Part shown: piece after piece, positions 1-64,000 of the stretch
How positions within the stretch are numbered: position 1 is the first letter of the stretch
Layout of the letters: the number at the start of each line of letters is the position of its first letter
DNA from: Mobula hypostoma
Lineage: Eukaryota
Assembly (NCBI RefSeq): GCF_963921235.1
Contig: NC_086097.1
Coordinates: 138,324,001 to 138,388,000 of the forward strand
DNA length: 64,000 nt
Direction: 5' to 3'
Program-made: the position numbers and the translations under genes
Notes under the pieces: model-generated
Told to the model about the DNA's origin: nothing
What the model saw: only the letters and a program-made list of their open reading frames with translations
The model's database searches: none

Positions 1-189
1 TGGTCGCAGCATAATGCACTAGGCATCAGACTGGTGCTCTTATATTAGAAGATGAGCGGCTTTAATATTGATTCTGTCATGAAAGAATGACCGAGGATTA
101 CAGTTAACTGCACAGTCATTATCCTGGCATTGTTCACAAGTCATCTGGTGCACAGTTGGGATGTTGAAATCTACACTGTGCAGAAATAC

Positions 190-1895
190 CAGGCCGCCCT
201 GTCTCAGTCTCTGCCACAGCTCCAGGCCTCGGTCACCTCCGCCTTCATGGACCTCTCTGTCATTTCATCCTCCGCTGGATCCATGCCTTCAACTGGTGGT
301 TCTTCCCCTTCCTTGCAACCAGTAAGGACTGTAAGACCGCCTATCTCCAGACCATGGATCCTGCTATCTCCAACTCTGGTTCCAACGGCCTTGGACGCCC
401 CCAGACCGTGGTCCCTGCTGCCTCAATTTGATCATTTGCCCACAGACCACAGATCTCACTGATTCCAACCCTGGCTCTGATGGCCCTGGGCATTTCTGGA
501 ACGGTGACACAATTGTCGCCAAGACCAGTTCCAACAACCCCCAGCAGATCCAGACCCCGGATTCCCACCAGAACCTATAGCCCTGGATGCCTTCAGACTG
601 CAAACTGTATGGCCTCCAGGTACAGCTCCAGCCTGGACCTCGTCTGCCAGCACCTCTAGGCCAAAACTTTCCTCGTTGCCACTGGGTTCCCAAGCTTTCC
701 TTCCCAACTCCCCAATGCTCCCCAACTCTTCCTCTGCTACAGTGACAAATGCATTGGTACTGCTTCATGCACCCATGCCGAGCTTGTCAATTTCATCAAC
801 TTTGCCTCTAACTTCCACCCTGCCCTTAAATTCACTTGGTCCATCTCTGACACCACCTTCCCCTTTCTCGATCTCTCTGTCTCCATCTCTGGAGACAAAC
901 TGTCAACCAAAATTTTTTATAAACTTACTGATTCCCATAGTTATTTTGACTACCTCTTCCCACTGTCTCCTTGTAAAAATGCTATTCACTTTTTTCAGTT
1001 CCTCCACATCTGTTACCAGGATGCAGCTTTCCTTTCCAAAGCATCAGAGATGTCTTCTCTCTTCAAACAATAGGGTTTCCCTTCCTTCACCATACATGCT
1101 GCCCTCATTCACATCTCCTCCATTTCCCCAACATCTGTGCTCACCCCATCCTCCCAACGCCTTAACAGTGATAGAGTTCCTCTTGTCCTTACCTACTACT
1201 CCATGAGCTTACACATTCAACACATCATCCTCCGCAACTTCCACCATCTCCAAAGGGATCCTACTACCAAACATATTTTTACCCCACCACTTTCCACAAG
1301 GATCACTCCCTCTGTAATTCCCTTACCCATTAGTCCCACCCCACTAATCTCCCTCCCGACACTTATCCTGCAAGCAGCCGAAGTGCTACACCTGCCCATT
1401 CACCTCCTCCCTCACCTCCATTCAGGGCCCCAAACAGTACTTTCAGATGAGACAACACTCCACCTGCGAATTTGCTGAGGTCACCTACTGTATCTGGTAA
1501 TCCCGATGCAATAAGATCTGTCGTAAATTTGGGGACCGCTTTGTTGATTACCTCTGCTCCATTCGCCAAAAGTGGAACTTTCTGGTGGCCAAACATTTTA
1601 ACTCCAATTCCCATTCCGATTCTAACATGTTGGTTCATGGCCTCCTCTTCTGCCATGAGGAGGACACCCTCAAGGCAACACCTTATATTCCATCTAAGTA
1701 GCCTCCAACCTGAAGGCATGAATATCAATTTCTCTGTCTGGCTAAAAAAATTCCCCCCCTCCCCCCCCCAGCTCCTCACCTGCCTATCACCTCCCCCGGG
1801 TCTCCCCCCACTTCCCTTTTTCCTATGGTCCACCCTCCTCTGCTATCAGATTCTTCCCTCCACAGTCCTTGACCATTCAAACCCACTTGGCTTCA
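190..1895 (+). mobile_element. Degraded Penelope-like retroelement (RT C-terminus, GIY-YIG endonuclease remnant, pyrimidine-rich 3' UTR)
   Basis: Frameshifted segments (LHIQHIILRNFHHLQRDPTTKHIF, QGPKQ, LSSLQPEGMNINFS) are homologous to the GIY-YIG ORF at 21548-22117. Confidence 0.85.
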
Positions 1896-2361
1896 CAGTT
1901 TCAAAATGGCAAATTTTACTGAGAACATCACAGCCGGAACTGTTCAAAGGACAAATGAAACAATTTTCTTTTGTCTCCCAGTCTCTCATGTGTACATGCA
2001 TGCTCCACTGCACCTTGATAGATACGAGCACAGAAAAAAAATATCACCTGCTAGATATTGCACAACTTAACTGCACCCTATCTAGTTAACTTAAAAGGGC
2101 CACAATCCAATACAAGGCTCCACAGAAAGCATTATTAAGGTTTCACCAAAAATAGTGCAGTATTCTGCAATTAGTTGATGAAAAATAAAATATTTTCTTC
2201 TCTTCACGTAACTGACAAAAATCAATAAAAAATTACATAGGAAGAATCATACACAATTTTACATTTATCTAATACTTCTTGCAACCTCAGAATAAGAATC
2301 AGATTTATTATCACTGACTTATACAACATAGAAGTTGTTGTTCTGCGGCATAATACTATGA

Positions 2362-2945
2362 ATTCCCATTAATTGGGGCACATTGGGACTGGTACATTTT
2401 GACCCAAATAAGTAGATGCCCCAATTAGCTGAAAAAAAGGCATAAGAAGACAAACTATCATTTAACTCAGTAACAAATTATGTATTTAAATTAAATATAA
2501 AACAAATTAAAACACTACAAATACAACTACAATGCTATAAAGCTGTGTATTAGTTCCCAATAGTTATCGACAGAGGAATTTGCGCTACCATGTTCTTTTG
2601 ATTGATTGTAAATGAACAAAATCAGCACGGATACTTAATACAGATAATGGACTGAATTCATACAATGATTTTGATGATTGTCAATATCTTCAAATACTTC
2701 GTAGTTTCTAACTTGTTGAAGTAGTGAAATTGTTTAATTTTCACTCCCGGACCTTTCTGGTATCTCCAAGCCTGAATGCTTGAAACAGCAGTGAGCAAAA
2801 CGGTTCTCAATTGTCTTACTGCTTAGTCCTCACCGACTATCAGTGACAAACATGAACAGAAACACTGGCAAATGATGCTATTTAAAACCAGTTGACTCTG
2901 AGTATAGTGTAGTATCTTATCAGCCACACCAGTGCATGCATTCAT
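2362..2945. mobile_element. Partial Tigger/pogo-like MITE
   Basis: Begins with a TTAATTGGGGCACATTGGGAC..CATTTTG motif that is the reverse complement of the right end of the MITE at 38743-39172 and of 13440-13609. Confidence 0.55.
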
Positions 2946-2949
2946 GGGC

Positions 2950-3510
2950 TGTTTGGAATTCTGAAGGTGGAGCGAGAAAAGCTGTTTTTTGAATTGTGGA
3001 CGAGAGGTATTCAGGCTCCATAAAGGTAGTAACAAGCATAGGCAGTCTTGGATGGTGGAAGTCCTAAGTGACAAAGGCACAACCTGTTGAACATGTCCTC
3101 GGTGGGATGGTTCTGCCTGTGATGGAACTGACTGTGCACAGGAGTCTCCATACCAGGTGGTGATGCAACCAGTCAGAATACACTGTAATCTACAGAAACT
3201 GTCAAGAGTCTTTGGTGACAAAATCCTCTCAAACTCCTAAAGAAGTACAGCCACTGCCATGCCTTCTTTGCGATTGTATCGAAGTGTTGAGCCCAGGTCA
3301 GATCCTCAAAGATGTTGATACCCAGGAGCTTAAAAGTTGCTCACCTCTTCCAACACTGACTCAACACTGAGGACTGGTGTATGTTCTCCCAATTCCCCCT
3401 TCCTGACGTCCACAGTCAATTCCTCAGTCTTGCTGACATTGAGTGTGAAATTGTTGTTGCAATTGACTCCACCAGAGTCGATCTATACATTCCTGTACAC
3501 CTCTTTGTTG
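2950..3510 (-). mobile_element. Rex1/Babar LINE fragment (RT C-terminus)
   Basis: Minus-strand peptide SPKTLDSFCRLQCILTGCITTWYG is homologous to the copy at 6193-7457. Confidence 0.75.
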
Positions 3511-4029
3511 CCATTGGAAGATTTCTCAGGATTTTCCAATGCTTTTACAAGTCAATAAATTACTTTTTGTACATTATCCAAGTTGTAATTACTGTGTATC
3601 AGTAGCCAAGTGGCACAATACAAGCTTCCACAAACAATCCAATCATAATTTGATCATTTGCTTGCTTGACTTTAGTTGAGAACTACATGACCAGGGAGAT
3701 CTCCCTCGCTGTTCTATAAAATCACATCGATGGGATCGCTTTCCATCCAGATGGGCCTCACTGGAAGATGGTAGTTCCCAGGGTCTAGCCATTCTCTTGA
3801 GGAGGACGTAAAACCTGCTGATTAAGTGATTCAAGGTACAGACATTTTCTAACAAAGACTGACATTCTTTGGGATGGTGGGGTGTCAGATATTACCGAAA
3901 TGCGAATTTGTTTGAATTTCATCATTTCTTTCGCTTTTATTTGAATCTTATGGTCATAGTCTTTCTACAACACATAATAAAAATGCACGAGGGCTCAGAG
4001 AAACCTAACTGGACTACTCTCCATCCACT

Positions 4030-6192
4030 GGAAATTTCGCATCCTGCCATTCTTCCCCACTTTCAACACTCAGTGGGTTTCAATGAGATCCCTCCACATT
4101 CTTCTAAATTCCAGTGAGTACAGGGCCAAAGCCGCCAAACGCTCATATGTTAACTCCTTCATTCCCGGAATCATCCTCATGAACCTCCTCAGGACTCTCT
4201 CCAGTGACAACACATCCTTTTTGAGATCTGTCTTATAAAGGGTCAGCAATATTTCCTTGCTTTTATATTCTATTCCCCTAGAAATAAATACCAACATCGC
4301 ATTTGCCTTCTTTACCATAGACTCAACCTGTAAATTATCCTTCTGGGAGGCTTGCACGAGGACTCCCAAGTCCTTCTGCACCTCTGATGTTTCAACCTGC
4401 TCCCCATTTAGATAAAAATCCAGATTATTGTTCCTTTTACCAAAATGCATTATCATACATTTCCCAACACTGTGTTCCATCTGCCACATTTTTGCCCATT
4501 CTTCCAATTTGTCTCAAGTCCTGGTGCAATTGCATTGCTTCCTCAGCCCTCTCGACCCCTCCACCTATCTCTGTATCATCCGGAAATTTTGCTACAAAGG
4601 CATCAATTCTGTTATCCAAATCATTGACAAGCAATGTGAAAAGTAGCGGACCCAAATCTGACCCCTGAGGAACACCACTAGTCATTGGCAGCCAGCCAGA
4701 AAAGGCCCCTCTTATTCCCACTCGTTACTTCCTTCCCGTCCGCCATACTGTAATCCATCCCAGTATCTTTCCTGTGACTCTATAGAATTTTATCTTGTTA
4801 AGCATCCTCATGTGTGGCACCTTATCAAACGCCTTCTGAAACTCCAAGTAAATGACATCCACTGCCTCTCCTTTGTTCACCCTGTTTGTTACCTCCTCAA
4901 AGAACTCTTAACAGATTTTTCAGGCAAGATTTCCCTTTACAGAAACCATGCTGACTTTGACTTATTTTATCACTTAGTCTCCAAGTACCCCAAAACTGGA
5001 TCCTTAATAATAGACTCCAACACTTTCCCATCAACTGAGATTAGGCTAACTAGCCTATAATTTCTTTTGCCCTCCTCCCTTCTTAAAGAGTATAGTGACA
5101 TATGCAATCTTCCAGTCCTCCGGGACCATGCCAGAATCAAGTGATTCTTGAAAGATCATGACCAATGCATACATCATCTCTTCAACAACCTTTCCCAGGA
5201 CCGTGGGATGTAGTCCATCTGGCCCGGGTGACTTGTCCACCTTTCAACTTGCCTAGCATTTTTTCCTTCGTAATTGCAATGGTACTCCTGCTCCCTGACA
5301 GTCACAGACATCTGGCACACTGTTGGTGTCTTCTACAGTGAAGACTGATGCAAAGTACACATTAAGTTCACCTGCCATTTCTTTACCCCCATTACAACCT
5401 CACCAGCACCATTTTCCAGTGGTCCAATATCAGCTCTCACCTCTCTTTTACTCTTTATATACCTGAAAAAAACTCTTACCATCCTGCTTTATATTATTGG
5501 CTAGTCTGCCGTCGTATTTCATCTTTTCCCTTCTTATAGCTTTTCAGTGGCCTTTTGTTGGATTTTAAAAGCTTCCCAATCATCCAATTTCCCACTCACT
5601 TTTGCTACCTTATATGCCCTTTCCTTGGTTTTTATGTAGTCATTAACTTCCCTTGTCAGCCACGGTTGCCTACCCCTGCCGTTTTGAGATCTTCTTCCTC
5701 TGTGGGACACAACTATCTATACTTTGTGAACTATTCCCAGAAACTTCAGCCATCTCTGCTCAACCATCATCCTCGCCAGGATCCTCCTCCAATCCACCTG
5801 GAGAAGCTCCCCTCTCATGCCTCTGCAATTCCCTTTATCCCAGTGTGATACTGATACATGTGACTTCTGCTTCTCCTTCTCAAATTGCAGTATGAATTCA
5901 GTTTATATTATGATCACTGCCTCCTAAGGGTTCTTTTACAGTAAGCTCCCAAATAAGATCTGGGTTATTACACAAGACCCAATCTAAGATAGCTTTCCCC
6001 CCCCCCCGAGTACGCTCAAGCACAAGCTGCTCTAAAACGCCATCTCATAAGCATTCAACAAACTCCCTCTCTTGCGATCCGACAGCAACCTGATTTTCCC
6101 TAATCCCCTTGCATATTAAAACCCACCATTACAATTATGTTATTAACTTTATTACATGCCTTTTCCAGCTCCCTTTGCAATCTCAACCTCAC
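4030..6192 (-). mobile_element. Degraded CR1 LINE ORF2 (continues at 7458-7632 beyond a Rex1 insertion)
   Basis: Peptides SGVPQGSDLGPLLF..FPDDTEIGG, KSPGPDGLHP..SGMVPEDWKIA and WAKMWQM..KCMIMHFG. Confidence 0.93.
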
Positions 6193-7457
6193 CTCAATAA
6201 TAAGCAAATGCTTTAAGAGGCTGGTCAAGGACTACATCTGCAACATGCTGCCACCTACACTGGACCCCCTACAATTTGCCTACTGACACAACCAATCGAC
6301 AAATGACACAATAGCCACAGCTCTACACACCGCCCTTACATATCTGGAGAAGAGGGATGCTTATGTGAAAATGCTGTTCTTGGACTACAGTTCAGCATTC
6401 AACACCATAATTCCCTTTAGGCTTTACGAGAAACTCAGAGACCTCGGCCTTCACCCTGCTTTGTATAGCTGGATCCTGGACTTCCTGTCAAATTGCCGGC
6501 AGGAGGTAAGAGTGGGCTCCCTCACCTCTATCCCTCTCTCCGTCAACACAGGAGCCCCTCATGGTTGTGTACTAAGCTCCCTCCTTTACTCTCTGTATAC
6601 CCATGACTGTATCACCACCCACAGCTCCAATCTGCTAATTAAATTCACTGACAACTGATTGGTCTAATCTCAAATAATAATGAGGCAGCTTTCAGAGAGG
6701 AAGACATCACCCTGACACAGTGATGTCAAGAAAACAATCTCTCCCTCAAAAAGACAAAGGAGTTGGTTGTGGAATACAGGAGGAATGGAGACACGCTAAC
6801 CCCTACAGATGTCAATGGATCTGGGGTTGAGAGGGTGAACAGGTTTAAGTTCCTCGGCATCCACATCATCGAGGATCTCAAGTCGTCTGCACATACAAGC
6901 TGTGTGGTGAGAAAGGTACAACAGCATCTCTTTCCCCTCAGAGGGTTGAAGAAGTTTGGTATGGACTCCCAAATTCTAGAATTTTCTATAGGGGCACAAT
7001 TGAGAGCTTCCTGATGGGCTGCATCGCTGCCTGGTATGGGAACTGTACTTCCCTCAATCGCGGGACACTGCAGAGAGTGGTGCGGACAGCTCAGCGCATC
7101 TGTAGATGTGAACTTCCCATCATTCAGGACACTTACAAAGACAAATGTGTAAAAAGGGCCTGAAGGATCACTGGAGACCCGCGTCACCCCAATCACAAAT
7201 TGTTCCAGCTGCTACCATCCGGAAAACTGTACCGCAACTTAAAAGCCAGGACTAACAGGCTTCGGGACAGCTTCTTCCACCAGGCCATCAGACTGCTTAA
7301 TTCATGCTGACATAACTGTACTTCTATGTTATATTGACTATCCTGTTGTACATATTATAAATTACTATAATTGCACATTTGAACTGAGACGTAACGCAAA
7401 GATTTTTACTCCTCGTGTATTTGAAGGATGTAAGTAATAAGAGTCAATTCAATTCAA
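6193..7457 (+). mobile_element. 5'-truncated Rex1/Babar LINE inserted into a CR1
   Basis: Peptides MLFLDYSSAFNTIIP, TGAPHGCVLSSLLYSLYTHDC..KFTD and ERVNRFKFLGIHI; 3' tail is a (CAATT)n repeat. Confidence 0.92.
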
Positions 7458-7632
7458 TCATGGCTACTATTTGGAGGCCAATATATGATTCCCATAAAGT
7501 TTATTTTTACCTTTTCAGTTTCTTCACTCCACTCACAAAGATTCAACATTTTCTGACCCTATGTCACCTCTTTCTGAAGATGTAATTCCATCTCTTAACA
7601 ACAGAGCCACACAACTGCCTATGCCTTCCTGC
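7458..7632 (-). mobile_element. CR1 endonuclease-region fragment, continuation of 4030-6192
   Basis: Peptide QEGIGSCVALLLRDGITSSERGDIGSENVESL is typical of the CR1 APE domain. Confidence 0.7.
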
Positions 7633-8290
7633 CATGGCTCCTCCATATTTTGACAGTCAAAGCAAGGATAGAAGGCATTGAACTCATCTGGAAGTGAAGA
7701 CCTCTTGTCACCTCTATTGCCTGATTTAACTCTAGAAGTTAAAGAGGTGATAGCATTCAAGCCACAACTGTTGAGCATCCTTTGTTGATTAAATTTTAGT
7801 CCAGAATTGCATCTTCGTCTGTGAGATGGCTTTCTGGAGATCGTATCTGAACCTCAAGCTTTCTCAGTTACCAGTCTTGAATGCCTGCAGCAGATTGTGG
7901 ATCTCATGGTTCATCCAGGGATTCTGTTTGGGGATGACTGAATGATTTTGTGGGGACACATTCATGTTAATAAAGTCCATGACAACCATGATGTATTCAC
8001 TCAGATCCACAGTTGAGTCCTTGAACAAAGCAATCCATAGCCACTCCTTTGCCTTCTGTGAATACCTCTTAGTTGTCTTGATCTCTGGAGCTTTAGTCTT
8101 TAGCCTCTGCCTGTATGCAGGTTAGGAGAAGGGCAGCCAAGTGATCAGATTTACCGAAATGTGGTGTAGGCATGAAATGATAGGCATTCCCTATCTTAGT
8201 ACAACAATTGTCCAGTGTGTTGGGACCTCTGGTGCTACAGGTTATATGCTGATGGAAATTGAGCAGGGTTTTCTTCAAACAACACTGATA
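7633..8290 (-). mobile_element. Rex1/Babar LINE fragment (APE end and linker)
   Basis: Peptides HQHITCSTRGPNTLD..PHFGKSDHLAALL and SSLPDEFNAFYPCFD. Confidence 0.8.
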
Positions 8291-9244
8291 CTTTTCAGAG
8301 TTTCCATTTATTCCTTTCTCCTCACCCCCCCCCCCCATACACTGAATGATTCTTCCTTTGGTATCAGATTCCATAAACTCAAACTTCAAGGTAAGTTTTT
8401 CTTGAAGTTCCACGGTGTACTTAGCTCCTGGTTCTTCTCCCCTGCACAAAAGGTAGCATGTCCGCTTTTGCTGAATGAGCTCTACTGAATTCTGAAGACA
8501 AGCAGATACCTGAGGGGGGTGGAAAATGGGCTTAGAATACAGGATCAATCATGATCTTTAATGACAGAGCAAGCTGAAGGAGTCAGATGGAGATCTCACA
8601 ATGCCACATATTCTTTATTTGATTATATCTCACATAGTTCATTTCGAGAAAAGAAGAATCCCAGTCATTTCAATTTGGTCTAATTGGCATAACACCAATG
8701 CCTTTACCCCTCTCATAACCTAGAGGCAATATTTCCTGTCTCCCACACCCCTTTTCCAGGTCTGTTTGACTAGCACTCCTTTTTAATAAAGATGCTGTTA
8801 CCACAGCCTTTGATTTTAGTTATTTCTGAAATTCATAACTGGTGGTTTACATTCCTCCTCGCCACTTGTTGATTTGTTATATTCTCTGTTTTTATATGAA
8901 TGTTGAAATCTGACATTCAATTAAATTTCATCACAAACATGCCTTAAAAGATTGTAAACACAGGAAGCTAATGTATTTAACCTCCATCAGGAGGAAATTA
9001 AAAGTTTATACTTGAAATTAAGGAGACTGAATGGAGAAATTGGAGGAAAAGTAAACAACGAATGGTTGTCTTTTCAAATAAACTTCACTGAACTACATTC
9101 TCCCGTAAAGAAGGGATGAGACTCATTTCTGCCACATTCTCATTGTGGTTAAGTTAACAGCAGCTTAAGTTTAATAGTAATTTCATGATGAAGTAACTGT
9201 TCCAAGTAAGGTCAGTCTGAGTTTAATTGTAAGTTACAAGCAAA

Positions 9245-9345
9245 AGCAAAATGAAAACAAAAATTGCCAGAAACATTCAACAGATCAGGTAGCATCTATG
9301 GAAAGAGGAACAGAGTTAACCCTTCATCAGAACTGAGAGAGTGAG
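9245..9345 (-). mobile_element. Solo PLE 3'-end remnant with a broken hammerhead motif
   Basis: CAGATCAGGTAGCATCTATGGAAAGAGGAACAG...CCCTTCATCAGAACT resembles the PLE termini elsewhere. CTGATGAAGGG is present on the minus strand but the GAAAC half is missing. Confidence 0.6.
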
Positions 9346-10029
9346 AAAGAACGTTTGTTTGGGGGGGGAGAGGAAGAGGAAGAGAAAGAGAGACAGAGAG
9401 ACAGATAGATATACATATATGGGTAAGGCAAGGGAAACGTCTATGACAGGGAGAAGCCTCAACTGCCTAGTGACATACAGTTTACAAAGCCACATGACTG
9501 ACAGATTAATGAGGGCAGTTATTGTGAAAGCAAATAAACAGACGTGGAAAAGCTGTGAAATGCAGCCCAAAGCCGCTGCAGAGAACTAAATAGATAAAAT
9601 ATTTGGCTTTCTTTCAGGTAGTGTTATTTTAAAAGACAATATGTTAAGTCAAAGGCTGTTCTGGTGTGATGGGTTTTAAACAACACACATAAGCTTACTT
9701 CCTACTGGTACTGGTTTTTAATTGTCACATGTACAGAGGTACAGTAAAAAGCTTAGTTTTACAAGCCATCCGTACATTCGACTACCAAACAAATACCACA
9801 TAAAATATTAAAAATTGTGCATAGATCACTTTGGTAAAATCAATCAGAAATGGAATAAATCTAGTAAATGTCAAAAGGCTCAAAGTGACTAGATGGTATT
9901 AAGTTTCATTATATTTTACTCCAGCCTCAACAGCTGCTCTGTACCATTGTTCACAATAAACCAGTGACATTGTTTTCTAATAACCACCTGTAGAACAATA
10001 ATTACATTTACAAATATCAAATATAAACA

Positions 10030-10775
10030 CCAGGAGATCTGATGCCCGTACAACTGCCCTGAATGCGAGGTTGGATCATTCTGGGTGCTGACAGACATCC
10101 GGATAGAGGAGATCTGATACCCGTACAACTGACCTGAGTGTGAGGTTGGATCACTCTGGGCATCGAGTTGATTTGAAGAGCTTGACAGCTGCTTCGGGTT
10201 GGACAGAGAAATCTGGGCCCAGAGCTAGTCGCTGGGTGGCTTGGTCTAGACCCCGAGCTCTTCGCAGCAGCCACTCCACAGTGCAAAGCACGATCCGCTG
10301 TTGACAATTTTAACGCCAGCCCAAATTGGAGGTGAGAGCCATTTTGCTTGCTCTCCTCATTGTTCACTCCTCTCTCTGGGATGCCAGAACCTTTCGCTGT
10401 TTTGTTGTTTAGTCAATTTAAAATCCAGCCCAGTTAGACTGAAAAGACAGGATGTTGGGCTCCGAAGTACGAGCTGATTTCACTCACTCTCTGCCATGCT
10501 CATTCTCTCTCCATGAAATAGAGGCTTTGGGCCTTTCCCGATTGCTCCAGGGTTTGGATCTGAGGTCTCAGTTTGGTTCAGAATGTTGTTGTTCGCTTAA
10601 TTTGTTTGCAAATTTTGTGGGTCCCCTCCCCCTTTCTCTTGCGCATTGGGTGCTGGCCTGTTATTTTTTTTCTTTAATTGGGTTCTTTTGGGTTTTTTGC
10701 TTTGTGGCTACCCGTAAGCAAACAAATCTCAAGGTTGTATAATTTATACATTCTTTGGTACTAAATGTACATTGA
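10030..10775 (+). mobile_element. Non-coding retroposon with a Rex1-type 3' tail and an internal 75-nt tandem duplication
   Basis: The tail GTAAGCAAACAAATCTCAAGGTTGTATAAT..TACATTCTTTGGTACTAAATGTAC resembles the Rex1 tail near 25050-25120. The unit AGGAGATCTGAT.CCCGTACAACTG starts at both 10032 and 10107. Confidence 0.55.
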
Positions 10776-11957
10776 ATGGAAGTACAAGTACAAGATGACC
10801 AAAAGAAAATATGCATAATTGAGGGCTTCCTAACAGTAGCACAGATTTTTAAGATGTGCTGAATATACAGTTGAAAGAAGAAGTTTCTGAACCTTTTGCA
10901 ATAACCTGGTTTTCTGCATTAATTACTAATAAAATGTGGTCTGATCTTCATCCAAGTCACAATAATAGACAAACACAAATCTGCCGAAACTAATAACACA
11001 AACAATTGTACTTCTTCTCGTCAATACTGAGTAGACCATTCAAACAATCACAGTCCAGGTTCTAAAAGTATGTGAACATATGGGGCAATGCCATCTACAA
11101 AAGCAATCTAAAACCAGATGTTCCAATCAATGAGATGAAATTGGAGGGGTTGATTGTAGAGGTGCCCTGCTCAACAAAAAAAAAGGCACACAACACAAAG
11201 TCAAGGTTACTGTCAGAGCCTGCTCTTCTCAAGAGAGATCTGTTTATGTACACCAAGCCTCGATCAAAACAACTTTCAGAAGACATTAGAAGAAGAATTG
11301 TAGAGACGAATGAAGCTGGAAAAGGCTACAAAAGCATTTCTAAAGACCTGAGTATTCATCAGTCCACAGAAAGTAAATTGTCTACCAATGGAGGAAATTC
11401 AGTACTGTTGCTACTCTCCCTAGGAATGGGAATCCTGCAAAGATCATACTGAAAGCACAATGTGTAATGCCAAAGGAGGTGGAAAAGAACGCAAGGATAA
11501 CAGCAAAAGACTTGCAGAAATCTCTAGAATTTGCTAAGGTCTATGATCACATGTCCACTACACCCTTATGGTCTGTTTTAAAGAATATCTATGTTTTTTT
11601 GTTGTAATTTTGTCCTATGAAATCATCGTTGAAAATGATGCTTTTTGTTATGTTTGTACTGACCGAAATAAATTTCATTTATTCAAAAAAACATTGAACA
11701 ACAATGGTGTTCTTGGAAGGACACTACTGCTCTCCAAAAAAGCATGTCTGCATGTCTCAGGTTTGCAGAAGACCACCTGAATGTTCCACAATGCTTCTGG
11801 GACAATGTTTTGTGGATAGATGAGACAAAAGTTGAAATTTTTGGCAAAATCCACACCACCATGCTTGGAGGAAAAAAGGCACTACACACCAACACCAAAA
11901 CCTCATCCCAAGTGTGAAGCATGGTATAAGGAACATCATGGTTTGGGGCTGCTTTGC

Positions 11958-12201
11958 AGAGGAGAGCCATCCGTAGTACCACCGATGCGGTAGAAAGGGC
12001 CTCAAGATGGCTGTGGCTCAAAAGAGGGGAGCCATGGAGTCATAAGTAGCTAGCCATCTGGACACAAGCTGGGGTCTGATCAGCCCCGGCTGGGTCACCT
12101 GGAGGAGGTTGTATGATGTTGAAAGACCCGAAACACCCGATGTTTCCAGGAACATCACTGAAGATGTGTCCAGAAGCATCAATAGATGTATGTACACAGC
12201 A
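11958..12201 (+). mobile_element. 3' end of a HERO-like (RLE-type) non-LTR retrotransposon with a 13-bp TSD
   Basis: Reads AIRSTTDAVERASRWLWLKRGEPWSHK* followed by a 3' UTR. It is flanked by exact GGGGCTGCTTTGC at 11945-11957 and 12202-12214. The clade call is from memory of the ASRWLW C-terminus. Confidence 0.7.
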
Positions 12202-12386
12202 GGGGCTGCTTTGCTGCCTCAGGGCCTGGACAGTTTGCAATTCAAAATTGTATTGAGACATTTAACAAGAGAGTGTCAGGGTAGCGGTCCATCACCTGAA
12301 GCTTAACAAAAGTTGGATGATGCAACAAGACAATGATCCAAAACACAAGAGTAAATCAACAACTGAAAGGCTTAAAAAGGAAATCA

Positions 12387-12620
12387 AATCACAAGCAAGA
12401 GAAAATCTGCAGATGCAGGAAATCCAAGCAACATACACAAAATGCTGGAGGAACTCAGCAGGCCAGGCAGCATCTGTGGAAAAAAAAGTACAGTTGACGT
12501 TTCAGGCCAAGACCCTTTGGGCTTAGTCCTGCCAAGGGTCTCAATCCGAAATGTCGACTACTTTTTTCCAGAGGTGCTGCCTGGCATACTCAGATCCTCC
12601 AGCATTTTGTGTGTGTTGCT
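12387..12620. mobile_element. Short fold-back element made of two inverted PLE termini with hammerhead remnants, inserted in the Tc1 transposase
   Basis: The left arm (CACAAAATGCTGGAGGAACTCAGCAGGCCAGGCAGCATC..GACGTTTCAGGCCAAGACCCTT) is the approximate reverse complement of the right arm (AGTCCTGCCAAGGGTCTCAATCCGAAATGTCGACT..CCTCCAGCATTTTGTGTG). The centre is near 12523. Confidence 0.88.
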
Positions 12621-13024
12621 AAAAAGAAAAAAAATCATTGTTTGGCATGGCCAAGTCAGAGTCCAGACTTTAATCCAATTGAGATGCTGTGGCATGACCT
12701 GAAGACTGTTCATCCAAGATATACCAGAAATACTGATGAACTGAAACAGTTTTGTATGGAGGAATGATCTAAAATTCCTCCTCACTGTTGTTCAAATTTG
12801 GTCAGCAGCTACAGGAAACATTTGGTGAAGGTTATTACTGCTAAAGGAGGTTCTACCAGTTATTAAATACAAGTCTTCCCATACTTTCTTCCCCCCAGCC
12901 TGGAATGTGAATGATTAAACAATGTGTTCAATAAAGAAATGAAAATTACAATTGTTTGTGATTATTAGTTTAGGCAGGTTGTGTTTACCTATTATTGTAA
13001 CTTAGATGAAGATCAGACCACATT

Positions 13025-13365
13025 GTGGGCAAGTGCCTGGGTTGTGGCAAAGCTCTCTCTGGTCCACTCTGCAATGTTGTCTGCCCATTTCTTTGTCTCT
13101 CTGCCCCATTTTCTTTTCCCCATTCCCTGAAGAATGCTAGCTTTGCTGCTGCTTATGCATGGGAGGGGGGAGCTGTGAAGCAGGGGGCTATGGGGTTCTA
13201 ACATTTAACTGTCATTCATTCTTTGGGGCACTCCTCTGTTTTCATGATTGTTTGCGAAGAAAAAGAATTTCAGGATGTATATTGCAAACATTTCTCGAAC
13301 ATTAAGTGTACCCATTGAGAGTCCACTGGATCTTGTTATGTGGCCATGCCATCTCATTTTCCTCT
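13025..13365 (-). mobile_element. RTE-clade LINE C-terminal fragment, interrupted at about 13137-13319 by a plus-strand retroposon tail
   Basis: Peptides KRKMRWHGHITRSSGLS and ILQGMGKRKWGRETKKWADNIAEWT. The insert matches 44320-44500. Confidence 0.7.
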
Positions 13366-13439
13366 TCTCAAAAAAATTGAGATTTGGAGGATGCAATCAT
13401 CAATATCATTAGTTGTAATAATTTTGGTAGTCTTCTAAT

Positions 13440-13609
13440 TTGTTCTGCATTTCATTTAAAGACATAACTTTTACTCAGTCAAATGGTGGTTTGCCTTTTT
13501 TTTTAAAATACCTTTTACTTTTCCATGAAACTTTGGCTAATTGGGGCTGTCACTTAATCGGGACAAAATGTTCTGGTCCTGCTGTGTCCCAATTAACCAG
13601 AATCCACTG
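13440..13609. mobile_element. Right half of a Tigger/pogo-like MITE
   Basis: Ends CCCAATTAACCAGAATCCACTG|TA; same family as 38743-39172. Confidence 0.7.
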
Positions 13610-13689
13610 TACTTCTCTACACTGACCCTGTGACTGAAGTATTTGTGAAATATATTTGACAAGCTACATACTTTCTTAAAGGCTTTTCT

Positions 13690-14260
13690 CACTCTTCTAG
13701 GCTCTGGAGAATGCAGCCCCACTCTATTTAATCCCTCCTCATACGGTAAACTAGTCTAATTAATCTTCCTTCATTGGACTCCCTTTTTGACAAGTAGATC
13801 CCTTCCTGGGTAAGGAGACTAAAACTGCACACAATATTCCAGATGTAGTCTCACCAAGGCAATATACAAGTGTAGCAAAAAATCTTTACTCTCGTAACAA
13901 AGCCCTCCTTACAATCACGTCTAAATTCAGTGTCATTGAAATATGATATCTGGACCTTACAACCAAATATTTGGTACAAATTCTAAATAATTGGAGCCCC
14001 AAGCAGTAAACCTTGCCAACCTGAGATGGATCTATTTGTTTCCACTATTTGCTTTCTGTCCAATAACCATATATCAATCTACATCAGTACCTTACTCCCA
14101 AACAGCCTGAAAACCCAAATATACCAAATTCACCGACTCCTCCTTGATTATACACGACGTCCTCACAAAACCTGAACAGACAGTCAACTATGACTGTGAT
14201 TTCACAACTGTACACGGATCTTTATTTTTTCCCAAGGTGTTCTATTATGACACCCTTCAG
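13690..14260 (-). mobile_element. Old CR1 fragment
   Basis: AAAACTGCACACAATATTCCAGATGTAGTCTCACCAAGGC is the reverse complement of the ALVRxHLEYCVQF motif. Confidence 0.7.
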
Positions 14261-16839
14261 TACAGATTGGTTGACAGTAGTTTTAATCCTCTTTTTGTTT
14301 GGTAATGCCTTTAAATGCTGGGTCTTAAACTAAAACGTTGCCACTCCTTTGCTTCAACGGATGCTGCTTGACCTGCTGTTCTTCAGTTTGTTTATTGATC
14401 CAGATTCCAGAATCTGCAGAATGTGTCTCCAAAATCAGAATTAAGATGCAGATAAAATGTAACTGATTTCAGTGCAGAGTACAATACAAGGCAGATTATT
14501 GTCTAAAGTCGGCCAGGGCCCAGAGCAGAGACCAATTCCGGGTAGAGGCTTCAGTACCAGCACACCCTGAGGGGTTGGTATTCATGCCATGTCCCCTGTA
14601 TCAACAGATGTTCCAGGGATATCTTGTTTGGGTGGTTGGAGCAGACTTTGGGTGCTTGTTGTACAGTCTGTTGGGCATGCTGGACAGGCAGTATCACCAG
14701 GTAAGAACTGGCATTACTCTGGGTTTATCCTCAGTTTTGAAAGTATGTGTTGTTCATGGGCTGAATTAAGCACCTTAGTGCTTCAATTCATACTGTTTTT
14801 CGATGAGCGAGCAGTCTGTCCCTGCCACCTGGTCAAATTTAAATAAACCCAACGGTGGTTTCAAGGATGTACTATGTACAGAGGTACAAGGAATGGCATG
14901 AAGGCTAAAAGAGTAAGTAACGGAACAACCATCAATATGGTTTTTAATATTTTCCAAATGTCAGCTGGCCAATACTTGCCACCATTTCTTGATAAATCAG
15001 TGAACAATAACAAGCCAAGACCATCTGAACATAACTTCTAATAAGATTCCAAGGTCTAATCCTTGGAAATTAATTCACCCAGTCACTGGAGGGCGAGTTT
15101 TACCTACACATGCGTTCATTGGCCCTGGATAAACCTTCTCCAAGAAGCTGAAGCATGTGAGGTCACAGATAAAATAACAGCACTGGTAGCATCCAAAGTA
15201 AATCAATACAACTAAAGGGGAAAGGGTTCCTTCCTCCAAAAGGAGAACTATTCTTATGGTAACATAATTACTGCATTTGGAACTATTTATCTGTTTGTCC
15301 TGCTTTTGACTGAAACAGGACTAATTCTTGTGCTCTCAAAGGAGTATTTCTTCATACAAGGGTGCTTTTCAGTCATGTGCAGCAACAGATAATTAGTTCT
15401 AAAATACTGCAAGCTATTAGCAAGGTCGTACTTCAGGTATACAGGAAAAAGACATACTGGGTCCAAAAAAATCACTCAAGCATTCTGACTGAAGTCACTG
15501 TTGACCTCACAATGAATCCGAAAGAATGCAACACAATATTCTAATCACATGGCCTTTTTAGAAACAAACCACATAGTATTTCCCACTGCTTTGACCTTGA
15601 TTTATATGGTCTGATTTTGGAAAACACTGCAGTTAGAAACATGGCAGTTTCCAAACCTCTACTGCTACAAATGAAAACCAATGGTGAGCTTTTTAAAATC
15701 TGTTTACACACAGCTGCTGGCATTTCAGCTGTATAAAATATAATGGCTGGCCTATGGACATTTGCCCACTTCATGTGGATTCCAAGCAGTCTCGACAAAT
15801 ATGAATTTACACTATAATACAAAAAGATCTTTTATATAATACTATCAATTTTTACATCTCACTGCATCTTACACTTTAACAAAGATGAATATTTTGCCAA
15901 GACAAAACATGTGTCTGCTATTATTTTTCTAATATTGTGAAACACTTTAGCAAGCATGATATTTGAAACAAGTTTTTCATGGTGTGATATAATAATGTGA
16001 CAATACACCAACGGTAAAGACTTCCCAAGTAGATCAATAGGCCTGTCCATTTGAGGAGCCACACCAGCAAGACTAGTAAAGGTTCAAATCTGATGTGGGC
16101 TGACATAGCTTAACTATTTACAGATTGTTTGTAGGCTATTTGGAATATAAAGGCTGTGCAGATGTTGATTGGCGATCTGGTGCAGGACTGGATGGGGAGA
16201 AGGAAAAATCAAAGCTTCAGATCCTATTGAACATCCAGCAATCCTAATTGGAAAGGGTGCCTGAAGCATGAATGCATTGTCCAATGCCGGCATTTTCGGG
16301 AGCCACTCTCCAGAAAAGGACTCAAATTGGGGAAGGGTAGAACTAATGATTAAAACAAGCAAGCAAAATAGATCCAAACATTTAAAGGTTTTGATGCTCT
16401 TGGGTTTCTTCCAACTTCAAGAAAATCACCCATTTCGTCATGTGGCTGCCATAACATGGTGAACGGTGGACAGAGGAAAAGGGACAAGAACATGCAGTTC
16501 TCATTCATTTCAAAATTATATGTTCTCTGTTTTTATACAATTCATGGATTTGACATTAACAGCTAAAGGATCTTCTTTGGTGCAATGCTAATACCTTCCT
16601 TTCTATCCTCCAAGTCATCAATATGAATACTTTTTCCCCTATAACTACCCATTCCATTGAATTACCAAACCATGATTGCTTCCCACGTCATTGCTGTGAC
16701 CATTGCTCTACAACCTCTCTTTTTCTCATAAGGTTTAAATCAAAATATCTGCAAAATCCTCAAGTAAAGAGGCACAGCTAAGGTTGCACTTGCCTGAAGT
16801 AACAATTAATTTCATTTATAACTTATCTTTCAAATATAT

Positions 16840-17280
16840 TTCACAACCAGAGCTGAACACAATATTCCGAAGTGTAATCAGGGTTTTTTAGAGCTGCAGC
16901 ATTGCCTCACAGCTCTGGAACTCGATCCCCGACTAATGACCAAAACACCATACGTCTTCTTAACCACCCAATCAACTTGTGCTGAAACTGGGTGATCGAT
17001 GGACATGGAGCCCAAGAACTCTTTGTTCCTCCACACTGCTAAGAATCATACCAGAGGAATCCTATAGGGAGCCCAGCTCTGGATCTTGTCAGTGTCCTGT
17101 TGTAACCTATGACAATATTCTACACTACCAACTTTCCTGTCATCTGCGAAGTTACTAACTCACCCTTCCACGACCTCATCCAAGTCATTTATATATAATA
17201 AAATCACAAAGAGCTGAGTTCTCAGAACAGATCTCTGAGGAACTGCCAGACAGAAAATGGTCTATCTACAACTATCTTCT
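16840..17280 (-). mobile_element. Old CR1 RT fragment
   Basis: The minus strand contains degraded SVL..FIYINDLDE..SNFADD and LxYCVQLW motifs. Confidence 0.65.
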
Positions 17281-17285
17281 GCCTT

Positions 17286-18245
17286 CTGGATGATAATGTG
17301 GTAAATTGGATCAGCAAACTTGCTGATGATACAAAGATTGGAGGTGTAGTGGACGGTGAGAAAGGTTTTCAGAGCCTGCAGAGGGACTTGGACCAGTTGG
17401 AAAAATGGGCTGAAAAATGGCAGATGGAGTTTAATACAGACAAGTGTGAGGTATTGCACTTTGGAAGGACAAACCAAGGTAGAACATACAGGGTCAATGG
17501 TAAGGCACTGAGGAGTGCAGTAGAACAGAGGGATCTGGGAATACATATACAAAATTCCCTAAAAGTGGCATCATAGGAAGATAGGGTCGTAAAGAGAGCT
17601 TTTGGTACATTGGCCTTTATTAATCGAAGTATTGAGTATAAGAGCTGGAATGTTATGATGAGGTTGTATAAGGCATTGGTGAGGCTGAATCTGGAGCTTT
17701 GTGTTTAGTTTTGGTCACCAAATTACAGGGAGGATATTAATAAGGTTGAAAGAGTGCAGAGAAGGTTTACAAAGATGTTGTCTGGACTTGAGAAACTCAG
17801 TTACAGAGAAAGGTTGAATAGGTTAGGACTTTATTCCCTGGAGCGTAGAAGAAGGAGGGGAGATTTGATAGAGGTATATAAAATTATGATGGGTATAGAT
17901 AGAGTGAATGCAAGTAGGTTTTTTCCACAGAGGGAAGGGGAGAAAAAAAACCAGAGGACATGGGTTAAGGGTGAGGGGGGAAAAGTTTAAAGGGAACATT
18001 GGGGGGGGCTTCTTCACACAGAGAGTGGTGGAAATATGGAATGAACTGCCAGACGAGGTGGTAAATGCGGGTTCTTTTTTAACATTTAAGAATAAATTGG
18101 ACAGATACATGGATGGGAGGTGTATGGAGGGATATGGTCCGTGTGCAGGTCAGTGGGACTAGGCAGAAAATAGTTCAGCACAGCCAAGGAGGGCCAAAAG
18201 GCCTGTTTCTGTGCTGTAGTTTTTCTATGGTTTCTACGGTTTCTA
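17286..18245 (+). mobile_element. 5'-truncated CR1 LINE
   Basis: Peptides [30 protein letters not shown] and FFTQRVVEIWNELP; tail TTTCTATGGTTTCTACGGTTTCTA. Confidence 0.93.
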
Positions 18246-18564
18246 ACCCATGTGAGGAGCTTTATTTTCTGACCACAAGTCAAGAGATAAGAATAGAACT
18301 AGGCAATGTGCCTTATGTAACTGCATGAAGGAGGAAAGGGAATGGTGAAATCAGCCATTTCAAAGACTTCAGAATGTCCAAGGACAAGGATGGATAGATT
18401 GCTAGCAACTAATTAAATCAGTCTGAGCTCTGCATTAAGGGTGCAGATCTGACTGCAACATTCAAACAAGAAGCCTGGCAAAAACAAATATGACTTTGGA
18501 TCACAGTATTAATTATTGTCACATGTTTTGAAATACAGTGGAAAAACTTTTGTGACAAACTTGT

Positions 18565-19366
18565 GGAGACAAAGAAGACTATAAATGCTGGAATCTAAAG
18601 CAAAAGACAAAATGCTGAAGGGCAGGCATCAGGTCAGGCAGCAGTGGTGGAGGGAAATTGATAATAATGTTTAAAATTTAATGTTGCAGCTATATAGGAC
18701 CCTGGTCAGACTCTACTTGGAGTACTGTGCTCAGTTCTGGTCGCCTCACTACAGGAAGGATGTGGAAACCATAGAAAGGGTGCAGAGGAGATTTACAAGC
18801 ACGTTGCCTGGATTGGGGAGCATGCCTTATGAAAACAGGTTGAGTGAACTCGGCTTTTTCTCCTTGGAGCGGCACAGGATAAGAGGGGAGCGACACAGGA
18901 TAAGAGGTGACCCAACAGAGGTGTATAAGATAATGAGAGGCATTGATCGTGTGGATTGTCAGAGGCTTTTTCCCCAGGGCTGAAATGGTTGTCACAAGAG
19001 GACACAGGTTTAAGGTGCTGGGCAGTAGGTACAGAGAAGATGTCAGGGGTAAGTTTTTTTTTACACCAAGAGTGGTGAGTGCGTGAAATGGGCTGCCGGC
19101 AACAGTGGTGGAGGTGGATACGATAGGGTCTTTTAAGAGACTTTTGGATAGGTACATGGAGCTTAGAAAAATAGAGGGCTATGGGTAACCATAGTAATTT
19201 CTAAGGTAGGGACATGTTCAGCACAACTTTGTGGGCCGAAGGGCCTGTATTGTGCTGTAGATTTTCTATATTTTGGACTAAGATCCCTCATTAGTTCTGA
19301 CACAGGGCTGCGACCTGAAATGTTGACTGTCCATTTTCCTCCATGGATGTTGCCTGACCTGCTGAT
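18565..19366. mobile_element. Old short PLE fold-back element split by a CR1 insertion
   Basis: Left arm 18565-18670 (ATGCTGGAATCT..CAGGTCAGGCAGCAGTGGTGGAGGGAAAT). The remainder and right arm lie at 19273-19366 (TTCTGACACAGGGCTGCGACCTGAAATGTTGACTGTCCATTTTCCTCCATGGATGTTGCCTGACCTG). Confidence 0.7.
18680..19272 (+). mobile_element. 5'-truncated CR1 LINE
   Basis: Peptide MLQLYRTLVRLYLEYCAQFWSPHYRKD; contains a 21-nt internal duplication (ERHRIRG twice); ends in a TTTTCTAT tail. Confidence 0.92.
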
Positions 19367-21125
19367 TTTTTATGGAAAAACTTCCATAAACTTTCCAGAA
19401 ACAGCGAAAAACACAGAAGAGAAAAGTTGGAGATGGGGTTATAGTGAACAAGGCAAGAAAACTTAGAGTTTTGCTTTAAGGCAGTGATGATGACAGTCTC
19501 AACGAATGAAGACAATAGCAGGGAGAGAGAACTGTTAGCAATGTCAAACAACCTAGATGCCAAGAAGACAAGCTGAAGAGTAAACAGATATATAAATCAA
19601 GTTGAGTCAGAAACTGAAATATCAAAGGAGAAAAAACTTGCGTCTTTTCATAAAAATATGATTTTCTAAAGAAAATGTCGAAGCTGACATATGATTGGAG
19701 CCTGAAACGCATTGAGTAGAAAGTGCTTAATTGAAATACAGGCAGTCCCCAGGTTTTGCAAGGATTCCATTTCTGAGAACTGCCCACAAACCTATTTCCC
19801 TATAAGTCAGAAACAGCCATTTTTTACATCTACCCCATACTTCAGTGGCTCCCAAAATTGGCGATATTGCCCCCTAGGGGCAATGGGAGTTTCTAAGGGG
19901 GCAGTGGGGGGGGGGGATGCGGTCGGTAGCAAGGGGGGCAGCAGAGGGATTACAGGCTGAATTTAAGAAATTACTTTTTAATCAGCATTTGATCCTCAGC
20001 ACCTCAGAATTGATTATAATGATCACATAACCTCATATTTTGCTAACCTATCATTCCCTTAGACTTTGCTCAAAGCGCTTAATAGTCGTTGAAAAGCAAT
20101 GTGATACCTCTGTATTTGGCATATCATGAGAAATCTGGACTGAAGAAATCGTGTTAATTCCGGGCCTGACCCGAGCTTTATTACTGTTATTGTTGTAGTA
20201 CAGTGCTGGAGTATGATTCCCATGCTCCAATCACACAGTGACACAAATCCTGTTAATGAGACTACGGCATTCAATGGGAAAAATTAGAATTTGGCCTTTC
20301 AAATGGTCTTGACTGCATTTCTTTAGCCAACAGCCCAACAGAGATATCACTATCCCAGTTTACGTACCAGGTTTTGCATGAGCCATGACGATGTCATAAC
20401 TTTCCCCTTTATTGATTGCAACGCTTGAGGTGATTGACTGTTGTCATTAATCTATAATGAAAATGGTAGAGGAAGACCGAACAAAAAAAGTGTAGACAGT
20501 ATAGTGTGGAGTATCTGAAAAGTGGATTTATACCAACGTCAAGCAACAAATGACAGTCAATGTCTGTTGAGTGAAAAAAGTTTTTTTTTCCCAAATGAAG
20601 CACTGAAACCATCCATGCTCCTTGAACATTTGAAGAGAATATATCTGATAAAGCAAACAAAAAGTTGGCTTATTTTCAGTCACTTTGTGAAAACTTTCAA
20701 AAATTGAAAACACTTGAAAACATGTCTTCTAGCACTTTATAGCAAAACAAGTGATGGTTTGTGTGCTTCACACATTTCATTCCCCATTGCTAAATCTGGA
20801 AAGCTCCGTACAATTGGAGAAGAACCAATTCTGTCAGCAGTAAAGGATGTTCTGAGTACAGTTTTGCTTAAGTCACCAAATCAAATAACTTACACAATTC
20901 CACTCAGCGACAACTCTGTTCAAAGACAAATAATGAAATGTCTGAGAATGTGGAAGATTCCTTGTGCAAAATACTTAAGACAACAGAATTTGCCCTGCAG
21001 TTGGATGAGCCAACTTTTCCAGGCGATAAATCTTTGCTTCACGGTTATGTTCACTTCATAAAAGATGAAAGCATGGTTCAAGGGTGGTTATTTGCAAGGG
21101 GACTAGAAACAGATAAGAAGGGAGA

Positions 21126-22252
21126 AACACAAACAACAGGAATTCTGCAGATGCTGGAAATTCAAGCAACACACATCAAAGTTGCTGGTGAACGCAGCAG
21201 GCCAGGCAGCATCTCTAGGAAGAGGTACAGTCGACGTTTCAGGCCGAGACGCTTCGTCAGAACTAACTGAAGGAAGAGTTAGTAAGAGATTTGAAAGTGG
21301 GAGGGGGAGGGGAGATCCAAAATGATAGGAGGAGGGGGAGGGATGGAGCCAAGAGCTGGGCAGGTGATTGGCAAAGGGGATATGAGAGGATCATAGGACA
21401 GGAGGTCTGGGGAGAAAGACGGGGGGGGGGAACCAGAGGATGGGCAAGGGGTATAGTCAGAGGGACAGAGGGAGAAAAAGGAGAGTGAGAGAAAGAATGT
21501 GTGTATAAAAATAAATAACAGATGGGGTACGAGGGGGAGGTGGGGCATTAGCGGAAGTTAGAGAAGTCGATGTTCACGCCATCAGGTTGGAGGCTACCCA
21601 GACGAAATATAAAGTGTTGTTCCTCCAACCTGAGTGTGGCTTCATCTTTACAGTAGAGGAGGCCGTGGATAGACATGTCAGAATGGGAATGGGATGTGGA
21701 ATTAAAATGTGTGGCCACTGGGAGATCCCGCTTTCTCTGGCGGACAGAGTGTAGGTGTTCAGCAAAGCGGTCTCCCAGTCTGCGTCGGGTCTCGCCAATA
21801 TATAGAAGGCCACATCGGGAGCACCGGACGCAGTATATCACCCCAGCCGACTCACAGGTGAAGTGTCGTCTCACCTGGAAGGACTGTTTGGGGCCCTGAA
21901 TGGTGGTAAGGGAGGAAGTGTAAGGGCATGTGTAGCACTTGTTCCGCTTACAAGGATAAGTGCCAGGAGGGAGATCAGTGGGGGGGAGGGGGTGATGGAG
22001 GGGACGAATGGACAAGAGAGTTGCGTAGGGAACGATCCCTGCGGAAAGCAGAGGGTGGAGAGTGAAAGATGTGCTTAGTGGTGGGATCCTGTTGGAGGTG
22101 GTGGAAGTTACGGACAATTATATGTTGGACCCGGAGGCTGGTGGGGTGGTAGATGAGGACCAGGGGAGGATGGAGTGAGAGCAGATGTACGTGAAACAGG
22201 GGAGATGCGTTTGAGGCAGAGTTGATAGTGGAGGAAGCTCCTTTCTTTAAAA
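21126..22252 (-). mobile_element. 5'-truncated Penelope-like element with a well-preserved GIY-YIG domain, 3' UTR and hammerhead motif; 8-bp TSD
   Basis: ORF 21548-22117 contains CKRNKCYTC..FTCESAGVIYCVRCSRCGLLYIGETRRRLGDRFAEH..SLQPDGVNIDF. AAGGGAGA is present on both flanks (21118-21125 and 22253-22260). Confidence 0.93.
21229..21264 (-). ncRNA. Minimal type I hammerhead ribozyme motif (core intact, stem II mismatch)
   Basis: Minus strand reads AGTT-CTGACGA-AGCGTCTCGGCCT-GAAA-CG-TC-GACT. Confidence 0.7.
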
Positions 22253-22359
22253 AAGGGAGAGTTAATATTTTGGGATGTCAAGCAATTTTTCAAAAAGGAC
22301 ATTCCACTCACCAACATTCTTGCTTGTGCAACAGATGGGGCATCAATGTCAACACGCCA

Positions 22360-22747
22360 CCATTCATCACCATCATTATGTAGCATGCCGTATGATGTAG
22401 ACAATCGTGGTCTATCCATGACCATGATTGCTCTTGGCAAATTATTCTACAGAAGTGGTTTGCCATTGCCTTCTTCTGGGCTGTCTTTGCAAGACAGATG
22501 ACCCCAGCCATTATCAATACTCTTCAGAGACTGTCTGCCTGACGTCAGCGTTTGCATGTGCGGGACGTGATATGCACCAATTGCTCATACAACCATCCAC
22601 CACCTGCTCCCATGGTTTCATGTGACTCTGATCGGGAGGAGGGTGGGGCGGCAAAGCAGGTGGTATGCCATGCCCAAGGATGACCTGCAGGGTGGCAGAC
22701 AGAAAGAGTGCCTTACACCTACTTTGGTAGAGACAAAGTTCCACCGC
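22360..22747 (-). mobile_element. Non-coding RTE-related SINE-like element (about 390 bp)
   Basis: The minus strand has GGTCATCCTTGGGCA (CORE-like), GAAGAAGGCAATGGCAAACCACTTCTGTA (RTE/Bov-A-type motif) and an (ATG)n-like tail. It interrupts the hAT transposase between DGASM and IHCVIH. Confidence 0.65.
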
Positions 22748-24279
22748 ACATATTTACCATTCACTGTGTAATTCACAGACATCTTGTCGCAAAAAAAACG
22801 CTGCACAAATCATTAAATATTGTTATCACAGCAGTAAATAAAATCAAATACCATGCTTTCAACTCTTGACTATTTGGAGAATGATGAACAGTCTGAACAC
22901 TTGTTCAGATGCCTCTCAAAACTGTCTGAGATGCTTTTATGCACTTTTTGAAATGGTAATAAAATTCTTTGAAGACTTGAATACTTCATTCAGTAATTAA
23001 CTCAAGAATATTAGGCATAATATTGCTTATTTGTTAGAATTATTTGCAAAGTTCAATGAAATCAATCTTCAATCGCAAGGAAATGATGTGAGTTTTATCA
23101 AAGACAAATCAGTCATCTCCACATTTCGTTCCAAGTTAACCCAATTGAAGTGCAACATTGGTCATTAAAACCTTTTCCAATTTCCAAACCTCTCTGAGTT
23201 GGAACGGGAAGAAAAAATACAGATGATGATCTTCAAGTATACTGTGCACACCCAGGTGAGCCACATAAAGACGTGTCAGAGAAATTTCAGGATCTTCTCT
23301 TGATCCAAATTCCAAATTGGTTAATAAATCCATTCCTGAACATTTGCAATGAGCAATTAGCAAGGAGGATGGAAGAAGAACTGAACTTGCTGCAAAATGA
23401 CTGAGCTGAAGCCAAGGTCTAAAAAAAAAATCACATTAACAATATTGGTTGAAGAAAGAAATCTCTGACCACCGTTTTGTACTGTGGAAAAAGGGCAAGA
23501 TGTTCTTTACTGCCTTTCCAGCATTATATTTAGTGGAGTGTAGTTTCAGTAGTCACCCAACTTCTTTCGAAGCAACAAAAAGACTGCAAATAGCTGAACG
23601 TGGGAATCTGAGACTCCTTCTGAGTGACGTCCAGCCTGACGTTGAGAAGCTGATATCACTGCACCTAAGCCCATCCAATCTCCTTGAAAGGTGAAAAAGC
23701 AATGAGGTTGTGAATAGTTGGACTGCTAATGGACATTCCAAAGTCGTTGATGAAAATTGCATTTGCTATAATTAAATAATTTTATTTGCAGCTATAAATA
23801 GATTTGAATAATTTTTGCAATTTTTAAAATCAGTATTTATCACGGGGAGGGGGAGAGGAAGATTATAGCAATCACTCAAGCACCATGAGAAGGCATAGCA
23901 AATTTTAGATTTAGTTACTGAATTTTCTATTGCCATGGATTTAAATTAGTGATAATAAGCAGTTCAACATTTCAAAAAAAAAGTAACTACACAAGTAACT
24001 TGTTGAAACACTGGGTTTCAATACTGGTTCAATTTTAAAAGGCTGTGTGTTGTGATACCTTTTGAATGCACATGAAAAGTCATGGAATGAAATAGGAACA
24101 CTTCTTCTCCCACAGAAGCTGGCTGAACTAATGTCCATGTTCAACAATGTTTTTATTTCAGACATTCAGCACTGTAGTTGCTTGCTAAATTTTCTATAAG
24201 ACCCATCAATGGAGTCAAAATGTCTTTCAACAAAACTGGCATCCACATGGCAGAGTGATAGCTTAAAATTTGATTGAAT

Positions 24280-25120
24280 CTGGCATCTCTCACTCAATGT
24301 CAGTAAAATCAAAGAGCTGATTACCGACTACAGGAGGAAGAAGCTGAAGGTTCATGAGCCAGTCTTTATTTGGGGATCAGAGGTAGAGAAGGCCAGTAAC
24401 TTTAAATTCCTTGGCGCTATTATATCAGAGGATCTGTCTTGGGGCCAGCATATAAATGCCATCACAAAGAAGGCAAAGCAACACCTCTACTTTCTTAGAA
24501 GTTTGCCTAGTGGCATGCAATCTAAAACTTACGACATATTTCTATACACAGTGTATTCAAACTTGATGCATCACAACCTGGTGTGGAAACACCAATGTAC
24601 AGGAATGGAAAGGTAGACAGAAAATGATGGATACAGCTCAATTCAGAGGCAAAGCCCTACCCACCACTGTGTGCATTTACAAGGGTCGCTGTCACATCAA
24701 AACAGTATTCATTATCAAGAACCCCCACCATCCAAACAATACTCTCTTCTTTCTACCATCAGGTAAGAGGTACAGGAGCCTTAGGTACCACCACACCACC
24801 AGGTCCAGAAACAGTTATTACCTACAACCATCAGGCTGCTGAACCAGCATGGATATCTTCACTCACCACAACTCTGAACTGATTCCACAACTTACAGACT
24901 ACGTTCGAGGATTCTACAACTCAGGCTCTCAGTATTTTTTTAAAATTTGCACAATTTGTCCCTTTTGCACATTGGTTGTTTGTCAGTCCTTGTTTATTGT
25001 ATAGCTTTACACAGATTCTATCGTATTTCATTATTTTCCTGTAAATGCCTGCAAGAAAATGAATCCCAAGGTAGTATATGGTAACATATATGTACTTTGA
25101 TAATAAAATTACATTGACTT
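24280..25120 (+). mobile_element. Rex1/Babar LINE 3' part
   Basis: Peptides KELITDYRRKK..NFKFLG and IIKNPHHP..LPSGKRYRSL, followed by a 3' UTR and tail. Confidence 0.85.
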
Positions 25121-25150
25121 TGATACCACACTGGGGCAGGCAACCAAATA

Positions 25151-26428
25151 CAATGCCGTAAAAGTATTCAGGCCCCAACCCTTTGTTCACATAAATGAAT
25201 ATTACAGGGATTTTGATCATTTTAACTGAGGTTTTTTTTTGAATCACACGCTCTTTTTTTCATAGGAGAGCCCAGAAACAGGGAAAATTGTAAAGCATGA
25301 AAAACTAAAATTCAAAAACTGAAATGTCAGCAGTTCAGAAGCATTCATCCCCCTTTACTCAGTACTTAGTTCAACAACCTCCAGTAGCTATTACAGCCAG
25401 TAGTCTTTCTGGATAAGTCTCTACTAGCTTTGCACAATATAATGCAGCAAGATTTGCCCATTCTTCCTTGTAAAAGTACTCAAGCAGTCCCACATTAGTT
25501 GGGGAGCGGCAGCAGACAGCAATTTTGAGGTCTTGCCAGAATTGTTCATTCGGGTTAAGATCAGGACTCTGACTGGACCACAAGGATATTATTTTCTTCA
25601 TTTGAAGCCACCCCATAGTTGCTCTGGCAGTGTGCTTTGGGTCATCATCTTGCTGAAACTTTTAAAACTTGACAAACTTTAAGCTTTCAGGCAGAGGCTA
25701 GCAGATTTTTATCCAGGATCCTTCTGTATTTAGCAACATTCATCTTCCCATTAATCCTCACCAGCTTTCCAGTCCCTGCTGCTGAAACGCATCCCCATAG
25801 CACGATGCTAGCTCCACCATACACTACAGTAGGCTGATGCACAGCAGTACATTTAAGCCACATGTACCACCTCACGTTGAGGTCAAAAATTCCCACTTCA
25901 GTCTCATCCGACCATAACACTTTTCCACATCCTTAGAGCATCTTCTAAGTATGCTTTTCAAAGTCTTCTTCAGTCAGCACTTCTTCCTTGCCACTCTTCC
26001 ATAAATACCATTTTTGTGCCCTTACAGATTGTGGAGTCATGAACTTTATCTCCAGCTGCAGCTATTGACTTCTGCAACTCACTCGCAGTGACTGCTGGCA
26101 TCACAATAGTCTCTCTTACAAGTGCCGTTCTTCTCCAGAGACTAAGTTTAGAGGGGCAGCCTGACTTTTTCACGATGGGCTGCAATGAGCAAGTGACCCT
26201 CCAATTTTCTACATTAACAAATTGGGTGAGTTTGTAAGTTAATATGCAGAATTGCACCTGAATAAAGTTACCATAGTAATTACACGGAGGATGAATACTT
26301 TTTCAACTTCACAATTTTGATTTTTAGTAGATTAATGACAGGTTTTGGAATTTTTCTTTTGAATTGACATGATGCATGATGTTTAGTAGATTAGTTCAAA
26401 AAATTCCCACTTCAGTATATTTTGTATA
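25151..26428 (-). mobile_element. Degraded Tc1-family DNA transposon
   Basis: End reads TA|CAATGCCGTAAAAGTATTCAGGCCCC. Peptides [32 protein letters not shown] and SQSPDLNPNEQFW..LLAVIATGG. Confidence 0.88.
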
Positions 26429-27651
26429 TGGTCAGAGTTGGGCAGGATACCAGAGCCTGGGGCCCAGGTAATTAAAGCCATAACTATATTTGGTGGAGTG
26501 AATAAAATCAAGAGGCCAAAAATGAAAATGCTGATGTTGTGGAGAAGGATATGACAAAGGAAAAGAAGTGAACAGTTATGGAATGGCTTGAATCAGGGCA
26601 AGAATTTTAAATTCATTGCACTACTCAAAATGGAGAACTAAGATATGGATGGCCAGCAATTTTGGTTTTCAAGGTCACAGAGGGTAGAACAATATAAACT
26701 GGAATTAGTCACATCTGTATTACAATGGCAGGTATTAAGGGCTTCATTGTAAATTCCCAAAGGGGAAAGAAATTTTAATAACTGCCAGTTTAAAGTCATT
26801 CACTTCATTCAAACATGTTTGACTTCTTTACGTTATCAAATAATCATCACTGCTTCCAGAGCTAAAAACAAACACCTAGAAATTAAACAATGTGTTTGTA
26901 GTTACAAAAGACACTACAAGGCTCCTGAGAATAGCGGAGGACTAATGGTCTTGAGTAAATGAGGAGCTAGAAGAAACTAGTATTTATTAAAAAATCAGTA
27001 GTGAAATTAATGGAACTGATAGCTAATAATTTTCCAGCATCTGGTCATCTACACCCTACATTATAAGTGTTATTATGGGGATAATGAATTTACCGGTGGT
27101 CACCTTCCAAAATTGCACCAATTCAGAAAGGTTCTCAGATTTGACTGTAGCAAGTATCAGCCCCCCGTCGCTTATAAAAATGCCACCCCCTTCCCTCAAT
27201 TCCTCCGACTCCATGCATCTCCTCCTGGGATGAGGCTTTTCATTTCTGCTTCTCCTTCTCCTCTAGAGAAAGGGGCTTTCCTCCCTCCCTCATCAATGCT
27301 GCCCTCACCCCATTCTCCTGCCACCTCAGAGATGGGGTTCCTCTCGTTCTCACCTACCACTCCACCAGCCTCCACATCCAGCACATAATTCTCCATAACT
27401 TCTGCCATCTCCAACAGGATCCCACCACCAAGCACATCTTTTCTTCACCCCCACTTTCTGCAGGAATCGCTCCCTACATAACTCCCTTGTCCATTTGTCC
27501 CTCCCCACTGATCTCCCTCCTGGTCCTTATCCTTGCAAGCAGAACAAATGCCACACCTGTCTCTACACCTCCTCTCTCACTACCACTCAGGGCCCCAGTT
27601 CTTCCAGGTGAGGCAACACTTCACCTGTTAGTCTGTTGGAGTCATCTACTG

Positions 27652-28417
27652 CAGTGGTCCCCAACTACCGGGCCGCGGACCGGTACCGGGCTGCAAAGCA
27701 TGTGCTACGAGGAACCGATATGATTTGGCGATATGATACGATATGAGTCAGCTGCACCTTTCCTCATTCTCTGTCACGCACTGTTGAATTGAATATAGGG
27801 TTGCCAACTGTCCCGTATTAGCCGGGACATCCCATGTATTGCGCTAAATTGGTTTGTCCCATATGGGACCACCCTTGTCCCATACTTCCCCTGCTAAGGT
27901 ACAGTGTTTCTATGAAACCATTCGTAAGCTGAAACGGCATAAAGCAAAGAAGCAATTATCATTAATTTATATGGGAAAAATTTTTGAGCGCTCCCAGACC
28001 CAAAAAATAACCTACCAAATCATACCAAATAACACATAAAACTAACACTAACATATAGTAAAAGCAGGAATGATATGATAAATACACAGCCTATATAAAG
28101 TAGAAATAATGTATGTACAGTGTAGTTTCACTTAACAGAATCGGGAAGATTAAGACAAAACCGATTTGTAGAGAAAAAAAAATCGGCACATACACGCATG
28201 CGCACACAGGTGCCCGCGCAAGGCTTCATGGTCATGGTAGTCTTTCTCGGGGTAAACACAAGTGGCCCGTATTTGACTGCTACTTTTGACCCTTATTTGT
28301 GAATGAGAAAGTTGGCAACCCTACTTGAACCACCTCCCCCCCCCCCAGTCGGCCGGTCTGTAGGAATATTGTCAATATTAAACCAGTCCGTGGTGCAAAA
28401 AAGGTTGGGGACCCCTG
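27652..28417. mobile_element. Non-autonomous hAT (Charlie/Buster-type) MITE with a perfect 8-bp TSD
   Basis: TIRs CAGTGGTCCCCAAC and GTTGGGGACCCCTG match at 13 of 14 positions. TSD ATCTACTG at 27644-27651 and 28418-28425 has the central TA typical of Buster elements. Confidence 0.95.
27796..28323. mobile_element. Second hAT-like MITE nested inside the first
   Basis: Perfect TIRs TAGGGTTGCCAACT and AGTTGGCAACCCTA. The flanks ATTGAATA and CTTGAACC look like a decayed 8-bp TSD. Confidence 0.8.
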
Positions 28418-29149
28418 ATCTACTGTATCCAGTGCTCCCGGTATGGCTTCCTGCATATCGATGAGATCCAATGTAGATTGGGAGACCGCTTGGTTGAGCA
28501 TCTATGCTCTGTCTGCCAGAAACAGTAGGATCTCCTGGTGACCATGCATTTCAATTCAACTTCCCATTCCCATTCCAACATTCTTTCCAAGGTGTCCTCT
28601 ACTGTCACGATAAGGCCACACTCAGGTTGAAGGAACAATACCTTGTATTCCATCTGAGTAGCTTCCAATCTGTTGGCAAGAACATCAATTTCACGAACTT
28701 CTGGTAACTGCCCCCCCCCCCCCCGTCACCATTCCCCATTCCTATTTTCCTCTCTCACTTTACCTACCCGTCACCTCCCTCTGGTGCTCCTCCTCCTTGC
28801 CTTTCTTCCATGGCCTTCTGTCCTCTCGTATCAGATTCCCCCTTCTCCAGCCCTTTAATCTCTTTTACCAATCGACTTCTTAGCTCTTCACTTCAACCCT
28901 CCCCTTCCTGGTTTCACCTATCACCTTCTATCTTCTACTTCTTCCTCCCACCTCCCCACCTTCTTACTCTGACTTCTCATCTTTATTTTCCAGTCTTCAT
29001 GAAGGGTCTTAGCCCGAAATGTCAGCTGTTTACTGTTTTTCATGGATGCTGTCAAGCCTGCTGAGTTCCTCCATCATTTTTTGTGCGTGCTTTGCTTTCA
29101 AGCATCTGCAGATTTTCTTGTTTGTGAGCCCATATTAACCATTAAATAA

Positions 29150-29600
29150 AGTTCAAAAGTACAAAGTTCAAAGTAAATTTGTTATCAAAGTACATATATG
29201 TCATCAAATACAACCCTGAGATTGATTTTCTTGCAAGGATTTATAGTAGAACAAAGGAATATAATAGAAACAATGAAAAACTACACACAAAGACTGACAA
29301 GTAATCAATGTGCAGAAGATGATAAGCTGTGCAAATACAAAAAACCACAAATAATAATAATAAATGAATAATACTGAAAACTTGAGTTTCCTTGAAAGTG
29401 AGTGCATAGGTTCTGTTCATTGATCAGTTCAGTGTTGAGCTGAGTGAAGCTATCCACGTTGGTTCAGGAGCCTGATGGTGGAAGGGCAACAACTCTGAGT
29501 GAATTAGGTGGTGTGGGACCTAATGCTCCTGTACCTCCTTTCGTTGGAGGCAGCAAGAAGAAAGCATGGCCTGGGTGTTGGGGATCCTTGATGACGAATA
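29150..29600 (-). mobile_element. Rex1/Babar LINE 3' end
   Basis: Begins with an (AAAGTTC)n tail and is approximately reverse-complementary to 24700-25120. Confidence 0.75.
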
Positions 29601-29609
29601 CAAAACTAC

Positions 29610-31700
29610 AGAATAGTTAACCTGATGTCAGTACTGGGGAAAATGTGACACTGCATTATTAAAGAAGTGGCCATACAGCACTTACAAAGTAACAACAGAA
29701 TTGGGCAGAGTCAAAATGGATTTATGAAAAGGAATTCAAACACCAAATCTGTTCAGAGTCTGTAACTAGTAAATAGATGAGGGCAAATCAGTTGATGTTG
29801 TATATTTGAACTTTCAGAAGGCCACTGATAAGGTATAGCATAAGAGATTAAAGCATTAAGAGCAATATCCTAGCTTGGAAGGAAGACTTTAATGGAAAGA
29901 GTGTAGAATATGAATAAACTGATCATTTTTGAGACAGGAAGATAAGACTGGTGGGATAGTAGAAAGACAGTGAATAATCAAGAGAAAATCTGCAGATGCT
30001 GGAAATCTGAGCAACACACACAAAATGCTGGAGGAACTCAGCAGGCCAGACAGCATCTATGGAAAAAAGTACAGTTGATGTTTCAGGCCGAAACTCTTCG
30101 GCAGGACTGGGAAAAAAGAGCTGAGAAGTATATTTAAAAGGTGGGGGAAGGGAGAGAGAAACACCAGGTGACAGGTGAAATCTGGAGGGGAGGGATGAAG
30201 TAAAAATCTAGGAAGTTGATTGGTGAAACAGACAGAAGGCCATGAAAGAAAGAAAAAGGGGTGGGGGGGAAGAGCACCAGAGGGAGGTGATGGGTGGCAA
30301 GAAGATAAGGTGAGAGAGGGAAAAGGGGATGGGAAATGGTGAAGAGGAGGGTGTGGGGGGCTCCCAGAGGCCACCCATTTCAATTCCATTTCCCATCCCA
30401 ATATGTCCATCCACGGCCTCCTCCATTGTTGTGATGAAGCCACACTCAGGTTGGAGGAACACCACCTTACATTCCGTTTGGGTAGCCTCCAACCTGATGG
30501 CATGAACATCAATTTCTCAAACTTCCAGTAATGCCAACCCCCACCCCCCTTACCATTTCCCATCCCCTTTTTCCTCTCTCACTTTATCTCCTTGCCACCC
30601 ATCACCTCCCCTTCTGGTGCTCTTCCCCCCCCCCCGCCATACCTTTTTTTCTTTCTTCCATGGCCTTCTGTCTCTTTCACCAATCAACTTACCAGCTTTT
30701 TACTTCATCCCCTCCCCCTCCAGGTTTCACCCATCGCCTGGTGTTACTCTCTCCCCTCCCCCCACCTTTTATATCTACTCAGCTTTCTTTCTCCAGTCCT
30801 GAAGGGTTTTGCCTCGAAACGTCACCTGTACTTTTTTCCATAAATGCTGCCTGGCCTGCTGAGTTCCTCCAGCATTTTGAAAGATGGTGATTTGGATGAA
30901 GAGATCAAGTGCAACACATCTAAATATTCTGGGGGGGGGGGTAGCATGAATGGTAAAAAGGTGCATGGGTACACTTCATGGGGATTCAGACAGGTTTGTT
31001 GAATAGTCAAGGACGTGGCATTTGAAACACTTTGTGCAAAAATTGTGAGGATATCCAGTAAAAAATAGAAAAGTAGTCTAAGTGAGAGATTTTAAGGCAT
31101 TGGTGCTCAGGGGTACCTAGCTGTCCTTGTACATGAACTACTGAAAGTTCATATGCAGGTTCAGCATACCAACTGCACAACAAAAGGTATGTTGGCCCGT
31201 AGTTTTTAAGCAGACTTGACTACAAGAGTAGAGCAGTCCTGCTCCAATTACATGGAGCAAACTTGAAATACTGTGTCTTGTTCTGCTTGATGAAAGGAGA
31301 TATTTGCAATTAGCAGTGTGTAGTGAGGGTTCAGAAGATTAACTTCTAGGATGGCAGGTTTGACACAAGGAGAGCTTATGCAGACCAGACCCACACTCTC
31401 AAGAACAGAAGAGAATGAGAAGTGATCCCATTGAACCAAGTAATATTTTTACATGGCTTGACAAGGTAGATGCAGGAATGATGTTTCCCCCTACAAAAAT
31501 GGATCACAATCTCAAAATAAGCATTCGGCCATTCAAGGGAGAAAGGAAAGGAATTTGTTCATCCAAAACTACAGCAAATCTTTCGAATTCTCTACCCAAG
31601 CAGAAAGCTCAGTCACTGATTACATTCACAACAAAGATTAGTAGAATTGTAAATATTAAGAGAATAAAGAAATATGGGGTTAATGCAGGAATTTGGGGTT
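29610..31700 (+). mobile_element. Old degraded CR1 LINE, host of the fold-back at 29976-30879
   Basis: Remnants of QSQNGFMK, VDVVYLNFQKA.DKV and ANLSNSLP motifs. Confidence 0.7.
29976..30879. mobile_element. PLE fold-back element (about 0.9 kb) with two inverted 3' ends and degenerate hammerheads
   Basis: The left arm 29976-30360 (minus, 3' UTR) is inverted relative to 30535-30879. The spacer 30361-30535 encodes the GIY-YIG C-terminus on the plus strand. Hammerhead remnants lie at about 30073-30108 (minus, CTGCCGA..GAAACATC) and 30795-30827 (plus, 3-nt deletion). Flanks AAAGACAGTGA and AAAGATGGTGA resemble a decayed TSD. Confidence 0.9.
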
Positions 31701-33650
31701 AAAGTAAGATATCAGACACCTTATCAAATGACTTGTCTCTGCATTTCTTAAGTTTTTACTGCTATCACAAGACGGTGACTTTGACTTTTCAATTTCATCG
31801 TTCATACACTGGTCAGGCATACAGACAATTAAAAACTTTTATAAAGTGACACTAAAGCCATGGTCCTTTAAAGGGGAAAAAAAAGCTTCAAAGCTCCCAC
31901 TGCAAGAAATTGTGGATTCACTAAAGGTCACTTTATCTCTCAATAAAATATCCACATTGTATCTTCTGTGGTGTGTAAAATTATACTTTAGAAATCTATT
32001 TTCTAGCAGTGAAGAGTTAACAGGTTCATTGGCCTCCAGGGAGATTATATGTGGTATATCCACAGATACACAATCAGATGAGTTAACACTGAAAATTGCA
32101 GGACGTTTTTAGCTGAAAAAGAACTTATTTTGAAGATGATTTGGTTAAACATATTCAAGTATAGTTTAAAAACTGTTTCTAATAGTGGCAATTTCCCTGC
32201 TCCCTAGCACACAGAGTTTTTTTTCTCTCTTCAGTCTGTCTGTTTACCTTACAGCAGCTGCCAACATGAAAACTTAATATTCTAAGGCAGCACCAATACA
32301 GGCAACCTGACACAGCAGAAGAAACCATTACAAATTTCTCATATGCCAAAACAAACAAGGCAAAAGGTCTCTGCTTAAAATCGTGCAGTGTTATTCTGCT
32401 ACATGTCCCTTATGGGAATGATTATCAGCAGGTACCTAACATCTGAGCAACTTCCAACACCCAATAATTTATTAAACAAATCTGATCTTAACTGCATACT
32501 AAGGAATCCACAAAAACAAGAGACTGTGAATTCAGGATCAAAACGACAAGGCAGAATGAATGGGGGGCAGGGAGGGGGCATTCTGTCTGTTACACATCCA
32601 CACTGTTGCAGCAGATGTTGTCCAACTTCAGATCTGAAAGAATACCAGAAGGTAATCCGTCTTCATGTAAATCCTGGCCGATAACACACGTTTCATACAA
32701 CTTTTGAAGTACCGTGTTTTATTTGGCATTTGGTTTTGATCCCTTCATCTCTTCACATCTATTTAATCAGGCTGCACTCTGTATTCACGACAGGTAGGAC
32801 AGCTAATCTGGGAATGCAAAATTCAATCTCTTCCCATCCCCCACCCAAACAACTTCCTCCCTTCTACCAATCATGAAGTTTACATGATTATTTGCTTAGA
32901 GGCAATATGCTTGGTCTACTTTCACTCAACCCAATTAGTTTCATCAAGTAAAATTTTCACTTCTTGAATTAACAGAATAACATTTGTATCATGCTAACGA
33001 TATCATGCCATCCAAAACTGGTAGAAACCTATGCAGTGGAAAGCACAAACCAAACATTTACACATGCTGCACAGTTAGTAGTTTATTATTTGCATTTTCC
33101 AATATCACTGACACAACTCTGGAGAATATGTGACGCCAGCACTGCAGACTCCTGCCTTCCATGCTGCTGGGGTCAAGAATGCTTGGCGCACAGCTATCAA
33201 AAGCAAAGTGGCAGAATGCAATGCATTTTAAAGCTCTAGAGCAGTTCTTCTGTTGCATTAACCTCCAACATACAGATTAATTTTGCCTCCACTCCTTTGC
33301 ACAGAGAATGGGACACTTCCCCCAAATAACTCCATTAAATATGTTGACAGCTCTTGCGGGTGAGTCAAGAGATTCATCAACAGCTCTCACTCCTAACACT
33401 GATCAAATAAATTTGGTAAACTTCACTAAACTGAGATAATGCAAGATGTTAATGATAAACAGAAGTTTGAGCTGCAAATTAAATTACAAAACAACAGAAA
33501 TTGAACCAAGGTACTTTGCCAGATTAACACCAGAACTCAATTAATGCTGAAGGCTTCTCTCTTCTACAATAACTATCTGCCCAGCAGTTGACTCGTGTGA
33601 ATAAACATTTGGACTTCCCACAAAATGCACTGAAAGTCTTATTTACTTAC

Positions 33651-33708
33651 GGTGTTTGTTGGATCATCCTGCAATATTCCATCATACATCTTGTTGGCAT
33701 CATCATAC
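33651..33708 (-). CDS. EMC2: EMC2 coding exon (equivalent to human exon 5), 58 nt, encodes (R)YDDANKMYDGILQDDPTNT
   Basis: Minus strand reads atctttcttaag|GTATGATGATGCC...ACAAACACC|gtaagt. Its first G completes the AG|G Arg codon of the previous exon. The peptide matches EMC2 [20 protein letters not shown] (TPR region). Confidence 0.97.
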
Positions 33709-33991
33709 CTTAAGAAAGATTAATTAGTTTATCTAGTCAAATGATCGAGTACTTAGATGCATTAAATATCTCTAAATATCATTTGTCAGGTTCAGATCAG
33801 GTCAATCACAAGCTTGTGCTTGATGTCAAATGCACAAGACCTATTCCCCAATTTCCCAAGTAGCTATTTAAAAGAATCTTTAACCAATAAGAAACATTAA
33901 ATTATAACTTTATAGTGGAAACATATTTTACAAGTTGCACAATTCCCTTACACGATTCCTTCTGTGGCGGAATGCATCAGTTCTCCAGTAC

Positions 33992-34077
33992 CTTTCAAGT
34001 GATTCATATCGCATGCCAGTCAATCGCTTCACCCGGTGGCTGCCTGGAAATTGTTTGCGGAGTTCATGCAGACATTG
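33992..34077 (-). CDS. EMC2: EMC2 coding exon (equivalent to human exon 4), 86 nt, encodes [28 protein letters not shown](R)
   Basis: Minus strand reads ttacaatccacag|CAATGTCTG...CTTGAAAG|gtactg. The peptide matches EMC2 [28 protein letters not shown]. It ends in phase 2. Confidence 0.97.
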
Positions 34078-35929
34078 CTGTGGATTGTAAGCAGCACAAG
34101 TTCAATTCTGCCTGTCCCCCTGACACCCTTTCACTGCAGTTACAGTAAACTGACAGTCAGCCAACAAGAAGCTACACACATCAGTTTGTTAACTAGAATT
34201 TATTAACAGCCAGATAATAGAAAGGCCAAAAAGCCGGCCCTGCCAGCAACACAAACATTGTGAAATGTTACAACAGAAAAATAAATTATGTTTTATTTTG
34301 GATAATGCTTACTGTCATTTCTAAACAATATTGACTTTCACCACTTGCTTTAGATACAAATCTTGATCACATGGAACCCATACACATGCCATCTCCCCCT
34401 CCTTAATAATTAGGCACGAATAATATGGACAATACCAGAGAATTCATTCAAAGAAGAAGCTATCAGTAAAAGTGCATCGACAAACTAATAAAAGAATTTT
34501 TTCTCCCTCAGGCAGTGCAATATCTTATTACGGAAGGCAGAGTCAGATGAACACGGTAATGAGAGGGAAGATGTGACTGCACTGGAGAGGGTGCAGGGAA
34601 GATTGATGAAGCTGTGCCAGGTTTAGAAAGACAGACTGATCAGACTGAAGCTGTTTTCTTTGGAATAGAGGAGGCAGAAGGGAAACTTGATTCACAAGCA
34701 TGTGCTTGATGACAAATGTACACAACCTCAACCGATTTGCCAATTAGCTGCCTCAAAGAGTTTCAAACAACAAGTCCTCCTTAAAACATAATTTTACAGT
34801 AGGGAAATAAACTTATTTCAGAAATGTGCTTTTAACTCTTTCATGATTCCCACTCTTGCCCTTTTGAGTCAATGTGAGCAGTTCTCAGTTCCTTTCAAGA
34901 GCTCGTCAATAGATCTTTCAATAAATCTAAGAGAGGTCAACAAAGGGGAAATATGAAGCACCCATTTCTCTTAGGGGCTCAAAGAACAAGGGGCAGAGAT
35001 CAAACTGGTAGAATTACAGGAGAAGTGAGCAAGTACTTTTCACCTAGCGATTGGGAAGGGCTCAGAATGCTCTGCCTGGAATTTGGTGGTAGAAATAGAA
35101 ATGTTATTACATTTAAGTACTCCGGTGTGTACTTGAAGAGTTGAGATCTGCAGTTCCAGAAGATAGGATGGGCCAGGTACCTCTTTGCAACCACTACAAA
35201 CACCAAAGGTATAAAGGGGCCTCTTCGTCATTGTATATCTTCTGTGAACTTATACTACATATTGAAAGAATAAGGATGAAACTATGTGTAGTCTCCTGAC
35301 TGCTGTTTATGTTATGTAAGATACTGCATAATGCTAGATTATAAATTTATGGTAAAATAGTGCACATGAAATCAGCATAGTATTATCCCCGTGAGTTTCT
35401 TGTGCAGGATAATCCAGTCTCCTAACCCCGTTTCTTTCTTACTCAACTAACAAAGCATTTCCTACTTACAAGAAATCTCGAGAGACTCGAACATGCTCAG
35501 AGCAGAACGTCAACGCAATATTAACATGTGAACATTAACTACTCCCAGGCAGATTTGTTCTGTGCAATGAATGAACAAGCCTCACTTCACAGATACAGAT
35601 CAATGTGATCCAGCCCAACTTCAGTAAACCCGATGGTCACATTAAAACTGTTAAAATTGCTATAAAAATAAATGATATCAGTTCAGTTGTGGAAATGTTT
35701 GCTGTACCAGCTGTGTATTTCAGTTTATCTCAGTGTCAAGATAATTTAAGTACTCAGATTACTTTGGATCAGGGAACTAAAACTGATCAAATACAGGAAT
35801 GGCTAAAGAATAGCCTGAGGCAAGTGTCTGCTCTGAAACCCTTCTGAGGCTATTACAGCAAGATAAGGGGAAAAAAAACAAGCCCTCCCACCCCTGAATG
35901 GGCTCTGTCATTCCATTCAACAATACTGA

Positions 35930-36445
35930 TGTGAAGCAAAATAACAAACTGCTGAAAGAACACTGAACGTCAGACAGCATCTGTGAAGGCAAAATCAATG
36001 GTCAACATTTCGAGTCACGACCGGCATCGGGACTGAGAGTGCAGAGGGAGGTTAGCTGGTGGGTGATAAGATGGAAACATAAGAAATGAAGAAACGGTAG
36101 ACAGGTAGAGGCAGGTAAAGGAGAAGAGGAAGATTAGAGACAGATGGGGGTAAGTGATAGATTGAAATAGATGAGGGAAGGATGATGGGCAGGTGGAACC
36201 AAAAGGGCAAAGTGCAAATTAAGCAAATGAGGAAGAAATCCAGGAAGATTGGTATGACTGAAATGAGCTGATGGAACGATGTGATGGAGGATAATTTGTG
36301 TTGACAATGAGACATGGGGAAGAATGGGAACTGTGAATAAAGGGAGGGAGACAATGGGTGAACTAGTAGGAACGTGAAAGGAACACAAAGTGTGTGAGCT
36401 TTCTGAATTTGGAAAATGTTTGATAATGAACAGCTGATCTGACCT
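35930..36445 (-). mobile_element. Old PLE 3' end with a degenerate hammerhead (about 36000-36035)
   Basis: Minus strand reads AGTC-CCGATGC-CGGTCGTGACTC-GAAA-TG-TT-GACC. The purine-rich body on the plus strand resembles 21300-21550. Confidence 0.6.
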
Positions 36446-37734
36446 AGTCATCAACTCTGTTTGGCTTGGCTACCAATATACTTACCAAACAAATATCTAT
36501 CCTCTAAAGGGAGATGAGGATCTTCACAGATATTCAGAAACCTGAACACATACTCCAATATAGAAGCCTTGGAGTGGATGCTGCGAAGAATTGTTTTAGC
36601 GTTTACAGCGATAAATTATGAGGAAAGGTTGTATAAACTTGATTTAGCATACCCAGAAGTCAAATACATTAATAAGCAAACTGATCAAGGTGTTTGAAAT
36701 GATAGAAGGACACAATAGTAAGGAGCATTTAGACAGGCATATGAGCAGACAGGGAACGGAGGAGTACAGCCATGGGCAGGCAGATAGGATTAGTTTAATT
36801 TGGCATCATGATCAGCAAAGACAGCGTAGGCTGAAGGGCCTGTTCTATGTCGATATGACATTGTAAGCACAGACAAGATATTTCCTCAGGAGGGAAAATC
36901 AAGAATAATGGGAGATACATTACAGCTGGGTCGCTCAGAAGCTAATCAGGAAACATTCTTTAGAAAGGTTACCCTAAATCGGGAGACCAATGAAGCTAAA
37001 AGAAAAATTACATAAATCACAAATCGATTTTTAAAGGTATATGAAAACACAGGTCAGCTCTGAATAGTCTTAAAGAGTGGAATTCTCAATGTTCCTATTC
37101 CTGTACTTCACCAGGTAAGATGCAAGAATAAAAGGTACAAGAAATATTCAAACTGCAGTATCACACACAACAGGTAAAATAATGTTCGATAAAAGGGTTA
37201 AATTAAATTTTCCTTAAGTAATCCTACATAATTGTCCTTCCAAAACAATCTCCCAAATGTCCTAAGCTTGGCTTCCGATCTTCTTAAATAAAAGCCAAGT
37301 GAAGCCACTATAAGCTCATGAGTTCACATTTTGTTTTGAAGTGCGATGGATCTCTTTGTGGGCAACATTCAATGGTCTGGGCAAAAGAGAATTCATGAAT
37401 TTTGTCTTGACATTTAACTTTCAATGTCACAGGTGCCTCTTATTAAACTGAAAGCTGCACAGCTAGGTAGCATTTCTGATTCACTCCAAAGTATAGTACA
37501 TACTAAGTAGACGTTATTCACAGGGTGAAAGCTGTAAATCTGAATCAGCGGTGAACAAACCATCCCCTCCAATTTACAACTGCTCTGACCTGCCCTCCAA
37601 CTATGAACACTAACTGAAAGAACAAGAACAAACTATTTCATTGCAAAGCTTTTGACAGGATTTTACCAGCATCCGAAGTCTCTCGCACAAAGAATGTCAA
37701 TGGTATTGTTTTCCCATCACCCACCCTTCTCTGG

Positions 37735-38650
37735 AGAGTCATAGAGGAAATACAGCGCAGAAACAGGCCCTTTGGCCCAACAAGTCTATGCCAAAATCAT
37801 TTAAACTACTTAGGACTGCTGACCTGCACCTGGGACCATAGCATCCATATCCCTACTATCCAGGTACCCATCCAAACTTCTTTTAAACATTGAAATTGAG
37901 CTCACATGGACCACTTGTGCTGGCAGCTCGTTCCACACTCTCACAAACATCTGAATGAAGAAGCTTCCTCTCATGTTCCCCTTAAAACTTCTCACCTTTC
38001 ATCCTTAAGGCATGATCTCTAGTTGTAGTCCCCCCTAAACTCAGTGGAAAAAGCCTGCTTGCATTTACCCTATCTATACTCCTCATAATTTTGTATACCC
38101 CTATCGAATCTCTTCTCAATCTTCTATTACCTCTCCTGTCGCTAAGGATGCTTTAAATATCTCTGCTAGGGCCCTGGCAATTTCTGCACTTGTCTGCCGT
38201 AGGGTTCGAGGGAACACCTTGAAGGCTCTGGGGATTTGTCCACCCTGATTTGCTTCAGGGCAGCAAACACCTCCTCCTCTGTAATCGGTACAGGGTCCAT
38301 GAAATTGATACCGCTTTGCCTCACTTCTATAGACTCTGTATTCGTCTCCCAAGCAACAGAGATGCAAAGAGTGGATTTAAGATCTCCCCCATCTGTTTGG
38401 GCTCCACACATGAATCACTATTCTGGTCTTACAGAGGACCAATTTTGTCCCTTGCAATTCTTTTGCTCTCAACCTATCTGTAGAATACCTTGGGTTTTCC
38501 CTTCACCTTGTCTGCTAGAGCAACTTCATGCCTTCCTTTAGCCTTCCTGATTTCTTAAGTGTTCTCTTGCATTTCTTGCACTCCATAAGCACCTCATTTG
38601 TTCCTACTTGCTATACCTGCTATGCACCTCCTCTTTTTCTCATAACCTGA
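37735..38650 (-). mobile_element. CR1 LINE fragments (3' end joined to an upstream ORF2 piece)
   Basis: Peptides FFIQMFVRVWNELPAQVV and ITEEEVFAALKQIRVDKSP..AEIARALAEIFKASL. Confidence 0.88.
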
Positions 38651-38742
38651 GCTCATGACAAGTTTAAATAGACTATTGTAGGAAATAGGCTCCAGCTAAG
38701 CTGGTCAGGTAAGGTTGTACATTCAAGACTGATTTGCTAATA

Positions 38743-39172
38743 CAGTGAATTTCGGTTAATTGGGTAATCAGTTAATCAGGGCAGCCTCTTATCTAGGGCA
38801 ACTCTTAAAGAACAAAAAACTTATTGAGAAAATAGCAGTGATTCCCTTCACTTACTTGGGACACTATGCCTCAAAATTGAGGCAGGAGACTGTTGCCAAT
38901 CAAAAGAACACGGCAGCGTACACTGGCAACGTACACAGCAGAAATAACAACTAGGAGCTAATATGCAGTTTTATAGTACTGCAGTTGTTTTGGTAGTGTT
39001 CTAATTTGTTTGCATTTCATTTGAATTCATAATTTGTTATTCAATTAAATGGTAGTTTATCATTTTTATACCTTTTTAACAATTTCCATGTAACTTTGGC
39101 TAATTGGAGCAGCCAGTTAAATGGGCCAAAATGTATTGGTCCCAATGTGTCCCTATTAACCAAAAGCCAATG
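38743..39172. mobile_element. Tigger/pogo-like MITE with TA target duplication
   Basis: TA|CAGTGAATTTCGGTTAATTGGG ... CCCTATTAACCAAAAGCCAATG|TA, an imperfect TIR pair. Confidence 0.8.
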
Positions 39173-39891
39173 TATTGTTTTTGCCCGGCTAGAGAGGCCC
39201 TTGTATTTTAGATAAAACAGAAGCATGAGCTTTAAGATAAAATTATGGAGGAAGGGGAGAAGGGTACACAATCCTACATTTTAGACAGCAGAGCAATAGG
39301 TGATTCACACCAACAAGTCCAACCAACATTTACACTCAACATGCTCAACTCCCACCTCTCTTCATGTCAGCTTGTCAAAAGATTTCCTGCACTGACAATC
39401 TAATCTGTATGTTAAACAGATAAAGCAATACAAACTGAAATTCTAAATGAATTTCATAAACAAGTTCACAGAAGGTCTTCAACAAAATCATACAACTCCA
39501 TTTCTAAAGGGGGCTGTGTGACATCTAATCTACAGTGGGCAACAATATCAATTGTGTCTCTTGGAGTAATATTACCTTCCGGAACTATTTAGCTTCAGGT
39601 TCACAATTCCAACACAAATAATTTACATTCATGCAAAAGCAGATCAACAAAATCCAAACTGAAATTTGAAAATTCTGGGAACAACTGAAGTGCTGCATAC
39701 TTTGAGCTTCAGGTGCTTTTCCTTATTTTTATGTGGCCCTTCAAGACTGTGCATAAACTGCTTGGACATAGCGCTGTGAGCAAGCAAGTCTTCAATAATT
39801 TGCATTTTAGTAAAATTTACACACGTTCAAAAGCCTAAAAACACAGAGAGATAGAACTGGGAAATAACTTCTAAATGGTATCAGTACTTAC

Positions 39892-39956
39892 TGTTGCCAA
39901 ATTGTCACGACTGCAGTCAAGGGCAGCAATCATCACTTGTTCATAAATGATCCAAA
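39892..39956 (-). CDS. EMC2: EMC2 coding exon (equivalent to human exon 3), 65 nt, encodes [22 protein letters not shown]
   Basis: Minus strand reads ...tttttgtgcattcag|TTTGGATCATTTATGAACAAGTG...TTGGCAACA|gtaagta. The peptide matches vertebrate EMC2 [20 protein letters not shown] (recalled). It ends in phase 0, compatible with the next exon. Confidence 0.96.
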
Positions 39957-41009
39957 CTGAATGCACAAAAACATTAAAACACATGGGACAAGTAATTACT
40001 ATCAAAATTATGCTATTATAAAACAACTCATGATTTCAATAAGCTATTACATTATACATCTCAAAATTAAATCATATGGTAACAGGCTGTTCATAAGATT
40101 AAAGACAGCGAGAGAGGAGAAAGAGATGGAAACAAAGCGTTCAAGAAAAAAGACTGAGGAAAAAAATGATAAAAAGGAACAGTAATATTATTTCATAGAG
40201 TTTTGAAAATGAATGGTGCACCTCAAAACATTTTTCATATAACTTATTAATGCAGAGACACAATTTCCTGTTCTATGTCAGGATAGCTAAAATTATTTCA
40301 TTTTCTTTGAAGCACTTCCCACCCCATAATCTGTAGCAAATGTTTTGACACAGCAATATTTCCAAAATATGAAAAGACAATTGAAGAAAGTCCACAGATC
40401 AAACAAAACTGCTACTGTGCAAACAGCATTTACTGAAATGAAGTAGAAAACAAAGAATGTTCCACACAAAGATTGTAACCTTACAGTGGGTATTTGTTCA
40501 ATGTTCCATCAGGAATAATTGATATATTAAAAAGGACAGCAATGTACTATCATTGCTCAATTGAGCAGTTTGAAAAGATTACACACTATCAGCTACAAGG
40601 ATGTTTGCGTGTGTGTATGTGTGTGCTCGTTCTTGTGTTTACCACTAGAGGCAGTGTGGTCTGCTTTTTTTTCTTGTCTGATAAAGTTCTGTAAATATCC
40701 AGAGCATTATACCCCAATTAGTTAAATGCTTTAAGAAGGAAAAATGTGTATGAACAATGATATTCTTACACAATGCCAGACTCTAGTGCTTTGGGCAGAG
40801 TTAAGAACAACAATTCACACACACTGGATTAATGCAACCATTTAAGTTAGCAATTAACCTTTACTGCTGCATAAAGTATGCGTTCCGCCTTTCACCACAT
40901 TTCCTCCAGTGGGGATAAAACAAAAATCAAAAATACGTAGGTTTAGGCAAAATATGTAGGTTATACTTAACAGTGTTAATAATCGCAACTGCTAGAATAC
41001 TGATATCAT

Positions 41010-41435
41010 GTGTCAGCTGTCTCAGTAAGTAGTCATTTTTGCCTTGAAGCTGTGAGTTCAGTCTCATTCCAGACAGCCTTAAGCACAGAGGCCCAGCCTG
41101 ATAATCTCATGCAATGCCAAGGGAGTACTGCATTGTCAGAGGTCTCACTTTACAACTGAAAAGGTAAATGTAGGCCCCCATCTATATTCATGGGTCCATG
41201 CAAATGATCCCCATATGTGTTTTCTTAGAAGAACTTGGGATTTGTCTTTGGATTCCTGCTATCATTACAAGTGTATCAATGTCATGAATACATTTATCAG
41301 TGTGAGCTTGCTAAGTACCAAATTGGGTGCTACTACTTTACAAATGTTGCTGCATTTCAGCTACTGTGGAGCTCCTCTATTGGCTGTAAAGCACTTTGGA
41401 TGATCATGTGTTTGTGAAGGACACTGTAGACTAAC
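41010..41435 (+). mobile_element. Deu-domain SINE (SacSINE1/AmnSINE-like)
   Basis: tRNA-like head (CTCAGTAAGTAG..GAGTTCAGTCTC), Deu core GGGAGTACTGCATTGTCAGAGGT..TAAATGTAGGCCCC and tail ATTGGCTGTAAAGCACTTTGG. Confidence 0.75.
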
Positions 41436-43714
41436 AGGTTTGCCCGTGACTTAACCTGCCTACCCAACTTGTGCTTAAAAATACTTACAATGGGCACTGC
41501 AGAAAGGTCACATCCATGTCTTTACCTTATCTACAAGAATGACTAATTGCATAATCTTTGGGTGAGTTGGGCACACTCTATGTAGAGAATAATCTTCAAA
41601 AGTTATTAGAAAATACTGAAGAAAATTGTTAAAGGTTAGATTAATGGTGCTTTAATTAAACACGTAAAATATCAAGTAAAACTGGGCCATTTTGTAACAA
41701 AACCATTTAAGTCATTCTACTTAAATATCCTTTTTCACAAAGAGCTTAATGTTTAAGTAGCATGAAAAAGTACCATTTTTAAAAAAATGTTTAAAAAGTC
41801 GCGTCTCCAGATCTCTGGAGTGCTTTACTCTGGGGACCTTATGACTTGTAATGCTTATTTACAATCCCAATCAGATTATTGATTTCACTAATCTGCTCCT
41901 TGGTACAGAAGGTTATTCATTATGTCAAAGGCAGGATCTTTTAAAACCCCGTCAATTAAAAGTAATGAGACTCGAGAGACAAAATGAAGAGATGGAGGCA
42001 GACTGCGATGGGGGCAGAGAGCATTATAGTCAGTGCAAGGCAGAGACTGGAAGGCAGTAAGACACAGGCAGACAAAGAGAAAAAGGGATGAAACAGAGTT
42101 TCATGGGTCTCTTGCTCATAAAGTGGATTTTGTGCAAACTTTGCAAAACAGTATCATAACTAGCTTAAAATATTCTGCCACTAAACTTGAACGCACAAGG
42201 GAAGATCAACTGATTCAGTGGGTCATTTGTAAGGAAGATTTTGCCACCGTTCGAGTCAGTCAATAATTTTGAAAGCCACTAAAAAGACGAGGTCATGGCT
42301 CCAAGAGCCGGGAATGGGACGATGGAAAGTCTCAGCTGGCAGGCTCATCCTTCAATCTGATCTGTTTATTATCAGTTCTCCGGAAAGGGGCAGGCACTTG
42401 GTCATTATTACTTAAGTGCAATGGACACAGAATTATGTATAGTTAGAAGTGAATTATAAGGCTCTAGTTTACCCTCGGGTTTCAGAGGACATTATAAACC
42501 ACAGAAGAAAATCTCAAATGGTTATTGAAGTCATCTGAACAGCTTAAATTACCCCTTACACTGACTGTAAAATCGACGATTTTCCACAATATACAATAAT
42601 TATCTCCTAATATTAAACATGAAACTGAAAGGACAGTGATTGCAGGGGGAGGTACTAATCTGTATGCAGCTAAGAAAATGACGACAGAAGGTGGAAAACT
42701 TCAAAATATAAACAGGACAAAAGACGTGCAGAAATGGTTTACTAATAAGCATTTGGATCACGCTATGTGCTTTAATGCAACAGACAGGAAAAAGTCAGCC
42801 TGTAACCTCTCAAGGACTCAGGATCTCTCCTAGTGCCTTGCAGATGAAGTATTTCAAAGTGTAGTCGCTGCTTTAAGATGGACAATATAGAAGTTAATCT
42901 GTGCAAAAACAGATCCCACAGCTAAGTGATCAGTGAACCAGATTTTGATATTCCGATGAAGCATTAACTCTGCATTTTGTTTTTGGTGGCGGTTAGTGGA
43001 AGCATGTGCTCCTTTCCCTTGATAAAACAGTTGCATGGAACCTGCAACTTCCACATGAGTTAAGGCCCAAATAAAAAAAATAGTAACAACACTCCCTCAG
43101 TATCACACGAAAGTATCTGCCTAGATCTTTATTTATTCAACTGTCATTATGCAATAGGTTCTGCTTTGGTCAATATTAGCTCTGAAACAATTGCAGTGTC
43201 CCATTTTACTTAACGAGAGGTCAGAAGTTAAAATACGCTGCATGATCTTGTGTCAGTTTTTAATTAGCACAGAACCCTACAGACTAAGATACAAATGAAG
43301 CAACCCTAACACAAAAGATCTTCTGTGCAGCACAGGGAATTAGAGGCCTCATCATTGAAATCCAAAGTGGGAGTACTATTAGAGTCAATTGCAAAATATG
43401 CAATTTAACATTCACTATGAAATCACTGCAAGAAATCCTAGACTCAAATGTATTGAAGCCAAGCTTTTACTATTAAATTTGTTGGGAACCTTTGATGGAA
43501 AGAAGTTGGTGGATAAGTATAGGTCTTGACTTGCAAAAAGCTTGGCAGTTTTTGAGATAATTATAGCTGGTCAAAATTCTTACAAAAAGATTTATTTCAG
43601 AGAATGAGAGAAATTTATGGCACAGAGACCATTCCGCCCTTTCTGGCCATGACAACAAATGACTGCTTAGCTACTTGCATTTCATTGCACTTTCCACAAC
43701 TCCAGGACATCTCT

Positions 43715-44503
43715 GAGGCAGAGCAGAGTGATGATGGCACTAAACGGCGACTCCTCTGTTTGCATCTGGAAACAGCTCTATTTCCATCTTTAATATCTTT
43801 ATTTTTCCCTTTCAGGGTTCTTTTGAAGACCCTGACCTGGAGTTACACGCTGACTACAGTTCTTTGTGGGAATGGGACCCGCTCTCAGGGTTTCATAACC
43901 GGCTGTTCTTATTCGCGTGCCAACGGCTCGGATTTGGAGGCCTAGGATCTCGGGGCTCTGAAGACAGGCGGATCGAAGGTTGGTGTCATGGCAGGAGATT
44001 CGTGTGTCATTGCGGGAGTCAGAATATCTACAGCTGTGTGCCTAGATCCTTGGGCACAGAGCCAGAAAAAAAAAAGCAACATAACTGGCTTTTAACATCG
44101 TAAGCCAGTGAGTTGTTTGTTATGTCTCTCCACTCGCTGTGAAAACGGAGACACCTCTTTCTCCCTTGTTAGGGAGAGTGACAGCCTGTATGTCGAATAC
44201 CGGGTGAAACTCAATGTCTTTGGGGTAACTGCAAGTCTGTGTCTTTGCTTTTGCTTTGTTCAGGGCTTGGTGGCAGGTGCCGATACCTTTTTGCCAGTTG
44301 GGGCGGGGGGGAGGGGGAATTGTTGCTTGCTGCCGCTTACGTGCAGGAGGGAGAGGAGCTGTGGGGGGGTACTTTGAGGTTCTAACATTTAACTGTCGTT
44401 CATTCTTTGGGGCACACCTCTATTTTCGTGGATGGTTGCCAAGAAAAAGCATTTCAGGATGCATATTGTATACATGTCTCCGACATTAAATGTACCTTTG
44501 AAA
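43715..44503 (+). mobile_element. Non-coding retroposon (about 790 bp) with a Rex1-type tail; partial copies at 13137-13319 (+) and 51900-52330 (-)
   Basis: All three loci share GTTCTAACATTTAACTGT..CATTCTTTGG..TTTCAG.ATG.ATATTG..CATTAA.TGTACC. There is no coherent ORF. Confidence 0.7.
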
Positions 44504-44679
44504 CATCTTCTATAAGGCCACACAATAAGTGTGAAGGGTGGGCACAATTATAAAGTAGGAACTGATGTAGCATGCTCAGTGCAAGCTTCACCAACAAAAA
44601 AACACAATCACAACTAGATGACGGCAGTGAAGAAAGCACTGGTCAGGGACAACACAGAAGGTTGGTTGTTCAACCCATA

Positions 44680-44985
44680 AGGCCCATGCCGACTCTCAGG
44701 AGAGCAGCTCCTTCAGTCTCATTCCCCTACTTCTAATTCTTTCTCACATATCCATCACCTGCCCATTTATTTTATTCTTTGGTTACTTACCTCCTTAAGG
44801 CCCAATTTACAACAACCAATTCACTTACTAGCACAATTTTGAGACATGGGAAGAAACCATGGAATCAGGGAAAACTCAGGCTATAATGGGGCAATTATGC
44901 CAACTCTTCACAAGGTCAGTTATGAACCCAATCACTTGAGATGCAGTAAAATTAGCATTAATGGCTACATCAATTTGCCACCCTG
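44680..44985 (-). mobile_element. Degraded HE1/V-SINE-like tRNA SINE
   Basis: Minus-strand head GGGTGGCA..GTAGCC..GGGTTCA; body TTTCTTCCCATGTCTCAAAA..GCTAGTAAGTGAATTGGTTG..GTAAATTG. Confidence 0.55.
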
Positions 44986-45409
44986 CCCCCATTTTGAAAG
45001 AATACCACAGAACTTTCATATCCATCAGTGAGCAAATTTACTTTAACTTCTTAGTCAAAAAATTACAGTGCAGCACTTCCTCAATACAACACAAGAGGGT
45101 TAACCCAATTTTATGTACATGCCTCTGAAAGAGGTGTTCAAACCAGAATATTCTGACACAACAGTGCAATTCACTGTGGCAAGACTGAAATTTATAAAGT
45201 TTTAAACTGAACAAATTTGATTCATTGCCTTAAAAATATTTTGGGGAGCAGGATAAATGCCAAGTGAGGAAGCCATAAGTTTCATTGTGTGGGTCTAACA
45301 TGAACTTTGATTCAGCTTATAAATGCCCTGATACAACTCCAGTCAGGAATCTTCAACCAAGCATTTCACTTCCATACACGAGGCCTGGCCTACTGAGCAT
45401 TTCCAGTGA

Positions 45410-45940
45410 TTAGAGTTGTAGAATAAATCAAGACAGAAACAGGCCCTTTAACCCACAGGGTCCATGCCGAACTGTTATTCTGCCTAGCCCCATCAGTTTG
45501 TTCCACACTTGCACCACCCTTTGAGTGAAGAAGTTTTCAAGTTCCCCTTAAATATTTCACCTTTCACCCTTAACCTATGATCTCTAGGTCTAGTCTTGGG
45601 CAAAACCTCAATAGAAAAAGCCTGCTTGCAATATCCTTATCTAGCCCCCTCATTATTTTGTATACCTCTATCAAATCTCCCCTCATTTTCGTTAGCGCCA
45701 TTGTATAAAGTCCTAACCTATCCAACCTTTCCCTGTAACTCAAGTCCTCTAGACCCAGCAACATCTTGTAAACTTTCTCGGTACTCTTAACCTTATTGAT
45801 ACCGTTCTTGTACTAAACTGCAGACAGTACTTCAAATTTGGCCTCCTCAATGTCTTATAAAACTCCAACATAACATTCCAACTTCTGTGCTCAATACTTT
45901 GACTTAATGAAGGCTAATGAATCAAAAACTCACTTTACAT
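45410..45940 (-). mobile_element. CR1 LINE 3' end
   Basis: Peptide MLLGLEDLSYRERLDRLGLY..MRGDLIEVYKIMRGLD. Confidence 0.9.
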
Positions 45941-47189
45941 CCGTCTTCCAACTAATTTATTGTTTTTATTTTATCAGCTTTAATCAATGACCATTACCTT
46001 TGAATTGTGAAAGGTGAACCAGATCCTGATCACAATAATTCCTTGGAAATTGATTTTACAGTAGGTGAGATGAATCCTGGAAACTACTTAATGAGCTCTA
46101 TTGGAAGGTACTTGATTGTCAAAATAAAAACAGGGTAAGTGCTTGAAGTGAGCCTTAAGTATAGCTTTTGCTTTCCAAAGCTGAGGTTGCAATAGGCTAT
46201 GCTATGTGCAAACCAGCTGACATCCCCATCCGGATGACCACTACCAGTTGATTCAAATTTATATCCTGGTCAAGTTAGACTGTGGGATCAAAACCAGTTC
46301 TGGTCTGATGATGCAGTATTATCAGAAGTGCAATGCTTCCGATGAGATTGTAAATCAGAATTCAGAGGCTGCTTATTTACATAAAATCAGATAGGTCAAG
46401 AGTAAAGCAAAACCAATCCCATTAACACATTCTGTTCCCCAGTCTGTACCTAGGATGCTATATTAAAAAATCCATATTCTTTTAAAACATACGGAAATGC
46501 TGTATGGACATAATGAGTAAGGTGGTCTCCTCATGTACAGTCTACTCCTGTTCAAATAGTAGAGCACCATACTCAGCTGCCTTACAGATCCTATATCTCA
46601 AATCATGTCGTTTGTCAGCACATCTGCTTCTAGTACAGCCTCTGCAGATAATTTAGAGCAAATGAAAAGAAAAAATAGCAATGTGATATAATAGAAGATT
46701 GCGTGGTGCTTCAATAATGGTCTACTAGTAAAGATGAAGTGGGTCAAAGATGCCGAAAGTATTTTCAGCAACATCCCATCCAATACCCTTTCTGCATACG
46801 TTCTTTCCACCAGTCTGGTCCCATTCTTGACTCAATGTTAAATGTTGAATGGAAACTCCTTTTTAATAATTGCATTCCACCTCTAACTTCACTTCATGTC
46901 CAAGATAGTTCATTCTTAATCTTAATTATATAACTGATATACCCAACATGTTTCACTGATATTGGGGTAATACTGATATTCAATCAATCTTTACTGCTTG
47001 AATAACACTTATTTTGAACAGGAATTTCAGTAACTGACAGAAAAGTCAAGTAACAAAAACAACAATGAAATAAAGTGCAACATTGGTCAAAACATGCAAA
47101 TACAGTAATGCCCAGTTTAACGTAGATATCGTACATAAAAGACTGAGTGATTACGGACAGAAGAATCTGTGGCCACAAAAGAGATGGGC

Positions 47190-50100
47190 CATGACGGTAA
47201 TGTTGCCTCTCAGGGTCCAGGATGTCTCAGGGCGGCAACAGAATATTCTCGAGAGAGGGTGAGCAGATAGAAGTTGGTGCTGCACATTGGTACCAATGAT
47301 ATGGGTAGAAAGGGGGAAGAGGTCCTGCACTGCGCATAGGGAGTAAGGAAAGAGGCTGAAAATCAGGACTTCAAAGGTAGTAATCTCCGCATTACACCCA
47401 GTGCCAAGTGCTAGTCATGGATGACAGTACAGATGAATGAGTGGCTGAAAAACTGGTGCAGGGGGCAGGTTTTCAGGGTTTTGGATAATTGGAACCTTTT
47501 CTGGGATAGGGGTGACCTGTACAAGAGAGACAGGTTGCAACTGAACTGGAGGGAAACAATATCCACACCAGGAGGTTCGCTACGGTTACTCAGGAAAGCT
47601 TAAACTAGTTTGGCAAGGCATGGCAACCAGAGAACCACAGCACTAGGTCAGATAGCGGAGGGATGGAGAGGAAGGCAGATGTCAAGGGCCAGTATAAACA
47701 GGCAAGCGCAAAGGAATAGATACAATGAAATAGATAGTTTGAAGTGTGTGCACTTTAATATTAGGAGTATTATTGGTAAAGGTGATGAACTTAGAGCATG
47801 AATTAGTACATGGAACTATGATGTTGTGGATATTACAGAGACTTAGTTGAGAAAGGGACAGGAATGAGTGCTTGATGTGCCAAGGCTTTGATATTTTTAG
47901 AAAAGATAGAGAGGGATGTAAATGAGGTGGGGGAAGTTGCCATTTTAATCAGGGACTATATCACAGCTCTACTCAGATGGCCCATAATGGAGGGCTCATC
48001 ACTGAATCTACATGGGTAGAATTCAAAAACAGGAAGGGTGCAATCACTCTGACAGGATGATACTACAGACACCCCCCCCCGCCACGAACTACTGGGACTG
48101 AAGAACAGGTATGCAGACTGATTAAGGAAAGGTGTAAAAACAATAGGTTGTTATGGAAGGCTTCAACCTTTCTAATATAAACTAGAATCTTCTGAGAGCA
48201 TGTGATTAAATGGGGCATCCAGAAAAGTTCCTTGAATCAGTATGCAGATAGTCCAACAAGAGGAAGGGCTGTACAGACCTGGTGTTGGATAATGAGCCTG
48301 GTCAGGTGACTGACCTTTCAGTGGGTGATTAGAGGAAATTGACCACAACTCCTTAAGTTTATTTTTTATTAATTTACAGGATGTGAGCATTGCCAACTAA
48401 GCCAGCATTTATTGCCCATCCCTAGTTGCCCTTCAGAAGGTGGTGATGAGCTGCCTTTTTGAACCGCTGCAGTCTCTGAGATGTAGGTACACCCACAGTG
48501 CTGTTAGGAAGGGAGTTCCATGATTTTGACTCAGCGATGATAGAGGAACAGCGATATGTTTCCAAGTCAGGATGATGATTGACTTGGAGAGAGATTTCCA
48601 AGTGGTGGTGTTCCCAGGTATCTGCTGTACTCATCCTTCTAGATGGTAGTGGCTGTGGGTCAGGAAGGTGCTGCCTTAGAAACTTTGGTGTGTTGTTGCA
48701 GTGCATCTTGTAGATAGTACACACTTTTGCAACTGTTTGTTGATGGTGGAGGGATTGGATGCTTGTGCAAATGGGCTAATTGTACCTTAAGTTTTAAGAT
48801 AGTTGTAAGCATGGACCTTACAGAAGAGTATTAAATTGGACCAGGGCAAATTACAAAAGCATTAAGCAGGAACTAGGAAGAGTTCATAGGGAGCAGCTAT
48901 TTTTGGACAAGTCCACATCGGACATGTGGAAGGACCAATGAGAGTACAGGACAGATATGGAAGAACAGAGATAGCACGGTAAGAGAACCTTAGTTGTCGA
49001 TGGAGGTGATGAATTTAGTTAAGAAGGGAACCAGGAATAATCCTGAAAACTACAGACAAGCAAGTCAAATCAGTGGTACGAAAGTTACTGAAGAGAATTC
49101 TTAGGGATAGGATTTATGAGCATTTGCAAGACCATGGTATAATTAGGAAGAGCCAGCATGGCTTTGTGTGGGACAAGATGTGTTTTACTAACTTGACTGA
49201 GTTTGTTGATGTGACAAGAATGATTGATGAAGGTAGAGCTCTGAATGTTGTATACATGCATTTTAGTAAGACATTTGACAAGGTCCCTCAAGGGAGACTC
49301 ATCCAGAAGATTAACATGCATGGGATCCATGGTGAATTGGCCGTTTGGATTCAGAGCAGGCTTGCCCAGAAAAGATAGAAGGCATTGTTCAAAGATATTA
49401 TCCTAGCTAGTGGCCAATGATTAGTGGTGTTCCACAGGGATCTGTAGTGGGACCTCTGCTATTTGTAATATGTTTAAATGACCTGGATGAAAACGTTAGC
49501 AAGTTTGCAGATGACACAAAGATTGGTGGTGTTGTGATAGCGGAGGTGACTGGCAGATCGGTTGCAGGTATCGGTTGAGAAGTGGCAGATGGAGTTTAAT
49601 TTGGCCGAATGTGAAGTGTTGCACCTTGGTAGGTCAAATGCAAACAGACAGTACACTGTTAAGGGCAAAATTCTTAACAACATTGATGAGCAGAGGGATT
49701 TTGGGGTACAAGTCCATAGCTCTCTGAAAGCGGTGACACAGGTTGAGAGGGTGGTTAAGAAGGCATATGGCATGCTTGCTGTTATTAGTTGTGTCACTGA
49801 GTTCAAAAGTCAGGAAGTTATGTTAGAGCTTTATAAAACTTTAGTTAGGCTGCACCTGGAGCACTGCATACAGTTCTGGTCACCTCATTTTGGAAGGATA
49901 TTGAGGCTTTAGAGCGAATGCAGAAGTTTACCAGGTCATTGCTATGAGGGGTTAGACAAAAACTTGGTTGTTTTCTCTGCAGTACAGAGGCTGTCAGGAA
50001 ATCTATGAGGTTTATAAGATTGATAGGCATTGACAGAGTACACAGACAATATCTTTCTTCAAAGGTTGAAATGTCTAAACCCAGAAGGAGTGCATTTAAG

Positions 50101-50385
50101 GCAAGAGGGAGTAATTTCAAAGGAGTTGCGAGTAGCAAGTTATTTTTAAACAGGAAGTGGCGGGTGCCTAGAATACACTGCCAGGGCTGGTGGTAGAGGC
50201 AGCTATATTATGGACTTTTAAGAGGCATTTAGATAGGCACAAAGAATATGAGGAATGTGAAAGGATATGGATATTGTGTAGGTGGAAGAGATGAGGTTAG
50301 CTAGCCATTTGATCACTAATTTAAATGATTCAGAACAACATTGTGGGCCGAATGGCCTGTTCCTGTGCTGTACTGTTCTATGTTC
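47190..50385 (+). mobile_element. Near full-length but internally deleted CR1 LINE (ORF1 SGNH esterase, ORF2 APE-RT)
   Basis: ORF1 remnants LHIGTNDMG and DNWNLFWDRGDLYKRDRLQLNW. ORF2 remnants [34 protein letters not shown] and LVRLHLEHCIQFWSP. Tail TGTTCTATGTTC. Confidence 0.9.
48361..48784 (-). mobile_element. 3' end of a different CR1/L2-group LINE with a 10-bp TSD
   Basis: Peptide CTIYKMHC..SKSWNSLPNS..LQRFKKAAHHHLLKGN* followed by AATAAA. CCTTAAGTTT occurs at 48351-48360 and 48785-48794. Confidence 0.8.
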
Positions 50386-50699
50386 CAGAGCACGCATGCA
50401 AGACCATACAGGACTGCAACATAGCAGAGAGTTTGTGGCGCTGAAAGAGTGCAGCAGTCAAGGAGTCTTGCTAACCGATTCATAAGATACTGCTTATGTA
50501 CATTGTTATTCTTGTTTAATTTCAGTGAACACTTGAACCATTGCATTTTTATGTGACTCCTCACTTTTACTACTCTTCTTTTGCTCTTCTGGGATTTATC
50601 TTCATTTCCTGCTTGCTGTTTTATTGTGTGTTGACGGCTGAATGAAAAAGATACACAGACCCACATCCAGAAACAAAAGGCTTCATAAACTCTTATGTG

Positions 50700-52755
50700 G
50701 GAACAGAAATTTGATAGACACTATGGATGAATCAAAGCAGACAAACGTGAAGTGGTTCACTTTGGTACATCAAATTTGAAGACAGAATATAATATTAATG
50801 GTAAGACTCTTAGCAGTGTGGAGGATGTGGGATCCGTATCAATAGGATAGGGCTGAAATGGCTAACACGGGGGGCACAGTTTTAAGATGTTTGGAAGTAA
50901 GTACCGAGGGGATGTCAAGGGCAAGTTTTTCCACATAGAGAGTGGTGGGTGCATGAAATGCACCACCAGCGGTAGTGGCGGAAGTGGATACAATAGAGCC
51001 TCCTAGACTTTGAGCCTAAGGGCCTGAGATGTGCTGTATATCTCTATGTTCTACGTTCTAAATCATGAACGTGATGAGTGCAGAATAAAACGGCGTGAAA
51101 AACACTCCACGTGAGCTCCATCATAAATAATTATCAGAGTTGGCAATGGCTTTGTGACCTCAAAATAAATGAAGCAGAGGGCACGAGGAAACAACTCACA
51201 GGTTCCCAAAATACATGTGAACATCTGCACAGCTTGGGCACATAATAATATGGAACACAGTCTCATAAATTGCTTGAATGTAATCATAATGCCATTAGTT
51301 TCAAAGTAAATATGGAAAAAGATAGGTCTGATCTGGGGGTTGAGATTCTAAATTGGAGAAAGACCAATTTTGATGGTATCAGAAAGGATCTGGCAAGTCT
51401 GGAGTGGGACAGGTTGTTTTCTAGCAAAGGTGTACTTGGCAACTGGGAGGCCATCAAAGTGAAATTTTGAGAGTACAAAGCATGCACATGCCTGTCAGAA
51501 TAAAAGGTAAAGATAACAGGTTAAGGGAACCTTGTTTTCAAGCCATATTGAGGCCCTTGTTAGGGAAAAAAGGTGCACAGCAGGTAGGAACAAATGAGGG
51601 ACTTATGGAGTATAAGAAATGAAAATGAACACTTAAAAAAGAAATCAGGAGGGCTAAAAGGCAAGAGGTTGCCCTCACATACAAGGTGAGGGATTCTACA
51701 GATAAGTTGACAGCAAAAGGGTTGCAAGGGACAAACTGGCCCTCTGGAAGACCAGAATGGTAATCCATGTGTGGAGCCAGAAGAGATGGGAAGATCCTAA
51801 AAGAATTTCTGCATCTGTATTTACTCAGGAGATGGACACAGAGTCTATAGAATGAGGCAAATCAGCATTAACTTGATGGACCTTATACAGATTAGAGGGG
51901 GAAGTTCAAAGGTACAATTTAATGTCAGAGAATTGTATACAATATACATTCTGAAGTGCTTTTTCTTCACAACCATCCATGAAAACAGAGTGCTCCAAAG
52001 AATGAACCACAGTTAAATGTTAGAACCCCAAAGTACCCCCCGGTTCCCCCCTCCCACACGTAAATGGCAGTGACCAATAATTCCACCCCCCCCAATGGCA
52101 AAAAAAAAGCATTGGCACCGCCACCAAGCACTCAAGCGTGAGCAAAGCAATACCAAAGACACAGACTTGCAGTTACCCCAAAGACTTCGCATTTCACCCG
52201 GTATTCAACATACCACAGTTTCTCTCTCTCCCTAACAAGGGAGAAAGAGGTGTCTCCATTTTCCCAGCGAAAGGGGAGGCACAACAAACAACTCACTGGT
52301 TTACAATGTTAAAAGTCCGTTACGTCGCTTTTGCTGTCTTGAGGCAAATTAGAATGGATAAATCCCCAGTGCCTAACAAGGTGTTCCTTCGGACCCTGTG
52401 GAAGGCAAGTGCAGAAATTGCCAGGGCCCTAGCAGAGATATTTAAATCATCCTTAGTGACAGGTAGGGTACCGGAGGATTGGAAGATAGCTAATGTTCCA
52501 CTGTTTAAGATAGGCTCTAAAAATAAACAAAGAAACTATAGGCCAGTGAGCTTGACACCAGTAGTGGGAAAGTTGAAAAACCAAATATACAAGTATTCGG
52601 ATTGACATGCACAGACTATGGATAGTCAGCATGGCAGGTTGAGTCTAACCAGATCAACGATTTGGATGATAATATGGTTAACTGGATCAGCAAATTCATG
52701 ATGACACCAAGATTGGGGGTGTAGTGGGAGGCAAGGAAGAATTATCAGAGTTTGC
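50700..52755 (+). mobile_element. Cluster of CR1 fragments with a minus-strand retroposon inserted at about 51900-52330
   Basis: Peptides HNAISFKV..LNWRKTNFDGIRKDL and AVLRQIRMDKSP..VPEDWKIANV..NYRPVSLT. Confidence 0.8.
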
Positions 52756-54087
52756 AGTTTGTGGTTGAACCCATCAGGGGAAACACAATACTGGATTGTG
52801 TATTATGCAATGAACCAGATTTGATTAGGGGGCTTAAGGCAAAGGAACCTTGAAGAGGCAGTGATCATAATAAGACGGAATTCACCTCGCAGTTTGAGAA
52901 GCTAAAACTGGATGCATCAGTATTACAGCAGCCTAAAGAGAATTACAGAAGAATGAGAGGGGAGCTGGCCAATGTTGATTAGAAGGGGACACTGGCAGGG
53001 AGGATGACAGAACAGCAATGGCTGCAGCAACTGGGAGCAATTTGAAAGGCGCAGGAAAAATACATCCCTAAGATGAAGTTGTATTTTAAAGGGAGGATGA
53101 CGCAACCTTGTCTGACAACTGAAGTCAAAAATCAGCATAAAAGCAAAAGAGAGGGTATACAAAATAGCAAAAATTAGTGAGAAAGTAGAGGATTAGGAAT
53201 CTTTTATAAACCAGAGGGCAACTAAAAAAATCATAAAGAGAGAAAAGATGAAATATGAAAGTAAGGTCGCCAAAAAAATAGAAGAGAATACAAAAAACCT
53301 CTTGTATAAAGAGTGAAAGAGAGACAAGAGTGGATATCAGACTGCTGGAAAATGATGCTGGTGTGGTAGTGATGGGGGACAAATGTAATAAGTATTGTGC
53401 ATTAGCCTTTGCTGTGGAAGACATGAGTAGAATGGCAGCAGTGCAAGACTGTCGGGAGGCAGAAGTGGCTGTAGTTGCTGTTACCAAGGAGAAGGTGCTC
53501 GGGAAACTGAAAAGTCTGAAGACCTGGACCAGGTGGATTACACCAGATATTGAAAGAGATAGGGAGCGCGAAGTGCAGAATCAAATATCACTGTGATGAT
53601 TGTACGCTCTAGTATCAATTGTTTGGCGACAATAAAGTATTAAGTAAATAAGAGATTGCGGAGGCATTATTAATGATCTTTCAAAATCACTAGATTCTGG
53701 AATGGTTCCAGAGGACTGGAAAATTGCAAATGTCATTCCACTCCTTAAGTAGGGAAGGAGGCAGAAGTGGTGAAATTATAGGCCAGTTAGCCTGACTTCA
53801 GTGGTTGGAAGGATGCTGGAATCTATTTTTACGGACGAGATTTCAGGGTACTTGGAGGCACATGGCAAAATAGGCCAAAGTCACCATGCCTTCCTTGGGG
53901 GAAATCTTGCCCGACAAATTTGTTGGAATTCTTTGAGGAGATAACAGATATGATAGACAAAGTAGAGTCAGTGGATATCGCTTATTTAGATTTTCAGAAA
54001 GTCTTTAACAAGGTGTTGCACATGAAACTGCTTAACAAGATAAAAGCTGATTCTTTTACAGGAAAGATACAAGCATGGATAGAACTC

Positions 54088-55153
54088 AAACACAAGGAAA
54101 TCTGCAGATGCTGGAATTTCAAGCAACACACATAAAAGTTGCTGGTGAACGCAGCATGTCAGGCAGCATCTCTAGGAAGAGGTACAGTCGACGTTTCAGG
54201 CCGAGACCCTTCATCAGGACTAACTGAAAGAGCAGCTAGTAAGAGATTTGAAAGTGGGCGGGGGAGGGGGATATCCAAAATGATAGGAGAAGACAGGAGG
54301 GGGAGGGATGGAGCCAAGAACTGGACAGTTGATTGGCAAAAGGGATATGACAGGATCATGGGACAGGACGCCTAGGGAGAAAGAAAAGGGGGAGGGGGGA
54401 AAACCAGAGGATTGGCAAGGGGTATAGTGAGGGGGACAGAGGGAGAAAGAAGAGAGAGAGAGAAAAAGAATGTGTGTATATAAATAAATAACGGATGGGG
54501 TACGAGGGGGAGGTGGGGCATTAGCGAAAGTTTGAGAAGTCAATGTTCATGCCATCAGGTTGGAGGCTACCCAGACGGAATATAAGGTGTTGTTCCTCTA
54601 ACCTGAGTGTGGCTTCATCTTTACAGTAGAGGCGACCGTTCTGATATGTCTATCCATGGCCTCCTCTACTGTAAAGATGAAGCCACACTCAGGTTGGAGG
54701 AACAACACCTTATATTCCCTCTGGGTAGCCTCCAACCTGATGGCATGAACATTGACTTCTCAAACTTCCGCTAATACCCCACCTCCCCCTCGTACCCCAT
54801 CCGTTATTTATTTACTTATATACACACATTCTTTTCCTCTCTCTCCTTTTTCTCCCACTGTCCCTCTCACTATACCCCTTGCCCATCCTCTGGGCTTCCC
54901 CCTCCCCCTTTTCTTTCTCCCTAGGCCTCCTGTCCCATGATCCTCTCGTATCCCTTTTGCCAATCAACTGTCCAGCTCTTGGCTCCATCCCTCCCCCTCC
55001 TGTCTTCTCCTATCATTTTGGATCTCTCCCTCCCCCTCCCACTTTCAAATCTCTTACTAACTCTTCCTTCAGTTAGTCCTGACGAAGGGTCGACTGTACC
55101 TCTTCCTAGAGATGCTGCCTGGCCTGCTGCGTTCACCAGCAACTTTTATGTGT
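54088..55153. mobile_element. Young PLE fold-back element (about 1.07 kb) with near-perfect inverted arms of about 500 bp
   Basis: The left arm is 54088-54632 (minus) and the right arm 54639-55153 (plus), joined by the filler CGACCG. The host sequence CATGGATAGAA is present on both sides. It belongs to the same subfamily as 21126-22252. Confidence 0.95.
54186..54221 (-). ncRNA. Minimal type I hammerhead ribozyme motif with an intact core
   Basis: Minus strand reads AGTC-CTGATGA-AGGGTCTCGGCCT-GAAA-CG-TC^GACT. Stem I is AGUC/GACU, stem II is AGG/CCU, and a palindromic ACGU replaces stem III. Confidence 0.8.
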
Positions 55154-56269
55154 ATAACATGGATAGAAGATTGGATATAACATAGATATAACATGGATAG
55201 AAGATTGGCTGATTGGCAGGAGGCAAAGAGTGGGAATAAAGGGGGCCTTTCTAGTTGGCTCCCTGTGACTAGTGGTGCACACTGCTCCCTGTGCAGTGGT
55301 TGGTGTTGGGACTACTTCTTTTCACATTATACATCAATGATTTAGATGAAGGAATTAAAGACTTTGTGGTCAGTTTTGCAGATGATACGAACATAGTTGG
55401 AGGGGTAGGTAGTGTGAGGAAGCAGGGTGTCTACAGAAGGACATAAATGGGCAAAGTGACAGATGAAAAATAATGTAGGGAAGTGTATGGTCATGCACGT
55501 CTGTAGAAGGAAAAAGGCGTGGACTATTTTCTAAACGGGAAGAAAATTGAAAGATCAGAGATGTAAAGGGACTTGGGAGTCCTTGTGCAGGATTCCTAAA
55601 AGTGTTAAGGAAGGAAAATGCAATGTTAGCGTTCCTTTCAAGAGGTCTAGAATATAAAAGCAAGGACATAATGCTGAAGCTTTATAAGCCATTGGTCAGA
55701 TGGCACTTGGAATATTGTGAAAAGTTTTGGGCCCCTTATCTATGAAAAGATGTGCTAGCATTGGAGAGAGTTCAGAGGTTTGCAAGAATTATCCCAGGAA
55801 GGAAAGGGTTAACATATGAGATGTGTTTGATGACCTGTACTTGATGGGGTTTAGAAGAATTGGGGCAGGGGGATCTCATTGAAACCAATTGGATACAGAA
55901 AGACCTGGATAGAGTGGATGTGGAGAGGATGCTTCCGAAAGTGGGGAAGTCTTAAGACCAGAGGCCACAGCCTCAGAATAGAGGGACATCCATTTAGAAC
56001 AGAGATGAGAAAAAAAAATTAGGCAGCTGTGCAGGCTAAATCATTGGGTACATTTAAGGCAGAGTTTGATGGGTTCTTGATTAGTCAGGGTGTGAAAGGT
56101 TACAGTGAGAAGCCCGAAGAATGGGGTTGAAAGATAATATATCAGCCATGATGTAATGGCAGAGTAGACTCAATGGGCTGAATGCCCTAATCCCATTCTT
56201 ATGTTTTATAGTTTTTCACATCTATATTTCAGCCAGTCAGTATTGTTAAGATACTTACTGAACCAATTA

Positions 56270-57350
56270 GAAGAATTGGTGATGTTCACTCCTAGGACTT
56301 TGTAGATCTCAACCTCAGCACTGTTGATGTGGACAGAAACATATGCACCAACCCCTTTCTGAAGACAATGACCAACTCTTGTTTTGCTGACATTGAGGGA
56401 AAGGTTGTCGTCATGACAGCACATCACTAAATGCCATCTCCTTCCTATACTCAGCCTCATTATTTGAAATTTGGCCCAAAATGGTGATATCACCTGCAAA
56501 TTTGTAGATGGAGTTAAAAGCAGAATCTACAATGCAGAATTATCAAAGGTCAGAAGGCTGAGGAGACAACCTTCTGGAGCACTGGTGTTGAGAATAATTG
56601 TGGTGGAGGTGCTGCTGTCGATCCTTACCGATTATAGTCTGTTGAATCAGAAGTCAAGGATTTAGTTGGATTTCCATGGTCCAGAGTTTGGTTATGTGTT
56701 TGCCTGGAATTTTCATATTGAAGTCAGTGCTGTAGTCAAAAGGCAATGGTTTAATATGGGAATCTTTACTCTCCAAATGCTCCAAAAATTAGCGTAGGGC
56801 TAGGGAGATGCATCCACTGTAGACCTGTTTCAGCAGTAAGCATATTATAATGTTTTCAGGTTGGGTGGAAGGCTGGAGTTGATGCATGCCACAAGTAGCC
56901 TCTCAAAGCACCTCACAATGATAGAAAACAGAGCCAGTGGGAAGTATTCATTAAGGCACATTATCTTGTTTTTTCTTGGGTACTGGGATGAAAGTGGTCT
57001 TTTTAAAGCAGGAGGAAACCAGAGCCTGAAGTAGAGACAGGGTAAAAATGTCTGCAAGTACTCCTACCAGCTGTTCTGTGCAGGATCTGAAGACGTAGCC
57101 AGGGACAGCATTCAGGCCTGATGTTTCCCACGGGTTTACCCTGCAGACATCTGATCTTACAAACCCAACAGAGACTCTGGATTCAGGTGCACTGGAGACT
57201 ATCAGGGTGAGTGGTGACATTCACATTCCCTTCTGTTCAAAACATGCACAGAATGTATTAAACTCATCAGAGAGGGTGTGCTATAGTGGGCAATGCTGGC
57301 CATCTTCATTTCGTAATCAGTGATAGTATGCAAGCCCTGCCACAGCTGAT
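56270..57350 (-). mobile_element. Degraded Rex1/Babar LINE ORF
   Basis: Peptides RSCTEQLVGVLADIF..FKKTTFIPVPKK, IVRCFERLL and CCHDDNLSLNVSKT. Confidence 0.85.
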
Positions 57351-57672
57351 GTCTGCGGAAGAATGACAACTGCACATTTTCCTCCATAAATGCTGAGTTC
57401 ATGTGTTGATCCAGATTTCCAGCACCTGCAGTCTCTCGTGTCTCTGAGGGGCAAGGTTTTTTTTTTAAATATGTAGAGTGGTTGTTATCTGGAACAGGCA
57501 CTTTAATAGCAAAAGCACAGGAGGTTATGATCCTAAGGTGAGCAGATGGAATTAATATTGATGGGGAGAAAGGTTTGCATGGATGTAGTGGGCTCAAAGG
57601 CCCATTTCTACGCTGCAACACTACGGGATTTGGGAATGTTGTACTATTGGAGTTGATGTTTAGAACCAAGTA

Positions 57673-57911
57673 CACTCACTGGCCACTTTACCAGGTACAT
57701 CATTTCATTAGTGCAAATATCTAATCAGCCAACATGTGGCATCAACTCAAAGCAAAAATGCATGCGGACTTGGTCAAGAGATTCAGTTGACGTGCAGAAC
57801 AAACATGAGAAAGAAGAAATGTGACCATGTGACTTTGATCGTGGAATGCTTATTGCTGCCAGATGGGGTCATTTGAGTACAAGATGTATTTAGTAAGGTG
57901 GCTACTGACTG
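57673..57911. mobile_element. Tc1-derived MITE
   Basis: TA|CACTCACTGGCCACTTTACCAGGTACATC ... GATGTATTTAGTAAGGTGGCTACTGACTG|TA, imperfect TIRs. Confidence 0.75.
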
Positions 57912-58246
57912 TATATATCCTTTCAGGTGGATGTGAAGGATTTCACAATATATCTGATATATTTTTAAGAGCAGGGAATTCTCCCCAGTGTTCTGAACAA
58001 TACGCATCTCTCTGCTTAAGTTAACAAAACAGCTCAAACGTCACTTATTGCTGTCTGCAAGATCCATCTGTGCACTGGCTGACTGCAGAGATTCCCACAT
58101 TTCAAAAGTCACCACACAGCAAGCGTTTAACTGGCTCTGGATATCCTGAAGTCATGAAAGACATATAGAAATCAAAGCCCTTTGTTTTAATAAAATCGTA
58201 TTACTTTACCCTTTGAGGTTTATGGCGTATTTTGCTACAAATTGTG

Positions 58247-59687
58247 TTCTATTAAAAAAGGAGGGAGAGAGAAACCGGGGAATTATAGGCCGGTTAGCCT
58301 AACGTCGGTGGTGGGGAAACTGCTGGAGTCAGTTATCAAGGATGTGATAACAGCACATTTGGAAAGCGGTGAAATGATCGGACAAAGTCAGCATGGATTT
58401 GTGAAAGGAAAATCATGTCTGACGAATCTCATAGAATTTTTTGAGGATGTAACTAGTAGAGTGGATAGGGGAGAACCAGTGGATGTGGTATATTTGGATT
58501 TTCAAAAGGCTTTTGACAAGGTCCCACATAGGAGATTAGTGTGCAAACTTAAAGCACACGGTATTGGGGGTAAGGTATTGGTGTGGGTGGAGAATTGGTT
58601 AGCAGACAGGAAGCAAAGAGTGGGACTAAACGGGACCTTTTCAGAATGGCAGGCGGTGACTAGTGGGGTACCGCAAGGCTCAGTGCTGGGACCCCAGTTG
58701 TTTACAATATATATTAATGACTTGGATGAGGGAATTAAATGCAGCATCTCCAAGTTTGCGGATGACACGAAGCTGGGTGGCAGTGTTAGCAGTGAGGAGG
58801 ATGCTAAGAGGATGCAGGGTGACTTGGATAGGTTGGGTGAGTGGGCAAACTCATGGCAGATGCAATTTAATGTGGATAAATGTGAAGTTATCCACTTTGG
58901 TGGCAAAAATAGGAAAACAGATTATTATCTGAATGGTGGCCGATTAGGAAAAGGGGAGGTGCAACGAGACCTGGGTGTCATTATACACCAGTCATTGAAA
59001 GTGGGCATGCAGGTACAGCAGGCGGTGAAAAAGGCGAACGGTATGCTGGCATTTATAGCGAGAGGATTCGAGTACAGGAGCAGGGAGGTACTACTGCAGT
59101 TGTACAAGGCCTTGGTGAGACCACACCTGGAGTATTGTGTGCAGTTTTGGTCCCCTAATCTGAGGAAAGACATCTTTGCCATAGAGGGAGTACAAAGAAG
59201 GTTCACCAGATTGATTCCTGGGATGGCAGGTCTTTCATATGAAGAAAGACTGGATGAACTGGGCTTGTACTCGTTGGAATTTAGAAGATTGAGGGGGGAT
59301 CTGATTGAAACGTATAAGATCCTAAAGGGATTGGACAGGCTAGATGCAGGAAGATTGTTCCCGATGTTGGGGAGGTCTAGAACGAGGGGTCACAGTTTGA
59401 GGATAGAGGGGAAGCCTTTTAGGACCGAGGTTAGGAAAAACTTCTTCACACAGAGAGTGGTGAATCTGTGGAATTCTCTGCCACAGCAAACTGTTGAGGC
59501 CAGTTCATTAGCTATGTTTAAAAGGAAGTTAGATATGGCCCTTGTGGCTACAGGGGTCAGGGGGTATGGAGGGAAGGCTGGGTTCTGAGTTGGATGATCA
59601 GACATGATCATAATAAATGGCGGTGCAGGCTCGAAGGGCCGAATGGCCTACTCCTGCACCTATTTTCTATGTTTCTATGTTTCTATA
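58247..59687 (+). mobile_element. Young 5'-truncated CR1 LINE with an uninterrupted RT domain and C-terminus (448-codon ORF 58242-59588)
   Basis: Motifs [53 protein letters not shown] and RPHLEYCVQFW with no stops. 3' hairpin region followed by (TTTCTATG)n. No endonuclease domain and no true start codon. Confidence 0.97.
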
Positions 59688-59689
59688 AC

Positions 59690-61005
59690 ATCAAACACCA
59701 GAAGACATGCTTTTAAGGCTGGGTGGGAGGGGGGAGAAGCTTAAAGGCAACGTGAGAGCCAAGTTTTCCTTGTGAGAGTGGCAAGTGTCTACAATGGCCA
59801 GATCAGTAATGGAAACAGGCATTTTAGTGGAGTTTTAGAGGCTTTTAGACACATGAATATGGAGAGAATGGAGATAGATGGATCATACACAGGAGGAGGA
59901 TATAGAGCATAAATTAGCGTCACGACTGGAACATGGTGGGCCAGGTGACCTTCCAGTACTGTAGTGATTTATATTCTATAATAACAGAACATTATTGTCT
60001 TAAAATCAGACCAAAACATTTATATTGAATAAGACAATGCCAAAATAAAACAAATATTTTGTGCCAATCTCCCTGCCTAATGAAGGAAATACTTGAAACA
60101 GAGGGACAGTAATGAAAATCCAAAAGATTGCTTCATAGAATTAGGAGGTGTGCCCATCAAGGAGAGTTTAAGCAGAATGAATGCATAGTTCAGTGAATTT
60201 AGAAGAATCAGTGCATATCTCATTGGAACATACAAAACTCCAAGAAGATACAATAGGATAGGCGCAGGCTTATTATGTGTCCCCCTTGCTGAAGCATTAA
60301 AAATCTGTGGTCATTCAGGACTGAGATAAGAAATCACTTCACCTAGAGCACGGCGCATCTGTAGAATTCTCTATTCGTGCATGTTTTTAAGGCTCAGTAT
60401 AGTGAGTGGAGTCAGAGAAATAGTGAGTGATAGATATGGCAAGAATCAAGGGATACAGGGTTAATGCAAGAAAGTAATTTTGAAGATCGGTCAGATTCTC
60501 GATGAAGAGTATAGCAGGAGTGTAGGGACTGAATTGTCCACAGAGGCAATGTACAAATTTCCAGCTTCTGTCATGAACACAGACTTTGAGCCTATACTCG
60601 CTGGGGTTTAGAAGAATGAGGGAGTGATCTCTTTGAAACCTACCGAATATTGAAAGGCCTATATAGTGGCTATGGAGAGGATGCTTCAAATAGGAGCTTC
60701 TAGGATCAGAGGGCTCAGCCTTGGAATACAAGGATGTCCCTTTAGAACAGAGATGAGGAGTAATTCCATGAGCCAGAGGGTGGTGAATCTGTGGAATTCA
60801 TTGTCGCAGACTTCCGTGGAGGCCAAGTCATCAGGTATATTTAAAGTGGAGGTTGATAGGTTCTTGATTAGTAACAATAAAGGTTTTGGAGAGCAGACAG
60901 GTGAATGAGGGTTGAGAGGTAAAAATAAATCACCCATGATGGAATGGTAGAACAATCCTGATGGTCTGAATAGTCTAATTCTGTTCTTGTATCCTATGGT
61001 CTTAT
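59690..61005 (+). mobile_element. Stack of three old CR1 3' fragments
   Basis: Repeated degraded FRRMR..LIETY and QRVVNLWNSL motifs at about 59690-59980, 60120-60560 and 60585-61005. Confidence 0.7.
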
Positions 61006-61344
61006 TAACTAAACATGTTTAGATAATAAACAGATCGACTTTCAAACCAATATGACCGATAATGCATGTCAGTTATCAGGTTGACACTTGCAAGTGTTAT
61101 AAGGTATAAAAGTGTTATTAAAATAATATAATAGTTGGGTAATCCTCTCTATGATAACTTGATGTGAGGCAGTTTCTCAGCAGACACTGACTGAAAAGTT
61201 TGTTTCTTTAAGTTTCTCTTCAAACTTGCTTCAGAATGTTGGCATTTTAACGGACAGAGCAAGCCATACCCAGCATCCTTCACAAACACCGAACTACTGA
61301 GTGAACAATGCACCCTGTACCTTAAACACTAAAGGTACAGGCTG

Positions 61345-61540
61345 CATCTAAAGCAATCAACAAGATACTGGAGGAACTCAAAGGGCCAGGCAGCATTTGT
61401 GGAGGGAAAGGAACAGTTAACATTTTGGGTCAAGACATTCATCTTTGGTACAGATTAAGGGTGTAGAGGCAAAACACTGACTGTCCATTTCCCTCCATAG
61501 AAGCTGCCTAGCCCAGTGAGATCGTCCACCATCTAGTCTG
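61345..61540. mobile_element. Old short PLE fold-back element (about 200 bp)
   Basis: The left arm CTGGAGGAACTCAAAGGGCCAGGCAGCATTTGTGGAGGGAAAGGAACAGT is inverted in the right arm ACTGTCCATTTCCCTCCATAGAAGCTGCCTAGCCCAGTGAGATCGTCCA. Eroded hammerhead remnants meet at the centre. Confidence 0.75.
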
Positions 61541-62496
61541 CATCTTAGCCACTGGCTGACACTGGCTACTAACCTGGTTGCTCCACAGTTTTACAAATCT
61601 CACCTTTGTTTGTAAAGTCCTCACAGCCTCATCCTTGTCCCATCACTGTGGTCTATGGCTCCTTTGGATTCTCATTTTGAACACTCCACCACTGACAGCT
61701 ACATCTTCAGCTGACATCAGGACTGGAAAGTTCTCTTTTAATCTCCAGCTTTTTTTAAAAACACATTCAACATAAAACATGCTCCTTCACTGACCTGAGA
61801 CATAAACTGTTCCTTACTCCACTGATGTTGCCTGACCTGCTGAGGGTTTCCACATTTTCAGCCTTTATTTGTACTAATACCTCCAGTGCAAATTTTTGAG
61901 CATTAGACTCCTGAAAAACTTGAGATATTTGGCTGCTAAATAATGGCTGGTTGCTGGCACTGCTACTACAGCAATTATGCTTCATCAATTCTGACATCAC
62001 AAATATAACATTTAGCTCTATTCCTAACATTCAGTCTGCTGGTGCAGGAAGAATGCCATGCTTAACTGCAAATAATTGAAGCCATTCATTTTAAGAGGCA
62101 AATAGTGGGAATTTACATCCATTTACTTAAATTACAAAAAAAAAGAACATTTTTCTTATAAACTCATATTAGATGGTCAATGTCAGGTGAGGTCATGAAA
62201 GGAATAATTGGCAATGATTTTCAAAGAAAATTATTTGTGCATGAACAGGGGAAAGAAAAATGGAAATTTACCATGTTAATTTGAATTCCAAATATTACAC
62301 ATTAGTTATATTGCTGGCATTGTGGAATCTATTTACAATTTCTTGTCAAATAATTTATGGCATAGCTAACATTCTATCACACCTTCCAACCATACAACTC
62401 AGATTGGTTATTAAAAAATTAAAAGCACTGAGTGTGATATTTAGAGCTGGAACCAGAAGTTTAATACATGTTCATCATATTTCCTTTTAGTATGAA

Positions 62497-63723
62497 CTAG
62501 ACAACAGGGTGACCCGTTGGGACCCCCTTTGAGAGAAGGGAGGTGTAGTCTAATGTGACCAGAATGAACATTAAATTTTTCTGAATGCTATTGGTATCAC
62601 TTTGTTTTGGAAACTGAAGTAGAAACTTCAGTTTATTAAAGAAGAACGATGCGTAGCAAAGCAAATATAGCTCCTCCTCATTTGACAAAGGACACTTCTG
62701 ATGGCAGCATTTCTGGTTTATCTGCCATCCTCGTGCCTCTTGTTGTCATTCTAGAGACGTGCAGTCTTTTCATCCCCCGTCTCTTCATCTCTTCTGCTGT
62801 TTGTTCTTTGTCTCTGATCCTGGAGACGTGCATTTCTCAGCTCCTTTGTCTCTTCCTCGCTCTTCCTTCTGTACCTGTTTTTGTCATTCTGGAGACATGC
62901 AGCCCTTTCATCCTGTCTCTTCAGCTCTTCTGCTGTTTGTCTCTGATCCTGGAGAAGTGCATTCCTCTCCTCCTCCGCCTCCTCTTCTCTCATCTTTTTT
63001 TGTCCTGACTCCTTGATCCTGGAGTCATGCAGCCCTGGCCTCATCCGATTCTTGATCTCTCCCTCTCCTTGCCGCTTCCCGATGACATCTGGCGTCATCT
63101 CTTGACCATAATGTCCCCATTCCCTTTCCACACGGCATAATTAAGCTGACCATTTTTTTTTACCCAAATGCTGGATAGAAGATACGAAGCAGTAACACCA
63201 AAGGATGCTGATTATACTTGATGATGTGGTTGGCGCTCTCCTAAATGGACGTGATATAGTCACCACTGTCCTTTGACTGCAGCAAAGGGTTTTATGGGTG
63301 TCTCGAAGTACGTCATTACAATAAGATTTAATTATCTCTTATTGATGGGTGGCAGTTAGATCTGTCCCAATCCTGCACATGCTGATGGTGATTAGCAGAA
63401 TCTGACCCCTTGAAATAGAGCTGCCCTGCCCTTTTGCTCTGGTAGGTGTCGCTGCTGAGGCTGGCCATGTGCATGCATCAGTTTATCACATCCTGATTTC
63501 CATGATGGCCGATTGGTTCTCGGATGAAAGCCAGCCTGTTGATTTTTGGTGAATGAGAAATTTTATACAAATACATAACCCTGAACTTTGCCTACATTCT
63601 GTAAGTTAGCGCATTTTAATTCAATTTAGCCCAAAAAAGTGCCGCTGTAATGCACCATTTGCGCTAATTGGAGGTCACAAACAGGCAAACAGACAGAGCA
63701 TGAAAGTTTTAGTAGTATATAGA
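62497..63723 (-). mobile_element. Non-autonomous Helitron (1227 bp) retaining a charged-repeat ORF remnant
   Basis: Minus strand reads A|TCTATATACTACTAAAAC ... GGGGTCCCAACGGGTCACCC-TGTTGT-CTAG|T, giving a 5' TC, 3' CTAG, subterminal GC hairpin, A|T insertion site and no TSD. ORF 62751-63131 has E..EE.RNARLQDQRQ repeats. Confidence 0.85.
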
Positions 63724-64000
63724 TAGCTGACTGCCAGAACATCTCACAAATCCATCACTTGAGTTACAACATTTGTTAATGAATTTAACATTTCCAAGAA
63801 TAATGAAGATTGCAAGAGTAGAAAGGAGTTGAGTGAATCATCACAAAACCTCTGGAATCTTTCACCAAGATATTGAAGTTTTATCAGGACCATATTACTT
63901 CTACCAACTTATCCACAAAATGATTTTACACCACAATCGAATCGAATTTACTTGTTTTATATACAAAAAATAAGTGTTATGAGTATAATACAAATTTCTA

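Follow-up and report, generated by a model that had tools for sequence, protein, structure and literature searches.

The window, by which we mean the whole 64-kb stretch of DNA analysed, contains five fold-backs made of inverted Penelope-like element (PLE) termini, and each of them is probably the product of one EN+ PLE insertion, in which two 5′-truncated 3′ ends were joined head-to-head within a single target site duplication (TSD) after both nicked strands had primed reverse transcription. Among PLEs such a structure is nothing unusual; the new part is the mechanistic statistics. The sequence-only reading of the window had suggested, as one of two options, a habitual two-ended integration product of a PLE lineage, and this is supported by the single TSD, the one-sided tail and the variable junctions.

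Searching the window with a profile built from the element's 3′ terminus identifies 17 PLE 3′ ends, a minus end being followed by a plus end within 1 kb in exactly five cases, and the inverted arms place all five where they had originally been noted. Fold-back 1 (12387..12620) consists of a tailed minus arm (12387-12519) that lacks the 5′ part of the hammerhead and a tail-less plus arm (12523-12620), 88% complementary over 12427-12485/12562-12620; it has a TSD at 12373-12383/12620-12630 (10/11 match) and lies in a Tc1-like transposase fragment (DDE_3, E=1.4e-06 over 12627-12764). Fold-back 2 (18567..19368) is old, with arms 77% complementary over 18627-18661/19330-19364 and a best flanking repeat (8/9) that is unconvincing as a TSD. 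Its tailed minus arm (18567-18671) resumes at 19271-19294, ahead of a plus arm at about 19295-19368, and is divided by a later plus-strand insert (18672..19270) with a reading frame that resembles the C-terminus of a CR1 ORF2 and which we take to be CR1, as had been proposed. Fold-back 3 (29976..30879) joins a tailed minus arm (29976-~30368) to a longer tail-less plus arm (~30369-30879), 81-89% complementary over 30021-30368/30545-30879, and has TSD-like flanks at 29962-29973/30879-30890 (10/12 by eye, script score 7). In fold-back 4 (54087..55153) both the tailed minus arm (54087-54639) and the tail-less plus arm (54636-55153), which has a 15-nt deletion within its hammerhead, reach the GIY-YIG C-terminus; they are 88-94% complementary over 54128-54637/54658-55153, the TSD is at 54072-54084/55156-55168 (12/13 match), and the host is a reverse transcriptase (RT) fragment, presumably of CR1, with a weak RVT_1 match (E=0.078). 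Among read pieces from four public DNA runs on 53700-55600, a region swamped by repeat copies, none bridged the ends as an empty site. Fold-back 5 (61350..61534) is the oldest of the five, judging from the 73% complementarity of its arms (61360-61436/61461-61537), both of which stop short of the full tail; its TSD is at 61339-61349/61535-61545 (10/11 match). TSD-like flanks are thus present at four fold-backs (those at 12387, 54088 and 61345, and by eye that at 29976) rather than three as first counted, and the view that each fold-back is a single integration event is borne out by one TSD of 10-18 bp around both arms. Two solo 5′-truncated copies also lie in the window, one of the same family on the minus strand (21125..22167, with a Cys linker and GIY-YIG frame at 21548-22117, 3′ UTR, hammerhead core and tail) and a tailed one of an older subfamily on the plus strand (28416..29128).

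By its sequence, the source element is a very abundant Neptune-type PLE with RT, Cys linker and GIY-YIG. An 822-aa open frame at one locus, L041, has the order RVT_1, CX4CxxC linker and GIY-YIG, its RVT_1 match (E=3.7e-05, 24 bits) falling below the curated cut-off of 29.6; a fragment in the window has a GIY-YIG match above the cut-off (E=8.4e-05). The linker, CKRNKCYTC, fits CX2-5CxxC between RT and EN, a Zn-finger-like motif that marks Neptune and is common also to the Nematis clade (PMC8557442). Judged by linker and EN residues, the element is of Neptune/Nematis type. The nearest named relatives are elasmobranch proteins (64-72%), which contain RT and GIY-YIG domains; the matches included no named PLE reference protein. 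The tandem unit has the order HHR-tail-5′ region-ORF-UTR-HHR-tail, and at L122, L128, L133 and L143 a copy of the 3′ end lies directly 5′ of the 5′ region and ORF, forming a pseudo-LTR by partial tandem. The family shows the hallmarks of EN+ PLEs: an ORF with RT and C-terminal GIY-YIG, a pseudo-LTR, an inverted copy with a one-sided tail, and a terminal hammerhead motif.

A background sample of 26 blocks of 50 kb (1.3 Mb) from elsewhere in the genome contains 262 PLE ends. Within 200 nt there are 37 head-to-head pairs and one tail-to-tail pair, where random placement predicts 3.6 pairs and at most 11 over 2000 draws; inverted pairs are thus commoner than random adjacency allows, a check that the sequence-only reading had itself named. 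The genome has 51,877 exact matches to the hammerhead; in a count by hand of the first 100 listed, neighbours within 1 kb are head-to-head in 10 cases and tail-to-tail in none. The genome-wide estimate is about 100,000 head-to-head pairs, so that five in 64 kb is unremarkable and near background (2.6 expected, P=0.12). Short forms are favoured, 28/33 paired family-A ends being no longer than 200 nt versus 23/38 unpaired ones (p=0.034).

The ends of the insertions follow consistent rules. TSD matches of at least 9 occur in 24/50 random pairs versus 1% of mismatched flanks, and TSD lengths range from 10 to 18 bp with a mode of 13-15; no microsatellite targeting was seen among the TSDs listed. 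Exactly one arm is tailed in 60/62 single-insertion pairs and both arms in 0/62, and in the unbiased set one tail is present in 20/21 pairs (P=1e-5 against independent tails). At the 44 of 80 loci that could be resolved the offset between the arm ends has a median of 37 nt (range 31-48). By a strict count, microhomology between end and TSD averages 1.11 and 1.41 nt versus 0.35 and 0.47 after shuffling. Complex insertions can break the one-tail rule: at L133, L136 and L138 the inverted arm at the 5′ side of a long copy bears a tail or reads through. Some distant minus/plus neighbours have no TSD and probably reflect chance adjacency. In the 1.3 Mb sample 84/156 solo ends are tail-less with no detectable tailed partner, and only two or three of the unpaired tail-less ends listed were suggestive of a tiny inverted tail hidden beside them; the second cDNA would thus often need to be lost, which counts against the two-primer model.

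The terminal motif, recognised by its core pattern in intact copies, is a putative minimal type I hammerhead ribozyme; an Rfam scan of the window at E<=10 gave no hammerhead family and 12 weak unrelated matches. Each strand of a fold-back had been thought to carry one hammerhead, intact or decayed. Motifs are there, but several are truncated internally, and only one of the ten window arms has an intact CUGANGA..GAAA..UH core (54186..54221, minus strand), which is predicted to be buried in the hairpin of fold-back 4. In the 1.3 Mb sample the core is intact in 23/106 paired versus 39/156 solo ends (p=0.56), and both cores are intact in just 4/53 random pairs. Folding predictions put the probability of stem II in the hairpin at <=0.001; the control is imperfect, the 54088 core alone giving only 0.004-0.024, and an arm at L014 goes from 0.69 alone to 0.000 in the hairpin. 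The idea that arms are truncated where the ribozyme would cleave, 103 nt from the end, was rejected, there being no pile-up at that point (1/33 paired arms); arm lengths cluster at 121-138 nt, in part artefactually, as the reference diverges upstream of the motif.

Junctions lie anywhere from within the hammerhead to 2.3 kb upstream and mostly differ among loci. A genome search with two window junctions gave no identical copy among the candidates scored, and the 16 closest matches to one short junction all differ from it, save a single segmental duplicate. The commonest junction found, at the hammerhead on a GTC-nn-GAC palindrome, has 560 exact copies, and a second, on GTCGAC, recurs at 70 loci. 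These shared classes of junction are each spread over several subtypes, and the tail may lie to either side. At 30 of the 560 loci, the asymmetric junction has its tail on one side in 14 cases and on the other in 15, and subtype differs by locus and agrees between arms; this junction therefore recurs rather than replicates, and the proposed clustering of junctions points to an integration by-product. Many arm-to-arm joints with sides of 20-26 nt in the four public DNA runs (organisms A-D) give at most a weak hint of varied junctions there. The second option of the sequence-only reading, a self-propagating, MITE-like palindromic ribozyme retroposon whose short fold-back would be transcribed and then moved as one unit by trans mobilisation, draws on the predominance of short forms, the single exact junction common to 560 loci and the existence of non-autonomous PLE derivatives (retrozymes, bioRxiv 10.64898/2026.07.22.740005; MRC1, PMC8557442). 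It is nevertheless very improbable: the 560 copies are only about 1% of the exact hammerhead matches, junctions and tail side vary, and ribozyme cores are kept no better in pairs, are seldom intact in both arms and have little predicted stem II in the hairpin. The MITE-like class, understood as a fixed structure with shared junction and polarity in many copies, was accordingly rejected, and a small replicating subset among the other 530 shared-junction loci is possible. That two separate insertions landed side by side, by chance or by targeting an existing copy, is harder still to credit. The ends are dense, some distant neighbours lack a TSD, and at L232 and L048 the arms are of unlike subtype (5/8 and 4/8 columns); but the orientation bias, the agreement of arms in subtype, the strict complementarity of tails and the single TSD that encloses both arms, even at L232 and L048, refute this origin for the TSD-flanked majority.

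The arms themselves appear to come mostly from one source. Subtype discordance between them is 0.10 versus 0.43 after shuffling (83 pairs), and three locus-private variants are common to both arms (24 loci); in four long-arm pairs no private variant is shared, and the partner ranked near the top of a comparison set that held arm duplicates. Arms of the same subtype could also be due to post-insertion gene conversion or repair of the hairpin. Common subtypes and private variants, like the recurrence of junctions on hammerhead palindromes, would be expected if an antisense RNA or first cDNA snapped back at a small palindrome and copied itself (proposed in PMC3846280). However, a self-copy must nest within its template, yet the tail-less arm extends further 5′ in 28/60 pairs, by up to ~1.3 kb, which argues against the published proposal, fits two-primer integration and refutes self-priming as the sole route; the either-sided tails of the 560-copy junction and the unlike arms of L232 and L048 also speak against it. 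We regard self-priming as an unlikely general explanation and a possible one for the nested minority. Less likely again is that two templates were the rule in two-primer integration, be they two RNAs from a single source or the terminal repeats at the 5′ and 3′ ends of one tandem transcript. The discordant arms under one TSD and the partial tandems of the family favour it, but the longest tail-less arm, of 2.3 kb (L042), would require a nearly dimeric source, and the tail-less arm is the longer in 20/26 decided pairs (p=0.009; random and ORF-selected sets, the latter not unbiased), which is consistent with a tail-primed polymerase that trails along a single shared RNA.

In two-primer integration as we picture it, the PLE protein would nick the two target strands ~14 bp apart, and one 3′-OH would prime at the end of the RNA tail and the other at its start, with base pairing over 1-2 nt to help. 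Each cDNA would terminate independently of the other, often near the hammerhead, and their 3′ ends would be joined via brief microhomology or by a few untemplated bases. Both would usually be copied from one RNA or one source locus and occasionally from two different ones, and the product would be a dead passenger whose hammerheads are inherited with the terminus. Extra bases, as many as 40 nt, are present at numerous junctions and show template jumps that the simple model leaves unspecified. The available text on the anole PLE in vitro (PMC11167929) describes cutting and extension of both strands, two RNA start sites bounding the tail, and a predicted dimer; that protein is of the Poseidon clade whereas the ray element is Neptune-type, and the mechanism would apply here by analogy. 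We lean towards a general scheme in which PLEs integrate by symmetric twin priming, with a dimeric RT-EN, a ~14-bp stagger, two priming sites separated by ~37 nt on a single RNA and preferred stopping and joining at hammerhead palindromes. The origin of the inverted and tailed structure has been named an open question (PMC8557442), and the available text of PMC11167929 treats the later steps as unvalidated. The ray genome discriminates among models through its strict one-sided tails, non-nested arms and same-source arms. If twin priming is true, it would explain the inverted pLTR and one-sided tail jointly and offer ~100,000 natural products for testing. Some 10^5 long palindromes, perfect at birth, could also be a source of dsRNA and of assembly or repeat-annotation artefacts.

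In LINE-1 twin priming, two target nicks prime cDNAs that are joined by microhomology, giving an inversion in one TSD with non-overlapping inverted and direct parts; the arms here, in contrast, are both copies of one terminal sequence, begun at sites that lie only ~37 nt from each other. Non-LTR retrozymes (bioRxiv 10.64898/2026.07.22.740005) are likewise short, non-coding, hammerhead-bearing and PLE-derived, but form head-to-tail tandems with an intact ribozyme per unit, and the fold-backs, head-to-head with cores mostly broken (one of ten window arms intact, both arms in 4/53 random pairs), were not placed in that class. The available text on Schistosoma PLEs (PMC4209133) reports minimal hammerheads paired on opposite strands at a distance of 100-700 bp, similar in motif type, with a short palindromic stem III, and in arrangement; it mentions the pairs but does not analyse their junctions, tails or TSDs. 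One of the conditions under which the sequence-only reading would count itself refuted applies, in that the structure has been described for PLEs generally (PMC8557442, PMC3846280, PMC4209133); our literature search brought up no paper that treats it in cartilaginous fish, nor a relevant one on Penelope twin priming, on palindromic miniature non-autonomous forms or, since 2022, on dimers and priming from both strands. The element resembles the Neptune and Nematis clades in its C-terminal GIY-YIG with CCHH-type residues and CX2-5CxxC linker (PMC8557442). A typical EN+ PLE insertion has an inverted 5′-truncated copy and a one-sided tail of 30-40 bp (PMC8557442; Pen2a_Av, PMC3846280), and the fold-backs share with the canonical unit the head-to-head inverted copy at the 5′ end, the tail at one end, the single TSD, the terminal hammerhead and the partial tandems. 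They differ from it in a TSD mode of 13-15 bp rather than the 8-10 bp of the rotifer PLE (PMC3846280), and in being mostly tiny ORF-less stubs, ~10^5 in number, with arms that are often non-nested.

All five fold-back structures reported in the sequence-only reading are present in the window as described there. A profile of the last ~130 nt of the Penelope-like element (PLE) finds 17 element ends, among them five minus-then-plus pairs no more than 1 kb apart, starting at 12387, 18567, 29976, 54087 and 61350 (fold-backs 1–5) with gaps of 4, 629, 675, 840 and 3 nt. As proposed there, the fold-backs are of unequal age, with arms 73–94% complementary, and of unlike terminal subtype. Target-site duplication (TSD)-like flanks, claimed for three fold-backs, occur at four, each with 10–12 matching bases, and the hammerhead placed on each strand, intact or decayed, has an intact core in only one of the ten window arms; Rfam leaves the minimal motif of these arms undetected in the window. 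The profile also locates five old solo ends, absent from that reading, at 9257–9340, 14320–14420, 35934–36037, 57362–57431 and 61792–61857. Beside the tail-less end of fold-back 4, at 55154–55225, the target sequence is repeated once more (a 20-nt stretch including the TSD is present twice, with filler), which suggests slippage at a second priming site.

Close inverted pairing is common in this genome. A sample of 26 blocks of 50 kb chosen at round coordinates (1.3 Mb) contains 262 element ends, with none in its reversed control. Neighboring ends within 200 nt are head-to-head in 37 cases, tail-to-tail in one and on the same strand in 13, and as random placement predicts just 3.6 pairs at this distance, inverted pairs are clearly commoner than random adjacency would make them. 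The corresponding head-to-head and tail-to-tail counts at 201–1000 nt are 16 and 9, and the excess is absent from the sample beyond 1 kb. Extrapolating the excess gives, as a rough figure, 115,000 fold-backs and 700,000 ends genome-wide. Because 50-kb blocks carry between 0 and 6 pairs each, five in 64 kb is unremarkable (P=0.12). An inverted partner also accompanies eight of ten long copies picked by endonuclease match rather than by inversion. Elsewhere (contig G000:C45, about 60,014,100–60,024,200), a 10.8-kb minisatellite array of ~370 copies of a 29-nt unit contains twelve PLE ends, all same-strand and tail-less, that apparently multiplied along with it.

The window and other sampled genomic DNA yielded 121 minus/plus neighbors up to 3.6 kb apart (116 mappable to a common reference). 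Requiring a TSD of at least 9 and a junction gap between −20 and 45 leaves 62 pairs, among which one segmental duplicate is entered two times and one arm, scored at the tail threshold, is taken as tail-less from its alignment. The TSDs span 10–18 bp, and exactly one arm carries the tail in 60 of the 62 pairs, neither in two and both in none. The same pattern is seen in 20 of 21 pairs of an unbiased random set (P=1e-5) and, more loosely, among all 37 close pairs (30 with one tail, seven with none, none with both; P=0.001). Exceptions are known from longer copies, whose inverted arm on the 5′ side may bear a tail (loci L133, L136 and L138). At the 44 of 80 loci resolved, the two arm ends sit a median of 37 nt apart within the element, both with slight microhomology to the TSD. 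A single fold-back with its TSD is present at both 197.00 and 197.03 Mb of contig G000:C12 (L217 and L218), 31 kb apart and inverted relative to each other, which is a segmental duplication.

The sequence-only reading had raised the possibility that the palindrome itself replicates. Searches with the junctions of fold-backs 4 and 1 gave 759 and 142 candidates, respectively, of which 40 were scored; among these each junction matches at 100% only at its own locus, the next full-span matches being 86% and 85%. The 16 best look-alikes of a short fold-back outside the window all differ in junction, save for a duplicated pair whose members share their TSD. One junction does recur: a join at GTC-nn-GAC of the hammerhead, present in three of the 37 short pairs from the random sample, has 560 exact genomic copies, compared with 51,877 exact intact hammerhead motifs. 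In the first 30 of these the tail lies on the left in 14, on the right in 15 and on neither side in one, and most have TSDs of their own; in the 24 compared, subtype varies from locus to locus but matches from arm to arm (1.12 mismatches versus 2.00 when shuffled, with 0 of 20,000 shuffles so low). A second palindromic junction, GTCGAC, accounts for 70 further cases in three subtypes. As the tail falls on either side and subtypes vary among loci, these are recurrent join points, not a single lineage. The hammerhead core, predicted to be fully paired inside the hairpin, is kept in 23 of 106 paired ends and 39 of 156 solos, so pairing gives no better retention. Differing junctions, either-sided tails, multiple subtypes and this lack of retention together argue against a self-replicating palindrome. 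In three short fold-backs (L238, L252 and pair p45 in block B20, L171–L175) the hammerhead region is re-copied in tandem past the junction, with at least three successive hammerhead starts in L238; these resemble template jumps.

How the two arms arise can be considered from their lengths. PMC3846280 proposes that an inverted copy forms by self-priming on its antisense template, and since a self-copy must nest in its template, the tailed arm should always extend furthest 5′. It does so in 19 of 60 pairs (10 of these from a set picked by junction query) and the arms end within 5 nt in 13, but the tail-less arm is longer in 28, against the required nesting. Two independent primings would yield both arms and fit their non-nested extents, although we infer all priming and joining steps from genomic products. 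The low subtype discordance between arms (0.10 versus 0.43 when shuffled, from 83 of 84 pairs) and three private variants common to both point to a single source for the two. The tail-less arm is the longer in 20 of 26 pairs of the random and ORF-selected sets, as expected if a tail-primed polymerase would trail on the same RNA. Two insertions, L232 and L048:2923–4474, combine arms of unlike subtype (5 and 4 of 8 diagnostic columns differ) within a single TSD, and are possible occasional two-template insertions or products of later conversion.

The parent element can be partly reconstructed. A solo copy at 21125–22167 of the window codes for a Cys linker and GIY-YIG domain, and a genome protein search (150 scored of 222,205 first-look candidates) recovered a copy bounded by a 17-bp TSD with an 822-aa open frame containing RT, a CX4CxxC linker and GIY-YIG. 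The linker would place the element with Neptune/Nematis as defined in PMC8557442. Copies extending further 5′ reveal a tandem unit of about 3.5 kb (hammerhead, tail, ~640 nt, ORF, 3′ UTR, hammerhead, tail). The nearest named protein relatives (Chiloscyllium, Hypanus and Rhincodon, 64–72%) are consistent with a cartilaginous-fish host. Judged from two young copies 97–99% alike with long open frames (L041:4224–6692 and L143:816–3172), the element may have been recently active; the frames appear to start within the tail or just past it. In a nearly full-length copy, L043:5910–8784, the inverted partner is 2.9 kb off and 99 nt of element sequence recur exactly, as a direct repeat, on the two sides of the spacer, the spacer being either a later insertion or captured DNA.

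The fold-backs are real, and their structure is of an already known PLE kind; their value lies in the mechanistic statistics and not in the structure itself. PMC8557442 names an inverted 5′-truncated copy and a tail of 30–40 bp on one side among the typical features of PLEs, terming their formation unresolved, and PMC4209133 reports opposite-strand minimal hammerheads 100–700 bp apart. In a literature search that covered few subscription journals, we found no paper that treats twin priming by PLEs or describes such stubs from a cartilaginous fish. According to the accessible sections of PMC11167929, an anole element cuts and extends both strands in vitro, two start sites delimit the tail and a dimer is predicted; those sections draw no link from two-strand priming to inverted copies, but this behavior matches the two-priming model suggested here by genomic products. 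Retrozymes, one of them chondrichthyan, are described in a preprint (bioRxiv 10.64898/2026.07.22.740005) as tandem derivatives, in contrast to the inverted stubs of this genome.
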